From Candidatus Latescibacterota bacterium (lineage in GTDB: Bacteria > Latescibacterota > UBA2968): DNA of 64,000 nucleotides. Under the pieces are notes generated by a model. That model saw only the letters and a program-made list of their open reading frames with translations. It searched no databases and was not told the origin of the DNA. The translations under genes and the position numbers were made by a program. The stretch spans positions 544,001 through 608,000 of the forward strand of contig OZ244960.1 in the NCBI GenBank assembly GCA_965222605.1. The letters run 5' to 3'. Positions 1 through 64,000 of this stretch are shown here, one piece after another. How positions within the stretch are numbered: position 1 is the first letter of the stretch; every line of letters begins with the position of its first letter.

Positions 1-1903
1 CAAACGACACCCCAACCCCCAGCGAATATCCCGAAAGCAATCCCGTAAACAACGGACGATACCGCCGATAAAGCGTCACACCACCAATTTTCACAATCAA
101 AAACTTACACGCCCAGGCAATAAAAATAGACCACGTCGATTTCGTGGCACGGCCACTCCCGCCCACTGCAAACCCAATCGGATGCAACGGCCACCAGGGC
201 AAGCGGTAGCGCAACACCGTCAACACCGTCATGCCCACCACACCAACCCCGAAAAATATGAGACGAGAAGACGCTGGTCCCTGAGGGCTTTGCATCATAG
301 TTACAGCCCGCGTAAACACGCTATCGCGGCCATAGCGAAATGGAAACCCTCCAAAATTATACGCGCCCTGTTCATAGCCCCATCCCAGACTCAAATAAAT
401 ACACAAGGGAATACCCACCAGCAGCGCCAGCCCCATACTCTTGCCCAGTCGCCTCTGATCGGTACCGGCAAGATCTCCCATCTTCGCACTATTAGCCAGA
501 GACGACATAAACAGGCCCTTGCCGTGAAAAAACAGCCCCTCTGTAAATGCCAGCGTCGTAATCGTCCCGCCCGCCATAGATGCCGACCCCAAACAATTGG
601 TCACCAATATCTGCGGACTTACCCCCCATGCCAGATAGAGCAAACCACTTTCACACACCACCTTTGCCAGCCCCAAGCACACCCCGTAGAGCGCGAGCAA
701 AAACAAACCGCCGATATACCACTCGATCCCGGCCATACACAGCCATAGCAAACAAAATCCCGACCCCAGAATCACGCCCAATACAGTCGTGCGATAAGAT
801 AACATTTCACCCGAATCATCCACCCCGTACTTCGTATTGATCGCTTTCCTCACCACATCCCGCAGATGATGCCGCGCCGTCCACAATGCCCACCAGACCA
901 GCGCGAACAATGCCCCCAGATTTTCCCATGCACTCGCCGCACCTGTTCCCGGACCCAAATCCAGACCAATGCGATTGAAAATCCCGTTCTGTGTCCAATA
1001 AACCAGATAAAAAAACCAGAGACTAAACAACACATCCAGATTGGCAAAATAACCAAACCCGATAATGTACAAATTGACGCGGTTGGTCATCGCGGGAAAC
1101 CCGTCAATAAATACCAGATCTTTGCGCCCAAAATAATTGATGCGGGGCCAGGCATCCCAAAAATACCACACAAAATTCCAGGCCAAAAGCCCGAATCCAA
1201 GAGCAAACCCGATCCAAAACAGCTTGTTCCGCATCAGGCCAGACCATATCTCCTCAGCACCGTCATCGACAATCAGATCGGACACCGGTGAAATCAGGGG
1301 ATAAACCAGACGCTCGTTTTCCCCCCATTGCTTTCTGAGCATCACCGCCATACACAGCAGCACAAAAGTCAGCACCCCTATCAGACACATCCACCAGAAT
1401 AACGGCATAATCCAGACCGACCACGGCACTGAGCCTGAGGGCAACCCCTCAAAAAACCCCTGCATTGCGCCGCGCTCATTCAACGGTGCCAACCACGAAG
1501 GGATAGTCGGATGCAACAGGGCTTCCCATTGATTCTCTGGCGAAGCAAAATAATAAGGCGCTGCCAGCACACCCAGGAAAAACCCCAAAAGACCACTACC
1601 GGGGATATGCGCCCCAATCAATCCCATTGCAACAACAGTCAAAAGCTCTGAACGCGAGAGCATATACCCCGGATAAATCCATTTCAAAAGCGGGTTCAAA
1701 CCCAGGACTACAACCACAAACCACATGAAAAAACCCACGGGGAAGTGACTCACGTTCATAGACGATGACCGCGCCACCGGCTCGGAAAATGTAATCACCG
1801 CGACTTCGGCACAAACCAGCACAATGCCCAGCAACACAGCGCGGGCGGTCACGCCCCGTCCGGCAGACTGAATCGCAACAGGTGTCTCAAAAGCCAGGCT
1901 CAT
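1..1903 (-). CDS. DUF6785/DUF6784-type polytopic membrane protein (putative peptide/solute transporter), 3' end runs off the window
   Basis: Not in the ORF track because it is truncated by the window edge. ATG at 1903 overlaps the upstream TAA (TAATG). Reads MSLAFETPVAIQSAGRGVTARAVLLG..., includes the WGENERLVYPL motif and C-terminal RYRLPWWPLHPIGF. Clearly paralogous to 43706-45673. Confidence 0.8.
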   Translation of the reverse strand, partial: MSLAFETPVAIQSAGRGVTARAVLLGIVLVCAEVAVITFSEPVARSSSMNVSHFPVGFFMWFVVVVLGLNPLLKWIYPGYMLSRSELLTVVAMGLIGAHIPGSGLLGFFLGVLAAPYYFASPENQWEALLHPTIPSWLAPLNERGAMQGFFEGLPSGSVPWSVWIMPLFWWMCLIGVLTFVLLCMAVMLRKQWGENERLVYPLISPVSDLIVDDGAEEIWSGLMRNKLFWIGFALGFGLLAWNFVWYFWDAWPRINYFGRKDLVFIDGFPAMTNRVNLYIIGFGYFANLDVLFSLWFFYLVYWTQNGIFNRIGLDLGPGTGAASAWENLGALFALVWWALWTARHHLRDVVRKAINTKYGVDDSGEMLSYRTTVLGVILGSGFCLLWLCMAGIEWYIGGLFLLALYGVCLGLAKVVCESGLLYLAWGVSPQILVTNCLGSASMAGGTITTLAFTEGLFFHGKGLFMSSLANSAKMGDLAGTDQRRLGKSMGLALLVGIPLCIYLSLGWGYEQGAYNFGGFPFRYGRDSVFTRAVTMMQSPQGPASSRLIFFGVGVVGMTVLTVLRYRLPWWPLHPIGFAVGGSGRATKSTWSIFIAWACKFLIVKIGGVTLYRRYRPLFTGLLSGYSLGVGVSF

Positions 1904-2811
1904 TATTCCTTCTCCAGCTTATCCAGTTTTCGACTAAAAATCAACTCAATCTGTGCTTTGATATCATCAATAGGCTTTGGATCGCCTGCCATACGCACCT
2001 GCGGCCAGCCCAGGCCGATCTTCATATTGTGGGAAAGCACAAGCCCGCGGTCGATATCAATCTCCCACTCGGCATTCCCCGACCCCGTGCCGTCAATCAC
2101 CAGCGACAACACTTCAATATGCAACCAAATTCGGTAATGCACCTCGCGTTCCTCTTCAATCTCCACCACCCGGTATCCCTTTTGCTTTTTGACCTTCTTC
2201 AACTTATAGGTGCTGGTAAACTGCACGAGCGATGGCTCAAACCCGGCATCGAAATCGTAAAACGGCACCTCAATGCGCTGTTCGCCCTCCCAGGTATCCC
2301 CGACCGACACCGCTTGATCGGGCAGCACTGGCGCGAGACTGGGCATCCAGACCTGGCGCAAATCCGTAATCATATCCTTGCGCTCGGCCTTATATGCCGA
2401 AAAATCGGGATCAAACTCGACCACCTGTCCCCCGGGCGCAATCCTCCAGACAAACGAAAGATCATTCAACAAATCCAGAGTATAGGGGAATTGCTCATAG
2501 GTCAACCGTTCACCCGACAACGTGGCCTGACTGCCGCCCTTATCTACTTTAGCCATCACTTTCGCGCTATCGCCCCCTTCGACCACCATCTCTCGGCTTC
2601 GCCATTCCCCATAACCTTGCACTCCAAACGTGCCCTCTCTCAGAATTATCTCGGCCTTATCGCTAAAATACTCCAGGCGATACTTGTTTTTATAGCGCAC
2701 TACTCGCCCTTCGGGATACTGCAACTTCAACATCACCTGATCCGTAGCATACACCTCCAGAACGCCAACCAGCATCCCCATCGCACACAGAATCCATCTC
2801 AAAATCTTCAC
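1903..2811 (-). CDS. Secreted hypothetical protein (DUF6263-like)
   Basis: 302 aa ORF with a signal peptide, LKLQYPEG start of the mature domain and a PVLPDQAVSVGDTW motif; RBS AAGGAGG. Confidence 0.6.
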   Translation of the reverse strand: MKILRWILCAMGMLVGVLEVYATDQVMLKLQYPEGRVVRYKNKYRLEYFSDKAEIILREGTFGVQGYGEWRSREMVVEGGDSAKVMAKVDKGGSQATLSGERLTYEQFPYTLDLLNDLSFVWRIAPGGQVVEFDPDFSAYKAERKDMITDLRQVWMPSLAPVLPDQAVSVGDTWEGEQRIEVPFYDFDAGFEPSLVQFTSTYKLKKVKKQKGYRVVEIEEEREVHYRIWLHIEVLSLVIDGTGSGNAEWEIDIDRGLVLSHNMKIGLGWPQVRMAGDPKPIDDIKAQIELIFSRKLDKLEKE

Positions 2812-2822
2812 AGCGTCCTCCT

Positions 2823-5039
2823 TTATCCATCCGGCCTCTGCCTTCTTTCTTGGATCAACACTTCCAACTCTCGCACAGCATTCACATCTCTCGTGATTTT
2901 CCGGTACCCATCCAACGCCGCCGCCGCATCCTCCTCCCGCCCGGTCTCTGCACAGACCAATGCCAAATTGTGATAAGGTACAGCATAATTGGGATCCGAT
3001 TCAATGGCTTTTCGGTACCAATAAATTGCCGCATCCAGAGAATCCCGAATAGTATATGTATCTCCCAGATCGGTATAATCCCGGGCTGTGCCGGGTCGGG
3101 TTCTGAACCGATTCACAATATCTGCCTCCCACAACTCGCACGCTCGGTGCAAAGGCGCGACCAGGATCGAATCTCTTGCCGCTGCTTCCCGCCACATTTT
3201 TACCGCCTCCGAGAATTGCTTGTTCCTGATAAACACGGTACCAAGCCCCGCATAAGCATCTGGCATTTCGGGCCAGACCTTCAGAGCCTGCCGGAACGCA
3301 ATCTCCCCAGACCGATCATCACCCTGTTGCAATGCATCAATGCCCACCTGCACCTGTGCCTCTGGGTCGTCGGCAAGAAGGTCTGTCACCATTGTTCGAT
3401 ATTCCGTCAGAGCCTTCGATAGCTTATCCCTGCGCGATAGATTCACACCCTCCAGCATCGAAGCCGCCCTTATACGCACCAATCGCGAAGGATCATCCAA
3501 CCGATCAATCACAGCCTCAATACCCGCATCTCTTCCCTGAACCATCAATCCCTCTATCGCCCGGGTGCGTACCATCGAATGTAGATCGTCCAGAGCGTCT
3601 ATCAAAGCCTTTTCAGCCCTATCATCTGCCTGCCTGCCCAGTAATACGGCTGCCGAAGCCCGCAACACCATGCTCTGGTCTTTCGAAAGCGCGATCAAAC
3701 CATCCAGAGCCTTTGGGTCCCCCACTCGTCCCAGAACAATTGCTTCGGCCTGAGCCACTTCATCTTCCTGTGAACCCCACCACGTCTTTACCCAGCTTGC
3801 CGCCCAGTTGGGGGTTTGATCGCTATGGCACCCGTTACACGCATTTGGAATGCCAAACCGAACCGTATTTTCCGGTACCGGCGACAGGATGCGGTGATCG
3901 TATATCCCAATGCGCTTCACTTCTTCTACAGGTGGCATATGGCAATCCACACACCCGACCGTCTTGTGATTGCTATGCCTTTCAACAGGCTCTCCCACAT
4001 CTATCCTGTGACAGTTCAAGCACACCCGATCATAGGTTGCAGCGCGGGTCTCGCCTTCCGCTCTCACAGGACCCAGATGGTGAGAATCGTGGCAACCTGC
4101 GCACGTCAGATGCCCCACCGTATAACACGAACTCATCAAAAAAGCCAGAGTGTTGTAGTTCAGCGCGCGGTAGCGTCCATCTGCCCAGAACTTTTCGCTG
4201 TCCAGCACTTCCAATTCGTAAAAGTCGTAAAACGGATCGCCCGGCTGATAGCCCTCCTTGATAATCCGCTTGTGCGCGTGGCACTGCGCGCAGACTTCTA
4301 CTGACTGTTCCGAACTCAAAAATTGCAAATTTACCAGTATCGTATCCCGCGCTGGCACCTGGTCCGGCAACGCTTTCCAAAATGCCACATGTTGGCCTCC
4401 AGGTCCGTGGCAGGTTTCGCAATTGATGCTCAAATCTGTCCAGCGCGTCGCGTAGGTTCCCGTCTCTGGATCGTAATTTTTTACAATCTGGCTGGCGTGA
4501 CAGTCGTGACACTGAAAATTCCAGTTCCGCCCAAAATTCGTCCAATAATTGACATCGCCCGGCGCAAAGCCCTGCGGGTGGTCGAACAACCCTTCCACTG
4601 GATCGAACCACGTCTGCTCCCGAACATCCCAATAGACCGGCAGCACCTGAATGCGTCCCCCCTCAAGCGTGGTCAAATACCACTGCGTATCCCGGTCTCC
4701 GATTGCGTATTCGACGGGATAGACCCCCCGCTTCCCGTTCGCGCCATCCGTCTCCATAAAATAGGTCCCGTCCCGCACAAACATACGAGAAGTCATTCCC
4801 CCATAAGTATATGTATTGTTCTGCGTAAAATCTCCCCGTACAGTTTCGATCGAAGGCACCTGCATTGATCGCCGATGCAACGACCCATGCCATTCTTTAT
4901 AAGAATCCAGATGACACGTTGCACACGCCTCTGCACCCGTATATATCGCTTTGGATGTTACTGACTGTGGCGCATCCTTCGCACATCCACATACCATCAC
5001 CAAAAAGAGAAGAGTCCTCTGGATCATTGCAAGCATCAC
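2823..5039 (-). CDS. Multiheme c-type cytochrome with HEAT repeats and TPRs (probable lipoprotein)
   Basis: Eight CxxCH motifs (CATCH, CHDCH, CETCH, CAQCH, CAGCH, CLNCH, CVDCH, CNGCH), HEAT-like 'LIDALDDLHSMVR' repeats, C-terminal TPRs and a lipobox-like VCGC. Confidence 0.85.
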   Translation of the reverse strand: MMLAMIQRTLLFLVMVCGCAKDAPQSVTSKAIYTGAEACATCHLDSYKEWHGSLHRRSMQVPSIETVRGDFTQNNTYTYGGMTSRMFVRDGTYFMETDGANGKRGVYPVEYAIGDRDTQWYLTTLEGGRIQVLPVYWDVREQTWFDPVEGLFDHPQGFAPGDVNYWTNFGRNWNFQCHDCHASQIVKNYDPETGTYATRWTDLSINCETCHGPGGQHVAFWKALPDQVPARDTILVNLQFLSSEQSVEVCAQCHAHKRIIKEGYQPGDPFYDFYELEVLDSEKFWADGRYRALNYNTLAFLMSSCYTVGHLTCAGCHDSHHLGPVRAEGETRAATYDRVCLNCHRIDVGEPVERHSNHKTVGCVDCHMPPVEEVKRIGIYDHRILSPVPENTVRFGIPNACNGCHSDQTPNWAASWVKTWWGSQEDEVAQAEAIVLGRVGDPKALDGLIALSKDQSMVLRASAAVLLGRQADDRAEKALIDALDDLHSMVRTRAIEGLMVQGRDAGIEAVIDRLDDPSRLVRIRAASMLEGVNLSRRDKLSKALTEYRTMVTDLLADDPEAQVQVGIDALQQGDDRSGEIAFRQALKVWPEMPDAYAGLGTVFIRNKQFSEAVKMWREAAARDSILVAPLHRACELWEADIVNRFRTRPGTARDYTDLGDTYTIRDSLDAAIYWYRKAIESDPNYAVPYHNLALVCAETGREEDAAAALDGYRKITRDVNAVRELEVLIQERRQRPDG

Positions 5040-5065
5040 AACCGTCCCTATACTCTAAACGGCCC

Positions 5066-5100
5066 AAAAATTCGCCATACAGGCTATCTGACGAATTTTT
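5066..5100 (-). terminator. Hairpin/terminator-like element downstream of the PhyH gene
   Basis: aaaaattcgtca...tggcgaattttt inverted repeat on the minus strand, immediately after the stop at 5101. Confidence 0.45.
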
Positions 5101-5985
5101 CTATCTTTCCAAAAAAGTCTCAGACCATTTCGGCTCATAGTCGCTCTCGAACAACCAGTCAAAATTCTCGGGCACAATATGGGCGCGCTCGGGACGCAAC
5201 TTCTCTCGCAGCCGGGGAAAAAACGCCATTACCCCATCCCGCTGAATCTTCGGCAACCCGCAGGACACGCCCGTAGCGATCCATGACGTGCCCATCGCCT
5301 TGCGTGGCACCTTATCCTCATTCTGCCAGGCAGAATGCAATCCCGCACTGCACAAAACCAGAATCTGTCCTCGACGCGCAACAGCCGGAACCGGTTCCTG
5401 CTCCAGCCAGGGCGTATCAACCAGCTCGGGCACATGCTCGGGATAAGCCGACGCAGTATCCGACGGCTCTGGACGCAACCCGTGGACGCGGGGCAACATC
5501 GCCTTGTGCTCTGGTGTCAAAACCCGGCTCCAGTGTTCCATAATCGGACGATGACTACCCGGCAGAATGCGCATAGCCCCTCGATGATCGGGCACATCAT
5601 TGAGCCAGAACCACAACTCAGCGCGCATCCGTCGGGGCGTCGCCTGAAAATCATCCCATGTCGCCTGGATATCGACGTGGCATCCATTTCCCCATTGCTC
5701 GCGAACACTCGCAAAAGGTGCATTACTCGGTGCGCGCTCGTGGGGTGTCAACCCCCACCACAGATGTACGGACTCAGCCCGCAACACCTTCTTCGCGACC
5801 TCCTCAAAATAGGGATGCTGGACGACATCGACATAATCCGGATCTTCATAAGGCGGACGCCCGCTCGCCTTCAACCGATCCCAGGACGCTTCGGCGCGGT
5901 CCAACTCCTCGGTCGTAAAGGGACTGTCAATCGCAACCGCCCCTTCCTCCTCGTATTGTCTCATTTGTGCATCGGTAAATAGCAT
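5101..5985 (-). CDS. Phytanoyl-CoA dioxygenase (PhyH) family Fe(II)/2OG dioxygenase
   Basis: 'QMRQYEEEG' N-terminus, HVD metal motif, GAMRILPGSH, distal LHSA; start moved to the ATG at 5985 after GGAG. Confidence 0.85.
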   Translation of the reverse strand: MLFTDAQMRQYEEEGAVAIDSPFTTEELDRAEASWDRLKASGRPPYEDPDYVDVVQHPYFEEVAKKVLRAESVHLWWGLTPHERAPSNAPFASVREQWGNGCHVDIQATWDDFQATPRRMRAELWFWLNDVPDHRGAMRILPGSHRPIMEHWSRVLTPEHKAMLPRVHGLRPEPSDTASAYPEHVPELVDTPWLEQEPVPAVARRGQILVLCSAGLHSAWQNEDKVPRKAMGTSWIATGVSCGLPKIQRDGVMAFFPRLREKLRPERAHIVPENFDWLFESDYEPKWSETFLER

Positions 5986-6062
5986 ATGGTTTTCTCCCTC
6001 CGTTGCAGCAAAAATCATTCGAATCAGACGATCCTTGCCTGAATGAGCTTGTTTTCTTTTTC

Positions 6063-6091
6063 AGTTTATCGCCTCTCAGCCCAAAATTCAA
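6063..6091 (-). promoter_or_regulatory. Sigma70-type promoter for leftward genes
   Basis: TTGAAT-17 bp-TAAACT; a homologous element lies at 29038-29066. Confidence 0.55.
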
Positions 6092-6194
6092 GCCAAATAC
6101 CACGAGCTATACCTTGTGTGGGACAAGCCAATAGTCTATATTTCTAATAGCTCTTATTCTCAAAACTTTAGCATTTTTTGTGAAAGGCCTCTCG

Positions 6195-8663
6195 ATGAAC
6201 ACAGCCCTCAAATGTGTTGCACCCGCCCTGCTCTGTTTCTTGCTCTCTGCAACGCTTGCCGCTCAGGAAGCCCAGATTGACTCTCTCATTGCCCAGGGAC
6301 AGGCTGCCTTTGAAGCCAACAAAAAAGACCAGGCCATCAAAGCACTCACAGCAGCCATCAAACAGAATCCCGATAACATCCAGACCTACCTCGCCGTTGC
6401 CCGCATATACATCAAGGCGGAGTATCTGAACCACGCGATGAAGGCATTCAAAGAAGCCCTCAAACTCAATGATGCCTCGCCAGAAGCCCAGACCGGCATT
6501 GCAGAGATCTACTATAAAAAAGCCTCTGGCGGGATCATGGCTGTTTACCATGCCCGCAAAGCTGTCAGCGCGGCCCGGCGCGCCACCCGACTCGACCCCA
6601 CCTACGCGTCCGCCTACGTCCTCCTCGGTCGCGCTTATATCCGCCTGAATGAGAACCACACGGCTGCCTCGCGGGCTTTTGCACAGGCATTGACACACCA
6701 GCCCGACAATCCCGAAATCGCCTACCTCCTGGGCACTTCCTATATTGAACTGCGCCGCAATGCCGAAGGTCGTCAGCGCGACAGCCAGATGATCCTGAAC
6801 GAATCCACCCTCAAAAACCTCGGACACCACCTCGAAAATGCTCGCTTCCTCCCCATCGCCGCGCAGATACTCTTCGATAAAGGAGAGCCGGAAAAAGCCC
6901 TCAATATCTTTGAGCAATTCATCGCCACCCTGCCTGAAACAGAACGGGCCTACTACGACGACATCGCCAGGGTGGGAACCAAAGAAGAAATCAAAACCTA
7001 CGAAGCAACCCCCGAAGCGGAACGCCCCGCCTTCCTCGAACAATTCTGGGCCAAGCGCGATTTCGATTTGCTCACCGAAGTCAACGAACGCCTTATCGAG
7101 CACTACCGCAGGGTGTGGTATGCGCGAAACCACTTCGCCGAAGCCAAAACACCCTGGGATGCGCGGGGAGACATCTATATCCGCTACGGCGACCCCGACT
7201 ACCGCGCGCGTTCTGGCAGGGCCAACCCCGAAATCACGCCCGCCGTAGAACAGGTCAAAGAACGTCTCGCCCTGGCCCTCTATGGTCCCGAAGCGATGGA
7301 CGAAGTTTTTACCGGGCCGGTCTATCCCATCCGTTCCAACCAGTCTTTTGTGGGCGAACTCGATCCCGCGGCTCTCGCACGCACCGATGAAGGCGGCAAT
7401 ATTCTCGTACCCCCCGGCACATTTGAAGGCAACCAGGACGAATTCGTCCTCACAGAAGCTCTTGGGGCAGATGGGGAGGCAAGCGGTGAAGTCGGAGAAA
7501 TTGGGCAGTTGGCCCTCGACGAATACCAGCGGCGGCAGATGCGCCCCGAAAACCAGCACCACTTCTTGCCCGTCACCTCACGAGGCGACATGACCATTGT
7601 GTCCTGGGAAACCTGGGTCTATACCCACATCGGAGAAGGCATCGAAATCACCTTTACCAACGAGTTGGGCAGCGGTGTTTACAGCTACGCACCACTCCCC
7701 GACTTTCCCCACGAAGAAACCACCATTGGCCTTCACCGGTACTCACTCCTCGCGTATTACGCCCCCGAGGCCATCGCCAACCGCACGGTCAGCGAAGTCC
7801 CCGACTTTTACACGCCCGGCGGCCCCATGTCAGGGCTTGGCTTTCACTATGACTTTGCAGACTTTCGCGGGTCAGATGGCACCACCCGCCTGGAAATCTA
7901 CTACGGCATCGATCCCATAGAAATGGGCACCTTTGCTTCGGGCGACACCTCCACAATTGTCGCTGACTGCGCCGTCATCCTGGCCGACACCTCCTACACG
8001 AACGTTTACCGCTCACAAGACGCCATCTTTTACCGGTCTATCGGCCACCGCATGTGGCCCGAAGGCTCCTTCATCCCCACCCTCATCCCAATCGATGTTC
8101 CCCCCGGCAACTACCTGCTCACAGTACAGGTCAACGACCGCGCTGCCGAACGCAAAGGTATTTATCGCCATCAAGTACACGTTGAGCCTTATCAATCCAA
8201 CGCCTTGCAACTCAGCGACATCCAGCTAAGCTGGAACATCTCGGAAAACCCGGGTGACGAAAAATTCCGCAAAGGCGACGTCTGGGTCGTGCCTATGATC
8301 TCCCGCGCCTATCAGAAAGACCAGAGCGCGTATGCCTATTACGAACTCTACAACCTCACCCGAAACGAATTTGGGCAAACCCGCTATCGCGTCACCTATA
8401 CCATTACCGTGGAAGATCCAATACGCCCCTTCAATCTGGTCCGCAGCAGCGTTGGTGCGCTTGCCAGGATATTTCAGCGGCAGGACAGAACGCAGGTCAA
8501 AGTCAGCTTCGACCAGACCGGCAACGAACAATCTATCGCCGGGTATTTTGAACTCAGCTTGAAAAAAGTCAAAGCCGGTTACAACCGCCTCACCGTCACA
8601 GTCGAAGACCTCAACAACGGACAAAAAGCCGCCAAAGAAATCCAGTTCAGATATAAAAAATAG
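6195..8663 (+). CDS. TPR + GWxTD-domain protein (copy 1)
   Basis: Signal peptide, N-terminal TPRs, 'FLEQFWAKRD...NERLIEHYRRVWYA...PWDARGDIYIRYGDPD' and 'WETWVY'; C-terminal Ig-like domains with LQLSDIQL. Confidence 0.85.
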   Translation: MNTALKCVAPALLCFLLSATLAAQEAQIDSLIAQGQAAFEANKKDQAIKALTAAIKQNPDNIQTYLAVARIYIKAEYLNHAMKAFKEALKLNDASPEAQTGIAEIYYKKASGGIMAVYHARKAVSAARRATRLDPTYASAYVLLGRAYIRLNENHTAASRAFAQALTHQPDNPEIAYLLGTSYIELRRNAEGRQRDSQMILNESTLKNLGHHLENARFLPIAAQILFDKGEPEKALNIFEQFIATLPETERAYYDDIARVGTKEEIKTYEATPEAERPAFLEQFWAKRDFDLLTEVNERLIEHYRRVWYARNHFAEAKTPWDARGDIYIRYGDPDYRARSGRANPEITPAVEQVKERLALALYGPEAMDEVFTGPVYPIRSNQSFVGELDPAALARTDEGGNILVPPGTFEGNQDEFVLTEALGADGEASGEVGEIGQLALDEYQRRQMRPENQHHFLPVTSRGDMTIVSWETWVYTHIGEGIEITFTNELGSGVYSYAPLPDFPHEETTIGLHRYSLLAYYAPEAIANRTVSEVPDFYTPGGPMSGLGFHYDFADFRGSDGTTRLEIYYGIDPIEMGTFASGDTSTIVADCAVILADTSYTNVYRSQDAIFYRSIGHRMWPEGSFIPTLIPIDVPPGNYLLTVQVNDRAAERKGIYRHQVHVEPYQSNALQLSDIQLSWNISENPGDEKFRKGDVWVVPMISRAYQKDQSAYAYYELYNLTRNEFGQTRYRVTYTITVEDPIRPFNLVRSSVGALARIFQRQDRTQVKVSFDQTGNEQSIAGYFELSLKKVKAGYNRLTVTVEDLNNGQKAAKEIQFRYKK

Positions 8664-8680
8664 AGAGATGGCAAAATCAA

Positions 8681-8713
8681 AAAAAGGCGACCGAAAAACT
8701 CGGTCGCCTTTTT
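8681..8713. terminator. Bidirectional rho-independent terminator
   Basis: aaaaaggcgaccga-aaaac-tcggtcgccttttt between convergent genes. Confidence 0.9.
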
Positions 8714-8732
8714 ACATGCTCAACACAACGAG

Positions 8733-9674
8733 CTAAAATGCAAAGCCCACCCCAAACCGCAAGGGTGTATTCAGATCGTGTTTGGACTGCTGCCACGCCA
8801 CATCCGCCGTGATCTTTGTCCCGACCAGGGGCAACTTCACGCCTGCACCTGCTGTAACCCCAAAGGAATCGTAGCGGAACATATATCCTGCCCGCAGCGC
8901 CAGCATATTGCCCACCCAGGCTTCGCCGCCCACATGATAGCGCTCTTCCCAGTTGATCAGGAAGTTCATCTCAAACGCCCCGGTGATATAAAACGGATCG
9001 CCTTGCTGCCCATAGACCTCGGCAGCGGTTCCCAGATTGAACGACAGAGGTTGCTGGAACTGCCGCCGCAACACCACTGTGTCCTTTCCGAAGTTCCGCA
9101 ATGCCATTGACAGTCTCAGGCTGCCAAGCCCGGTGTAGAACTTGGTGCCGAAATCCACATTGAAAGTCGTGTGGTTGGTCAGGTCCAGATCCTCGCGAGC
9201 CAACATAAATCGGATGCCAAAGGACAGCTTGTCCGTGAACTTGCGGCTATAAATGAGACTAAAAGCCGATGTGCCCAGGCTGAGGATTCGACCCGTGCCT
9301 CCCGGCTGCAAAATCGTGGTCTCCTCTACATCCTCTGGCTTAAAGGTCAGGATACTGACCCCGATGGTATGCACACCGCTTGTATAAGCTATAGCCCCGG
9401 TGTTGAATTTAGAATTTACGAACCACATCGAATGGCTCAGCGACACTTCCACTTTCTCCACACCCGTCATACCGGCCGGATTCCACCACGCGGCATTGAC
9501 ATCGTCTGCGATAGTTGCATAAGCACTCCCCATTGCCACGGCTCGAGGGCTTTGCGCCACCGCAAGGGGTGAGAAGATTGTCAAGTCCGGCCGCTTGATA
9601 AGCCCACCTGCATCTGCTGGAACAGCCATCAGTGTCGTGGCGAGCACGCAGATGACAAAAACTTTTTTATACAT
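8733..9674 (-). CDS. PorV/PorQ-family outer-membrane beta-barrel (copy 1)
   Basis: 'SPRAVAMGSA...DVNAAWWNPAG' signature, LALRAGY, terminal aromatic residue (GFAF), signal peptide. Confidence 0.85.
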   Translation of the reverse strand: MYKKVFVICVLATTLMAVPADAGGLIKRPDLTIFSPLAVAQSPRAVAMGSAYATIADDVNAAWWNPAGMTGVEKVEVSLSHSMWFVNSKFNTGAIAYTSGVHTIGVSILTFKPEDVEETTILQPGGTGRILSLGTSAFSLIYSRKFTDKLSFGIRFMLAREDLDLTNHTTFNVDFGTKFYTGLGSLRLSMALRNFGKDTVVLRRQFQQPLSFNLGTAAEVYGQQGDPFYITGAFEMNFLINWEERYHVGGEAWVGNMLALRAGYMFRYDSFGVTAGAGVKLPLVGTKITADVAWQQSKHDLNTPLRFGVGFAF

Positions 9675-9695
9675 ACTTGCACTCCTTATTCAGAG

Positions 9696-9721
9696 GGGCG
9701 ATAGGCACAGACCTACCGCCC
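9696..9721 (-). promoter_or_regulatory. Intercistronic mRNA stem-loop
   Basis: gggcggtagg...cctatcgccc pairs on the minus (mRNA) strand with G-U pairs; no U-tract. Confidence 0.5.
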
Positions 9722-9726
9722 GCCGA

Positions 9727-12231
9727 TTACCTGACAGATCCCCCGACCACCACAAATGTCCCGCGCTGGATCTTTCCATTGCTTTCTGGCGTCAGGGACT
9801 TCACCACGAAGAAATAGACCCCGGCCGGAACCTGTCCTGTCACCGCCTTGGTGAGCTGGATATATTCCGCTTCTCCAACCGTCGGATTATCGTGGTCAAA
9901 CTCCGACATCAGATCTCCGGAAACCGAGAAAATCTTCACATTGCACCTGGACGGCAAATTCACGAACCGAATTTTATCCGACCCTTCATAAGCGTGAGAA
10001 CCATCGGCCAAAAAGGGATTGGGCACCACAGACACCTTCGCTTCCAGGCGTTCGGCCTCTGCATAAGCGGCCACTGCCGGACTCGTGGGTATCCATGAGT
10101 ACCGGAAGAACTGCTCGGGAGCAGATAATCCGCTCTCCAGCCCGCTCTGCACCGACTGCTGGGCAGCCGGTGGCAAATCGGACAGCGTCTTGCTGCCATC
10201 GCTACTGGTCCAGGTGCTGTGCCCGGTGTCATAAGCCGTCACCGCATAGTAGTACGCAAATCCGGCCAGAGATGTATCGTCGGTGTAAGAATACCGATCA
10301 CCTTCTTTGTGGGTTGCGTCTCCGACCTTGATATCCTTCAGGAGTTGCCAGTTGTCGAAGTAAAAATCGCTGCGGTAAAGCCGGTAGCCTGCAATATCCT
10401 TGGCCTCGGCAGTACCCGCATAATCGGGATCTTCCAGATCGTCGATGCTCTGCCAGCTAATTTTGGCCGTAGCTGCCGGTGTGTTCGCGATCCAGGTGTG
10501 GATATCCGGCGGCGGGAGTGGCACATCGCCGCCCAGTTCGTACATCGCCTGTGCGTGCTGTGCGTGCCTCATCAAATTCCGCATGGCCTTGTCCGTGTGC
10601 AAATCGGCCTGATTCTGCGGGATATTCCGCTGCCAGCCCCACATATTTTCCTCTACTGGCATCGATGCTGTAAAAGCCGTCACGATCTTCACGCGGTCTC
10701 CTCTTTGCAAATCGTAGGGACCATAAGTGTGAGAAAACGCATGCCAGTTGGGCGACATGGGTTGCTCGGGAGTCTCGCCCCGTCGCGTGGGGTTGTCCTG
10801 CACTGGCAGAGGTGCAGTCGGATTGTCCGGCCAGCCCGTGCGTCCGGCGATATTGTACATGCTCACCCGCTCGCCCGGCTTAGCCACCGACACCAGCGCA
10901 ATACCGATCTCGTCGGTGCTGTGCCGGTTGATGTCCGGTTCTTCTTTGTGGGTGAACCACGGCGCAGCAAAGGGCTGCTCTGCCACCTTTGGAGCTATGT
11001 AATTTGCATAGTCGTCGTTCACAAAAGGCGGCGTGTAGTCAATCGGAATCGCCCCCACGTACTGCCCGGCCAGGAGTTCTCCGCGCAGTTGGAAGTTCAG
11101 CCGCCCCCAGCAGCACTGGCTTTCTGGCTGGTGGGGGTCGCCCGCATCGTCGTGCGCCGTCAGCGGAGAGTCCCAGTCAAACGCATAGCTCATCTTCATG
11201 CCCACAGCGTCAGCCACATCCGCGTGATTCGGGTCAGCTGTCCCATAGTTAGCCGCCTCGGTGTAGCGGTACACATCGTCCTGGATCACATTGTAGTTCT
11301 CCGACTCTTGCCGGCGCAACAGCCAGTAGTAGTACCCGCGCGCTCTATCTACGCGGTCGCGGTTGGCTGTGCCGCCTTCTGTGGGCCAGAAATAGTTGTA
11401 AAACGCGAAATAGACATCCTTCAGGTTCAGTCCAGCACCCCCGTTCAAGTCGGCAACGCCATCGCCGTCGGAGTCTCCCGTGTTCTCAAACACATTCTCC
11501 ACAATGATGAAGTCGTCCCAGTCACGGAACGTCCACTGGTAGATCTTCTTCGTGCCCTGGATCCCGGCCTCTGTCGTCCACTTGGCAATCGCCACCAGTT
11601 CTCCAAACCGCTTGTGCTCTGGCTTCATATACGTATGGAAATCCCAGTTGTGGATCTCCACAATATTGTCCACACCCGGGTGCGGCTGCCCCGGATACCA
11701 GTTCTTGGCCTCCGCGATCGGAATTCCCTTGAGCGGATGCTGAGGATCCATCCCCACACCCATTTGCCCTTCGATTTCCGTACTCACTGGATACGCCATC
11801 GGCGTGATATCCGGGCTGGTGGTCAAGCTCGTAAACGATACCACGAGTTCTTTGCCGCGCGAGGGCGTGTATTCTGATGGGTCGGGCCTGGTAATAATAA
11901 ATGTTCCCAGGCTCCGCGCTGTGGCCGTTCTCAGCAAATAGTTTTGCACCCACTGATTGGACCCCGGCCATCCGCGACTATCCCACAAACTGCCCGGCAA
12001 GCGGTTGCGACCCGGGTAGGTCACGCCCTCCATGCTGGCGCGCCGGCTCCCATCTCGATCCGGACCGTGCATGCCCGTGTTCATCAGCCCCGTCCAGAGC
12101 TTGCTGCGCCGCAGGTTGCGCCACGGTAGCCGAGGAATATTCTGAGCGGCTACCTCGCAGGCCAGCGACATCACAAAGATTCCCACAAGGATTGCCCCGG
12201 CCGTGCGAGAAAATTTCGCATACATTTTCAT
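9727..12231 (-). CDS. Large secreted protein with FN3-like domain and T9SS type-A-like C-terminal sorting domain (copy 1)
   Basis: Signal peptide after RBS GAGGA (ATG 12231); 'DIAGYRLYRS...YYYAVTAYD' FN3 pattern; 'VVPNPF...IRFVNLP...IFSVSG...AGVYFFVV' CTD pattern. Confidence 0.75.
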   Translation of the reverse strand: MKMYAKFSRTAGAILVGIFVMSLACEVAAQNIPRLPWRNLRRSKLWTGLMNTGMHGPDRDGSRRASMEGVTYPGRNRLPGSLWDSRGWPGSNQWVQNYLLRTATARSLGTFIITRPDPSEYTPSRGKELVVSFTSLTTSPDITPMAYPVSTEIEGQMGVGMDPQHPLKGIPIAEAKNWYPGQPHPGVDNIVEIHNWDFHTYMKPEHKRFGELVAIAKWTTEAGIQGTKKIYQWTFRDWDDFIIVENVFENTGDSDGDGVADLNGGAGLNLKDVYFAFYNYFWPTEGGTANRDRVDRARGYYYWLLRRQESENYNVIQDDVYRYTEAANYGTADPNHADVADAVGMKMSYAFDWDSPLTAHDDAGDPHQPESQCCWGRLNFQLRGELLAGQYVGAIPIDYTPPFVNDDYANYIAPKVAEQPFAAPWFTHKEEPDINRHSTDEIGIALVSVAKPGERVSMYNIAGRTGWPDNPTAPLPVQDNPTRRGETPEQPMSPNWHAFSHTYGPYDLQRGDRVKIVTAFTASMPVEENMWGWQRNIPQNQADLHTDKAMRNLMRHAQHAQAMYELGGDVPLPPPDIHTWIANTPAATAKISWQSIDDLEDPDYAGTAEAKDIAGYRLYRSDFYFDNWQLLKDIKVGDATHKEGDRYSYTDDTSLAGFAYYYAVTAYDTGHSTWTSSDGSKTLSDLPPAAQQSVQSGLESGLSAPEQFFRYSWIPTSPAVAAYAEAERLEAKVSVVPNPFLADGSHAYEGSDKIRFVNLPSRCNVKIFSVSGDLMSEFDHDNPTVGEAEYIQLTKAVTGQVPAGVYFFVVKSLTPESNGKIQRGTFVVVGGSVR

Positions 12232-12255
12232 GTCATATCCTCTATTAAGTTGGAT

Positions 12256-12286
12256 CCGCGGTGTGGACACTCCGCCCACACCGCGG
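12256..12286 (-). promoter_or_regulatory. Intercistronic mRNA stem-loop between TBDR and cargo gene
   Basis: Perfect 11-bp stem ccgcggtgtgg/ccacaccgcgg, extendable by G-U pairs on the minus strand. Confidence 0.6.
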
Positions 12287-12298
12287 CACTGTGCCTGC

Positions 12299-15200
12299 TT
12301 ACCAGGTCAACCGCAACCCTGCAAATACCAAACGCGGATCGGTCCTCGTATATCTGCTCAACTCACTGGCATCGCCGCCGAACTGCACGAACAACGGATT
12401 GGTAGGCTGTGATTCAAGCAATCCCCACCGCACGTAGTCTGCGCTCGTGGATGGCGAGCCTTTGAAATTGAACAAATTTTCGATCTCCACATAAAGCAAC
12501 GGGCGGATGCCCCTGATGTTGAACCCTTTCTGGAAGCTGAAATCTACCGACGAGATCGTGGGACCCTCTTTCTTCAGGTTCAGACTGGTTTTCGGATCCT
12601 GGAAATCGAAGATTCGCCCCGTGAAGATGCGGTAGATCATGTTCACCCGAACATCGCCGAACAGCTTGCTGCCCCAGAACATCTCGCCGGGACCAAAATC
12701 GGGTGGGCTGGCATAGACCAGCACCAGGCTCCCATTTGTCCGCGTGGCATCGCTGCGCCCACCTTCCACACTCCAGCCCGTCGTCGAAAAGGCGTAAAGC
12801 CCCCGCAGCGCTGCCTGTTCCTCACTGGACAGCCCGCTCTGCTCCCACAGGGGATAAAATTTCCCATCGTTGGTCGCATACATCGCACCCACGCCGAACT
12901 CGCCAGCCAGACCCTTATCTACTACCTCCTGCGCCTTTGCCTTCAATTCCTCCAGCTTGGCGCCGGTCGGCGGAGCGGGGATCTCTGCACCCGTATTCGG
13001 GTCAATCGTGTAACTGACCCAGTACCGGTTGGGATCGGCAATATACGATGCATCCGGATAAATATTGCCGCCCATATTGCCCCGCTTGGTGCCGCCAATG
13101 GTCAGGCGCTCGCCCCAGCCCAAGTTGAGTGCGGCTTTGAACGAGAAGTTGTGCTTCAACCCCTTCTTCAATGCCAGTTCGATACCACGGGTCGTGGTGT
13201 GGCCTCTCGGACCCTGCGAACGAGTCTTGGCCTTGCTACCAATCTGTGGGTCCTGGAAGCGAGCAGTATTAACACTCAAAAATCCATTGGTGATGCGGTA
13301 ATAGGCAGTGCCCTGGAAGGAATAGTCGCTGATGAAATTCCACTCCGTGCCCAGTTCAAAAGCCGTAGAGACCTGCGAATGCTGCAAGGAGAAGAACTGA
13401 TCAATCACAAATCCCGAGCCAAACGAGTCGTTGCGGACCAGGCTGTTGTTGTACTCTTCAGCACTGATGTTTCCATCGTTGTTGTGGTCGATCGAGTGCG
13501 GTCCCGTCGCCCGCCAGTTCTGCTGGTATATCCGGCGGAAATCCGGACGGGTGTGAAACTTCCCGTAGAAGAAATGAATCTTCGACTTGGCCGTAATCGG
13601 GTGCGATATCCCGACCCGGGGCATAAACCAGTTCATCGGCTGCATATCGCCATACATCGTATGGTTCCGGAAGCGCGTGTAGTTGTAGCCCATCGGCGCG
13701 CCCTGATAGGGATGGAGGGGAACCACTCCGCCGCTATACCGCTCGTAGCGGAAGCCCGCATTGATGATCAGTCCTTCAAACTCCATCTTGTCCTGCACAT
13801 AAGCGTGGAGCTCGGTGGGCGTAATCCCCACACCGGGTTCATAGCGCTTGCCCCAGTAAATCAGCCATCGATTCCGCTCATCCACATCTTCGTAGGTCTC
13901 GGTCTTCCAGTTGTCGTAGCGATAAAATGTAAAACCGCCCTTCAGAAAGTGCGTGCGAGTCACCTGGCTGGCCAGATCGAACCGCGCTGCCAGCTTGTTT
14001 TGCTGCCCGACGCGCAGATCCCGCACCTGCCCGGAATCGGTGTAGTACCACCCATCATCGTCTAAGGATGGATTCACCGTCGTGCTGGGAATGTCAATGG
14101 TGTCCTGCTTGCTGGCAATATACGACAGCCTCACTTCGTAAAATGTCTTTGCCGATAGGGTGTGGATGCTGGACACATAAAACATGTTGTCCGTCACCTG
14201 CCACTCACCCCCATAGCGTCCGCGTTCTTCCAGGAAAATCGCCCTGGAATTAAAGCTGTCTGCATAGCGACCTTGGCGGCTGGAATACAGCCCACCCACA
14301 CGGAGCTTGATATCGGGTGTGGCGCTATAGGTTACTTTGTAGCTCACATCCGCGTTAAATGGCTCGCGCTCAGTCGGCTGGGGCAGGTTCCGGGCCTGAA
14401 TATCGTGCTTTGTAGTGGCAAAGAACGACAGATCACGGTTAATAGGCCCCGAAAGAGATGTCTCTAAAAAATGCCCTTGCACATCTGTATAATCGCTCGA
14501 AGGCCGCTGATGCACCTTCCGACCATTGGCTGTTTCATTGGCCCACTCAGAATCGCCATATTGCAGCCGACCCTGATGTACGAAGCTATCGTAAGCATTG
14601 TTGCCCCAGTGCTTCTGTTGCGCTGGCGAGTACCGATAGTGAAACTGTCCGTGGTAGTCCCGACCGCCATCTTTGGTTACAATCTGGATAGAGCCGGTAT
14701 TGCCATATTCGGCATTCAACCCGCCGGCCAGCACCGTGATCTCTGAAATCGCCGACGTATTGACATCGCCGCTCCAGTTCTGCGTGCCCCCACGGGTGCC
14801 TGTCCCACGCCGACCATCCGAGTGCGTCATACGCACACCATCTACCATATACTCGGCCACTTCACCGCCATTGCCCACAAAGGCATTGCGGATGCGATTT
14901 GTACCGTCGGTATTGACCCCCGCCTCCAGCTCGATAAAGGAATCCAGATCGCGGACAATGGGCAGCACTGCAATATCCTCGGCGGTCACCACATAACGGC
15001 TTGCCGTCACATCTGCCTCCACCGGAGGCCGCTCTGCAATCACGGTCAACTCACCCAGTTCCAGAGCTGCTTCATTGAGCGAGAAATCAACTGTCGTCGT
15101 CAGATCCGACGCAACCCGCACATCGGACCTGGTCGCACCCGTGTACCCAACCATCGACGCCTTCACTGTATAACTCCCCGGATCGACAGACAGGACAAAA

Positions 15201-15391
15201 TAATACCCCTCCCCATCAGTTGTTGCCCCACGGGTCGTCCCCTCCACCAACACGTTGGCACCCGGCAGAGCCTCTCCAGCCTTATCGACTATACGGCCAG
15301 TAATTTTTCCCGTTGTTGCCGCCTCGGCCAGGCTGACAAAACCGAGGGCAAAAATCATAACGAGAACAAAACCCAGACATTTTCTGTACAT
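12299..15391 (-). CDS. TonB-dependent receptor with N-terminal carboxypeptidase-regulatory-like domain (copy 1)
   Basis: 'TTGKITGRIVD...LPGANV...GATTDGEGYY', plug 'GGLNAEYG', 'YVQDKMEFEGLIINAGFRYE', 'PRVGISHPIT', C-terminal GLRLTW. Confidence 0.9.
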   Translation of the reverse strand: MYRKCLGFVLVMIFALGFVSLAEAATTGKITGRIVDKAGEALPGANVLVEGTTRGATTDGEGYYFVLSVDPGSYTVKASMVGYTGATRSDVRVASDLTTTVDFSLNEAALELGELTVIAERPPVEADVTASRYVVTAEDIAVLPIVRDLDSFIELEAGVNTDGTNRIRNAFVGNGGEVAEYMVDGVRMTHSDGRRGTGTRGGTQNWSGDVNTSAISEITVLAGGLNAEYGNTGSIQIVTKDGGRDYHGQFHYRYSPAQQKHWGNNAYDSFVHQGRLQYGDSEWANETANGRKVHQRPSSDYTDVQGHFLETSLSGPINRDLSFFATTKHDIQARNLPQPTEREPFNADVSYKVTYSATPDIKLRVGGLYSSRQGRYADSFNSRAIFLEERGRYGGEWQVTDNMFYVSSIHTLSAKTFYEVRLSYIASKQDTIDIPSTTVNPSLDDDGWYYTDSGQVRDLRVGQQNKLAARFDLASQVTRTHFLKGGFTFYRYDNWKTETYEDVDERNRWLIYWGKRYEPGVGITPTELHAYVQDKMEFEGLIINAGFRYERYSGGVVPLHPYQGAPMGYNYTRFRNHTMYGDMQPMNWFMPRVGISHPITAKSKIHFFYGKFHTRPDFRRIYQQNWRATGPHSIDHNNDGNISAEEYNNSLVRNDSFGSGFVIDQFFSLQHSQVSTAFELGTEWNFISDYSFQGTAYYRITNGFLSVNTARFQDPQIGSKAKTRSQGPRGHTTTRGIELALKKGLKHNFSFKAALNLGWGERLTIGGTKRGNMGGNIYPDASYIADPNRYWVSYTIDPNTGAEIPAPPTGAKLEELKAKAQEVVDKGLAGEFGVGAMYATNDGKFYPLWEQSGLSSEEQAALRGLYAFSTTGWSVEGGRSDATRTNGSLVLVYASPPDFGPGEMFWGSKLFGDVRVNMIYRIFTGRIFDFQDPKTSLNLKKEGPTISSVDFSFQKGFNIRGIRPLLYVEIENLFNFKGSPSTSADYVRWGLLESQPTNPLFVQFGGDASELSRYTRTDPRLVFAGLRLTW

Positions 15392-15413
15392 CGAAAAACC
15401 TCCTTAGTGAGAA

Positions 15414-16112
15414 CTACCAGTAATATTTAATCCCGCCCACCAGATCTATCGCCTGCATTGGGAAGACTTTTTCAAGCCCCCAGTCCTCCAGGGGACGGAG
15501 TTCGCCCATAATCACATTATACCGCAAGCGGAGATCGATCACAAATTGCTCGGACCCCACGATGCTGATCCCACCTCCAAATGAGAACGTCAGTGCTGCC
15601 ACCTTGTCGTGAAAGGCGGGATTTAGAACGCTGGTATCCAGGGACGTTCCCGACTGCCCGGGAAAAACCAACCCCGACACCTCATTCGAAAATCCGAAAA
15701 ACCCGACGCCACCCATTATATAAGGCGATGTGCCTTTGCCCACTTCCTTGAAATGGAGCAGGGCGCTGGCGACCAGGCTATTGAACGTCACGCCTTGATC
15801 GACATTTGGACTGCGGTAGTTCTGGCTATCAATCGGCCAGGTGAACTCTCGTGTATCCAGATCGCCGCCCAGCATCGAAGAATAGTGATACTCAATCTCG
15901 GCGACAACTCTCGACGAGGCTATATAGTTGTAGCTAAGTCCCAATTTGGGAGAGGCAGAGTACCACTCGCCAAATTTGAACAACGGTACGTTTGCACTCC
16001 CGAAAAACCCGATCCCCGACTGGCCTTCTTCTAAGGCTCCAGCCGTGGAAACCGAGACCAGAACCGCCCCAGTGAGACATAGTATTCTAAACATCGCTCT
16101 CAACATCCGCAT
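15414..16112 (-). CDS. Small outer-membrane beta-barrel protein (copy 1)
   Basis: Signal peptide after GGAGGG RBS, alternating beta-strands, 'SPYIMGGVG', C-terminal KYYW. Confidence 0.75.
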   Translation of the reverse strand: MRMLRAMFRILCLTGAVLVSVSTAGALEEGQSGIGFFGSANVPLFKFGEWYSASPKLGLSYNYIASSRVVAEIEYHYSSMLGGDLDTREFTWPIDSQNYRSPNVDQGVTFNSLVASALLHFKEVGKGTSPYIMGGVGFFGFSNEVSGLVFPGQSGTSLDTSVLNPAFHDKVAALTFSFGGGISIVGSEQFVIDLRLRYNVIMGELRPLEDWGLEKVFPMQAIDLVGGIKYYW

Positions 16113-16338
16113 AAGCTGGCCCTCCTTTGAGATGGTAAAAAATACAACACGGTATCGCACTCAATTCAAATACTCCTCCTTTCTCCGGCTCAATTTATTC
16201 ATAAAACTTATTTTCACGCCCTCCCGCTGATTTTTAGATGGTTTTAACTCCAAACTGATAATGAGGATAAACTATTGACTATTATTTACTTATATTAAAT
16301 TTCTAATATAGTCACAAATTTTCACTTATATCATCAAC

Positions 16339-16368
16339 AATATGCATTAAAATTTCTCCCAATGTCAA
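16339..16368 (-). promoter_or_regulatory. Promoter of the OMP-TBDR-cargo-PorV operon (copy 1)
   Basis: TTGACA-18 bp-CATATT; identical boxes and spacing at 40241-40270. Confidence 0.65.
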
Positions 16369-17104
16369 GTGTTTTTTTGATCGTTCTTCACCTTGCTATC
16401 TGAGTCATTAAAATCCAAGTCCTTCGTTAGTTCGTAGCCCGTGCAGATAGACTGGGGACAATCCATCCCAGAAGGCGCAAGGGGAAATGCCAAATCATAA
16501 CTATTCGCATTGTTCGCATCGTCAACTGCGCCGTTACCATCCAGATCATAGCGGATGGCGTTTAGTCGCTCCAGGTTGGATACCTCAATGAGGCCATCAT
16601 CGTCATCGTCGTAGTCAAACAACGGCGTTCCGACCATTGTTGCCGACCATGCGCTACGAACACTCGTTTTCTTAGCTCTAACCTGTACATCGTAACCAGA
16701 GCCACCGACCAGACCGTTGATCGTATATTCAAAGTTATCACTCGTTCCGGCATTCCTAACCACTGTCCAGTTGCCGCTAACTGTCTCGTCATCGCTGGTG
16801 AGAATGTAGCGCACGTCATACCCAGTAATGTTGCTACGGAGCGGATCACTCAAGGCAACCCTGAGTGATCGGGCTCCCGGCGTCACACTGGAAATGGTCG
16901 GCACGCTGAGCACCGTCGCTCCTTCGCCCAGTTCAGACCATTCTCCCTGCCCTTCGGCATTGGTCGCCCCGCACCCGTATCTCGTAATTCGTGCCCTCCT
17001 CCAGGCCCATGATCGTTATGGTCTTATCCCTGATGGAAGCATTCGCATCGATAAATGCATCGTTGCGCCCACTGCTTCGGTATTGTATGTCGTAGCTAAT
17101 ACCA

Positions 17105-17825
17105 ATATCAATACGTCCGATTTTTTCCGATTGACCGCCCAGCTCCGTCCAGTATAGCTTGTTCCTTGCGATGTCCAGCGCAATGCCAAATGGGTCCCCT
17201 AATCCCGTGGCGATAAGGTCTTCGACATTTCTACCATTGAGATCAGCACGCTGGACTTTATCCGTACCACGGTCCGCCCAGTACATCTTGTTTCCTGCGA
17301 TATCCAGCGCAATACCAAATGGATCCTCCAATCCCGTGGTGACGAGGTCTTCGACATTTTCGCCACCGAGATCAGCACGCCGAATTCTATCACTGATTGC
17401 CCAGTACATCTTGTTCCCTGCGATGTCCAACGCAATACCCCCAAATTTATCCGGCAGTCCCGTGATGAGGTCTTCGATATTTTCACCATTGAGATCAGCA
17501 CGCCGGATGCGACCAGAGCCCGTCCAGTACATCTTGTTCCCTGCGATGTCCAACGCAATACCCCCAAGTTTACCCGGCAGTCCCGTGATGAGGTCTTCGA
17601 TATTTTCACCATTGAGATCAGCACGCTGGACTTTATCCGTATAGAGATCTACCCAGTACATCTTGTTTCCCGCGATATCCAACGCAATGCCCACAGGAAA
17701 TTGCACCGCATCCCGAATGAGGTCTTCGACATTTTCACCGTCGAGATCAGCACGCCGGATGCGACCAGAGTCCGTCCAGTACATCTTGTTCCCTGCGATG
17801 TCCAACGCAACGTCAATTGGATTAA
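17105..17825 (-). repeat. Six YWTD/LDL-receptor class B repeats, near-identical at DNA level
   Basis: Recurrent IALDIAGNKMYW...RADL units; 'ccagtacatcttgtt' recurs about every 120-130 bp. Confidence 0.85.
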
Positions 17826-18289
17826 ACATAGAAACATTATCTGTATTCAATACTGAAGGGGAGTCCCCCCAGATAATGGTCAAGGTAGTCATGGTTGCCT
17901 GCGTCACTGTCGGCGCATCTAATTCCGGGGAGCCTATGTCGGTCACTATGACAGTTATTGCCTGTGTTGCTGTCAATGCTCGACCATTCTCACCACTCAT
18001 CGCTGTGACCTCTACGATATATGCGTTGTTGGTATCCGCATCCAATGGAGCCTCAAAATCTGGTGCGGCTTTGAAGATCAACACACCTGTTTCTGAAACA
18101 ATGAAGAACTGAGTTTGATCTGCCCCGCCAGTAATGGCATAACTGGTGACGCTGTCGTCGCTATCGGCGTCATTGGCAACCACTATGCCGACACCTGTCA
18201 CATTTTCCAGCACATTGAATGTCGCATTGCTCGTGAAGACCGGCGCAACATTAACCTTCATCTTCCCTTCACCTGAATCAGACCACGCA

Positions 18290-19200
18290 CCTGTGCCTTC
18301 ATCGTTCTTCGCACGCACCTGTACCTCATAACTCGTACCCGGTTTCAAGTTCGTAAGCGTCAAAGTCAAATCCGTGCCATCGTATTCCGCATCGGTGAAA
18401 CCGTCATCGTCACTCGCCTTATACTGCACATCGTAATCCGTAATCTCTGGTCCCGTATTCGCAGGAACTTCCCACGTCACTTTCAAACTATTCATCGTCA
18501 CTTCCGAAACCACAGGCGTTTCAACCTGACCCGGTGCCTCGTCATCCTTGTCGGTCACAGTCACAACAATCGTCTGTGCTGCTGTCAATACACGTTCACT
18601 CGCACCGCCAGTCGCCGTGACCTCCACGATGTATTCATTGTTATTTGCTACATTGGCAGGGTCGGCGCTTTCAACATCTGCTGGCACCTCATAGTTCGGT
18701 GCAGCCTTGAAGCGCAACCCACCCTCCTCCGTGATCTCGAACTGCTCTTGATCCGCTCCACCGGTAATGGCGTAGCCCGTGATGCTGTCATCGCTATCCC
18801 CGTCATTGGCGGACACTGCGCCAACCGTTGTGTTATTTTCTTTCACCTCGAATGTCGCGCTACTGGTGAAGATCGGGGCCTGATTCTCAATGGTCATCCC
18901 TTCACCTGATTCAGACCAATTACCTGTGCCTTCATCACTCTCTGCACGCACCTGCACCTCATAACTCGTACCCGGTTTCAAGCCCGTAAGCGTCAAAGTC
19001 AAATCCGTGCCATCGTATTCCACATCGGTAAATTCGCTCTCACCACTCGCCTTATACTGCACATCGTAGTCCGTAATCTCTGGTCCCGCATTCGCAGGAA
19101 CTTCCCACGTCACTTTCAAACTTTTCATCGTCGCCTCTGCTATGGTCGGCGCAGCAGGTTGACCCGGTGCCTCGTCATCCTTGTCCGAAACAGTCACAAC
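18290..19200 (-). repeat. Internally duplicated FN3 module (near-identical DNA ~18290-18570 vs ~18920-19200)
   Basis: SLKVTWEVPAN.GPEITDYDVQYKAS...EYDGTDLTLTLT.LKPGTSYEVQVRA occurs twice with nearly the same nucleotides. Confidence 0.8.
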
Positions 19201-21780
19201 AATAGACTGCGTTCCTGAACTACTTTCACCGCTCCCCGTCACTACCACAACATATTCATTATTACCCGCATCATTTAACGGAGAAGTACTCGCCACATCC
19301 AGCGGATCCTCATAATTCGGTACATCATTAAACATCAATAAACCACTCTCAGAGATAGAAAATTTATCCCCATCTGAACCGCCAGACACAGTATAACCAG
19401 ACACGGCACCACCGATAGACCGACCCCTTAACCGAGAAACTTCAGAAGCATCCGGACTGCCCGGCACTATCCCATAACGGAAATTAAATACATTCTCCCC
19501 TAAATCCTTAACCTTCACATGAGCGTAGTACGTCCCTTCACATAAAGAAACTATTATCCTTTTCTTGGAAGGATCGGAAGGATCGTTCGACGTTCCGAGA
19601 GGCAACTCACTACCGTCTGCATCCTCCAATATCAAATCAGTGTCAACATCCAACTGCCTCAAGCCAATATTTAGCACCTTCGGTTGGGTCAAAACAAAAC
19701 GATAATACTTCTCATGATTCCCATCTCCGAGAGACTCATTATTCTCAAAATACCCCTTACCCGACGTTAAACCCGTTATATCCCCCAAATCTTTGAACTC
19801 CGACGGCCTCCGATAAATCCTTGCAGACACAGTGCCAACATTAGAACTGTTTTCCTCCACACCAAACGCATCTGCACTCACAAAAGAAACCTGTTCATTA
19901 CCCCAGGTAACACTCGGCTCAAATACAAAAACTGCGACAACTTCCGGCGACAATGTTATTGAATTGGAGACCTTTTCAAACGCAAGACCTCTTCTTCTAT
20001 CACTTGTATTTTGAATGTCTCCCATTGAAATTTGAACGTCTCCGAGTGTTACAGTAATATCGTTATCCGCTGTCGCATCAATCCTGGTCGCGGTCACGAC
20101 AGAACTGCTCATAGACCCGGCAGAAATCGTCACAACATTATTATCAACGTCCAACGTTCCGCCAGAAACTGTAACGGGAACATTAAGATCGAAAGGTGCG
20201 CCTGTATGAACCTTCGCAAAAAACTTATCAGAAGTCCCATCCGAATTTTGGATTCTCTCAAGGCTTACTCGCATATTCAGAGGATCAACACTATTACTCC
20301 GAAAATCCAATTTTAGCAGATTTACCATATTATAGAAAAGACTGTCTGGTAACGCGGAAAGCTTATTCCCTTGCAAATCTAAAAAAATCAAATTTGATGA
20401 AACGTCGGCAAAATCTCTTGAACTGAGACTCGCAATCTTATTGGACGCAAGATACAAATCAAGAACTAGCACCCCCGACAAATCATCCAAAGGCAAAGAT
20501 GAAACACTTGTAATATCGTTGCTATTCAACCTCAAAATCCTAAGTTTTGTCAAAGGCTCAAAAGTATTGTCCTGAAGACTCGTTATATTATTATCCTCTA
20601 ATGACAAGGCCGAAAGACTATCCAATCCTCCAAACGCCCCTGCATGAATATCTGAAATATTGCCTCCACTAACCTCCAAAGTCTTTAACTTCGACATTCC
20701 CACAAAAACATTGTTGTCAAGCGTTGTTAAACTGTTGTTTATTAACCTCAGACGTCTTAACTCTGACAGTCCCGAAAAATCTCCAACTTTCAAAGCCGAA
20801 ATAGAACTCTCCGAACTGCCATATATCGCTAATCGATTCGTTAGATTAGACAAGTCTTGTTCTGTGACACTCCCACAATCTGTTGCACCGAGAGCCGTTA
20901 CTATCGCGTCGCGCACTTGCGGGGTGCGATCACAGACGCTGAGAAAATCAGAAGAGGTAGCAACACGCTTAGTAGCGTAAGGTTGGTCAATGGTGTCAAC
21001 AGACTTGCCAAAGCTACTGACAAAGATCAAGAAGTCATCAAATGCAATTTCGCCATTGCCATCCAGATCGTACTTTGTCTCGTACTTTCCATCGTTAAGT
21101 CGAGATCCAAAAACACTTACTAAAAACAAAAAGTCGGGAAAATCTACAGTCCCACTCCCGTCAAAGTCTGGGGAAGAGGCTGCAGCGACCCGTAGGGCAA
21201 CACTGAGGGATAGAGGCACTGCCTCAGATTGTTCCCCCCGGCCAAGCTCAGCACGCACCAACCGAATCTCTGTGCCCAAAAACGCATCCGTGGTCAAAAA
21301 ACGCAGTGTACCCATCAGACCGCTGTTGACTGTTGCAGAGCCACCCAAAGACGCCAGGTTGATCTGGACAAAGCTCGCTTGTCCCGGCGTGCGTGAAACG
21401 GCAGTTGAATCCCCTTTCTGGACCCGGACATTGGGCAACACATCACCTGTATCAAACCCTTCGTAAACAACCTGAGTGGCATCGTATTCAATACGAACAG
21501 AAAGATCGCTCGCATTTTGGATATCTGTACCAAAAATCTGAATGGAAACATCCTGATCGGGAGATACATTGAGAGAGTGCATGGCCTGACCGCCCACAGC
21601 CTCATCCAAATCCAGAGAAAGAGAAAAACTACTGGTCTGTGAGGAAGGAGAAAACGATTGAATCAATAGGACGGCGAGTGTAACTGCAAAAATCGAGGCA
21701 TAGGCAGATCGTCTGCGAAGTAGTAATTTCTGCATGTTGAATTCCTCACACTTGTAATGAGCACGACATGAACGACATGA

Positions 21781-21853
21781 TTTACATTGTGCATTTGGGT
21801 CGAACGAGGTTTATCTGGCAGGACCTGTCCTCGTTCGGCTTTTATTTTTCATT
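21781..21853. repeat. 73-bp direct repeat copy A with hairpin + U-tract (plus strand)
   Basis: Matches 22987-23059 with 3 substitutions; stem gtcgaacgagg/cctcgttcggc followed by ttttattttt. Confidence 0.9.
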
Positions 21854-22877
21854 CTTCACCTTTGTTCGCCCCACAGGATTCCCGCACGATTAGATGCGAT
21901 TTCAAAGTTATTTGCCGAGGCGGATTCTGCCCCTCGAGTTGCTCCAGCATCAGATCCATCGCAGCCTGAGCAATCGCCCCGTAGGGGGTTACCAGTGTGG
22001 TCAGTGCTGGCATCATATAAGCCGCCACGTCAATATCTCCGTGACCCACTACAGCCACATCATCGGGTACGCGCAGACCCAATTCTTGTAGCCCTCTACA
22101 AACGCCTATGGCTGTATAATCGTCTCGGCACACAAGAGCTGTAAACTTGTCGCCGAGTTCTTTGCCCAGGAGATACCCTCCCTCTGCATAGATGGTGGGG
22201 AAAGGTATGTGTTCAGGCGTCAGGCCGTGCTTTTGCATCGCTAAAAGATACCCCTTACCCTTGGATGAAACCTGGCTGGTCTCATTCCAGTCCTCTCCGA
22301 TAAACCCGATCTGCTCGTGACCCAACTCAATCAAATGCTCTGTGGCCTCGTAAAAATCTGCTACCTGATCCAACACAACCCCGCTCAGATTTTCAGTCGG
22401 GTAGTGAAAGGTCACCACGGGCACTCGTCCCCTCACGATGTTCAAAATACGCTCTGATTCTTCTTCATCGCCCCGCGTGTGAATCAAGAGCCCGTCTATG
22501 CCCCGAGAAATCAACTGCCTGATCTGCAGGATCTGGTCGTCAAGTGGATCCTGAGGAAGCCGGTTAGCGGCCATTCTCAGCAGAATCTGATAATCATGCT
22601 CGTCAGCCACTCTCAAAATCTGGTCGGTCTGATGTCCAAACGTCTCCAAAGCAATATGGTAGGTCAGCAGACCCAGTGTGCCCGCCTTTCCCATCACCAT
22701 CCCCCGCGCCATCAAATTGGGACTGTAGTCCATATCGGCGGCTGTTTGTCGCACCAGATCTCGGGTCTGCGTCTTCACCACTATCGACGCATGCGGAGAC
22801 AATGCCCTTGAGACTGTTGAATACGAAATCCCCAACTTCCTTGCAATGTCCTTGATGGTAACTTGCCTCTTTTTCAT
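21849..22877 (-). CDS. LacI-family transcriptional regulator (paralog 1)
   Basis: HTH 'TIKDIARKLGISYSTVSRAL', YSPN, 'VPDDVAVVG', 'LIVRESCG'. Confidence 0.95.
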   Translation of the reverse strand: MKKRQVTIKDIARKLGISYSTVSRALSPHASIVVKTQTRDLVRQTAADMDYSPNLMARGMVMGKAGTLGLLTYHIALETFGHQTDQILRVADEHDYQILLRMAANRLPQDPLDDQILQIRQLISRGIDGLLIHTRGDEEESERILNIVRGRVPVVTFHYPTENLSGVVLDQVADFYEATEHLIELGHEQIGFIGEDWNETSQVSSKGKGYLLAMQKHGLTPEHIPFPTIYAEGGYLLGKELGDKFTALVCRDDYTAIGVCRGLQELGLRVPDDVAVVGHGDIDVAAYMMPALTTLVTPYGAIAQAAMDLMLEQLEGQNPPRQITLKSHLIVRESCGANKGEE

Positions 22878-22986
22878 TTGCTAATCCTTTCGCCAGGCAA
22901 GTAACATAGATGCTGCCTGATCGGTTTTGGTTTTTTCTGTCGCTTAATGCTCTCCCTTAAACTATATTGTAGCCAACACGATGTGG

Positions 22987-23059
22987 TTTACATTGTGCAT
23001 TTGGGTCGAATGGGGTTTGTCTGGCAGGACCTGTCCTCGTTCGGCTTTTATTTTTCATT
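22987..23059. repeat. 73-bp direct repeat copy B
   Basis: See copy A; lies in the 5' leader of lacI paralog 1. Confidence 0.9.
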
Positions 23060-23072
23060 ATACAATACATAA

Positions 23073-23094
23073 TTGACACATACGTTTGCATCAA
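23073..23094. promoter_or_regulatory. LacI-type operator (imperfect palindrome)
   Basis: ttgacacatacgtttgcatcaa, centred on ACGT, with one TGCAAACG-like half-site; overlaps the predicted transcription start of lacI-1. Confidence 0.6.
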
Positions 23095-23099
23095 TACTC

Positions 23100-23128
23100 A
23101 GAATAATCAATCACATTTCAGATGTCAA
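23100..23128 (-). promoter_or_regulatory. Sigma70 promoter upstream of lacI paralog 1
   Basis: TTGACA-17 bp-TATTCT on the minus strand; a second TTGACA at 23164-23169. Confidence 0.7.
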
Positions 23129-23181
23129 GTACTATTTGAACATTTCCATAAAATTTTTCCCAATGTCAAGCATTTCTTCGA

Positions 23182-24210
23182 TCATTTTTCACCTTTGTTC
23201 GCCCCGCAGGATTCCCGCACGATTAGCTTAGATTTCAAGGTCACTTGCCGAGGCTTATCCTGCCCCTGAAGTTGTTCCAGCATCAGATCCATCGCAGCCT
23301 GAGCAATCGCCTCGTGCGGGATTACCATTGTGGTCAGTGATGGCGTCACATAAGCCGATACGTCAATATCTCCGCGACCCACTACAGCCACATCATCGGG
23401 TACGCGAAAACCCAATTCCCGTAGCCCTCTACAAACGCCTATCGCTGTATAATCGTCCCGGCACAAAAGGGCCGTAAACCGGTCACCGAGTTCTTTGCCC
23501 AGGCGATATCCCGATTCTGTACGGATGGTGGGAACAGGTGTGTGTTTTGGCGTCAGGCCGTACTTTTCCATCGCCAGGCCATACCCCTTAGCCTTGTTTG
23601 AAAGCGGGCTGCCATCATTCCAGTGGGAACCGAGAAACCCGATCCGCTCGTGACCCAACCCGATCAAATGCTCTGTGGCCTCGTAATAATCCGCTGCAAG
23701 GTCCAGCACGACCCCGCTCAGGTCTTGAGTCGGAAAGCGAAGGGTCACCACGGGCATCTGTCCCTTCACGATATCCAAAATACGCTCTGATTCTTCTTCA
23801 TCGCCCCGCGTGCGAATCAACAGTCCGTCTATACCCCGAGAAATCAACTGCTTGATCTGTAAAGTCTGGTCGTCCATCGGAGTCAAAGGAAGCCGGTTAG
23901 AGGCCAGTCTCAGCAGAATCTGATAATTCTGCTTGTCAGCCGCTTTCAGAATCTGGTCAGTCTCACGTCCAAGCGTCTCCAAAGCAATCTGGTGGGTCAG
24001 CAGACCCAGTGTACCTGTCTTCCCCATCACCATCCCCCGCGCTATCAAATTGGGACTATAGTCCATCTCGGCGGCTGTTTTTTCTACCAGTTTTCGGGTC
24101 TTTTCCTTCACCAATACCGATGCGTGTGGAGACAGAGCGCGTGAAACTGTTGAATACGAAATCCCCAACTTCCTCGCAATATCTTTGATGGTAGCTTGTT
24201 TTTTTTTCAT
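23182..24210 (-). CDS. LacI-family transcriptional regulator (paralog 2)
   Basis: Same length (342 aa) and identical HTH to paralog 1. Confidence 0.95.
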   Translation of the reverse strand: MKKKQATIKDIARKLGISYSTVSRALSPHASVLVKEKTRKLVEKTAAEMDYSPNLIARGMVMGKTGTLGLLTHQIALETLGRETDQILKAADKQNYQILLRLASNRLPLTPMDDQTLQIKQLISRGIDGLLIRTRGDEEESERILDIVKGQMPVVTLRFPTQDLSGVVLDLAADYYEATEHLIGLGHERIGFLGSHWNDGSPLSNKAKGYGLAMEKYGLTPKHTPVPTIRTESGYRLGKELGDRFTALLCRDDYTAIGVCRGLRELGFRVPDDVAVVGRGDIDVSAYVTPSLTTMVIPHEAIAQAAMDLMLEQLQGQDKPRQVTLKSKLIVRESCGANKGEK

Positions 24211-24439
24211 TGGTTAATCCCACAATTAAGCGACATAAATGAGAGGGCATAATTTACGAGCAAACTGCTGTGATGTGACTTCGGAATGGATGATAATATA
24301 TCATCTATAAACAGATATACTTTTTTTACTGATTAGTTAACAGTATCTTAGAAACAAAGAGTGATATATCATCCTGGGACAATATATCGCCCTCATTAAA
24401 AAATAACAAGTTCTAATTTCTCAAATCGCCCTGCTGCGC

Positions 24440-24468
24440 TTGACAACGCTCGCCCCCCCCCTTAACTT
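24440..24468 (+). promoter_or_regulatory. Sigma70 promoter with C9 tract in the spacer
   Basis: TTGACA(24440)-17 bp-TAACTT(24463); homopolymer C9 at 24453-24461. Confidence 0.65.
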
Positions 24469-24505
24469 TCAACATCTACTCACTGTATTCTTTACGGATA
24501 TCCCC

Positions 24506-25606
24506 ATGACCACCCGTCTGTATTTCACCCTTGTCTTCCTGCTGGGATTTGTTGCCCCTGCCAACGCGCAAGGCGATCCCACCGAGATACCCGCACGCTA
24601 CGATCTGGCTCGCATGTCGCTGGAAGACGGCGAGGTTCATTATGCCGAACAACAATTCCTTAAAATCCTCAAAATTGACCCCAAACACGCGCCTACACAT
24701 TTAATTTTGGGTCGCCTCTATCACCTTCAGAAGCGCAACGCCAATGCTTACCGCCACCTCAAAACCTATCTCGAGCTCTCGCCTGAAGCACCCGACAAAA
24801 CCGCGATCCGCACCTTGCTCAATACCATCGCCGACAGCCTGAAGGCATCCGGCAAAGGCTGGGTCATCATCGATCCGTCAACGCCCTGGCGTCCATCTGT
24901 CCCACCCCAACCCGACGAACTCGGTTTTGTATCCATCCAGGGCGGAACCTTTTTGATGGGCGGAACCTTTGAAAACGAAAAACCCATCCGTCTGGTCGCA
25001 GTGGCCGATTTCGAACTCCTGAACCACGAAGTCACCAACGCCGAATACTTTGCCTTCACCAGAGCCACGGCCCATCCCTCGCCCGAACACTGGCGCGAAG
25101 ACTGGTTCTGGATATCTGAGTTCGGCACCCACCCCGTTGTCAATATCACCCATTACGACGCCGAAGCTTATTGCCACTGGCTGGACGCGCGCTTGCCCAC
25201 CGAAGCCGAGTGGGAATACGCTTGCCGCGCGGGCCGCACCCAGGCCAAATATCCCTGGGGCGACGACCCACCCGACGAACAAAAGGCCAATTACGGACGC
25301 ATCTTCAAAACGCCTTATCCCACAAGAGCTGTCAAATCCCACCCTCCCAATGCCTACGGTCTCTACGACATGGCCGGCAATGTGTGGGAGTGGTGTGCTG
25401 ATTGGTACGATCCAAACTATTACAAAAACGCCCCCTCCGATAACCCCAAAGGTCCGGACAAGGGCTTCGATTATCAACACACGCGCAGGGGCGGACAATG
25501 GCAGTCCTCCCCTCATTCCCTGCGTTGTGCCCGCCGCTATGGGGGCGAGCCTTCGGCTCAGGACAACGGCAGCATGGCCTACTTCGGCTTTCGCTGTGCC
25601 CGTTAA
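24506..25606 (+). CDS. TPR + FGE-sulfatase (SUMF1/EgtB/PvdO) domain protein
   Basis: Signal peptide, TPRs, 'EVTNAEY', 'RLPTEAEWEYACR', 'NAYGLYDMAGNVWEW', terminal GFRCAR. Confidence 0.9.
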   Translation: MTTRLYFTLVFLLGFVAPANAQGDPTEIPARYDLARMSLEDGEVHYAEQQFLKILKIDPKHAPTHLILGRLYHLQKRNANAYRHLKTYLELSPEAPDKTAIRTLLNTIADSLKASGKGWVIIDPSTPWRPSVPPQPDELGFVSIQGGTFLMGGTFENEKPIRLVAVADFELLNHEVTNAEYFAFTRATAHPSPEHWREDWFWISEFGTHPVVNITHYDAEAYCHWLDARLPTEAEWEYACRAGRTQAKYPWGDDPPDEQKANYGRIFKTPYPTRAVKSHPPNAYGLYDMAGNVWEWCADWYDPNYYKNAPSDNPKGPDKGFDYQHTRRGGQWQSSPHSLRCARRYGGEPSAQDNGSMAYFGFRCAR

Positions 25607-25619
25607 AAGAGAGACCGCC

Positions 25620-26687
25620 ATGGCAATCCGCCTCACATTTCTCTGTGCTCTCCTGGTCGCTCTTCCGATAGCCGTATATAGCGGAGGCATCCCCCGCGTG
25701 CCATTGGGCCATGACGAAATCCGCTATCTCAACAGCATTCCCAAAGACAATCCCCTCACCCAAACCAAAATAGCCCTGGGCAAACTCCTCTTTTTCGACA
25801 AGCGGCTCTCCAGAGATGGCAGCATAGCCTGTGGCTCTTGCCACCAGCCCCATCGCGCCTTTACCGATGGCCGCGTCTTGCCCACAGGTATTGACGGTCA
25901 GACTCCCAAACGCAATGCACCCACCTTAATCAACCGGGCATATGGCACGGCTTATTTTTTCGATGGCAGGGCTGCTTCCCTTGAAGAACAGGCTCTCATC
26001 CCCATCCAGAGTCCCTCAGAAATGGGCAACACCATCGATCATGTCGTCGCCACTTTATCGGCCATCTCCGGTTACCGCGCCCACTTCAAAGCCGCCTTTA
26101 GAGACAGCACCATCACGCCCGACCGCATCGCCAAAGCCTTAGCCGCTTTCGAACGCACACTCATCTCTGGCGAATCGCCCTACGACCTGTTTGAATACGG
26201 CGGCCCCAAAGGCTCCATGTCCAAATCTGCCATCCGGGGCCTGCGCCTCTTTCGCACCAAAGCGCGTTGTACACTCTGCCACATGGGGTTCAACTATACC
26301 GACGAAGACTTCCACAACATCGGTACGGGCTGGGATCGCGCCGATCTTTCCACTTACGAAAAAATCGGCAACCTGAAAGACATTAAAGGTATCGATCCAG
26401 GGCGATATGCACAAACCCAAAAACCAGAACACTTTGGCGCAATGAAAACGCCCACCCTGCGCGAAGTCGCACGCACAGCCCCCTATATGCACAACGGCAG
26501 CATCAAAACCCTGCAAGAAATCATCGAATTTTACGACAAAGGCGGTACCCCCAATCCCTTCCTCGACGAATTGATCTCCCCCCTCAACCTCACCGACGCC
26601 GAAAAACAGGACCTGATCGCCTTCCTCAAAGCACTCAACGGCAGCAACTGGCTCCACATCGAGCCGCCATTTAGCTTCCCCAAGTGA
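25620..26687 (+). CDS. Diheme cytochrome c peroxidase / MauG-MbnH family protein
   Basis: 'LGKLLFFDKRLS', CGSCH and CTLCH, 'RNAPTL', 'KTPTLREVARTAPYMHNG'; signal peptide from ATG 25620. Confidence 0.9.
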   Translation: MAIRLTFLCALLVALPIAVYSGGIPRVPLGHDEIRYLNSIPKDNPLTQTKIALGKLLFFDKRLSRDGSIACGSCHQPHRAFTDGRVLPTGIDGQTPKRNAPTLINRAYGTAYFFDGRAASLEEQALIPIQSPSEMGNTIDHVVATLSAISGYRAHFKAAFRDSTITPDRIAKALAAFERTLISGESPYDLFEYGGPKGSMSKSAIRGLRLFRTKARCTLCHMGFNYTDEDFHNIGTGWDRADLSTYEKIGNLKDIKGIDPGRYAQTQKPEHFGAMKTPTLREVARTAPYMHNGSIKTLQEIIEFYDKGGTPNPFLDELISPLNLTDAEKQDLIAFLKALNGSNWLHIEPPFSFPK

Positions 26688-26753
26688 GTGGAAACATAAG
26701 CCTTAACTATTGAGAATTGTCGCATCACCCAATTACACGTCCTCTGAAGTGTT

Positions 26754-28976
26754 CTACCTCCGCGCCTTACTCTGCATCCCCTTCACCGGCCACCACGTTG
26801 GGTCGTCAGTCACCACAAGCCCAGCGACCTGTGCAGTCGGTGTACCGGGTCTCAAGCGCAGCGTGTGCGTCCCGGCTGTGAGCCGGAACACCTCTGGCGT
26901 GCCCGTATGCATATTTCCAGCCGGAGACCAGTGCCACTCGCCCCAGAATCCCCAGGCCATCCACTGGACCTCCAGATCATCATCCACACACAAATCGAAA
27001 TACACATCCAGGGTGTCCGGGCGCACCCGCCCCACATGCTCGTCCTTTGGCCGCTCCCGAATAGACCGGCCCCAGATCGCATAATCTCCGTCCCGAGGCA
27101 CCTCAAACGTCCAGGTTGCCATACCACCTCCCCTGGGGTACAGAGCTTGTCCGACCTCCACCTTCTGCAACCCCATGTTCAGGACCTCGGCATCTTCGGG
27201 TATCAGCTCAATCCGAACCGGCTCAAACGCAGGTGTCTTTCCTCCAACAACCTCCGATGGAGCCGACTCGTTGCCCGCCCGATCTACCGCTGTGACACGG
27301 TAATAATACTCCGTATTCAACGCCAGCCCCCAATCTACAAACTCGGCACTCGAAGGGGACCCCACCAGTGTCTCCTGTCTGCACGCAAAATCGGATACCT
27401 GGCTGGAATACACATTGTAGTGGTCCAGATCCGAATCCTCGACCCCGGACCAGTGTATTCCCAGCGTATTGGCCGACACAGCCTCCACCTGAATCCCTCC
27501 AGGCACACCGGGTGCCGTTGTATCCAAAGCCACCCGAACCTTGCCCCCTCGCTCACCATTTGTACCCACCTCACTGGAAAACTCACTCTCCAGCCCGCTC
27601 CACTCCTGTGCCGTCACTACGTAATATCCCGGCGTTCTCGGTCCCGACCATTTCGTCCCCTCAACCGGTTCTTCCGTCAGTCTTACATAATGCTCGGAAT
27701 GCTCATCCCGCCTGTAAATGTGATATCCCTTTGTCTCGTGACACCGCCGGGGCGCTTCCCAGTTCAGCAAAAGCCTATCTTCCCTCGGACTCACCATCAA
27801 ATTCTGGGGCGGATCGGGGAGCCTGTTCACCACAATATAAAGATCCGCATATTCCCCCATAAAATCGCTATTGAACACCACTTTCGTCCCATCCGGGCTG
27901 CTGTTAGGGTGCGGGTGTGTGGCGTGGTGATCCGGGTGCCACCCCCGCTCATTGTGTGAATACAGCGAACTCATGTGTTTGAACAACACGTGGCATTCCT
28001 CCGACCCATCGGTACGGAAACAGATAATGGCCCCGGGATAGCGGCCCCATTGGGGCGTGTCGGACACAAACCATTCTCCGTCCAGGCACGGCCCTCCGTG
28101 CCCTCCGCTGTCCAGGTGTATAACCGATCGCCGGTTTTCCCCTTTATAAGATACCCCCCACACATGCCCGCCGTCATAATACGTCAGTTCGCTTCCGTCC
28201 ATCGGCCAATCCGGATGCCCGCCGGTATAGGGAATCTCGTGCCGGTCCATCCCATCCGGCAAAATCGTCCACTGTGTCCTCGGATCGTCAAAATTAAAAA
28301 ACAGCCTCCGATCCGCTGACTTGGTAAACCGCAATCGATGCCATCGCCGTTCGAAATGCACCTCCTGCACCGCTCCGTCCAGTCCCACCACATAGGCTAC
28401 AGAAGGCATATCTGGTGGAAATATGCCAGCAGACACCTCCTCATTCCCCTTCTTATCTCCAAAGAGGAACCACTCTTCCGACGGATGTGGCGGCATCATC
28501 TGACCCAGATCCCGATCCACATTCACGATTGCCTCCCGTTCCCCCGTAAACGGGTTTTCGGCTACAATATGCGTGCCCTTCTCATCTACCACTGCGTGGT
28601 AAAATCGATCCGGATAGCGCATACTCCAGAAGCCCGTGTTAATCGGCTTTTTATCCGCTGTCGGCATCGGCCGGAGATTGTCTCCATTTGCATCCATTAA
28701 CCACCGCTTGCGCTCCCCACCCGTGCGCCGGCTCAAAAACCCCAGGACCGATCCATTCGCGTTCCACCCGGGAATGTCGTAATAATCGTTTACACTCACT
28801 GCAGGGTCACATGTAACTCGCCAGGCGATATGTCCTGTTGCAGTGTCGCGAAACACGGTCCGCTCCGATAGAAATGCATCCCCTCGCCTGGTATCCGCCA
28901 GCCTCCGCCTCCCCTTTCGCTTTGCCAGTTCCACCAATCCGTGGAACGGTGCCGGTTGTTTGTCTTCTCTGGACAT
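26754..28976 (-). CDS. Oligogalacturonate-lyase/TolB-like beta-propeller + FN3 + CBM-like protein
   Basis: 'FRDTATG...WRVT', 'HPHPNSSPDGTKVVFNSD', FN3 'YYYRVTAVDRAGNES'; RBS AGGAGG before ATG 28976. Confidence 0.65.
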   Translation of the reverse strand: MSREDKQPAPFHGLVELAKRKGRRRLADTRRGDAFLSERTVFRDTATGHIAWRVTCDPAVSVNDYYDIPGWNANGSVLGFLSRRTGGERKRWLMDANGDNLRPMPTADKKPINTGFWSMRYPDRFYHAVVDEKGTHIVAENPFTGEREAIVNVDRDLGQMMPPHPSEEWFLFGDKKGNEEVSAGIFPPDMPSVAYVVGLDGAVQEVHFERRWHRLRFTKSADRRLFFNFDDPRTQWTILPDGMDRHEIPYTGGHPDWPMDGSELTYYDGGHVWGVSYKGENRRSVIHLDSGGHGGPCLDGEWFVSDTPQWGRYPGAIICFRTDGSEECHVLFKHMSSLYSHNERGWHPDHHATHPHPNSSPDGTKVVFNSDFMGEYADLYIVVNRLPDPPQNLMVSPREDRLLLNWEAPRRCHETKGYHIYRRDEHSEHYVRLTEEPVEGTKWSGPRTPGYYVVTAQEWSGLESEFSSEVGTNGERGGKVRVALDTTAPGVPGGIQVEAVSANTLGIHWSGVEDSDLDHYNVYSSQVSDFACRQETLVGSPSSAEFVDWGLALNTEYYYRVTAVDRAGNESAPSEVVGGKTPAFEPVRIELIPEDAEVLNMGLQKVEVGQALYPRGGGMATWTFEVPRDGDYAIWGRSIRERPKDEHVGRVRPDTLDVYFDLCVDDDLEVQWMAWGFWGEWHWSPAGNMHTGTPEVFRLTAGTHTLRLRPGTPTAQVAGLVVTDDPTWWPVKGMQSKARR

Positions 28977-29037
28977 CGCTAATCCTCCTGAGAACTGTGA
29001 ACAGATTGCACTGCCAATTGCAGTACTCCAAAAAAAT

Positions 29038-29066
29038 AGTTTATCGCCTCTCAAACCGGAAACCAA
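29038..29066 (-). promoter_or_regulatory. Promoter homologous to 6063-6091
   Basis: TTGGTT-17 bp-TAAACT; shares agtttatcgcctctca with copy 1. Confidence 0.5.
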
Positions 29067-29186
29067 ATATGCCGACCTCTATAATGGGCACTTGTGAAGA
29101 TTGGAACTATCTCTTATATTTTTCTAAAAGCTCGGAATTGGGTGTCCTGGAAATTTCCGTGTTTCACAACCCCGAGGATACATCCG

Positions 29187-31625
29187 ATGCATACCACAAA
29201 AAAATCTGTCGCTATCGCCTTGTTGTGCTTCATCTCCTTTACACCACTTGCAGCACAAGAGGCGCAGATCGACTCCCTCATCGCCCTTGGCAAAGCCCAC
29301 TTTGAGGCAGGCAATCAAGACAAAGCCATCACCGCTTTGAACGAGGCCGTCAGCCGGGGGCCGCACCGCATTCAAACCTACCTGACTGTCGGCGATATTT
29401 ACCTCAACGCCGGGCATCTAAACCAGGCCATGAAGGCGTATCAAGAAGCCCTCGATCTCAACGATGCCTCTCCAGAAGCCCAAACCGGTATTGCAGAAGT
29501 CCACTATCGCAAGGCATCCGGCGGCATCACTTCTATCTACCACGCTCGCAGAGCCGTCAGCACAGCCCGGCGTGCCACCCGACTCAATCCAGACTACGCC
29601 CCCGCCTACATCACTCTGGGCCGCGCCTACATCCGCCTGAACGAAAACTATACTGCAGCCGCTCGAGCCTTTGTCGCTGCGCTCGAACGCCAGCCCGACA
29701 ACCCCGAAATCGCCTACCTTCTCGGGGATGCCTATATCGAACTGGCCCGCAACGCAGACGGTGCCCAGCGCAACGCCCGAATGGTACTGGACGCAGCCAC
29801 CTTCAAACGCCTGGAACGCCATCTGGAAACTTCCCGTTTTCTGCCCATAGCTGCCCAGATTCTCTTCGACAAGGGGGTAGCGACAAAGGCCCTCGACACC
29901 TTCGAGCGCTACATCCAGACCTTGCCCGAAACCGAACAGGCCTATTACCGCGACATCACCTTTCTCGCCTCCAAACAGCAGATAGAGACCTACAACCAGA
30001 CGCCAGAAGAAAAGCGCCCCGCCTTCCTCAAACAATTCTGGGCCAAACGCGACTTCGATTTGCTCACCGAAGTCAACGAACGCCTCATCGAACATTATCG
30101 TCGGGTCTGGTATGCCCGGACACACTTCAGCCGAAGCCAAATCCCCTGGGATGCCCGAGGCGAGATATACATCCGCTACGGCGACCCCGACTATCGCGCA
30201 TATTCGGATCGCCAGAATCCGGACATGAATCCGGCTGTGACACAGATCAAAGAACGTCTGGCCCTGGCCCTTTACGGCCCGGAATCCCTCGACGAAACCT
30301 TTGTCGGGCCGGTCTATCCCGTGCGTAGCAACCAGTCGTTTGTAGGCGTGCTCGACCCGGCATCCATCCGGTACGTAGATGAGGGCGGCAACCTCCTCAG
30401 TGAAGATGCCCTCCTCGATGCAGCCGGCGAAGGAACAACAGATGAAGTCAATGAGAGTTTACAGGCGACCAGTGCATTCCAGAACTTTCTGCAAAGCCAG
30501 ATGCGACCGGAGAATGCCCACCACTATCGGCCCGTCACCTCTCAGGGAGATATGACCATCGTCCCCTGGGAAACCTGGATCTACACCCGAATCAGCGAGG
30601 GCATCGAAATTACCTTCACCGACGAATTGGGCAAGGGCCTCTACGGCTATGCGCCCATTCCGGACTTTCCCGAAGGGGAAGGCTCAATCGGCCTGCACCG
30701 GTTTTCCCAGTATGCCTATTACGCTCCCCAGGCCATTGCAGCGCGCACCGTCGCAGATATTCCGGAATACTACCGCCCCGGCGGGCCGATGTCGGGCCTC
30801 GAATTCTCCTACGACTTTGCCGACTTTCGCGCAGATAGTGGCCAGACCCGCCTCGAAGTCTATTATGCCATCGCCCCTTCCGAAATGGGCACCATTGCAT
30901 CCGGGGACACCAGCACCATTCTCGCCGATTGTGCGATTGTGCTGACCGACACGGCTTACACCCATATCTACCGGGAGGAAATCCCGCTCCGATACCGGGT
31001 CATCGGGCACCGCAAATGGCCCGAAGATGCTTTCATCCCCAACCTCCTCTCCCTGGACATCCCATCGGGAGATTACCTGCTCACCGTCCAGCTCAACGAC
31101 GCAGTAGCGGAGAGAAAGGGGATCTATCGGCACCGTATCCGCGTCGAACCCTACGGACCGGACGTCCTCCAGATCAGCGATATCCAGCTAAGCTGGAACA
31201 TCTCTGACCGGGGTGGAAATGCAAAATTCCGCAAGGGCGACGTCTGGGTCGTACCCATGACCACTCGGGCCTATCAGGAAAATCAAAGCGCCTATGCCTA
31301 CTACGAACTCTACAATCTCTCCCGCGACCACTTCGGACAGACCCGCTACCGGATTACCTACACCATCGGATCCGAAGACCCCAAACGGCCTTTCAACCTG
31401 GTGCGCAGTAGCTTTTCAGCCCTCACCAAACTCTTTCAACGGGAACAAAAGACCCAGGTCCGCGTCAGCTTCGACCAGACCGCCACGGAGACCTCGCCGA
31501 TCGGCTATTTTGAATTGAGCCTGAAAAAAGTCAGGCCCGGCTACAACCGCCTCACCGTCACAGTGGAAGACCTCAATAACGACCAGACCGCAACCAAAGA
31601 GATCCTGTTTCGCTACAAAAGATAA
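29187..31625 (+). CDS. TPR + GWxTD-domain protein (copy 2)
   Basis: Collinear, highly similar paralog of 6195-8663; PWDARGEIYIRYGDPD. Confidence 0.85.
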   Translation: MHTTKKSVAIALLCFISFTPLAAQEAQIDSLIALGKAHFEAGNQDKAITALNEAVSRGPHRIQTYLTVGDIYLNAGHLNQAMKAYQEALDLNDASPEAQTGIAEVHYRKASGGITSIYHARRAVSTARRATRLNPDYAPAYITLGRAYIRLNENYTAAARAFVAALERQPDNPEIAYLLGDAYIELARNADGAQRNARMVLDAATFKRLERHLETSRFLPIAAQILFDKGVATKALDTFERYIQTLPETEQAYYRDITFLASKQQIETYNQTPEEKRPAFLKQFWAKRDFDLLTEVNERLIEHYRRVWYARTHFSRSQIPWDARGEIYIRYGDPDYRAYSDRQNPDMNPAVTQIKERLALALYGPESLDETFVGPVYPVRSNQSFVGVLDPASIRYVDEGGNLLSEDALLDAAGEGTTDEVNESLQATSAFQNFLQSQMRPENAHHYRPVTSQGDMTIVPWETWIYTRISEGIEITFTDELGKGLYGYAPIPDFPEGEGSIGLHRFSQYAYYAPQAIAARTVADIPEYYRPGGPMSGLEFSYDFADFRADSGQTRLEVYYAIAPSEMGTIASGDTSTILADCAIVLTDTAYTHIYREEIPLRYRVIGHRKWPEDAFIPNLLSLDIPSGDYLLTVQLNDAVAERKGIYRHRIRVEPYGPDVLQISDIQLSWNISDRGGNAKFRKGDVWVVPMTTRAYQENQSAYAYYELYNLSRDHFGQTRYRITYTIGSEDPKRPFNLVRSSFSALTKLFQREQKTQVRVSFDQTATETSPIGYFELSLKKVRPGYNRLTVTVEDLNNDQTATKEILFRYKR

Positions 31626-31651
31626 ATAGCAGCGGGGACTTATCTTATATT

Positions 31652-31691
31652 AAAAAAAAGAGGTGGCCGGATATCCGGCCACCCTATTGTT
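31652..31691. terminator. Rho-independent terminator between convergent genes
   Basis: Perfect palindrome ggtggccggatatccggccacc (31662-31683) preceded by an A-run (U-tract for the minus strand). Confidence 0.8.
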
Positions 31692-31710
31692 GGAATTTTT
31701 CTGGAGACGT

Positions 31711-32673
31711 TTATAATTTGATCCCCATCGAAAAACGCAACGGCACCTCCAGATTGTAACGGCTTTTCTGCCAGGCGAAATCCATGGTGAGTACGCGCCC
31801 GACAATGGGCACCTTCAGCCCGCCCCCAGCTACGAAGCTGAAGACATCGTAGTTGAACATATACCCGGCACGCAGAGCCAGCACCTTCATCAGCCAGGCC
31901 TCCCCGCCCACATGGTAGCGCTCCTCGGCATTGACGGTAAAATTCATCTCAAATGCCCCGGTCAAGAAGAACGGGTCGCCCTTAGTGCCGTAAAGTTCTC
32001 CCGCACCAGCCAGGATGAACATCAGCGGCTGCTGAAACTCTCGGCGCAAAATTTGTATGTCCTTCCCAAAATTCCGCATCGACATCGCCAGCCGGAAATC
32101 TCGAAATCCGGTCTGGAAAGTAGTCCCGAAATCAATGCTAAAAGTCGAGTAATCCACCAGATCCAGGCTCTCTCGCAACCACATAAACCGCACCCCAAAC
32201 GAGAGCTTGTCCGTAAACCTGCGCGCGTAGGCTGCGCCCATCCCCACCGTGCCCAAATCCAGCATCCGACCCGTACCTTGAGGCTCCAAAATCGTTGTCT
32301 CTTCCACTTCCTCTGGGGCAAAACTCATAAAATTTACTGCAACCGCATGGATCCCCTTTCGAAAGCCGATCGCCCCCGAACTGAATTGCGAATTCACAAA
32401 CCACCGCGAGTGGTTGAGCGATATCTCTGCCCGCTCCATTCCCACCAGCCCCGACGGATTCCACCAGATCGCATTGACATCATCTACCACGGGTGTAAAC
32501 GCCTTTCCCATGGCAATGCCCCGGGCATCCTGCGCCACCTCCTGAGCCGAAAAAACCGTCAGCCCAAACCGTCTCACGATCGCCCCGGCGTCCGCCGGAT
32601 CGGACCACGCCAGCAAGACCACCGCCAGACTCCATCCAATGAATAGTCTTTTATACATGGCACGCTTATACAT
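31711..32673 (-). CDS. PorV/PorQ-family outer-membrane beta-barrel (copy 2)
   Basis: 'ARGIAMGKA...DDVNAIWWNPSG', LALRAGY; paralog of 8733-9674. Confidence 0.85.
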   Translation of the reverse strand: MYKRAMYKRLFIGWSLAVVLLAWSDPADAGAIVRRFGLTVFSAQEVAQDARGIAMGKAFTPVVDDVNAIWWNPSGLVGMERAEISLNHSRWFVNSQFSSGAIGFRKGIHAVAVNFMSFAPEEVEETTILEPQGTGRMLDLGTVGMGAAYARRFTDKLSFGVRFMWLRESLDLVDYSTFSIDFGTTFQTGFRDFRLAMSMRNFGKDIQILRREFQQPLMFILAGAGELYGTKGDPFFLTGAFEMNFTVNAEERYHVGGEAWLMKVLALRAGYMFNYDVFSFVAGGGLKVPIVGRVLTMDFAWQKSRYNLEVPLRFSMGIKL

Positions 32674-32680
32674 GGCACGC
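32651..32680. repeat. Perfect 15-bp tandem duplication spanning the porV start codon
   Basis: ttatacatggcacgc x2, giving MYKRA-MYKR. Confidence 0.9.
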
Positions 32681-32688
32681 TCTCCTTA

Positions 32689-33615
32689 GAAGCTGTTTTA
32701 AAACCCCTCGCTTAAGCGAGTCTGTTGATTAAGAGGTAAATCATAACGATGTAAATAAAGGCTTCACTACTGTCGGTCAAGTCTTCATAATCCTTTGATA
32801 GTCGGCGAAAATTAAATAACCAGGCAAAGGTGCGCTCGACGACCCACCGGCGTTTGACGAGTTGAAAGCCTTTGCCTTTTGGGGTGACAACCTCAAGATC
32901 AATCTTATGTGTGTGCTTCTTAGCAGCGACCCATTCTTTAAGGTCTTCGCCGCGATAGCCGCCATCGACCCATAGCTTGCGTAAGCGTGTCTGTCCGCTA
33001 TCAAAATACTGATTGATCACCTGCTTGAGGCCATCTCGATCTTGGAGATTGGCAGGTGAGACATAGGTGCTAATGACGAGTCCGAGGGTATCAACGAGAA
33101 GATGGCGTTTGCGTCCATTGACCTTTTTGCCAGCATCGTAACCCTTTGACTTTCCTTGGGTTGCTGTCTTAACACTTTGGCTGTCAATGCAGCCTGCTGA
33201 TGCGGTAGGCTTGCGTCCCTGTCGTTTGCGTTCTTTTTGTGTGAGCACCTGTTGCACCCGTTCAAAGATGCCTTGCTTGCGCCAACGATTGAAATAGCCA
33301 TACACGGTCTGCCAACAGCCAAAGGTAGGAGGCAGCATGCGCCATTGGCAGCCGGTCTTCGTCAGATACAGGATGCCATTGAACACTTGTTGCAAATTGG
33401 CAGGTGGGCGTCCAGAGCCCCCTTTTCGCCATTTACCTTTAGGCAGCAAGAGGATCAGCAGTTGCCATTGCGCTTGGGTGACATTTGTCGGATATTCCCT
33501 GTGCGTATTCATCTTTGTCCTTTCGTTTCAGGGTGATTTGCATAACCTGAATTTGGACAGATGAATACGCTTTTTCAACTCTTTTCTTCACTCACAATAG
33601 TTTTAAAACAGCTTC
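32689..33615 (-). mobile_element. IS5-family (IS1031-type) insertion sequence, 927 bp
   Basis: Perfect 16-bp terminal inverted repeats gaagctgttttaaaac/gttttaaaacagcttc, TTA target duplication (32686-32688, 33616-33618), intact transposase. Confidence 0.95.
32712..33512 (-). CDS. IS5-family DDE transposase
   Basis: 'TGCQWRMLP', 'IDSQSVK', 'GYDAGKKVNGRKRHLLVDTLG', 'VDGGY', 'RWVVERTFAW...RRLSKDYE'. Confidence 0.95.
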   Translation of the reverse strand: MNTHREYPTNVTQAQWQLLILLLPKGKWRKGGSGRPPANLQQVFNGILYLTKTGCQWRMLPPTFGCWQTVYGYFNRWRKQGIFERVQQVLTQKERKRQGRKPTASAGCIDSQSVKTATQGKSKGYDAGKKVNGRKRHLLVDTLGLVISTYVSPANLQDRDGLKQVINQYFDSGQTRLRKLWVDGGYRGEDLKEWVAAKKHTHKIDLEVVTPKGKGFQLVKRRWVVERTFAWLFNFRRLSKDYEDLTDSSEAFIYIVMIYLLINRLA

Positions 33616-33621
33616 TTAAAA

Positions 33622-36105
33622 TTACTGGGCGGTTGTGATCCCTCCAACAACCACGAATGTCCCGCGCTGGATCTCTCCGAGGCTCTCTGGCATCTCAGAC
33701 TCCACCACAAAGAAGTAGAGCCCCGGACTCAGCAACCCACTCACCTCTCGCGTCTCCTGGAAAAAGCTCGCCTCACCCGTACTCGGATTGTCGTGGGTGA
33801 ACTCGGCCACAAAGTTCCCTGAGACTGAGAAAACCTTCACATTGCACTTGGCCGGCAGGTTCACAAACCGGATCTTATCCGACCCCGTATAGGCATGCGT
33901 CCCATCGGCCAGGAAGGGGTTGGGCACCACCTTTACTTTACGCTCCAGCATGTTGGCCTCTACGTTGGACGCCACAGCAGGGCTGAAGGGCGGGTCTTCG
34001 TAGCGGAAGACTTGCTCTGCAGCCGAAAGCCCACTCTCCAGAGACGGCACCGGGCCGCGCCCCTTGAAATCGTTGTGCCCCGTATCGTAGGCGGTAACAG
34101 CAAAATAATACTGGAAGCCGGATAGGGCAGTATCATCCACAAATGTGTACTTGTCCGTAGATGGATCGTAGTAGGTCGGATCTCCCCTCGGGATATCCTT
34201 CAACAGTTTCCAGTTATCTACGTAAAAATCACTCCGATAAACCCGGTAGCCGGCCACATCCTTGGCCTCCGGGGTGCCGGCGTAATCCGGGTCTTCCAGA
34301 TCGTCCAGGCTCCCCCAGGTCAGATCGACGGTGGCGTCCACTGTGTTTTTCTTAGTCATCAGTACATCCGGCGGCGGCAGAGGCACATCGTATTCCAGGT
34401 CGTAAAGCTCTCTGGCTTTCCGAGCGTGCTTAATCAGATTTTGCATCGCTTTGTCCGTCTTCAGATCCGCCTGATTCTGCGGGATATTATCGTGCTGCCA
34501 GCCCCACATATTCTCCTCAACCGGCATTGCCGCCACAAAGGCCATCACAATTTTGACCTTGTCCCCCGGCTTCAGATCGTAAGGTCCGTAGGTATGTGCA
34601 AACGCATACCAGTTGGGAGACCTCGGAACATCGGCCGTTTCCCCGCTTCGGGACGGATTATTCTCCACTGGCAATGGCTCGGTCGGGTTCTCCGGCCAGC
34701 CCGTGCGCCCGTCCAGGTTGAACATGCTCGGGCGCTCGCCCAGTCGCGTCACCGACACCAACGCCAGAGCAATTTCGTCCTCGCTGTGCCGGTTGATCTC
34801 CGGTTCCTCTTTGTGCGGGAACCAGGGCACGGCAAAGGGCTGATCCATCACCCTGGGGGGTACGTAGGTCTCGCTGTCGTTGGCAAACCCGTCGGTCGGG
34901 TTCCAATCCAGGGGAATCACTCCCACGTACTGCCCCGCCATAATTTCTCCCCGTTCCTGGAAATTCTGCCGCCCCCGGCAGCACTGAATCTCGGGAACGT
35001 GAGGATCGCCCACATCGTCCCACGCCGTCAGTGGAGAATCCCAGTCAAACGCGTAGCTCATCTTCAGCCCGATGGCATCGGCCACATCGGCGTGTACCGG
35101 GTCTGCCGCCATATAGTTGGGCGCTTCCGTGTAGCGATAGACATCGTCGGTAACAATATCGTAGTTCCGCGACTCGGGCCACCGCAACAGCCAAATCTGG
35201 AACCCCAGCCCACCAATTACCCCGATATCGAAATTGGATGTGCCCCCTTCCGTGGGCCACAAATAATTGTAAAATGAAAAATACGTGTCGTTCAGGGTCA
35301 ACCCGGCCCCTCCGTTTAAATCCGCCGTCCCGTCTCCATCGGTATCTCCTGTATTCTCAAAGATATTCTCCACTATAATAAAGTCGTCGTAATCCCGGAA
35401 ACTCCACTGGTAAATCTTCTTTGTGCCCGTAATACCCGTCTCTGTCGTCCAGTGAGAAATCCCCAGCACTTCGCCAAACCGCTTGTGTTCCGGCTTCATG
35501 TACTTGCCGAAGTCGTTGTTGTGGATCTCCAGCACCTTGTTCGCATCCAGATGGGGGCCTCCATCTGCCCACCAACTCGCCATCGGCAATTCTGCCACCG
35601 GATGGAGGTGCTCAAAACCAACCCCGGCTACCCCTTCGGGCATGGATTCAATCGGATAGCGCACGGGCGTAATATCCGAACTTACCGAAAGCCCCGAAAA
35701 TGACACATTGTAGGTCTTGGCCCCATCGGGCTTGTATTCTGCCGGATCGGGCCTGGTAATGATATAGGTGCCCAGATTTCGGGCCGTGGAAGTCCGGTTC
35801 AAGTATTTCTGCATATGCGTCCTGGCCCCCGGCCACTGCCGAGCACTCCAGAGACTGCCGGTCAACCGGTTCCGGCCCGGATAGTTGACACCATCGGTGC
35901 TGGTTCGCCGGGATCCATCCCGGTCAGGCCCGTGCTGTCCGAAGTTCGTCAGACCCGTCCACACCTTGGCGCGCCTCAGATTCCGGTACTCCCCTTTCGG
36001 AATAATCTGTGCCCAGGCCACATCCCAGACCAGAACGGCCACCAGAAGCGCTCCGAAGATCACCCTCGCACAGGCCACCAGTGATATTCTGTGTACCCTT
36101 GTCAT
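33622..36105 (-). CDS. Large secreted protein with FN3-like and T9SS type-A-like C-terminal domain (copy 2)
   Basis: Collinear paralog of 9727-12231; VVPNPF...PGLYFFVV CTD pattern. Confidence 0.75.
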   Translation of the reverse strand: MTRVHRISLVACARVIFGALLVAVLVWDVAWAQIIPKGEYRNLRRAKVWTGLTNFGQHGPDRDGSRRTSTDGVNYPGRNRLTGSLWSARQWPGARTHMQKYLNRTSTARNLGTYIITRPDPAEYKPDGAKTYNVSFSGLSVSSDITPVRYPIESMPEGVAGVGFEHLHPVAELPMASWWADGGPHLDANKVLEIHNNDFGKYMKPEHKRFGEVLGISHWTTETGITGTKKIYQWSFRDYDDFIIVENIFENTGDTDGDGTADLNGGAGLTLNDTYFSFYNYLWPTEGGTSNFDIGVIGGLGFQIWLLRWPESRNYDIVTDDVYRYTEAPNYMAADPVHADVADAIGLKMSYAFDWDSPLTAWDDVGDPHVPEIQCCRGRQNFQERGEIMAGQYVGVIPLDWNPTDGFANDSETYVPPRVMDQPFAVPWFPHKEEPEINRHSEDEIALALVSVTRLGERPSMFNLDGRTGWPENPTEPLPVENNPSRSGETADVPRSPNWYAFAHTYGPYDLKPGDKVKIVMAFVAAMPVEENMWGWQHDNIPQNQADLKTDKAMQNLIKHARKARELYDLEYDVPLPPPDVLMTKKNTVDATVDLTWGSLDDLEDPDYAGTPEAKDVAGYRVYRSDFYVDNWKLLKDIPRGDPTYYDPSTDKYTFVDDTALSGFQYYFAVTAYDTGHNDFKGRGPVPSLESGLSAAEQVFRYEDPPFSPAVASNVEANMLERKVKVVPNPFLADGTHAYTGSDKIRFVNLPAKCNVKVFSVSGNFVAEFTHDNPSTGEASFFQETREVSGLLSPGLYFFVVESEMPESLGEIQRGTFVVVGGITTAQ

Positions 36106-36125
36106 AACATGGCTCCTCTATTGAG

Positions 36126-36161
36126 GGTTGGAAATCGAGCAGATTCGCCCGATCTCCAACC
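36126..36161 (-). promoter_or_regulatory. Intercistronic mRNA stem-loop between TBDR and cargo gene (copy 2)
   Basis: Minus strand ggttggagatcgggc-gaatct-gctcgatttccaacc: 15-bp stem with two G-U pairs. Confidence 0.65.
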
Positions 36162-36171
36162 GCTTTGCTAT

Positions 36172-39100
36172 CTACCAGGTCACCCTCAGCCCCGCGAAGA
36201 TCTGTCGGCGCTCGTTCTCAAACCGATTCAATTCACTCACATCTCCAAACTGCTTGAAGAGCGTATCGTCCGGACGGGGCTCCAACAGCCCGAACCGGAG
36301 ATATTCCACAGGGGTCCTCTCTGCCTGGGTGCGCATCAACTGCTGGTTAAACAAATTGTTGATCTCCACATAGAGCAGCGGCCTTATACCCTTGATGTTA
36401 AACCCTTTCTGGAAGCTGATATCCACCGTGTCGCTGGTGGGGCCTTCCCGTTTGGCCTTGATATTGGTGATCGGATCGGTAAAGATGAATATCTGGCCGG
36501 TATAGATCCGGTAGATCAGGTTCAGCCGGATATCTCCAAAGAGCTTACTTCCCCAGAACCTCTCGCCAGGGCCGAAATCGGGTGGGCTGGCATAGATGAG
36601 CACCAGGCTCCCGTTCGTGCGACGAGCGTCGTCCCGGCTCCCCGCGCGCCAGGTTACTGTCTGAAGGGCGTAGAGACCCTGGAGTTGCGCCCTGCTCTCC
36701 TGGGACAATCCGGGCATTTCCCAGAGCTTGAATGTACGCCTGAAGTCCGCACCACTACCCAGTTCCCCGGCGATCAGTTTGTCCACCTGTGTCTGGGCGG
36801 CGGCTTGCAACTTCTCCAGTTCTGCTCCGGTCGGCGACTGGGGAATTTCCTCACCAGTGGTCTGATCGATCGTCCACTTATTCCAGTACCGGGTCGGATC
36901 GCCAATAAACGAGGCATCCGGATAGACGACCACACTGCCGTGACCCGCCTTGGTCCCACCAGTGTCCAGGTGCTCGCCCCACCCCATGTTGATCGCCGCT
37001 TTGAAGGAAAAGTTGTGCTTCAGCCCCTTTTTCAGCGCAAGTTCCAGCCCCCGTGTGGTGGCGTGTCGCTTGGGCCCAAAGGCTCGCGTCTTGCCCTTGG
37101 TGCCCAGCCCGGGATCCCGGAAGTCCCCTGTTTGCACCAGCAAAAACCCGTTGGACACCCGGTAATAGGCCGTGGTCTGAAGGGTGTAATCGCTGATGAA
37201 GTTCCACTCCGTGCCCAGTTCAAACGCCGTACTGATCTGGGTGTCCTGGAAACTGAACACATTGGCTGCAAATGCCGATCCAAACCCATCGTTGGCGAAC
37301 AAATTGTTGTTCTCCTCGGCCGGATCGATCTGTCCATTGCCGTTCTTGTCCAGAGAGGCCTGGCCCGCAGAGATCCAGCGATTCCTGAAGAAGAGTCCAA
37401 ACTCGGGCCGCGTGTGGTACTTCCCGTAGAAGAAGTGAATCTTCGATCTATCCGTAACCGGATGGGAAACCCCCAGCCGGGGCAGGATCCACTGGAGAGG
37501 CTCCATCTTACCCCAGGGCGTATATTTGACAAACCGGGTATAAGACTGGGTCATCGGTGCGGACTGAGTAATGTATAGCGGTACCTCCGCTCCCCAGAAG
37601 CGCTCATAGCGCAATCCCGCATTCACAATCAACCCTTCAAATTCCATTTTGTCCTGAATGTACCCCGTCAACTCCATCGGGGTCATCCCCTCCCGTAGCT
37701 GGCCGCGTTTTCCGTAGTAATACAGTCGGCGGTTCCGGGTCTTGGTATCTTCACGGGCGTCAAAAATACTGTAAGCATCAAATCGGGTCAAATTGAATCC
37801 CGCCTTCAGAAAGTGCCCCCGGGTCACCTGACTGGACAGATCTCCCCGCAGGCTCAAGCGCTTCTGCTCGCCAAGCTGGAACCGGCGCTGCGTGCCCGGC
37901 GTGACGTAGAACCAGGCGTCACTATCCAGATCCGGATCCACCGTCGCAGTCGGAATATCCGAGGTATCCTGCTTGCTTGCATAATACGATAGCCGCACCT
38001 CGTAAAAAGTTCGGGCCGACACGGTTTGTATAAGCGAGGCGTAGAGCATGTTGTCCGAATTTTTTTGGATGCCCCACCTGCTCTCAGTCTCGGGCAGGAA
38101 GATCGATCGGGCGTCGAAACTGGAACTGACCCGACGCTTATTCCACGAATACAACCCGCCCATACGCACCCGCATACTGGTTGAAGCATCGAATGTCACC
38201 TTGTAGCTATTATTCGTGTTAAAAGGCGTACGCTGCTCGGGCTGGGGCAGGCTTTTGGGCTGGAAGTCGTGCTGCGTACTGGTAAAAAAGGCAGCATTTC
38301 TACCGATCGGTCCCGATAACGAGGCCTCCAGAAAATGCCCTCGAACATCGGTATAGTCATCGGACGAGCGCTGATGTACCAGCCTGCCCGAATTATCGGT
38401 CTCCTTGTCCCAGACCGGATCTCCGTAATTCAGGTGGCCCCTGTGGACCGCGCTTTCATAGGCATTGTTCCCCCAGTGCTGCTGTTGCCCGGGCGTAAAC
38501 CGGTAGTGGACCTGTCCGTGATAATCCCGGCCTCCGTCCCGGGTCACAATCTGAATCGATCCGATATTGCCATATTCGGCGTTCAGCCCGCCGGCCAGCA
38601 CCGTGATCTCTGCAATCGCCGACGGATTGACATTGCCCCGCCAGTTTCGGCCGTCCTGCGTGGTCAACCGGATGCCATCTACCATATACTCGGCAACTTC
38701 GCCGTTTCCGGCCGCCCGGTAATAGGCATTCCGGACCCGATCCGTGCCATCTACATTGATCCCGGCTTCCAATTCCACAAAGCTGTCCATCGAGCGAACA
38801 AGGGGCAGAGCGTCAATTTCCTCGGCCGTCACCACATAGCGGCTCTCCGTCACATCGGCCTCCACCGGCGGCCGCTCTGCCACCACGGTCAATTCACCCA
38901 GTTCCAGAGTCGCTTCATTGAGCGTGAAATCCACTTCTGTCGTAATATCTGTCGTGACCCGCACGCCGGTTTTGCTCGCCGGAGTATAGCCGACTATCGA
39001 CGCCTTCATCGTATAACTCCCCGGATCTACGGACAGGATCAAATAGTAGCCATCCCTATCGGTCGTTGCCCCCCGATTCGTGCCTTCTACCACTATGTTC

Positions 39101-39234
39101 ACACCGGGCAGAGGCTCGCCTTTTTGATCGAATACATGGCCGATAATCTTCCCCGTCGTCGCCGCCCCGGCCAGGCTACAGACGCAGAAAACAAAGGCCA
39201 CCGCAAAAATCAAACACAGTCCTCGTTTGTCCAT
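36172..39234 (-). CDS. TonB-dependent receptor (copy 2)
   Basis: Paralog of 12299-15391; GGLNAEYG plug motif, ends GLRVTW; start placed at ATG 39234 downstream of AAGGAG. Confidence 0.9.
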   Translation of the reverse strand: MDKRGLCLIFAVAFVFCVCSLAGAATTGKIIGHVFDQKGEPLPGVNIVVEGTNRGATTDRDGYYLILSVDPGSYTMKASIVGYTPASKTGVRVTTDITTEVDFTLNEATLELGELTVVAERPPVEADVTESRYVVTAEEIDALPLVRSMDSFVELEAGINVDGTDRVRNAYYRAAGNGEVAEYMVDGIRLTTQDGRNWRGNVNPSAIAEITVLAGGLNAEYGNIGSIQIVTRDGGRDYHGQVHYRFTPGQQQHWGNNAYESAVHRGHLNYGDPVWDKETDNSGRLVHQRSSDDYTDVRGHFLEASLSGPIGRNAAFFTSTQHDFQPKSLPQPEQRTPFNTNNSYKVTFDASTSMRVRMGGLYSWNKRRVSSSFDARSIFLPETESRWGIQKNSDNMLYASLIQTVSARTFYEVRLSYYASKQDTSDIPTATVDPDLDSDAWFYVTPGTQRRFQLGEQKRLSLRGDLSSQVTRGHFLKAGFNLTRFDAYSIFDAREDTKTRNRRLYYYGKRGQLREGMTPMELTGYIQDKMEFEGLIVNAGLRYERFWGAEVPLYITQSAPMTQSYTRFVKYTPWGKMEPLQWILPRLGVSHPVTDRSKIHFFYGKYHTRPEFGLFFRNRWISAGQASLDKNGNGQIDPAEENNNLFANDGFGSAFAANVFSFQDTQISTAFELGTEWNFISDYTLQTTAYYRVSNGFLLVQTGDFRDPGLGTKGKTRAFGPKRHATTRGLELALKKGLKHNFSFKAAINMGWGEHLDTGGTKAGHGSVVVYPDASFIGDPTRYWNKWTIDQTTGEEIPQSPTGAELEKLQAAAQTQVDKLIAGELGSGADFRRTFKLWEMPGLSQESRAQLQGLYALQTVTWRAGSRDDARRTNGSLVLIYASPPDFGPGERFWGSKLFGDIRLNLIYRIYTGQIFIFTDPITNIKAKREGPTSDTVDISFQKGFNIKGIRPLLYVEINNLFNQQLMRTQAERTPVEYLRFGLLEPRPDDTLFKQFGDVSELNRFENERRQIFAGLRVTW

Positions 39235-39259
39235 TGACACCATCTCCTTTCTTCTCGGC

Positions 39260-39961
39260 CTACCAGAAATATTTGACCCCCACAATCAGATCGAGTGCCT
39301 GAAGTGGAAAAGCCTTCCTCAATCGCCAGTCCTCCAGAGGACGGAGTTCGCCCAGCATAATATTGAACCGCCCCCGGATATCTATCAGATAATGTTCCGA
39401 CCCAACGATAGTCACGCCACCGCCCAGCGAAAATGTCAGGGCCGCTCGCTTGTCCTTGTAAGGAGAAAGCAAGAGGGTCTGATTCAGGGTCTGCCCCGTC
39501 TGTCCAGAGAAAATCAGCCCCGATACCTCGTGCGAATACCCGTAAAATCCTAGCCCACCCTGCAGGTAGGGCATTGTTCCGCCTTGATTCAAGTCCCGGA
39601 AGTGGACCAGAGCAGTGGCTGAAAAGCTGTGGAACCACATATTCTGGGACGCATTCGGACTCCGGTAATTTTTTTTATCTACCGCCCAGGTGAACTCCCG
39701 GCTGTCCAGGTCTCCGCCCCCCATCTTTGAATAGTGATACTCAATCTCTGCAATCACCCGCTGCGCGGCCGCATAGTTATAGCTCACCCCGAGTTTCGGA
39801 GAAACAGAATACCACTGCTTGAATTTTCCGATCGGAACGTGCGCGCTTCCGAAAAACCCGATCCCCGACTGGCCTTCTTCTAAGGCTCCAGCCGTGGAAA
39901 CCGAGATCAGAACCGCCACAGTGAAGCATAGTGTTCTAAACATCGCTCTCAACATCCGCAT
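39260..39961 (-). CDS. Small outer-membrane beta-barrel protein (copy 2)
   Basis: Paralog of 15414-16112; ends KYFW. Confidence 0.75.
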   Translation of the reverse strand: MRMLRAMFRTLCFTVAVLISVSTAGALEEGQSGIGFFGSAHVPIGKFKQWYSVSPKLGVSYNYAAAQRVIAEIEYHYSKMGGGDLDSREFTWAVDKKNYRSPNASQNMWFHSFSATALVHFRDLNQGGTMPYLQGGLGFYGYSHEVSGLIFSGQTGQTLNQTLLLSPYKDKRAALTFSLGGGVTIVGSEHYLIDIRGRFNIMLGELRPLEDWRLRKAFPLQALDLIVGVKYFW

Positions 39962-40240
39962 AAGCTGGCCCTCCTTTGAGATGGTAAAGAATACAACGCG
40001 GTATCGCACGCAATGCAAATACCTCTTCTTTCTGTGGCTCAATTTATTTTTTTTAAATAGAATTAATTTCTTTCAACTTCTTGTAAATATCAACTTCTAA
40101 TTTTCAGACACAGATACAAAAAAACCATCTATACCACGCCCTCCCGTTGGTCTTTAGACGGTTCTAACTCCACGCTAATAATGATGATAACTTAGTTGGC
40201 TATAATTTCATGAGTGTGAGTTTTTACTTATATCAAACAT

Positions 40241-40270
40241 AATATGCATTGAATTTTCCCCCAATGTCAA
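40241..40270 (-). promoter_or_regulatory. Promoter of the OMP-TBDR-cargo-PorV operon (copy 2)
   Basis: TTGACA-18 bp-CATATT, homologous to 16339-16368. Confidence 0.65.
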
Positions 40271-40287
40271 GCATTTTTTCAACCCTT

Positions 40288-42429
40288 TCACCCGGCCAGC
40301 GAGAACGCGCACACCCGGCTCCAATCGCTCCACACCCCATGTGCATTTCGCGCGCGCACGCGCCAATAATATTGCTCATCCGGGTTCAACAGCCCTGCAA
40401 ACTGCGGTTGCCAGCACGTTTTTCCCGCGTATGCCGTGCGGCTCACATATCGGTCAAAAGTGGGACACACGCACCACCTGAAATCCGAGCATCTGCTCAC
40501 CTGTACGTGATAATCATCCACCTGTGACCCATTTCCCTCAGGCCGTTTCCAGCGAAACTCAAAATCCGTCTGATTCAACTCTGCCCCATCATCGGGAAAC
40601 ACCGGTTCGGGTATATCCGGCGGTTTAATACAGTGCTCCTCCTGCCATCCGTAGATTATCCGAACATTCCGTTTTCCCTTTGTCTCGTCTCGATATTGAA
40701 TGTGATTTTCACCACAGAACAGCGATGGCAAAGATCGCGTTGCACACTGCAAATCTGTATCAAACCAAATTTTATCCACCCCCACATTCTCGACATTCGC
40801 ACCAGCCCACATCGCCACCTGAACATAATATTCATAACGCGGTCCAACCCGCCATCCAGAATCCCAATCTCCCCGCCAGTCGAACAACGCCGGATTCAAA
40901 TACCAGTCCAGATCCACACATGCACTTGCCCGATGTCCCGTTGCCACCCAGACTGACCGCCAGTCCTCTCCATCCCAAGACAGCAACACTTCAAGCCCGT
41001 CTTCCCGGCTCGCCCGTCTGTAGGACAAGCCCACTCGCGCTCCGGCAATTGGATATGGCGAACACACCTTCCAGATCATCCGGGAAACGCGCTGCTCCTG
41101 AGCCGGATGAACAGCCGGCAATCGACTGAATGTTTCCTGCATCACATCCACATGCTGTTCTAACCCCCTCAATGCCAGCGGATTCCGCAGATCGGGCCGA
41201 TAGACCAGCTTGCCATTGGAATACCGCACCTCCGGGTGCAACCGACGCCCCCGCACCACTGTTTTGCCCGCCTGATCCCAATAGCGCACCAACTTTTCGC
41301 CCGGCCGCAAGCGCATCGCCATCGTATGGGGCGGTGGCAACTGCGCCGTATCCTGTTGCACCCGGCCATCTCCTCGCGTCCATGCAGCACTCGGGTTCGG
41401 CGGATACACAAATTCCCGATTCTTGAACTGCGCGCTGTAATAATCCTTCTCCGCCAGATCTTTTCCCGCCAGCCCCAGGTTCCGGTGCGACCTCCTCATC
41501 AAATCTGGATCTCGCGTCAGATCCGCAACACTCGCCACAGTGCGGTTATCGCGTTTTAAAAAAAACACCATCTGATCCGTATCGAGCAAATGCCACGCCC
41601 CATTTGCCCACGCTTCAAAAATCGTATGGCTGCACTGCCGCCCCCGACCGTGTCCATCCAGAATACCGCCAACCCATACCTCGCGCGACTTCACCCCCAT
41701 CACCTCCCCCAGCCGACTCGTGGCAATCGCATATCCAATACACCCTTCAAACCCATACGCGTTAAACAGCTTTACCGGATCACTCACATCGTCATACCAC
41801 GATATCCCGCATCGGCTATCGTAAACCTCGTCCACGACAAACTGCCACAACGCCATCATCCGCTCTTCTTCGCCCAAATCTCGCCCGCCTATCGCTTCTT
41901 TCGCCATCGTCTCCACCGACCACCAATCCCGCTGTCCGTTTGTCACCAGCCACGGATTCACCACATCTGTCTCACCCGTATTCTCGATTACCACATACAG
42001 ATTTGGCTCAAACACCTGATCATAAGGCGGCATGCTCGAATTAGGTCCCGGGCAATACACCTCCGGTCCAAGAGTCACCGCATTCGACTCATCTACATAC
42101 CCACCCACCTGCATCTCAAACACCTCTGTCTTCTGCGTCAGTTCGGCCTGTTTCTCACAAGGCGCACGGGGCACCTGCACCTCAACGGGTTCCATATCCT
42201 TCAACTCGTCCTGAGTTGGATACCTATCAGCACCGATGGCGACATAATAATAAGTCTTCCCCGGTATCAAATCCGCCACATCCACATACCGATCCTCTCG
42301 GGCAACGCCAACTTCCTCAAATACACCTCCTACCCGATCCGCGCGATAGATCCGCACTCCCCGGGCGTCTTTGCAGTCCACCTGCATAGTAACGCAATTG
42401 ACAGCCGTATCCAAAATTTTGAGCGACAT
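40288..42429 (-). CDS. Hypothetical protein with transglutaminase-like Cys-His-Asp core and FN3-like termini
   Basis: 'YGFEGC', 'SHTIFEAWANGAWHLLDTD'; terminal 'YYWRVRARNAHGVWSDWS'; RBS GAGGAGG. Confidence 0.55.
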   Translation of the reverse strand: MSLKILDTAVNCVTMQVDCKDARGVRIYRADRVGGVFEEVGVAREDRYVDVADLIPGKTYYYVAIGADRYPTQDELKDMEPVEVQVPRAPCEKQAELTQKTEVFEMQVGGYVDESNAVTLGPEVYCPGPNSSMPPYDQVFEPNLYVVIENTGETDVVNPWLVTNGQRDWWSVETMAKEAIGGRDLGEEERMMALWQFVVDEVYDSRCGISWYDDVSDPVKLFNAYGFEGCIGYAIATSRLGEVMGVKSREVWVGGILDGHGRGRQCSHTIFEAWANGAWHLLDTDQMVFFLKRDNRTVASVADLTRDPDLMRRSHRNLGLAGKDLAEKDYYSAQFKNREFVYPPNPSAAWTRGDGRVQQDTAQLPPPHTMAMRLRPGEKLVRYWDQAGKTVVRGRRLHPEVRYSNGKLVYRPDLRNPLALRGLEQHVDVMQETFSRLPAVHPAQEQRVSRMIWKVCSPYPIAGARVGLSYRRASREDGLEVLLSWDGEDWRSVWVATGHRASACVDLDWYLNPALFDWRGDWDSGWRVGPRYEYYVQVAMWAGANVENVGVDKIWFDTDLQCATRSLPSLFCGENHIQYRDETKGKRNVRIIYGWQEEHCIKPPDIPEPVFPDDGAELNQTDFEFRWKRPEGNGSQVDDYHVQVSRCSDFRWCVCPTFDRYVSRTAYAGKTCWQPQFAGLLNPDEQYYWRVRARNAHGVWSDWSRVCAFSLAG

Positions 42430-42537
42430 CTCTGATCCTCCTCTGATCAAAGCAGAAAATCGCTTGATGGATCATCCACAGGCATGTTATATTCCCTCAA
42501 ATCTTCCCTCTAACCTCCCAATCTCAGGAGACACGCC

Positions 42538-43599
42538 ATGAAACTCGTCGAAACCGATCCCAACTCCGGCGCTGAAATCTACCAGCTCATCGACGATCCC
42601 CGCCCCGCCGATAACATCTATGGCGAACAACCCTATTCCTCGGCAGATGGGAACCGCGTCACAATTCGATATTATCCCAAAAATGGTCAGGACGGTGGCC
42701 TATCCTTCCTCGACCTTGCAGACGGTAGCCTCCACACTGTACTCGCCGAAGCACCCCATTTCCCCGCCTTTCACGCCTGGGGCGAACACCTCTACTACCA
42801 TCAGCAAGACGGGGACGCGCTCGTACTCAGACGCTGCAACTATCAAACCCTGAAAAAAGACGACATCACATCTTTGCCGATCGAAGAGGGTCGATTCAGC
42901 TACGGCACCACTTCCCAGGACGGACAATACTACGCTGCCAGTGTCCATCCCGAAGAAGGCTCGAGCAAAGTCTGGTGTACAGACCTCTCAACCGGAAAAT
43001 GCGGCACCCTTGCCCAACGGGACGACTACCACTTCAAACACGAGCAATTCTCCCTCGACGGCAACAACCGCATCCTCATTCAAGCCAACAAAATGCCCGA
43101 CGTCAAATTCGTCCACCTGGGTGCCCTTGAACCCGACCGCGAAGGCATCACATGGTTTCCCGTTGATCGCCCACACACGCCGCGGCCCACCGGCCACGAA
43201 GCGTGGATCGGCACAACCGACAACATCTTCATCTCCACTGGACAAGACGAAGACAGCGAGGGGAACGTCTGGACTGCGGGCTTACGCGACAATGCGCCAA
43301 ACCTGGTCAGCAAAACTCCCCATCGTTTCGGTCACGTCAGCGTCTCCCGCTGTGGTCGATACTGGATCGGAGACGCCACCCAGGAAGAAAACATCCCCAT
43401 CCACATCGGTTCCCTCGAATCGGGTCGTCACAAATGCCTCGTCCTCAGCCGCACCGAACACGACAGCAACCAGTGGTCTCACACCCATCCTTACATGACC
43501 TCTGACAATGCGTGGCTCATCTACACCTCTAACCGCAACGGTCACCCTCAGGTCTATGGTGCAAAAATCCCACAGGAGATCCTGAATAGCCTTTCGTAA
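42538..43599 (+). CDS. Oligogalacturonate lyase (Ogl)-like beta-propeller protein
   Basis: 'DPNSGAEIYQL', 'GHEAW', 'HTHPYMTSDNAWLIYTSNRNGHPQVY'. Confidence 0.65.
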   Translation: MKLVETDPNSGAEIYQLIDDPRPADNIYGEQPYSSADGNRVTIRYYPKNGQDGGLSFLDLADGSLHTVLAEAPHFPAFHAWGEHLYYHQQDGDALVLRRCNYQTLKKDDITSLPIEEGRFSYGTTSQDGQYYAASVHPEEGSSKVWCTDLSTGKCGTLAQRDDYHFKHEQFSLDGNNRILIQANKMPDVKFVHLGALEPDREGITWFPVDRPHTPRPTGHEAWIGTTDNIFISTGQDEDSEGNVWTAGLRDNAPNLVSKTPHRFGHVSVSRCGRYWIGDATQEENIPIHIGSLESGRHKCLVLSRTEHDSNQWSHTHPYMTSDNAWLIYTSNRNGHPQVYGAKIPQEILNSLS

Positions 43600-43705
43600 T
43601 CTACCCCAAAAACCGCCGCAACACATTTGTCGAAATATCAGACACCGCCTCGCTCACCAGCAGCGAACTGATATAAGTAATCGATCCTGTAGAGAACACG
43701 GCGCC

Positions 43706-45673
43706 TCACCACCCGTGCACCCCATGTCCCGCATCTGGAAACCAGATTATATCCACCACCTTCGAGACCCCAATCCCAAACAAATACCCCACAATCGCCC
43801 CGTACCAAAACGGCAACGACCGCCGGTAAAGACTCACGCCCCCAAGCCGGATGACAATCGTCTTCATCAACCACACGATCAGCAGACAAAAACCGTATCG
43901 CCCCACAGGCAAAGCAATCGCCGCCGGATGAAACGGCCACCAGGCCACCCGCGCCTTCAAATAAGTCAGCACCCCTGCCTCTGCAAACCCAAAAAACCAC
44001 ACCCCCAACTTCTGCGGATCGAACACCGTCAGCTTGCTCCCCTCAATCAGCGACACCCTGCCCATCAGCACACCCCAGTCCCACAGCGCCATATGCCCGT
44101 TCAGACCGCCCTCGGTATAACACCGGTAAAGCTGCGCGCCCACAGAAGCCACAAAACCCGTCAAAAACGCCACCGGGATACACCCCCAGATCAGCGGATG
44201 TCGCCGCAAATGGTCTCCCAGCATCCGAAAAAAATGCGTCACCGAGGGGATACACGTAATCCGAATCGGCACCCCGCAAAGCGCGTTGCTATTCACCAGC
44301 CAGATAGACGTCTGTGTCGCAGGTGGTAGATTCGACGTTCCGCCCAGCGCCAGAAGCACATCGGCTCCTTTTCCACCCGCAGGAGACAAAAAAATAAATC
44401 CAGTAGTCGCCGCGTATTTGGTAATCCCAAAAAAGCAGATAAATAACAATAGCAACTGCACCAGCATCACGGGAACCCGCATCCCGGCAGACACCATCCA
44501 TCCCCCCAAAAACACCGCCGAAGCCAACAACCCCAGCCACGCCGTGCGGTAAGAAACCGGCGTTCCGTCATCGTCCCCGCGCCCCCTTTCAAACGCCTTT
44601 TGCAGCGTCTCACGCAAATGCCCTCTGGCAACCCATACCGACCAGCCCACCAGAAAAACCAGCGCCCCGTGCGATTCCAGCATCGCGATCTCGCCGCCCA
44701 TCGCCGGCTGCCCGGGCAAACCCACTGTAAACCCCGTGCGGTTCAGTAACCCCTTTTTCAAAATATTCACAAAATCGTAAAACCAGAAACTGAACAAAAT
44801 ATCCAGCGGGCACAAATACGCCAGCCCCATAATCATCGGCTGCACCCGCAAAAAATAATCCGGAAAATGATGTCCCAGAGGCACGGCTTTGTACGTGGTC
44901 GAATAAAACAGGGTAATAGGCGGAAAGCTGAGGGCGAAATACCCGATGATATTCCAGCCAATAATCCCCGCCACAAACCCAAATCCCATCCAGAACACCT
45001 TATTCTTAAACACATCCGGCACGCGGCTGCCCGCGGACTGCCTGAGCATATCCATCGGGAATGTCGCCATCGGAAAAACCAGCCGCTCCTTCTCGTGCCA
45101 CTGTTTATAAAAAATCACACTCGAAAAAAAACCCGCTCCAACCAGCGACAAACACGCCATCAACCACCAGAACAGCGGCCGCACCCAGGCCAACCACGGG
45201 ATAGCCCCATCCACCTGCACCCCGGTAAACAACTGCCCGATCACCGCCTCCGATTCCTCTGGAAACAGCCAGTCCGGGAAATAGGGCATCACCACCTCTC
45301 GCATCCGGTTCTCAGGAGAAGCGTAGTGAGCCGGAGCCGCAATATCGGTCACCATATACATCGCCCACCCGATACCCGGCAAATTCCCCACCAACCACAC
45401 CATGAAAAACACCGTCAGCATCTCCATCCGGGACAGTGCCCACCGCCGCGCGAAAAGCTTCAACACCGTATTGATCCCCAGCCACACCACAAATGGCAAA
45501 GCCACAGCTACGGGCATATAATTCTTCACCAGACTCCGCCCGAAATAGGACATGAAAAGCGCCATCCCCACAATCGTGAACACACCGATCACCAGCGCGC
45601 GAGCCGTCACCCGTTCACGGAGTGCCCCGGCCCGTTCTTCCACCGACTGCTTTTCATCGGTAGCAAGGCTCAT
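43706..45673 (-). CDS. DUF6785/DUF6784-type polytopic membrane protein (putative transporter)
   Basis: Many TM segments; 'QWHEKERLVFPM', 'WWPFHP', 'GGVSLYRR'. Confidence 0.8.
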   Translation of the reverse strand: MSLATDEKQSVEERAGALRERVTARALVIGVFTIVGMALFMSYFGRSLVKNYMPVAVALPFVVWLGINTVLKLFARRWALSRMEMLTVFFMVWLVGNLPGIGWAMYMVTDIAAPAHYASPENRMREVVMPYFPDWLFPEESEAVIGQLFTGVQVDGAIPWLAWVRPLFWWLMACLSLVGAGFFSSVIFYKQWHEKERLVFPMATFPMDMLRQSAGSRVPDVFKNKVFWMGFGFVAGIIGWNIIGYFALSFPPITLFYSTTYKAVPLGHHFPDYFLRVQPMIMGLAYLCPLDILFSFWFYDFVNILKKGLLNRTGFTVGLPGQPAMGGEIAMLESHGALVFLVGWSVWVARGHLRETLQKAFERGRGDDDGTPVSYRTAWLGLLASAVFLGGWMVSAGMRVPVMLVQLLLLFICFFGITKYAATTGFIFLSPAGGKGADVLLALGGTSNLPPATQTSIWLVNSNALCGVPIRITCIPSVTHFFRMLGDHLRRHPLIWGCIPVAFLTGFVASVGAQLYRCYTEGGLNGHMALWDWGVLMGRVSLIEGSKLTVFDPQKLGVWFFGFAEAGVLTYLKARVAWWPFHPAAIALPVGRYGFCLLIVWLMKTIVIRLGGVSLYRRSLPFWYGAIVGYLFGIGVSKVVDIIWFPDAGHGVHGW

Positions 45674-45692
45674 ATCCCAACGCTCTCAGTCA

Positions 45693-46958
45693 TCACAATT
45701 GCTCCAGCAATCCCAAAGCCACATCGACAATCTGCTCGCCACAGCCCGGCGCAAAGACGCTTGCTTCCGGCTCGTATCCCCCTTCTTCATAAGACTGCCT
45801 CGTCGGCAAATAACCCACCGAATCATTGGCCAATTCGATCACTATCGTCTGAGAAAATGGAGACCGGGCTTTCAGATCCAATCCCAACTCCACCATCAAT
45901 TCCCCCGGCACTGCCACAATGCCCAGGTCCCCAATGCGAAGTGCCTGCACCCACGTCCGCACCCGATCCGGTACATCGGCCATGCGTTTGGTCACCCGCC
46001 GCACAAAAGCGCGTTCGGCCATCGTGGGCCGCTCCATATCTTCAATCTCCCTCACCCTCTCCAGGTCGGCCTCTGAAGGCTTTGACTTGCGCGCCAGAAC
46101 CACCTCTTGCATCGCCGCTCCGAGAGACACATCGGCTGCAAAATCCATCTCATTCCACACCCACAGGACACCCGCAGCAATCAAACCCGCCACCCGTTCT
46201 GCATGCAAAAAACGGTCTTTCACAGGGCGCGTCTCCCCCAGCACATCTATATTGTTGATATCTCCACACGCACCATTTGAAAGCGCCGCGACAAAAGAGG
46301 CGTCTCGCATCCGCTGAATCAGTGTTGAAAAAACCCCAAAATAATCCGCGGAAATCGAATACGTAGATTCGGGCACACCGATATAATGCAGCGCGTAATT
46401 GGCCAGCAAACCAATCGCCTCCCCGTCAACGCCCTGAAAACAAATCGCGCCGATCTCCGGATCAATCGGCCCCATTGGTGCCACCACATCGGGATTGCCC
46501 ACCCCCGGATTCGTACGCACCGACCCATCGCTCATGCGATAGCGGCGGTTAAAAACCACGCGGTCCTCCAATGTACGCCCAAACCCCATCGTCGCTGGCT
46601 TTCGGCTCTGCCACGCCAACCTGACCGCATCGGCGATCCGATCAATCAAAAACGCCGTATAAGCATCATCGCCCGTAGCCGCCCCCGTGTGCGTATGCGT
46701 GCAAGAAATCAAAACCCGTTCCGCACTCAGTTCCGTCTCCGCAGCAATCCGTTCCTTAGCGCGGTCCAGATAATCTCGCTTTACCCCGAGCAAATCGCAC
46801 ACCACAATCGCCACACCTTCTCCTCCTCGTTCCACCACAAAACTTCGCACATGCAATGGATCGCGCACCTTCTCGGCAAACCGATCCTGAAACGATCCCG
46901 GAATCATCGTGCCCAGCGGTGGTGTAATATCCAGACATGCAACTCCTGCAGTGATCAT
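45693..46958 (-). CDS. Neutral/alkaline ceramidase N-terminal-like amidohydrolase
   Basis: 'AGVACLDITPP', 'SCTHTHTG', 'NYALH', 'ISADYFG', 'GACGDIN', 'GYLPT...GGYE'. Confidence 0.8.
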   Translation of the reverse strand: MITAGVACLDITPPLGTMIPGSFQDRFAEKVRDPLHVRSFVVERGGEGVAIVVCDLLGVKRDYLDRAKERIAAETELSAERVLISCTHTHTGAATGDDAYTAFLIDRIADAVRLAWQSRKPATMGFGRTLEDRVVFNRRYRMSDGSVRTNPGVGNPDVVAPMGPIDPEIGAICFQGVDGEAIGLLANYALHYIGVPESTYSISADYFGVFSTLIQRMRDASFVAALSNGACGDINNIDVLGETRPVKDRFLHAERVAGLIAAGVLWVWNEMDFAADVSLGAAMQEVVLARKSKPSEADLERVREIEDMERPTMAERAFVRRVTKRMADVPDRVRTWVQALRIGDLGIVAVPGELMVELGLDLKARSPFSQTIVIELANDSVGYLPTRQSYEEGGYEPEASVFAPGCGEQIVDVALGLLEQL

Positions 46959-47010
46959 AGAACTCTCCTTTAAAAAAATCCTACGCCTTCCCCATTGCTT
47001 GCAGCGAGCG

Positions 47011-49185
47011 TCACGAATGAATCCCCGTCCGCCCCCAGGCCATCTCAGAAGGCACCGACTCATTGCCCGCCCGGTCCACGGCCGTCACGCGGTAATAATA
47101 CGTTGTCGAACACCAGTAGGGCGTAGCCGAAGGTAACCCCCAGTCAATCCACCCTATCTCTGAGGGCGAGGCAATCAGTGTGCGCTGGTCGCAGACAAAA
47201 TTGGGATCCGTGCTGGCGTACACATTGTAGTGATGGAAATCCGGATCCGACACTGGTGCCCAGGTCACCTGTAATTCCGACACATCGCCGGTCTCCACTT
47301 CTACCCCCGTCACCTGTGCGGGAGGCGTCGCGTCTTCTCCACCCTTTTCGGATGGAATATATGCGGTATCATCAGTCAGAAGCAATTGATCCAGCTTTAC
47401 ACCCCGATTTGATGTTGCCGCCGTCAACACATGCGCGCCCCCATCAAGATTCAGCACAATCGGTCTCCCGCGCGCGTCCAGCACCCGCACCCATCCCCAA
47501 GCATCCACCACTGCCTCACAGCACCCCACTTCCCGGTCATTGCAACATACAGTGAATCCCAAAATGCGATCGAGTTTTCCCGCCACCCGCGCCCACAGAC
47601 CATAGGACCCGGACCTGGGCAAATCCACATCCATGTGTACCCGTCCCGACTGCTCACTATCCTTCAACGCCACAAAATACAGATTGGACGCTCGTCCATC
47701 GAACTGATCAGTTAGCCCTTCTCGCCGCCCCAGTTCCGGTTCGATAAATAGCCGCACAGGCTCTTCCCCCGGCTCACTTCCCATCCGCACTTCAGCAGAA
47801 GATCGCCCCTCCAGCCCGGAATATTCCACCATCGTCACCCGGTAAAACGCCGTGCCCTGCCCGTGCGTTCTGTCTTCAAAAGCGTCACCGGTCACAATAC
47901 CCTCACTGACCTGCTCAAATCCCTCGCCCGATTCTCGACTTCGGTACACGTAATATCCCTTCAACTCTTTCGAGCGATCGGGACGCTTCCACGTCAGCCT
48001 TACCCGCCCTTCACGCCCTTCGGCCTGCAGTCCCACTGGTGGGTCGGGTCTTCTCAGCACAGCCACATACACCTCGCCCCACAGCCCCACCATATCCGAA
48101 TCAAAAACCACCTTGGTCCCATCGGGACTTACAATCGGCGCCGGATGCGTGGACTCGGCATCCGGATGCATTGCCCCCCAGCCCTGATAGGAGCTATTGT
48201 GGTAACAGATCCGGTGAATCCACCCCCGCTCTTCAGTATGAATCAGCAAAATCTGATTGGCGTATGGCCCTCTGGCCGTCACATCTGAAACAATCCACTC
48301 GTTGTCAAAACTCCATCCCCCGTGCATGCCACCCGCCAGATTGACGATCTGCCGCCTGTTCGTGCCATCTTTGTCCATTACCCAGATACTCGACTCTGAG
48401 GCATAAGACCATGCGTGCCCGTCGTGCGCCCAATCCGGATGTCCCGCCTGTCCACACGGCAACTCTGTTTTACCCGTTCCATCCGCCTGGATGATATAAC
48501 TGCCCAGCCTCACCTCTTTAATCGGATCGTTCAAATTGTAAAAGATGGAATAATCAGCCCCCCGCGTGAACCGCAGCCGGTGAATATTGCCCTCGATGGG
48601 TACTTCTCGCTGTTTTCCGCTCTGGATATCGATCAGATAAACCGTCCACACCTTTTGTTCTGGATCCTTTCGCCCCCGCACCAGGAGTTTCTTCTCATCG
48701 CTGCTGGGCGGGCAAAACTCCACGTTGTGTTGCAGATCTACCGACGCGAGTTCGCGCCTTTCTCCCGTCTTTACATTGACTGAACAGAACGCCGTCCGAG
48801 AGCCGCGGTTAGCGGAATAATACATCACGTCCGGCTTCAAACCACTCCACAAAGGCCGCGGCACCCGCCCTTCTTCGCCGCGAATATACAATTCCCGGAT
48901 CCGCCCTCCATCCGCATCCATAAGCCAGTTTCCCCCGTGTTTGCCCGGCCGCCGCGATACAAAAAACAGTGCGGAACCATCGGCATTCCACGCCGGAATA
49001 TCGTAATAAATATGTCGCGAAATCGCCGGATCGTGCGTCAGTTTCCACACCTCGGCATGCGTTCCCGTATCCCGAAAAATCGTGCGCTCAGATGCGTAAG
49101 CATCTCCATTTTTCAGCTTCTCATATGGCTTGTGCCCGTCCCGCACCGAAAGCGTCTCTAGATTGTGAGATCGATCAATGGCCAT
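47011..49185 (-). CDS. Ogl/TolB-like beta-propeller + FN3 + CBM-like protein (paralog of 26754-28976)
   Basis: 'SERTIFRDTGT', 'YYDIPAWNADG', 'THPAPIVSPDGTKVVFDSD', 'YYYRVTAVDRAGNES'. Confidence 0.65.
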   Translation of the reverse strand: MAIDRSHNLETLSVRDGHKPYEKLKNGDAYASERTIFRDTGTHAEVWKLTHDPAISRHIYYDIPAWNADGSALFFVSRRPGKHGGNWLMDADGGRIRELYIRGEEGRVPRPLWSGLKPDVMYYSANRGSRTAFCSVNVKTGERRELASVDLQHNVEFCPPSSDEKKLLVRGRKDPEQKVWTVYLIDIQSGKQREVPIEGNIHRLRFTRGADYSIFYNLNDPIKEVRLGSYIIQADGTGKTELPCGQAGHPDWAHDGHAWSYASESSIWVMDKDGTNRRQIVNLAGGMHGGWSFDNEWIVSDVTARGPYANQILLIHTEERGWIHRICYHNSSYQGWGAMHPDAESTHPAPIVSPDGTKVVFDSDMVGLWGEVYVAVLRRPDPPVGLQAEGREGRVRLTWKRPDRSKELKGYYVYRSRESGEGFEQVSEGIVTGDAFEDRTHGQGTAFYRVTMVEYSGLEGRSSAEVRMGSEPGEEPVRLFIEPELGRREGLTDQFDGRASNLYFVALKDSEQSGRVHMDVDLPRSGSYGLWARVAGKLDRILGFTVCCNDREVGCCEAVVDAWGWVRVLDARGRPIVLNLDGGAHVLTAATSNRGVKLDQLLLTDDTAYIPSEKGGEDATPPAQVTGVEVETGDVSELQVTWAPVSDPDFHHYNVYASTDPNFVCDQRTLIASPSEIGWIDWGLPSATPYWCSTTYYYRVTAVDRAGNESVPSEMAWGRTGIHS

Positions 49186-49214
49186 GTCAAATCTCCTTTT
49201 CTCTTTCTGATCAT

Positions 49215-50072
49215 TTAACCCATTCCAAACTGCCGATTCAAAAATTCAACTGTCTCTCTAAAAAACCGCGCCTGAATCGCCTCTTGACCCTCCTCTGGCA
49301 CATCCTCCCGCATCCGCACCACGCATTCTACACCCAGCGCATCCATCTTCTCCTTAAGCACCTGTCCGAATATCGGATGGTGGATTCCCTGACCCGCATC
49401 TGGCTCGGGGTCCATTGGCAAATTTGGCGTGGTGTACCACAACATCACAGGCGGCGCATCTTTAGACACATAATTGATTGCAGAAGCTGCTTTAAACATC
49501 GCCCGGGCCTCCGGCTTGTCGAATTCTTCAGGCGAAAATCCAAAAAATAGTTGCAACGCCTCGTGTGCATACGCCGGCCCCGAAATAATCTTACGAATAA
49601 AATGCGGATCGTACGAACACTGTCCCTGCCACGACGCCACACACGTCAGCCGCGTGGATTGTCGGACCACCGGATCTTCGCTTTCCGGCTTTGCTTCTTC
49701 CCCGCGAAACCCGATCCACATCGAAATCCCGGCCCCAGCAGATCCACCACCAGCCGCCACCCGGGAAGCGTCCAAATTCCACTCTCCTGCCTTCCATCGA
49801 ATAAACTGAATTGCCCGCCGGCTGTGCTCCATCGCCGCCGGATACCGATCCGTTCCCGAAAGCGGATAATTGATCGCCGCCACCGAAATACCCGCTTCCA
49901 GGCAACCTTTTAGCAACACCTGCGAAATCCCCACTTTATCCCCACCCCGAAATCCCCCACCGTGAATATACACATACACCGGTGCCGGACCTTTCGAATC
50001 CGCCTGATACAGATCTACCACATCCCGCTCGTGATCCCCATACGCCACATCTCGATAAGTCGGTTCGCCCAT
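49215..50072 (-). CDS. Alpha/beta hydrolase (HSL/BD-FAE-like esterase)
   Basis: HGGGF oxyanion motif, GGSAG nucleophile elbow. Confidence 0.85.
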   Translation of the reverse strand: MGEPTYRDVAYGDHERDVVDLYQADSKGPAPVYVYIHGGGFRGGDKVGISQVLLKGCLEAGISVAAINYPLSGTDRYPAAMEHSRRAIQFIRWKAGEWNLDASRVAAGGGSAGAGISMWIGFRGEEAKPESEDPVVRQSTRLTCVASWQGQCSYDPHFIRKIISGPAYAHEALQLFFGFSPEEFDKPEARAMFKAASAINYVSKDAPPVMLWYTTPNLPMDPEPDAGQGIHHPIFGQVLKEKMDALGVECVVRMREDVPEEGQEAIQARFFRETVEFLNRQFGMG

Positions 50073-50180
50073 TGTTCCCCCTTGAAATGTTATCTGTAAT
50101 CCCGGCTTTATTGTACCTGTTCGTCTCCCAGAAACACCGCCGTCAGACAGCTCAGGTCAAGGTTAAAGCACTAAGAAACA

Positions 50181-51218
50181 CTACGGTGTTTGAAATTTTC
50201 GGAACTTTGTCCGAAACCTCGATGTTTCAAGCACATCACGGTTCACCACGGCCTCGGGAATCTCACCCCGAAGAATCTGCGCGGCCTGGCGGATTTTATC
50301 GCGCCAGGCACCTTCGAAGTATTCATCGGTATGCCCCAGGGAGTGCGGGGATACAACGACATTGTCCATTTTGAGGATCGGATTGTCGGGATCGACGGGC
50401 TCCTGTTCGAACACATCCAATCCGGCCCCTCGAATCCATCCCTGCTGCAGCGCCTGAATGAGCGCGGCTTCATCGACGACGGGGCCGCGCGAGGTGTTGA
50501 TCAAATAGGCCGTGGATTTCATTTTGCGCAATTCTTCTTCCCCAATCAGATGGTGTGTCTGTTCGCTAAATGGGACGCTGATGCTCAGGAAGTCGGACTC
50601 AGCCAGAATCGTATCCATGTCCACCAGGTCTGCGCCGATATCGGACACGGCGTCCTGTTCTACGTAGGGGTCACAGACCAGGTGCCGCATCCCGAACGGC
50701 CTGGCCAGTAAAAACACCTCGTGGCCGATGTTGCCGACGCCGATGGAACCGAGAGTCTTGCCGGTCAGACCTTCACCGTGATACGCATCCCGTTCCGACC
50801 AGCGTCCCTGGCGGGTTATTCTGTCTTTGTTAATGAGTCGCATCGCGAGCGCCAGAATGAAGGTGATGATGGTGCAGGCCATTGGCCGGCGAACCGCGTC
50901 GGGAGCAAAGCAGAGCATGACGCCCGCATGGGTGAGAGCCCGAACATCGATGTGGTCGTATCCTACGCCGGTATAGAGAACTGCGATCAGTTGGTCGTTT
51001 CCCGCAAGTGAGCGCTTTGTCCAGTGAGCGGTCCAGGAGATGACCATATCGCATCCACGTATTTGTTCGGCGCCGACTTCCGGCAGAAACCGATCAAATA
51101 TCCGGTACTCGACTTCGGGCATCTCATTGAGCAGTTCCAGCCCCGGGCCGGGAATGGCCAGATTTCCGGCCGGATCGAAGAAATCTCTGGTAATTCCGAG
51201 CCTGACTTTCCTCTCCAT
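50181..51218 (-). CDS. D-isomer-specific 2-hydroxyacid dehydrogenase
   Basis: GVGYDHID, GVGNIG, INTSRGPVVDE, GLDVFEQEP, SPH. Confidence 0.9.
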   Translation of the reverse strand: MERKVRLGITRDFFDPAGNLAIPGPGLELLNEMPEVEYRIFDRFLPEVGAEQIRGCDMVISWTAHWTKRSLAGNDQLIAVLYTGVGYDHIDVRALTHAGVMLCFAPDAVRRPMACTIITFILALAMRLINKDRITRQGRWSERDAYHGEGLTGKTLGSIGVGNIGHEVFLLARPFGMRHLVCDPYVEQDAVSDIGADLVDMDTILAESDFLSISVPFSEQTHHLIGEEELRKMKSTAYLINTSRGPVVDEAALIQALQQGWIRGAGLDVFEQEPVDPDNPILKMDNVVVSPHSLGHTDEYFEGAWRDKIRQAAQILRGEIPEAVVNRDVLETSRFRTKFRKFQTP

Positions 51219-51313
51219 ATATTCTCTCCTATTTTTCGTATTTAGAAGTCTGCGAAGGTAAAACCGTCTGCGTGAAAATCTCGAATTTGATCGGGTGTGA
51301 GATTCATAAAAAC

Positions 51314-53584
51314 CTACCTTTTAACCCAGATTGGGCTCGACCATGCAAAATCGCCCTGCGCCACCTGCAAATTTCCACAGCGCCCGCCCATCGGCACCCG
51401 ACGAAGTGGCTTTAGTCTAATCTCTACATAATAAAAATGTTCTCCAGGGTCTGGCTCGTCCTCAAACATCAAAACGGCCTGGTGCTTTCCGACCCATTGC
51501 GCCAGCACCTGCTCTCCATCCCTGAACAGCGCGACCTGCTGCACTATTCGGGATGCCTGCACGCTACAGTTCAAATGGATTTGCCCGGTTACCTCCACCT
51601 CCGATCCCATGGGCATTCCATTCACCCGCACATCCAGCATGACACGAGCACCGTTGGTGGCAAAACACCGTCGTGCCCACAAGGCTTCAAATAGCGCCTC
51701 TCGGGTCAACGCCTCTGCCCACACACCCGTCAGAGCACCGCCCATCCCGGGCACTATCCGATGGGAATCGCTATTCCCCATAAACGCCAGGCGATAGCCC
51801 TGCCGCAGTGCCTCTGGAATCGTATCTCGCATGTGAATGTAAATATCCCAGCACGAACACAGTTCCACGCCCCCGAGCCGACTGCTCGGAATCACCCACC
51901 ATGTGGGATGGTGCGGAAATGTGAAAGCCCGTGTCTGTTCCATCGCTGCCACCCACTTCTCCAGTGTATCCGCATCGGACTCGGTAAAATGATATAGCGG
52001 CATTGCTCCGCCAGGAAATAGCATAATCCTATGGTTCGGTCCGCCCTCTGATTCCTTGCGATAGGTGCGCTCATAGGCGGGAACGGTCACAAACCGTCCC
52101 GAATCGTTAAAGTGATCGGCCTCCGCCAGGATCAGCTCGAGCTCTGATGGCGTGAGAATATTATCGTAAAGCACATCATTATCCGTCACAGCCATAAAAT
52201 CCAGCCGTGCCTTGTAGCGTCCATACGCGTAATTCTCGTCGATCTCGCCCTCTGCATCACCCGACAGATTGCCGTGGCAGTGGAGGTCCCCCCAGTAAAG
52301 CCTATAGGTTTTTCCCTTCACCTCTATTTCGGGCCGCCGATCAAACGCAGGCGGTTCGGGCAGTCGGATCGGCCGCCATGATCGCCAGGCCGAAGCCGGG
52401 CGTTCCTCTGCGGGCCGCGCCTGATCCAGTGGCAAACTCCCCGCACAGATATCCGCATAATATCGCCCCTCGGAAATCTGGGCGGTAAACGGCAATCTTC
52501 CACCTACCACCGGTAAATCTCCGTTCACCGTATAGGCGTGTACCTCTCCATCTACCTCGCAAGACTGCCCTTGATTTTTCCCGGTCAGCGGACGAGCGTA
52601 AAACAGCGCATCCGGACCGTGCCGGTTGACCAACTCGTCCTCTTTGCGCTCGTACAGGACCCAGACGTCCCCACTCGTTTCCCGCACAATCTGCGGCCTC
52701 CGCCGCCACCCCACAAAACCCATATAATGCTCGCGTCCCAACAATCCATCGTAGAGATGCGCCACATACCCTTCGGGCATGGTGCGATCCGGACCCCGGT
52801 AGGGCGTCCAGGATCGGCCGTCAAAATGCGAAGCCATCGCCTCCACTTTGTGATCCACAAATCCCCTGGGATGGGTCACATCGCGCGTGACTGTCCACGT
52901 CGCCCAGATCCCGCCCGAACCGTCGGGACACAACCTCGGGAATAACTCCCAGGCATCTGTAAGCGAGAACTTCCTCGGTTGTCCCACCCCATCCGGCGTC
53001 CAGTTTCTCAAAAACAGATCACAGGCTCCATTTTGGTGCGTCTGGTAAGCCACCCAGGCGCCCCCGGCGTGTCCGCACAGCACGGGCCGATAGTGATCTC
53101 CCCCACCCTGCGATAGATCCACGACTTCAGCCCAGCGATTCCCATCCAGACACCGCCCAAACACCCGACGCCTTCTACCCACCAGCGCCGTCCAGACCGC
53201 CCATATTCTATCCTCACTGTCCGAAGTCACATCTGGGAAAGCCAGACTCGCATCCGCCTCGCCCAGCCACACCACTTCACCCATTTCGTCTGCCGATCGG
53301 GCCAGCACGCACCACCGTCCCTCCCGCATAGCGCACCACACCACCCACACTGCATCGCCCCCGCACGCAATCCTCGGCTGAAAATTGATCCCCACCTCTT
53401 CGCCCACCGAGAGTAGAGGACCTCGCCGCTGGCCCTTAAAAGACCGCACCAGAATTCGGTCTTCTTTGGGCCTATACGCGTGCCAGGCCACCCAAAACCG
53501 TCCAGATCCATCCACAGTCAGTGCTGGGTCTTTATCCACATGCCCGCGGCGATGCTCTGACAATCGAATTTGCAAACGCCCCAT
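51314..53584 (-). CDS. DUF3604/CehA-McbA-like PHP metallohydrolase with N-terminal propeller repeats
   Basis: 'YWGDLHCH', 'DFMAVTD', 'GNSDSH', 'REALFEALWARRCFAT', 'AWSSPIWV'. Confidence 0.75.
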   Translation of the reverse strand: MGRLQIRLSEHRRGHVDKDPALTVDGSGRFWVAWHAYRPKEDRILVRSFKGQRRGPLLSVGEEVGINFQPRIACGGDAVWVVWCAMREGRWCVLARSADEMGEVVWLGEADASLAFPDVTSDSEDRIWAVWTALVGRRRRVFGRCLDGNRWAEVVDLSQGGGDHYRPVLCGHAGGAWVAYQTHQNGACDLFLRNWTPDGVGQPRKFSLTDAWELFPRLCPDGSGGIWATWTVTRDVTHPRGFVDHKVEAMASHFDGRSWTPYRGPDRTMPEGYVAHLYDGLLGREHYMGFVGWRRRPQIVRETSGDVWVLYERKEDELVNRHGPDALFYARPLTGKNQGQSCEVDGEVHAYTVNGDLPVVGGRLPFTAQISEGRYYADICAGSLPLDQARPAEERPASAWRSWRPIRLPEPPAFDRRPEIEVKGKTYRLYWGDLHCHGNLSGDAEGEIDENYAYGRYKARLDFMAVTDNDVLYDNILTPSELELILAEADHFNDSGRFVTVPAYERTYRKESEGGPNHRIMLFPGGAMPLYHFTESDADTLEKWVAAMEQTRAFTFPHHPTWWVIPSSRLGGVELCSCWDIYIHMRDTIPEALRQGYRLAFMGNSDSHRIVPGMGGALTGVWAEALTREALFEALWARRCFATNGARVMLDVRVNGMPMGSEVEVTGQIHLNCSVQASRIVQQVALFRDGEQVLAQWVGKHQAVLMFEDEPDPGEHFYYVEIRLKPLRRVPMGGRCGNLQVAQGDFAWSSPIWVKR

Positions 53585-53716
53585 ACTCCGATCCTCCCGT
53601 GAAACGCCCCGGAATCAACCTGAGTGTCACAAGATAACTTTTGTTTTCGGGAATAATTTGTATATTTCTCACGAGAACTCTGATACAACCCGTTCATTTC
53701 TCCGGAGAAATCAACA

Positions 53717-54967
53717 GTGACAACAAATACCATTCGCGTGGGCATCATCGGAACCGGCAGCCGCGGCATCAACTGTATTGGTCATCAAATTGCCGAACAA
53801 GCCAGCGATTTAGACATCGCAATAACTGCCTTTTGCAACCGAACAGAAAGCCGCATGCACATTGCTCTTGAAGATGTGAACAGAATCGCGACAACGGCGG
53901 GCAACACGGCTTTTTCACCCGCTTTCTACAGCGATCCAACAGCCCTGATCTCAGACGACAACGTAGATCTAATTGTCATCACCACGCCCACGGCAGCCCA
54001 TCGCGAAGCCGCAATACCCGCACTGCGCTCGGGCAAAAAGGTCTATCTGGACAAGCCCATTGCACATACGCTTGAAGATGCCATAGCCATCCACAAAGAA
54101 GAGCATCGATCAAATAACCCGATGATCATGGGCTTTACCAGGCGCTATGAACAACCCTGGATCGAACTCTACAACTTGCTGCAAAGCGGCGTCATCGGCG
54201 ACCTCAAAATGATGCTCATTCGCGCCGTAATCCCCTACACGCATTATTTTATGACCTGGCACCGCACGCGGGCCTTAAGCGGCGGTGCGCTCAACGACAA
54301 GGCATCGCACTACACGGACGTATTCAACTGGTTTGCGGGCAGCCATTGTCTCCAGGTCAACGCCTTTGGAGGGCGCAACCTCTTTGAAGTGCGCGAAGAC
54401 GCCCCCGAATTTTGTGCTGTCTGCGACGACTGGACCTGTCCTTATCGAGCGGAGTTAGTCGAAACGGGTACACAGGATCAGACTCGAGGCGCGATTGACC
54501 AGACCTTCGCCCATGAAACCGATCCCACGCGCCGAAAAGACAATTGCGTATATAAACCCGGCGCAGACATTTTCGACCACGCATCCATCCACTTCCAGTA
54601 TGACAACGGAATCGTCGCCTCCATCTTCTACGCCATTTACGGTCCCAAAGCCGAAGATGAAGAAACTTTTGAACTGGTCGGCACAAAAGGGCGCATGATC
54701 CTGACGCGACTGAAGGGCGAAATCGACCTTGTAACGGACTATGGGGAACGCAGAGAAGAAATCATACAATGCAAAGCTGAAGCCTTTGAAACCTCTCACT
54801 TTGGCGCAGACCGCAAGCTGGTTCAAGAAATTGTTAAATTTGCCCGCGGCGGTCCATCCCCAGTAGATGGTCGATACGGCATGGAAGCCACGCGAATGAT
54901 CCTATCTGCAATGCAATCCATCGACGAGGGCGGCGAAACCGTTCGCCTCGCTAACGAGCCAATCTGA
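53717..54967 (+). CDS. Gfo/Idh/MocA-family oxidoreductase
   Basis: GIIGTGSRG, DKPI, 'SGGALNDKASHYTD', HFGAD. Confidence 0.9.
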   Translation: MTTNTIRVGIIGTGSRGINCIGHQIAEQASDLDIAITAFCNRTESRMHIALEDVNRIATTAGNTAFSPAFYSDPTALISDDNVDLIVITTPTAAHREAAIPALRSGKKVYLDKPIAHTLEDAIAIHKEEHRSNNPMIMGFTRRYEQPWIELYNLLQSGVIGDLKMMLIRAVIPYTHYFMTWHRTRALSGGALNDKASHYTDVFNWFAGSHCLQVNAFGGRNLFEVREDAPEFCAVCDDWTCPYRAELVETGTQDQTRGAIDQTFAHETDPTRRKDNCVYKPGADIFDHASIHFQYDNGIVASIFYAIYGPKAEDEETFELVGTKGRMILTRLKGEIDLVTDYGERREEIIQCKAEAFETSHFGADRKLVQEIVKFARGGPSPVDGRYGMEATRMILSAMQSIDEGGETVRLANEPI

Positions 54968-54997
54968 GGATATAAACTAATTCACTCGGGAGGAAAA

Positions 54998-55816
54998 ATG
55001 ATACCACTACCTATGACCGACGAGCAAAAATTCTTCTTCGACCTTCGCGGCTGGATTCTGCTGCCTTCTGTGCTATCGGCAGCCGAGATAGAAGAGATGA
55101 AAGCCGAAGTGTATGCCGGCGCCAGGCGGAGTTATGAAGGTACGCTTCAGAACCTGCTGGACCACCCGGCAATCGTCGGCATTCTAAACGAAATTCTATC
55201 CGAAAAACCTTTTGTGAAAGACGACTGCTACGGCTTCCGTTGCGAAGGCTCCTTCACCACCGTGCGACCTCCCGGATGGAGCAAATCGGAACGCGGCGAC
55301 AATGGCCTACCGCACGTCGTGCGTCCCCCCCAGCAAGCCAACGCCATGCGCTACCAGGTTGCGGGAAATAAAATTTTTGCCGGGCTGACCCGGGTTGTGT
55401 GGGAACTCGAGGAAGTGGTAGCCGGACACGGCGGGACCTCTTTTCTCAGCGGGTCACACAAAGCCCACTTCAATTACGGCGGCCCGGATCCGTTTCGGCC
55501 CAATATCGGCGGCTCTCCCTATGAATCCAGTATGCGAGATGCAATGGAAGATTATAGCTGCCCCGCAGGCTCGGTGGTCATCTTCACAGAAAGCCTGATC
55601 CACGCAGCCAACGACTGGACCAACCCGAACAATCCGAGATGCGCGGTCTTCAACTGCTACAACTCCATCTGGGCGCAGTGGCATCGCCTCAACCTCGACC
55701 ACGAAACGATCGAAGCCCTGCCCCCAAAGCGCCGCACGCTCTTTCGCGGCACCTGGGCAATTGGCGGCGACCCAAATGGAAACCGCGAGTACTCGCTGGA
55801 TAACAGAACCGTTTAA
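54998..55816 (+). CDS. PhyH-family dioxygenase-like protein (non-canonical HxV motif)
   Basis: 'EQKFFFDLRGW', 'GGTSFLSGSHKA', 'GSVVIFTESLIH'. Confidence 0.8.
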   Translation: MIPLPMTDEQKFFFDLRGWILLPSVLSAAEIEEMKAEVYAGARRSYEGTLQNLLDHPAIVGILNEILSEKPFVKDDCYGFRCEGSFTTVRPPGWSKSERGDNGLPHVVRPPQQANAMRYQVAGNKIFAGLTRVVWELEEVVAGHGGTSFLSGSHKAHFNYGGPDPFRPNIGGSPYESSMRDAMEDYSCPAGSVVIFTESLIHAANDWTNPNNPRCAVFNCYNSIWAQWHRLNLDHETIEALPPKRRTLFRGTWAIGGDPNGNREYSLDNRTV

Positions 55817-55882
55817 ATTGTTCCCCTTGAAAATTTTAGAAAATCGAGATAAAACCACAAACCGCGCCAGATACTTCCAAGT

Positions 55883-56290
55883 TCAAGGCGTTAATCCAAC
55901 CGTGTAGGCCCGTCCTTCTGGCCTCGGATAGGTTTCTTTGAACCCGTGCGGCCGGCGCAGCAGATATTTCAGCCAGCTTCTCTCGGGCGCCTTTTCAAAC
56001 AGCTTGTCGTACAGACCATCCCCACTGTAAGAATTGGTGATCACACTGGGACAGTAGGTAAAAATAACCGCCCAGCGCACTTTGTCAGATGTATTGAGGG
56101 ACGAATGGTACATATCGTGGGAAAACAGCAATACTGAGCCCGCCTTCATCGGAATCTCGACCTCCATATGGCCCAAATAGGTATCATCCGGCAGAGGCAA
56201 GTTGGCCTTGTGGCTACCCGGAATCAACTTCAAACCACCCTCTCCAGGCTCAATATCGCGCAGAGCGTAGAATACCTGGAATGGAATCAC
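55883..56290 (-). pseudogene. 5'-truncated PhyH-family fragment
   Basis: Has the C-terminal half (GGLKLIPGSHKAN, AGSVLLF...YHS) but lacks the N-terminal half including the HxD motif. Confidence 0.6.
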
Positions 56291-56327
56291 CTCATCTCCA
56301 ATAAGATTAACAGGACAGGTTATCAAG

Positions 56328-57143
56328 CTATACATCCTCAAAATTGTACGTGTACGGCTCCCGATAGCATTGGTCGAGCTTACCGCGCCACTCGCCTAAA
56401 ACACCCCGAAGATCGGCATTCCGTATATTCTGGAAAAACCATTCGGGCACCTCGTAATGCCGCATATTGCAGTAGAATGGCGGAATAAATGTATAAGTCA
56501 TCGAATACCGTGTATTCTCGGTCAGGATATGGGGCGCCGAGTGCATCAGCGATTCCGTAAACAGGAAGGCGTCTCCTGCCCTGCAAGTGGCCTCGATAGG
56601 CTCACAGGACTTACTCACTTCCGCATAGTCACCGTGAACCTTATGGGACCTATCCATAACCCAGGTCCCGCCATCGCCCGGTCCTACATCCGTCAGGAAC
56701 ACAAAGAAATTCAGGTACGGAAAATGGTGCATTCCCGGGTGGCACTCGTCTTCGTACATCCCCCACTTCGGAGTGCTACCGCGATGCCAGCCCTTCCTGT
56801 AGCTCATGTCTTTCTTGTATTTTCGGACCTCTTCCGCGTCATGGCGAAAATCGGCAGGTCGCTTGATAAAAGCCCAGGAATTTTTGAGTGTGGCTGCGAT
56901 ACCGCCGATTTCAGTGTAAGCTTCCAGGATGCAGGGAATTTTGATGAACTCGATAAAAGAGTCGTCCCGAAGAATGAGGGTGTCAATTCGAGTGGTCGTT
57001 ATGTCATTGCCTGTCAGCGACCAAATCCCGGACGCGATGCGATCCAACGTGGTTTTGTAAGCGTTTATTTCATCTTGTTTCAACACGCCTTCGAGTCGCA
57101 CCCAACCATGTTTCTCAAAATGTTGACGCATTTCTGATATCAC
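56328..57143 (-). CDS. PhyH-family Fe(II)/2OG enzyme with HxG motif
   Basis: 'HFEKHGWV', GWHRG, 'FLTDVGPGDGGT', 'AGDAFLFTESLMHSA'. Confidence 0.85.
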   Translation of the reverse strand: MISEMRQHFEKHGWVRLEGVLKQDEINAYKTTLDRIASGIWSLTGNDITTTRIDTLILRDDSFIEFIKIPCILEAYTEIGGIAATLKNSWAFIKRPADFRHDAEEVRKYKKDMSYRKGWHRGSTPKWGMYEDECHPGMHHFPYLNFFVFLTDVGPGDGGTWVMDRSHKVHGDYAEVSKSCEPIEATCRAGDAFLFTESLMHSAPHILTENTRYSMTYTFIPPFYCNMRHYEVPEWFFQNIRNADLRGVLGEWRGKLDQCYREPYTYNFEDV

Positions 57144-57171
57144 AACGCTTTCTCCTTATAAAAACAGCTTC

Positions 57172-58542
57172 TTAGAGCGCCCATATAAACCGTTCCGGAT
57201 TTAAAGACGCGTACGCATCCGCGTCTCGCTCGATGGCCGCAGCCAGCGCCCCTTCGGAATGCATCAAATTGTCAACTTCGCACGGATCTTGAGTAAGGTT
57301 ATAAATTTCTGCTTTGGGCAGTCCATTGAAATAGTCGATCCTCGCTTCCAGGGACATCCGGTTCTCCGGCGGCGGCATGCACAGTTCGTGCATGTGCCGG
57401 GCCTCGTGGGTCAATTCGAACACTGCCATCCCCCGTTTGACAAACTTGTGGGTCTCCGTTCGGACTCCCAGTTCAGCAGAACGCCACCGGCCAAACTGCT
57501 TGATCACCCCGCCATGGATAAAAAGTGAGGAATGGATGCGAGCCGTTTCCCCCCGCACCAGCGGCAACCAGCTCTTTCCGTCCACCCGCTCCTGGACCGG
57601 CAGTCCGGCCAGATCCAGCAGTGTCGGCATCAGGTCGATATGGCCGGTTAAGGGCAAAATTCGTTTGCCCGGTGTGAACTCAAAATTTGCATGGGGTTTC
57701 ACGATCAAGGGCACATGGGTGTTTGCCTCGTAGGTCTCGCGATGTTCAAATGGCGAGTTATGCTCCTCCATATCCTCTCCATGGTCCCCGGTCAAAACAA
57801 TAAGCGTGTCATCGTAGATCCCCACTTCTTTCAGTTTATCAATAACCCGTCCGATTTGGTGATCTACATACGAATACTCTCCGTCGTAGAGCCCGATCTT
57901 ATCCTTCTTTTCCGTCGTCAACCGGTCTATCCATCCCCACCGCGGCAGGTACTCGCGTCCATCGGCATTCCGTTTCGCCTTCGGTTCCGGACCACCAATG
58001 TGGATCTGCCGGTATGGGTCGGGCTGATTATAGGGCTGGTGCGTATCCCAGTAATGCACAAACATAAAAAAGGGGTCTTTGCAGTAGCAATCCAGCCAGT
58101 TAAACAGCCGTGCATTGATCTGTTCGGCCAGTACCGCTGCTACAAACGGATTTTTTGGATCAAGCGTATTGATATAAAAATCGTAGCCCTTTGCAAACCA
58201 CTTGGGAATGCACCGAAACTGCAACAGGTTATCGAATGCCACGGTGGTATATCCGCCTGCGCGAAACAGCTCTGCCAGCGTGGCAGTGCGGTCGTTCAAT
58301 ACCTGATCCGGCTCATTGGGCGCGCCGGAAAGTGTGGCCACAATATCATGGGTGACGGGATACTGCCCCGTCACCAATGTGGTGAAAATCGGCATTGTAT
58401 GTCCTGTTTGCGTGATGTGATTCTCAAACAGGATGCTTTCTTCGGCAAGCGCATCGATATTCGGGCTTGTTTCCCTGTGATAACCGTAACATCCGAGGTG
58501 GTCGGCCCGCATGGTATCAACTGCGATCACAAGAATATTCAT
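57172..58542 (-). CDS. Sulfatase-like hydrolase (alkaline phosphatase superfamily), Thr at the nucleophile position
   Basis: 'DTMRADHLGCYGY...SPNID', 'HTMPIFTTLVTG', 'HYWDTHQPY', 'GDHGE', 'HVPLIV'. Confidence 0.85.
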   Translation of the reverse strand: MNILVIAVDTMRADHLGCYGYHRETSPNIDALAEESILFENHITQTGHTMPIFTTLVTGQYPVTHDIVATLSGAPNEPDQVLNDRTATLAELFRAGGYTTVAFDNLLQFRCIPKWFAKGYDFYINTLDPKNPFVAAVLAEQINARLFNWLDCYCKDPFFMFVHYWDTHQPYNQPDPYRQIHIGGPEPKAKRNADGREYLPRWGWIDRLTTEKKDKIGLYDGEYSYVDHQIGRVIDKLKEVGIYDDTLIVLTGDHGEDMEEHNSPFEHRETYEANTHVPLIVKPHANFEFTPGKRILPLTGHIDLMPTLLDLAGLPVQERVDGKSWLPLVRGETARIHSSLFIHGGVIKQFGRWRSAELGVRTETHKFVKRGMAVFELTHEARHMHELCMPPPENRMSLEARIDYFNGLPKAEIYNLTQDPCEVDNLMHSEGALAAAIERDADAYASLNPERFIWAL

Positions 58543-58553
58543 ACAGGACTCTC

Positions 58554-59870
58554 CTACTCTGGAATCTGGCCGGAGGCCTCTGCCTTCCGCAGGGCATCCA
58601 GATTTACCGTGACCTTCCGAAAAGCCTCAATATAGTGCTCAATCAACCCGCTCTGATCGCCTCGCCAGGCCACACTTCCACCGATTGTCAACTCTCTGTT
58701 TGCGCACAGGTCTTCAGCAACCGGACAGTCTCCCTCTGTATAAGACACATCTCGGTGGCCCATAGACCACGGTAGTCCGCGGCCTGAGAAATATTCCCGT
58801 TCCTGGAAGGTACGCCGCAAATGTATGGGCCGCCGCACGTAGCCCAATCCGACCGGCACGCCTTCGGCTGTCAGAGCCTTCACATAGGTTTCTCGAGAAA
58901 CGCCCACCACCTCTTCGGGTTCAAAGGTCGAACTATAGATATGGTAGATATGCTCATTCTCCGGCAACACCTCAGGTGGGTGTATTCCTGGAAATTCGCG
59001 GAGGGCTTCGGACAGGTATTCTGAATTTTTGCGCCTGTCCGCATTCCATTCGTCCAGATAATTGAGCTGCACACCTGCAATCATTGCACAGGCCGGATGC
59101 ATACGGTATGTGAAAATCAAATTGTCGCTGAGGGCCTTCAGATCTTCATCTACCAGCTCATTGCTGTGCCGTACAGGATGGTGTCCATACAGAAGCGCCT
59201 CCTGAAACTTCCGGTGGCTGTTGGTCAAAATCATGCCGCCCTCGCCACCAACCATATTCTTGCCCGACCCGATGCTAAAACATCCAAAATCTCCAAAAGT
59301 CCCCACATAACGCCCATTGTGCTTGGCGCCCACAGCCTGTGCGCAATCTTCGATCACAATCAAATCGTGTCTTTGGGCGATGTCCAAAATCGCGTCCATA
59401 TCTGCAGGATTACCAAAGATATGGACCACAACAATCGCCCTGGTATGCGACGTGATACACTGCGCGATCGAAGCGGGATCGATATTGTAAGTCTCTGGAT
59501 CAATATCGGCGAAAACAGGGATACAATTGTGCTGCAGGATACAGGAAACTGTCTGCCCCCAGGTGTAAGGAGACACAATAATCTCGTCTCCAGCCTTCGC
59601 ACCAGAAGCCATTACTGCCGTATGGAGTGCGGGCCCCCCGCCACTCATACTCAGGGCAAACTCGGCGCCCATATATTCTGCAAACCCCTTCTCCAGGGCC
59701 TCCACCGGCCCCCCACCGGCAGGCGCCGTCAGATAACGCGTATCTTCTCCGACCTGTCCCAACCCCTCTGTCACAGCTGCGATTTCTTCTTCTCCAATTG
59801 CCGGCCACTTGGGACCGGGTACAGTCACGGCCTTCGTGCCGCCCAGAATTGCCAGACTTCCGTCTTTCAT
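58554..59870 (-). CDS. DegT/DnrJ/EryC1/StrS PLP aminotransferase
   Basis: 'GDEIIV', 'VHIFGNPAD', 'IEDCAQAVGA', 'FSIGSGKNM..GEGG'. Confidence 0.9.
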   Translation of the reverse strand: MKDGSLAILGGTKAVTVPGPKWPAIGEEEIAAVTEGLGQVGEDTRYLTAPAGGGPVEALEKGFAEYMGAEFALSMSGGGPALHTAVMASGAKAGDEIIVSPYTWGQTVSCILQHNCIPVFADIDPETYNIDPASIAQCITSHTRAIVVVHIFGNPADMDAILDIAQRHDLIVIEDCAQAVGAKHNGRYVGTFGDFGCFSIGSGKNMVGGEGGMILTNSHRKFQEALLYGHHPVRHSNELVDEDLKALSDNLIFTYRMHPACAMIAGVQLNYLDEWNADRRKNSEYLSEALREFPGIHPPEVLPENEHIYHIYSSTFEPEEVVGVSRETYVKALTAEGVPVGLGYVRRPIHLRRTFQEREYFSGRGLPWSMGHRDVSYTEGDCPVAEDLCANRELTIGGSVAWRGDQSGLIEHYIEAFRKVTVNLDALRKAEASGQIPE

Positions 59871-60063
59871 TTACATTCTCTCCTTACACGCAATGTATTG
59901 GTGGGGTTGACGATTGTGACAATACAGTTCTTCAGGCCAACTCCCATGGAAGCCCGCCCTCTTCCCTGGCGCGAGCAATTTCGAGAACCCCGTCAAGATC
60001 GTCATTGCCTGCTCCTTCCCTGTGATACCAAATTGAAACGGCCCAAAGGATCTTATACCTCTA

Positions 60064-61770
60064 CTATTTGCGATTCGGCAACTTTACGGCCACGATCCCC
60101 TTTCCCTCTTCAATTATGAAAAACCGGTCTGCCGGAATATCTTCAAAGACCTCGCTTTTTTTTCTGGACCAGCGCACCTCCAGCCGGTCCACCCGAACCC
60201 TGTTTCCCAGCCCAAAATGTACCCGAAGGTCATTTTGCGACCGGTAACTCGACCCGGCCTTTACCTCCCGGATCTGCTTCAGCGTCCCTGCAACAGCCGT
60301 CACGCGGGCGCCGACTGCGCTACGGTTGGCCGTTGTCCCGACCAGCTGGATCTGGAGCCAGTGATTCTGATTGCCGGCCTGGTTTTGCAACAATGTGGGC
60401 GTCTCATCCACATTCATAATCAGAAGATCCAGATCGCCGTCGTTGTCATAATCTCCAAATGCTGCTCCTCGGCTGGATTTTCGGACTCGCATCCCATCCC
60501 CAGAAATTCCGGAAACATCTACAAAGTGGCCAGCGTCATTCCGAAAAATCTGGTTGGTCTGACCGTAGCTCTCGTTGAGGTCCGGATGTGCATCTACAGC
60601 CGGATACAGGTGACCGTTGGCCACAAAAAGATCCAGATCGCCGTCGTTGTCATAGTCCAGAAAACCCGTGCCCCAGCTAAGCGGGCGGTAGGTCGGCTGC
60701 ACAAGACCGCTCCACTCACTCACATCTTCGAAATAGGCCCCCTCAATATTTTTATACAGCGTGCTGTAGTCAAATGCGAAATTGGTGACAAAAAGATCCG
60801 TATCTCCGTCGTTGTCATAATCTCCCGCACCCACCCCCATCCCGGCCTGAGATTTCCCGGCTCTGGAAAGGGCAAGTCCTGTCCACAGGGCCATGTCCGT
60901 AAATGTCCCGTCCCCGTTGTTGCGGTAATAAAAATTGGGATTCGAATCGTTGGCCACATAAAGATCGGGCCGGCTGTCGCCATCGGCATCGGCTGCACAG
61001 ACTCCGTAGCCGTAGGAAAGGGCGGCGTCTGTCAATCCGGCCTCTTCGGTGATGTCTGTGAACGTGCCATCCCCATTGTTGCGATAAAAAATATCCGCTG
61101 CCCCATTCATCCCCATCGGACCCGTCGCGACCTTCACTGTCCCCCGCCAGAGCAGGCTCTTCTCTGCATTTCGAATATCCTCCATCGTACATGTCACATA
61201 ATTCGCCACATAGAGATCTACGTCTCCATCGGTATCAAAATCCAAAAACGCGGCATTGCCCGACCAGGCATTGCCCTGTACGCCTGCATCCTGCGCCACC
61301 TCAGCAAACGTCCCATCCCCGTTGTTGCGATAAAGCAGATTGGGGCCAAAATTAGTGACATAAAGATCTGGAGCTCCGTCGTTATTATAATCCGCAACGC
61401 AAACCCCGCCGCCCCAGCCCCGGTCTCCAACTCCGCTCAGCTCGGTCACATCCTCAAACGTCCCGTCTCTCCGGTTGCGATAAAGTGCATTGGCGCCTTT
61501 CATCTCGGGAGTGCCGTTTTTTAACGTCCAGGCATTCACAATATAAATGTCCAGAAATCCGTCTCCATCATAATCCAAAAATGCCCCGCCCGTTCCATCC
61601 GACTCAATCAAATGCTTCTTCTCTAAACCGCCGCAATGGGTTACAATATTTAATCCTGTCTTCCGGGCGACATCTACAAACCGCACGGTCAATTCTTGCC
61701 CGCTTCCTGGCTTGCCCGGCAAACCTATTAAAAAAAAGATCCATATCAGATGTCCAAAATGACGTTTCAA
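60064..61770 (-). CDS. CRTAC1-family protein (FG-GAP/VCBS repeats + ASPIC/UnbV)
   Basis: Repeated DYDNDGDxDL and 'LYRNNGDGTF' motifs; C-terminal 'SQNDLRVHFGLG...VRW'. Confidence 0.9.
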   Translation of the reverse strand: MKRHFGHLIWIFFLIGLPGKPGSGQELTVRFVDVARKTGLNIVTHCGGLEKKHLIESDGTGGAFLDYDGDGFLDIYIVNAWTLKNGTPEMKGANALYRNRRDGTFEDVTELSGVGDRGWGGGVCVADYNNDGAPDLYVTNFGPNLLYRNNGDGTFAEVAQDAGVQGNAWSGNAAFLDFDTDGDVDLYVANYVTCTMEDIRNAEKSLLWRGTVKVATGPMGMNGAADIFYRNNGDGTFTDITEEAGLTDAALSYGYGVCAADADGDSRPDLYVANDSNPNFYYRNNGDGTFTDMALWTGLALSRAGKSQAGMGVGAGDYDNDGDTDLFVTNFAFDYSTLYKNIEGAYFEDVSEWSGLVQPTYRPLSWGTGFLDYDNDGDLDLFVANGHLYPAVDAHPDLNESYGQTNQIFRNDAGHFVDVSGISGDGMRVRKSSRGAAFGDYDNDGDLDLLIMNVDETPTLLQNQAGNQNHWLQIQLVGTTANRSAVGARVTAVAGTLKQIREVKAGSSYRSQNDLRVHFGLGNRVRVDRLEVRWSRKKSEVFEDIPADRFFIIEEGKGIVAVKLPNRK

Positions 61771-61976
61771 CAGGGAGGCCTCCCTCTATCCCGCATCTGC
61801 TGTCAATTCTGCTTCCGCGATCAGTTGAGGTCGGATGCGCCTGCAGCATCCTCAAAACAGACATCGTATCTTACGGATAAACCACATATTGAGACAGCAC
61901 TTTTTCGTCCATCTCAATTCCCAGCCCCGGTCCTTCAGGGACCTGTCTTCCTTGTTTTCACATTGATCGGAAACAT

Positions 61977-63755
61977 TTACTCGTAGTAGGCTTCCACCGT
62001 CCTGGAATCGTTCTCCGCCATATCCAGCGTGAAAAGCCCATATGGCGTCCCTTTCAACCGGTTCCAGGTCCAGCAAACCGTTTCTTCATTTACCCGAACA
62101 GCCTTGAGGAATCGGCCTCCGAACCGGGCAGGCAACATCCAGGTGATCTCCACCACGGCCGATTTGCTTGAAAGGGTAAATACGAGACGGCCGCGCCGCG
62201 CGTCGTAGGCCAACCCAGCCACCTTCATCTCTCGTCGTGCATCGTTGAAGCGCACCCATGCATCGCCCCCTACCATCGGGATATTTCGCTCCCAGCAGCG
62301 TTCGGCCAGCGCTTCCAGCAGCCACATCGCCTCCCGCGTTGTGAGGCATGGGTGGAAGGATGGCTGAAAAACACCGTGGTAGCAATCTGCGCAATCGTCC
62401 AGCATTTTGAAAGCGATCTGGAGCACTTCCTCCTGGGAATATCCCGCTACCAGAAACTTGAGATCTTCAACGGATCCATCGTCGGTAATATGGGTGTTCT
62501 GTTCGTAAATATCCAGGAGCGTGCCTTTCTCATCCATAAATTTGACCGGCAGACCGCTCCCGTTCAGATAGCCGTGCCGGTAGTAGCGGCGGGGGATAAA
62601 GTTCTGGTCCATCCGCACGCCACCTGCAGATAGAAATTGAGCCATCTCCGTCCACCCCACCCAGATCAAACAGTGCCCCCGGTTGGTCAACGGCGGATAC
62701 GCGTACGTCTCTCGAAATTTTTTCATTTCCCGGTCTACCTGTGCCTTCGCATCTTCCATACCGACCTGCCAGTCCAGAATTACATGCTGTCCAAAGCTGT
62801 GCCCTTTTGTCCGAAGATCCTTTTCCAGAGAGGGCGGAACGACCTTGTGGTGCTCTTCCATCAGATAAACGGTATACTTCCCCCCGTACTTTTCCAGGGT
62901 GGAAACCACATTCAGGTACTCTTCCCGATTCATGCTGTCGCTGTCCCCATTAAAATAGGCAATACACGGGACCGCATTCGGGAAATACCATGTTCTGGGA
63001 ATCGGCCGATGGAAGCTACTCATCCAGTGGAGCATCCGGACCAGCAGGTCCTGGTGAATATCGGCCTGAGGTACGTATTTGAGGCGGGTGTCCAGGTAGT
63101 TAATAAAAAAATCATTGGGAATCCACCGATTGTCTCGATCCGGATCTGGATTGGACCCGATGCTACTGTTTTCACGCAGGCCCTGATGGAAAAGCACCGT
63201 AGAAGCGGCCAGATCGTATGCAAATGCTGCCGTATGCCCGGCGCCGAAACAGAAAGTACCCACGGCCACATACCCGGACCGCCTCTCAAGATCTCCCGAT
63301 AGGTAGGCCAAAACATCTGCTCCGCCCGAAACGTACAGATCGGCGGTGCCGTGGAACTGAAGGGTCTCGGCACCCACATCCCGGGCCAGAGGATGTTGTG
63401 GTTCAACCTGAATGTAGAGATCGTCTGCACAGCTATTGATATCGTTATTGACCTCAAGTCCGAAAAGATCCACCATCTCACCGGGCGGGCGCAAACCGAT
63501 TAGATTACCTCCGTCCTGAACGTAGCGACGCATACAGGCCTGCTGTTTGGATGAAACCCGGATGTTTGTCAGAATGACGATATCGTATAGCTTCAACTCG
63601 GCCTCGGATAAATCCGAAACAGACAGATCCTTAACCTCGTAGGCGAAGATCCCTTCAACATCCAGAATCTCCAGAATATAAGAGGCAAACCGATTGGAGG
63701 CCGTACAATCTGTCAGCACCAGAATGGGCTGTTCGACCGGATGCTCGTCAGCCAT
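61977..63755 (-). CDS. Hypothetical protein, GATase1-like N-terminus plus polysaccharide-deacetylase-like barrel
   Basis: 'YVQDGGNLI' GATase-like motif; 'GDSD', 'GHSFGQH', 'NRGHCL', 'SFHP' resemble NodB/GH57-like barrels. Confidence 0.5.
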   Translation of the reverse strand: MADEHPVEQPILVLTDCTASNRFASYILEILDVEGIFAYEVKDLSVSDLSEAELKLYDIVILTNIRVSSKQQACMRRYVQDGGNLIGLRPPGEMVDLFGLEVNNDINSCADDLYIQVEPQHPLARDVGAETLQFHGTADLYVSGGADVLAYLSGDLERRSGYVAVGTFCFGAGHTAAFAYDLAASTVLFHQGLRENSSIGSNPDPDRDNRWIPNDFFINYLDTRLKYVPQADIHQDLLVRMLHWMSSFHRPIPRTWYFPNAVPCIAYFNGDSDSMNREEYLNVVSTLEKYGGKYTVYLMEEHHKVVPPSLEKDLRTKGHSFGQHVILDWQVGMEDAKAQVDREMKKFRETYAYPPLTNRGHCLIWVGWTEMAQFLSAGGVRMDQNFIPRRYYRHGYLNGSGLPVKFMDEKGTLLDIYEQNTHITDDGSVEDLKFLVAGYSQEEVLQIAFKMLDDCADCYHGVFQPSFHPCLTTREAMWLLEALAERCWERNIPMVGGDAWVRFNDARREMKVAGLAYDARRGRLVFTLSSKSAVVEITWMLPARFGGRFLKAVRVNEETVCWTWNRLKGTPYGLFTLDMAENDSRTVEAYYE

Positions 63756-63779
63756 AGAAATTTCCTTTCGCGGGAGTGA

Positions 63780-64000
63780 TTAAACCGTAAACAGGTCCGC
63801 CAGAGTAAAATCTTGCGAAAAATCCGGCACATCCTCGTAGGCAATTCGATAACACCGGTAAACGCCCTCCTCCATGCGTTTCATCCCCCGGTAACGGAAC
63901 TGCCCCATATAGCCGTTGATGTACTCCCAAACCAGTTCCCCTCCGGGTGTGATCTCAAACAGCCGGCCCATATTGGAGTCCAGGGAAAGTGTATTGCCGT
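63780..64000 (-). CDS. Arylsulfotransferase (ASST)-like protein, C-terminal part
   Basis: Reads NGNTLSLDSNMGRLFEITPGGELVWEYIN...VYRCYR; 5' part lies outside the window. Confidence 0.7.
   Translation of the reverse strand, partial: GNTLSLDSNMGRLFEITPGGELVWEYINGYMGQFRYRGMKRMEEGVYRCYRIAYEDVPDFSQDFTLADLFTV

Follow-up and report, generated by a model that had tools for sequence, protein, structure and literature searches.

The window, which is the whole 64,000-nt stretch analysed here, spans positions 544,001-608,000 of the forward strand of contig OZ244960.1 from Candidatus Latescibacterota bacterium (GCA_965222605.1). Five genes in the same order were found twice in it, at 6180-16160 (copy 1) and at 29094-40042 (copy 2; ORF coordinates). 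Copy 1 consists of a GWxTD/TPR gene on the + strand (6180-8663, 827 aa) and, on the − strand, the genes of a PorV/PorQ-family barrel (8733-9674, 313 aa), an ~800-aa surface protein (9727-12279, 850 aa), a TonB-dependent receptor (TBDR; 12299-15391, 1030 aa) and a small OMP (15414-16160, 248 aa as listed, with the likely start at an internal Met at 16112). Copy 2 has the GWxTD/TPR gene on the + strand (29094-31625, listed as 843 aa, although its signal peptide points to a later start near 29184), with the barrel (31711-32673, 320 aa), the ~800-aa protein (33622-36105, 827 aa), the TBDR (36172-39285, 1037 aa) and the small OMP (39260-40042) again on the − strand. Over near full length, the two copies shared 67% protein identity for GWxTD, 57% for the barrel, 63% for the ~800-aa protein (over 843 columns), 60% for the TBDR and 67% for the OMP, and their DNA was 68-73% identical, a likeness far beyond chance. 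The first-pass annotation had described two collinear sets of diverged proteins with every ORF open, and all of this held: both sets are present at 57-67% protein identity, and the ten ORFs are open.

An IS5 element overlooked in that annotation separates the genes of the barrel and the ~800-aa protein in copy 2 (about 32685-33623, − strand; transposase 32712-33512). The transposase scored 240.1 bits against NF033580 (cut-off 110), which places it in the IS5 family, and the element is present in ten genome copies at 89-100% identity, one of them at 99.9%. With the barrel gene thus set apart from the other three of the operon, either the uncoupling is tolerated or copy 2 is impaired. Outside the two sets, the − strand encodes two DUF6785/DUF6784 polytopic membrane proteins. 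One gene runs off the window start (2-1903; PF20581 366.7 bits, PF20580 75.8 bits), and the other (43706-45673; PF20581 280 bits, 11 hydrophobic segments on the Kyte-Doolittle scale) has the same orientation as operon 2 and lies 3.7 kb upstream of it. Both window copies also have genes for large Fn3, LRR and cadherin-like proteins as neighbours.

Each four-gene operon is preceded by a promoter and 5' leader on the − strand, at 16161-16380 for operon 1 (TTGACA box at 16368-16363) and at 40043-40275 for operon 2 (TTGACA box at 40270-40265). Alignment confirmed the earlier statement that both flanking promoters are conserved between the copies. The TTGACA box upstream of the OMP gene was found in both copies and in five of six aligned orthologous loci, which were chosen by the analyst and of which the sixth and most diverged, L034, aligns poorly in this region; the GWxTD gene is preceded by a TTGTGT-N17-TATATT box. 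The leader of operon 2 contains a hairpin followed by a U-run (about 40163-40118) with an MFE of -21 kcal/mol and a z of -3.08, and none of 200 shuffles was equally stable. In the leader of copy 1, the 3' half of this conserved hairpin is deleted, a change that the first reading had missed. The Rfam scan of the window at gathering thresholds gave no match, and the other 26 modules of the genome do not share the promoter and leader seen in the two window modules. Contigs from RNA libraries of three studies covered the four-gene operon contiguously; being assembled contigs, they do not allow strand, ends or level to be read, and DNA may occur in such libraries. In the two sponge-labelled libraries, contigs over the GWxTD gene were shallower or missing; contig depth cannot rank genes, and a lack of cover is no proof of anything.

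A three-gene core and its paralogues

The earlier picture of a duplicated five-gene module gave way to that of a 28-member family with an invariant core of three genes. The genome contains 28 units of a TBDR, an ~800-aa protein and a PorV-family barrel, two of which are the window copies, and 22 of them include a small OMP. A third copy of operon 1 at genome positions 4049200-4056769 is 98.15% identical over 7571 nt and lacks both the promoter and the GWxTD gene. In other Latescibacterota genomes, 51 of 52 loci had the complete trio, and the remaining locus is truncated by the end of its contig. In a distant subfamily, all 26 metagenome loci whose contigs extended far enough to either side were likewise complete (KSB1 and Neomarinimicrobiota were names seen among them), six of them with the gene order TBDR-barrel-protein. 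The search for related loci was built on a 10-sequence alignment, and the ~800-aa family comprised 485 clusters at E <= 1e-30. Genes at a distance of up to 6 kb from the other modules encode sulfatases, FGE-sulfatase, heparinase II/III, alginate lyase, PcRGLX-like and GH4 proteins, beta-helix and BNR proteins, sugar dehydrogenases and isomerases, and regulators of the LacI, GntR and ROK families; such enzymes point to sulfated algal, pectin-like and GAG-like glycans as candidate substrates.

The GWxTD/TPR proteins matched TIGR04514 with 58.9 bits (copy 1) and 57.2 bits (copy 2) against a cut-off of 28, which establishes the domain; against Pfam PF20094, copy 1 reached 24.5 bits, below the cut-off of 26.9, and copy 2 gave no match. 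Both have a Sec signal peptide, no lipobox and no CTD. Copy 1, which matched many TPR families, is laid out as TPR repeats at 1-260, an alpha/beta GWxTD region at about 260-540 and two beta-sandwich domains at 555-827 (AF2 model, pLDDT 79.7, pTM 0.72). Two VIA searches with this model returned lists filled by TPR matches, which do not bear on the fold of residues 260-827, and the Atlas search found only GWxTD or hypothetical clusters. Foldseek also listed the transglutaminases 7tvz_E (E 1.1e-6), 1nug_B and 1ggy_A over about 358 columns at a TM of about 0.1, which we take as a lead only because the two C-terminal beta-sandwiches may by themselves account for the matches.

The proposal that the GWxTD/TPR gene is co-inherited with the other four genes did not hold as worded. 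It is enriched near the modules and stands at all 17 orthologues of the window copies in other Latescibacterota, but it is facultative, being found at only three of the 35 remaining loci there, within 8 kb of 12 of the 28 modules in the present genome, and absent from the recent third copy. The DUF6785 membrane protein was linked to the modules at least as often as GWxTD/TPR.

The receptor, its partner protein and the barrel

The TBDR of copy 1 is composed of a CarboxypepD_reg domain (PF13620 70 bits, PF13715 66 bits; copy 2, PF13715 72 bits), a Plug and a presumed large barrel. The Plug domain PF07715 scored 32.5 bits in copy 1 and 36.9 bits in copy 2 (cut-off 23.9), so that both are generic TBDRs, and both end in an aromatic residue. 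Against the SusC/RagA model TIGR04056 they reached 69.9 and 70.8 bits versus a cut-off of 368, with the match limited to the N-terminal 250 of 981 profile positions. When the PDB was searched by sequence with the TBDR, the only matches were two weak ones to scaffoldin, both in the N-terminal domain. Module units hold 27 of the 40 Plug-domain matches of the genome. The SusD families had no match among the 11 window proteins scanned, and the single SusD_RagB match of the genome (PF07980, at 3841329-3841709) lies outside the modules. The small OMP scored 19.1 bits (copy 1) and 18.2 bits (copy 2) against PF13505, below the cut-off of 28.7; that of copy 1 has a signal peptide and a C-terminal aromatic residue, and its nearest Atlas clusters were OMP_b-brl at 0.98 in a feature search, which serves as a lead only.

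The ~800-aa proteins carry a Sec signal without a lipobox, and that of copy 1 had no Pfam or NCBIfam match. In copy 1 (AF2 model, pLDDT 82.5, pTM 0.85), the signal peptide is followed by a super-sandwich at about 47-585, an Fn3 domain at about 595-685 and a CTD at about 745-850. The super-sandwich is predicted to be a galactose-mutarotase-like beta fold of the carbohydrate-binding type. Its best VIA match was 1lf6_A (Z 17.9, rmsd 3.1, 235 aligned), and the wide VIA search showed its resemblance to the N-terminal super-sandwich of glucoamylase (GH15) and of GH94 and GH65 enzymes. This domain match came from VIA alone, as Foldseek with the whole model listed mainly Fn3 tandems and also PorZ 5m11. 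Mutarotases and lyases, among other catalytic proteins, have the super-sandwich as well, and a common fold is no proof of function. Many acidic residues are invariant in the family, including D368, D378 and E227.

The C-terminus of the ~800-aa protein carries a VVPNPF-type motif pattern, and the same C-terminal motifs occur in copy 2. The region at ~750-844 is all-beta in the AF2 model, which we read as a probable Ig-like sandwich. The sorting-domain models TIGR04183 and PF18962 (cut-off 23 bits) did not match either window protein at E <= 0.01, and one paralogue scored 22.1 bits. Among 35 family members, even at E <= 1, Por_Secre_tail PF18962 was matched by five and CHU_C by eight. The CTDs of the distant subfamily matched the PorU C-terminus in seven of ten cases, PorZ in five of ten and TIGR04183 in five of ten (best E 1.4e-5), and for one member the NCBI name is T9SS type A sorting domain protein. 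The conclusion that the ~800-aa protein ends in a divergent T9SS-type CTD is supported.

The barrels scored 145.3 and 132.7 bits against NF033709 (cut-off 90) over profile positions 3-326 of 326 and belong to this PorV/PorQ family. They fell below the equivalog models of both PorV (NF033710, 44.3 and 34.4 bits versus 250) and PorQ (NF033711, 59.1 and 44.4 bits versus 220). A profile of the barrel paralogues matched Flavobacterium johnsoniae PorV (6h3i_F, E 8e-20), and the best PorV candidate of the genome lies elsewhere, at 1504701-1505669 (155 bits).

The CTD of the ~800-aa protein is predicted to dock on the adjacent barrel. The complex modelling proposed in the first-pass annotation for cargo and barrel gave an interface that passed its controls: the barrel with CTD residues 730-850 reached an ipSAE of 0.90, and the best of three controls reached 0.00. 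The mark applied is one that 116 of 157 solved complexes and 2 of 215 mismatched pairs attain; the runs shared at least 86% of their contacts, with a partner pLDDT of at least 68. The pass may stem from likeness to solved PorV complexes, and the model is silent on retention of the CTD versus its cleavage. In addition, the identity matrices of the four families correlated over 21 modules, most strongly for the ~800-aa protein and its barrel (Spearman 0.68), and none of 500 permutations reached any observed value.

The same annotation had named SprA, PorU and the GldKLMN proteins as T9SS components to look for, and part of the set was found: SprA scored 630 bits, over its cut-off, and a PorU-like gene is present, as are 14 canonical TIGR04183 tails. 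The models of GldL and GldM (TIGR03517, TIGR03513 and PF12080) gave no match in the genome, which is no proof of absence, as the TIGR pair matched none of the control genomes either and PF12080, the GldM domain model, matched only E. coli, below cut-off. The GldK candidates from TIGR03525 proved to be only FGE-sulfatase-domain proteins and were rejected.

A predicted uptake unit and the alternatives

The first-pass annotation had proposed a SusD-free TBDR unit in which a CTD-bearing partner stays on its own PorV. The core of that proposal stood, being backed by the fold, the CTD, the complex model, the conservation and the absence of SusD from the units, while the barrel proved to be of the PorV/PorQ family and not PorV proper. 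The trio apparently does the job of the SusD lipoprotein of Bacteroidota. We lean towards the reading, held at slightly better than even confidence, that each unit works as a PUL-like machine for TonB-dependent uptake that does not depend on SusD and whose binding partner is exported by the T9SS and tethered by the barrel. How it works is inferred from the sequence, the models and the surroundings of the genes. The TBDR would be the import channel. The ~800-aa protein would cross the inner membrane via Sec and the outer membrane via the T9SS of the genome, through its divergent CTD, and would not be released, its CTD probably staying bound to its own barrel as in PorZ-PorQ and PorU-PorV of Porphyromonas gingivalis. 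According to the review PMC10202324, the CTDs of PorU and PorZ remain on PorV and PorQ, and cognate PorV-like barrels are proposed to shield CTDs from cleavage. Beside the receptor, and perhaps in contact with it, the super-sandwich may capture and possibly process a glycan. The small OMP would be a frequent fourth subunit, the GWxTD/TPR proteins facultative and probably periplasmic accessories, and the DUF6785/6784 proteins candidate inner-membrane permeases.

Retention on the barrel is the step on which a rival account differs. The barrel may be a mere shuttle, with the ~800-aa protein an ordinary T9SS cargo that is cut by the PorU-like sortase, released or attached to a surface glycolipid, and feeds the TBDR as a secreted or surface glycan-binding or glycan-degrading protein in the absence of a stable complex. 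The canonical route, with the CTD cut and the cargo released or surface-attached, is that outlined in PMC10202324, and the PorU-like gene and the 14 canonical CTD proteins of the genome are consistent with it; the modelled binding of CTD and barrel would be needed by a shuttle too. One general PorV would suffice for shuttling, however, yet each of the 28 units has its own barrel, which co-diverges with its protein (the Spearman value of 0.68 given above), and the CTDs resemble those of PorU and PorZ, which are retained, no less often than they match the general tail model. We regard the shuttle as unlikely.

The other alternatives concern the task of the unit. The ~800-aa protein may be a polysaccharide enzyme (lyase, epimerase or hydrolase) and not a lid, which would make the unit a surface pair that degrades and imports. 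The same fold is catalytic, or belongs to the catalytic unit, in aldose 1-epimerases (3mwx_A, Z 12.7), the PL26 lyase 5xq3_B (Z 12.7) and the alginate lyase 3a0o_A (Z 12.5), and the invariant acidic residues noted above also speak for this account; against this, the best matches were non-catalytic N-terminal domains of GH15, GH94 and GH65 enzymes, and no catalytic family was matched in Pfam or NCBIfam. We judge this account less likely still. Very improbable, in our view, is a device for surface display or adhesion, built from both the TBDR-like and the PorV-like barrel, in which the linkage of the genes reflects assembly needs only and nutrient import plays no part. The large Fn3, LRR and cadherin-like proteins adjoining both window copies speak for it, but the Plug domain of the TBDR is over its cut-off, the units account for most Plug-domain matches of the genome, and most units lie among genes for catabolic enzymes, sugar regulators and candidate permeases.

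Relation to known systems and significance

The SusC/SusD system (RagA/RagB) resembles the trio in having a TBDR of about 1000 aa, with a CarboxypepD_reg-type N-domain and plug, beside a surface partner presumed to bind the substrate, and in its many paralogues per genome amid glycan-degrading enzymes and regulators. In the trio, however, the partner has neither the SusD fold nor a lipobox and carries a super-sandwich, Fn3 and a T9SS-type CTD instead, the third gene encodes the partner's own barrel, and the TBDR fails the SusC/RagA model. Pairs of the TbpA/TbpB type also combine a TonB-dependent transporter with a surface binding protein that has an anchor of its own. Unlike the partner in the trio, this binding protein, TbpB, is a lipoprotein, and neither a T9SS nor an anchoring barrel is known to be involved.

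In PorZ-PorQ and PorU-PorV, a CTD protein sits on a barrel of the PorV/PorQ family, as is predicted for the trio. The trio differs in comprising 28 pairs, in operon with a TBDR, in barrels that fail the PorV and PorQ equivalog cut-offs, and in a partner with a carbohydrate-binding-type domain in place of the sortase or LPS-delivery domain of PorU or PorZ. In SprB-SprF of Flavobacteria, which has a type B CTD, the cargo gene likewise adjoins the gene of its own PorV-like barrel (PMC10202324). The CHU_C type B domain was only weakly matched, by 8 of 35 members of the ~800-aa family; the barrel of the trio is PorV/PorQ (NF033709) and not PorP/SprF, there is no link to a gliding adhesin, and a TBDR is always present. 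Our literature search found no description of the trio.

Latescibacterota and their neighbours are widespread and uncultured, with complex polysaccharides, algal ones among them, as their supposed substrates. A broader proposal, to which we give somewhat less than an even chance, is that in several uncultured phyla of the FCB group (Latescibacterota, KSB1 and Marinimicrobia-like lineages) the main TonB-dependent glycan importers are built in an undescribed way, with a T9SS-exported binder in place of the SusD lid. The uncleaved CTD of this binder would keep it plugged into a PorQ/PorV-type barrel of its own next to the receptor. The T9SS attachment principle would then have been recruited, dozens of times per genome, for utilisome-like complexes, with GWxTD/TPR proteins as periplasmic assembly helpers and DUF6785 as a new family of inner-membrane permeases. 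If the trio is the standard import device of these bacteria, it would be a second, independent answer to the problem solved by SusC/SusD in Bacteroidota. The role of the T9SS would be widened from secretion and gliding to nutrient-uptake complexes, and two large unannotated families, the ~800-aa protein and DUF6785, would gain a testable role. The trio can also serve as a marker when PUL-like loci are annotated in bacteria other than Bacteroidota, for which prediction based on SusD yields nothing.

A family of receptor-protein-barrel units

The genome, a single contig of 6.34 Mb, contained 28 units in which a TonB-dependent receptor (TBDR), a protein of about 800 residues and a PorV/PorQ-family barrel were encoded in constant order on one strand, as detected by tblastn and phmmer with five query proteins. 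The gene of a small outer-membrane β-barrel protein (OMP) preceded 22 of the 28 units. Two units lie in the window, where the ORF list placed the two collinear gene sets described by the first-pass annotation. Copy 1 consists of a GWxTD/TPR gene (6180-8663, plus strand) and, on the minus strand, the genes of the barrel (8733-9674), the ~800-aa protein (9727-12279), the TBDR (12299-15391) and the OMP (15414-16160); the corresponding genes of copy 2 are at 29094-31625 (plus) and 31711-32673, 33622-36105, 36172-39285 and 39260-40042 (minus). Both copies of the proposed duplicated five-gene module are thus real, but a simple duplication does not describe a family of 28 units. Near full length, the proteins of the two copies were 67% (GWxTD), 57% (barrel), 63% (~800-aa), 60% (TBDR) and 67% (OMP) identical by BLASTP, with a DNA identity of 68-73%. 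In HMM scans, the barrels matched the PorV/PorQ family NF033709 (145 and 133 bits, cut-off 90), the GWxTD proteins matched TIGR04514 (59 and 57 bits, cut-off 28) and TPR repeats, and both TBDRs contained CarboxypepD_reg and Plug domains, while the ~800-aa proteins of both copies gave no match. All five proteins carried a Sec-type signal peptide without a lipobox, and the C-terminal residue of the TBDR and OMP was aromatic. Modules accounted for 27 of the 40 Plug-domain matches of the genome.

A third copy of operon 1, the four minus-strand genes of copy 1, was located at genome positions 4049200-4056769 (98.15% identity over 7571 nt), directly upstream of another module. One end of this copy lies just beyond the barrel gene and the other 56 nt ahead of the OMP start, so that the promoter, leader and GWxTD gene are missing from it. 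The identity matrices of the four families, compared over 21 modules with this near-identical copy and the six units without OMP omitted, were correlated (Spearman 0.40-0.68, the protein-barrel pair being highest), and no correlation as high as an observed one arose in 500 permutations, so that the modules seem to diverge as units. Paralogue relatedness inflates such tests, and the correlation is read only as suggesting that shuffling is not frequent.

The trio was also conserved in other genomes. A pattern scan of one-genome-per-species contigs yielded 52 loci, titled as Latescibacterota MAGs with a few Gemmatimonadota or Gemmatimonas labels, which were scored with HMMs built from the paralogues of the window genome. 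The TBDR gene was directly upstream of the ~800-aa gene in 52/52 loci and the barrel gene directly downstream in 51/52, the exception being a contig edge; an OMP gene was present in 35/52. A metagenome scan with ten distant-subfamily members as query gave 76 loci, 74 of which had an ~800-aa-type protein of at least 100 bits; the trio was found in all 26 of these with room on both sides, in the order TBDR-protein-barrel in 20 and TBDR-barrel-protein in 6, some with two or three tandem protein genes. In variant TBDR-barrel-protein loci (L072-L084), up to three tandem ~800-aa-type genes stood behind a single barrel gene. The ~800-aa profile matched 6589 cluster representatives at E ≤ 0.001, 2825 at ≤ 1e-10 and 485 at ≤ 1e-30, of which the weaker matches may cover Fn3 or tail parts only; names sampled from ten clusters included candidate division KSB1 and Candidatus Neomarinimicrobiota.

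The promoter conservation reported in the first pass was borne out. Ahead of the OMP gene, the two copies and five of the six orthologous loci that we chose for alignment share a TTGACA box and an AT-rich element resembling a -10 box; the sixth locus (L034) is the most diverged and aligns poorly there. The GWxTD gene is preceded by a TTGTGT-N17-TATATT box. In copy 2 and its orthologues, the 5' leader that separates the OMP gene from its promoter contains a hairpin followed by a U-run (window 40163-40118, minus strand; MFE -21 kcal/mol, z -3.08, 0/200 shuffles equally stable); the 3' half of the hairpin is deleted at the matching place of copy 1 (near 16240-16215, minus strand). The hairpin had no Rfam match and its stem varied too little across orthologues for covariation to be judged; a role as attenuator or as regulatory RNA is conceivable. 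Overlooked in the first pass, an IS5-family element (32685-33623; transposase 32712-33512, NF033580 240 bits) is inserted between the barrel and ~800-aa genes of copy 2. The insertion looks recent, since one of the ten genome copies of the element (5587640-5588578) was 99.9% identical, and transcription from the operon promoter may no longer reach the barrel gene.

Of 24 runs listed, 20 contained all or part of the stretch and six were on record as RNA; in the four RNA libraries used, from three studies, assembled contigs covered all four genes of operon 1. Two long contigs, of 7430 nt (8721-16128) and 6710 nt (8703-15407), derive from relatives, being 90-95% alike, and those of two libraries labelled sponge metagenome were mostly 95-100% alike. 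These contigs, which are blind to strand, ends and level and come from libraries possibly containing DNA, give no more than a hint of joint expression of the operon genes.

On the same strand directly upstream of operon 1 are genes of a 182-aa Fn3 protein (16365-16913, minus) and a 1600-aa protein (16933-21735, minus) with LRR, Fn3, cadherin, CBM_4_9 and LDL-receptor class B repeats or domains; a 720-aa Fn3/Ig protein (40288-42450) has the equivalent position at operon 2. Two paralogous LacI-family regulators of 342 aa each (21849-22877 and 23182-24210, both minus), located between the module copies, are possible regulators of the operons.

The ~800-aa protein and its barrel

The AF2 model of the ~800-aa protein, built from 35 homologues, had a pLDDT of 82.5 and a pTM of 0.85. 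In this predicted structure, the N-terminal part (about 47-585) resembles the β super-sandwich found as N-terminal domain in bacterial glucoamylase (best match 1lf6_A, Z 17.9, rmsd 3.1, 235 residues aligned); other matches were glucodextranase and GH94 and GH65 phosphorylases, followed further down the list by aldose epimerases and some lyases. An Fn3 domain and a C-terminal β-sandwich follow. The C-terminal family consensus, starting with VVPNPF, shows the pattern of a type IX secretion system (T9SS) tail, and PorZ (5m11) was among the Foldseek tandem β-sandwich matches. The two window proteins did not reach the T9SS tail models, one paralogue, at 22.1 bits, stayed just below the cut-off of 23, and weak matches at E ≤ 1 were found to Por_Secre_tail in 5/35 and to CHU_C in 8/35 family members. 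In the distant subfamily (n = 10), 7 members matched the PorU C-terminus, 5 PorZ and 5 TIGR04183 (best E 1.4e-5), and one is a T9SS type A sorting domain protein by NCBI name. Our conclusion is that this tail represents a divergent C-terminal domain (CTD) of T9SS type.

The cargo-PorV interface postulated in the first pass was predicted with confidence. Complex models in which residues 730-850 of the ~800-aa protein (alignment of 35) were paired with the barrel of copy 1 (alignment of 22 paralogues) gave ipSAE values of 0.90, 0.90 and 0.89, while the highest-scoring of three controls had 0.00. The runs had at least 86% of contacts in common, with a partner pLDDT of at least 68. The ipSAE mark was reached by 116/157 solved complexes and 2/215 mismatched pairs, counts that are only rough for custom alignments. 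Solved PorV complexes are on record (6h3i and the 8gl* entries), which we take to contain a bound CTD, and resemblance to these entries may explain the passing score. The model supports, rather than shows, binding of the tail to the module barrel, with retention and shuttling being indistinguishable by it.

The T9SS components named in the first pass were found in part. SprA was present over cut-off (630 bits summed), along with 14 canonical TIGR04183 tails, a PorU-like gene (237 + 72 bits, below the cut-off of 420) and a PorV candidate outscoring the module barrels (1504701-1505669; 155 bits, below 250). The GldL and GldM models had no match in the genome; the GldL and full GldM models were also silent in all control genomes, among which a GldM domain model matched only E. 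coli, below cut-off. Matches to the GldK model were rejected, being FGE-sulfatase-domain proteins only.

GWxTD, DUF6785 and glycan-related neighbours

The genome encodes 26 full-length paralogues of the window GWxTD/TPR protein, 13 of them less than 8 kb from a module (expected 2.6, maximum 10 in 2000 random placements) and 6 less than 500 bp (expected 1.2, maximum 7). Seen from the modules, 12/28 had such a gene within 8 kb on either side and strand, and three more had a shorter GWxTD-like gene (471-495 aa) directly after the barrel gene. A full-length GWxTD gene was present inside the 8-kb flanks of 20 of the 52 loci: the convergent gene was kept by 17/17 orthologues of the window copies, whereas only 3/35 remaining non-orthologous loci had one. 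Weak matches were seen in 2/74 metagenome loci, where flanks are short. The co-inheritance claimed in the first pass thus holds for orthologues of the window copies and fails for the module in general; the enrichment and these counts show that the link is real, facultative and limited to certain subfamilies. The AF2 model (pLDDT 79.7, pTM 0.72) comprises TPRs (1-260), an α/β region with invariant residues and two β-sandwiches, and its fold beyond the TPRs was not identified by structure and cluster searches. Besides TPR matches, Foldseek returned transglutaminases (protein 4.2, TGM3, factor XIII) for the model of the copy-1 protein (6180-8663); the family has no invariant cysteine, and these matches may reflect only the two C-terminal β-sandwiches. 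The simplest inference from sequence is that the protein would be a periplasmic accessory, since it has a Sec signal and no lipobox, barrel or CTD.

Polytopic DUF6785/DUF6784 membrane proteins (2-1903 and 43706-45673, both minus) flank the modules' neighbourhood at both ends, one having 11 hydrophobic segments in a simple hydropathy scan. The genome has 56 full-length copies. One was within 8 kb of 19/28 modules (expected 5.4, maximum 12 in 500 placements) and within 1 kb of 9/28 (expected 2.5, maximum 7), often on the same strand directly after the barrel gene. This linkage, which occurs no less often than the GWxTD one, suggests an inner-membrane permease, a candidate new permease family.

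Among 153 non-overlapping ORFs of at least 150 aa within 6 kb of the other modules, the five families excluded, were sulfatases, FGE-sulfatase, arylsulfotransferases, heparinase II/III, alginate lyase, PcRGLX-like, GH4, GHL10, β-helix and BNR proteins, as well as many PhyH dioxygenases, GFO/IDH/MocA and short-chain dehydrogenases, sugar isomerases, LacI/GntR/ROK regulators and unrelated housekeeping genes. The window itself contains the two LacI paralogues, a sulfatase and an FGE-sulfatase. The setting is like that of a polysaccharide utilisation locus. PhyH-family (phytanoyl-CoA dioxygenase-like) genes were unusually frequent near modules, in the window (5101-6018, 54998-55816, 56328-57143) and in many flanks of other modules (L147-L169).

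Retention, shuttling and uptake

Excerpts of a T9SS review describe the CTDs of PorU and PorZ as uncleaved and still attached to PorV and PorQ, put forward a shielding of CTDs against cleavage by their cognate PorV-like barrels, and mention PorP/SprF for type B cargo (PMC10202324). The PorU-PorV and PorZ-PorQ pairs offer a precedent for the retention of a CTD-bearing protein on a barrel, proposed here for the module pair. The barrel may instead be a dedicated shuttle, after which the CTD is cleaved; the predicted tail-barrel interface accommodates both. The super-sandwich may be catalytic rather than binding, and the unit, despite its TBDR, may serve display and not uptake.

The SusD-free unit with a CTD-bearing partner on its own barrel, as first proposed, gained from the genome-wide search and from the divergent CTD, and was weakened by window tails below the T9SS models. 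The only SusD_RagB match of the genome (3841329-3841709, minus) stands beside a different TBDR (3842662-3845574). This match carries one in-frame TAG.

In the main texts of openly available papers, a literature search encountered neither the trio nor a function for GWxTD proteins, and the term GWxTD was absent from the papers searched; the trio is unmentioned in the excerpted text of a Caldithrix paper (PMC5317091). In excerpts of the 2015 Latescibacteria genome paper, TonB-dependent import is given only for B12 and iron, and porins are assumed for sugars (PMC4454575). The best-supported reading of the unit is a SusD-independent TonB uptake device, in which the TBDR would be the importer and the ~800-aa partner, exported by the T9SS and held on its dedicated PorV/PorQ-family barrel, would capture the substrate.
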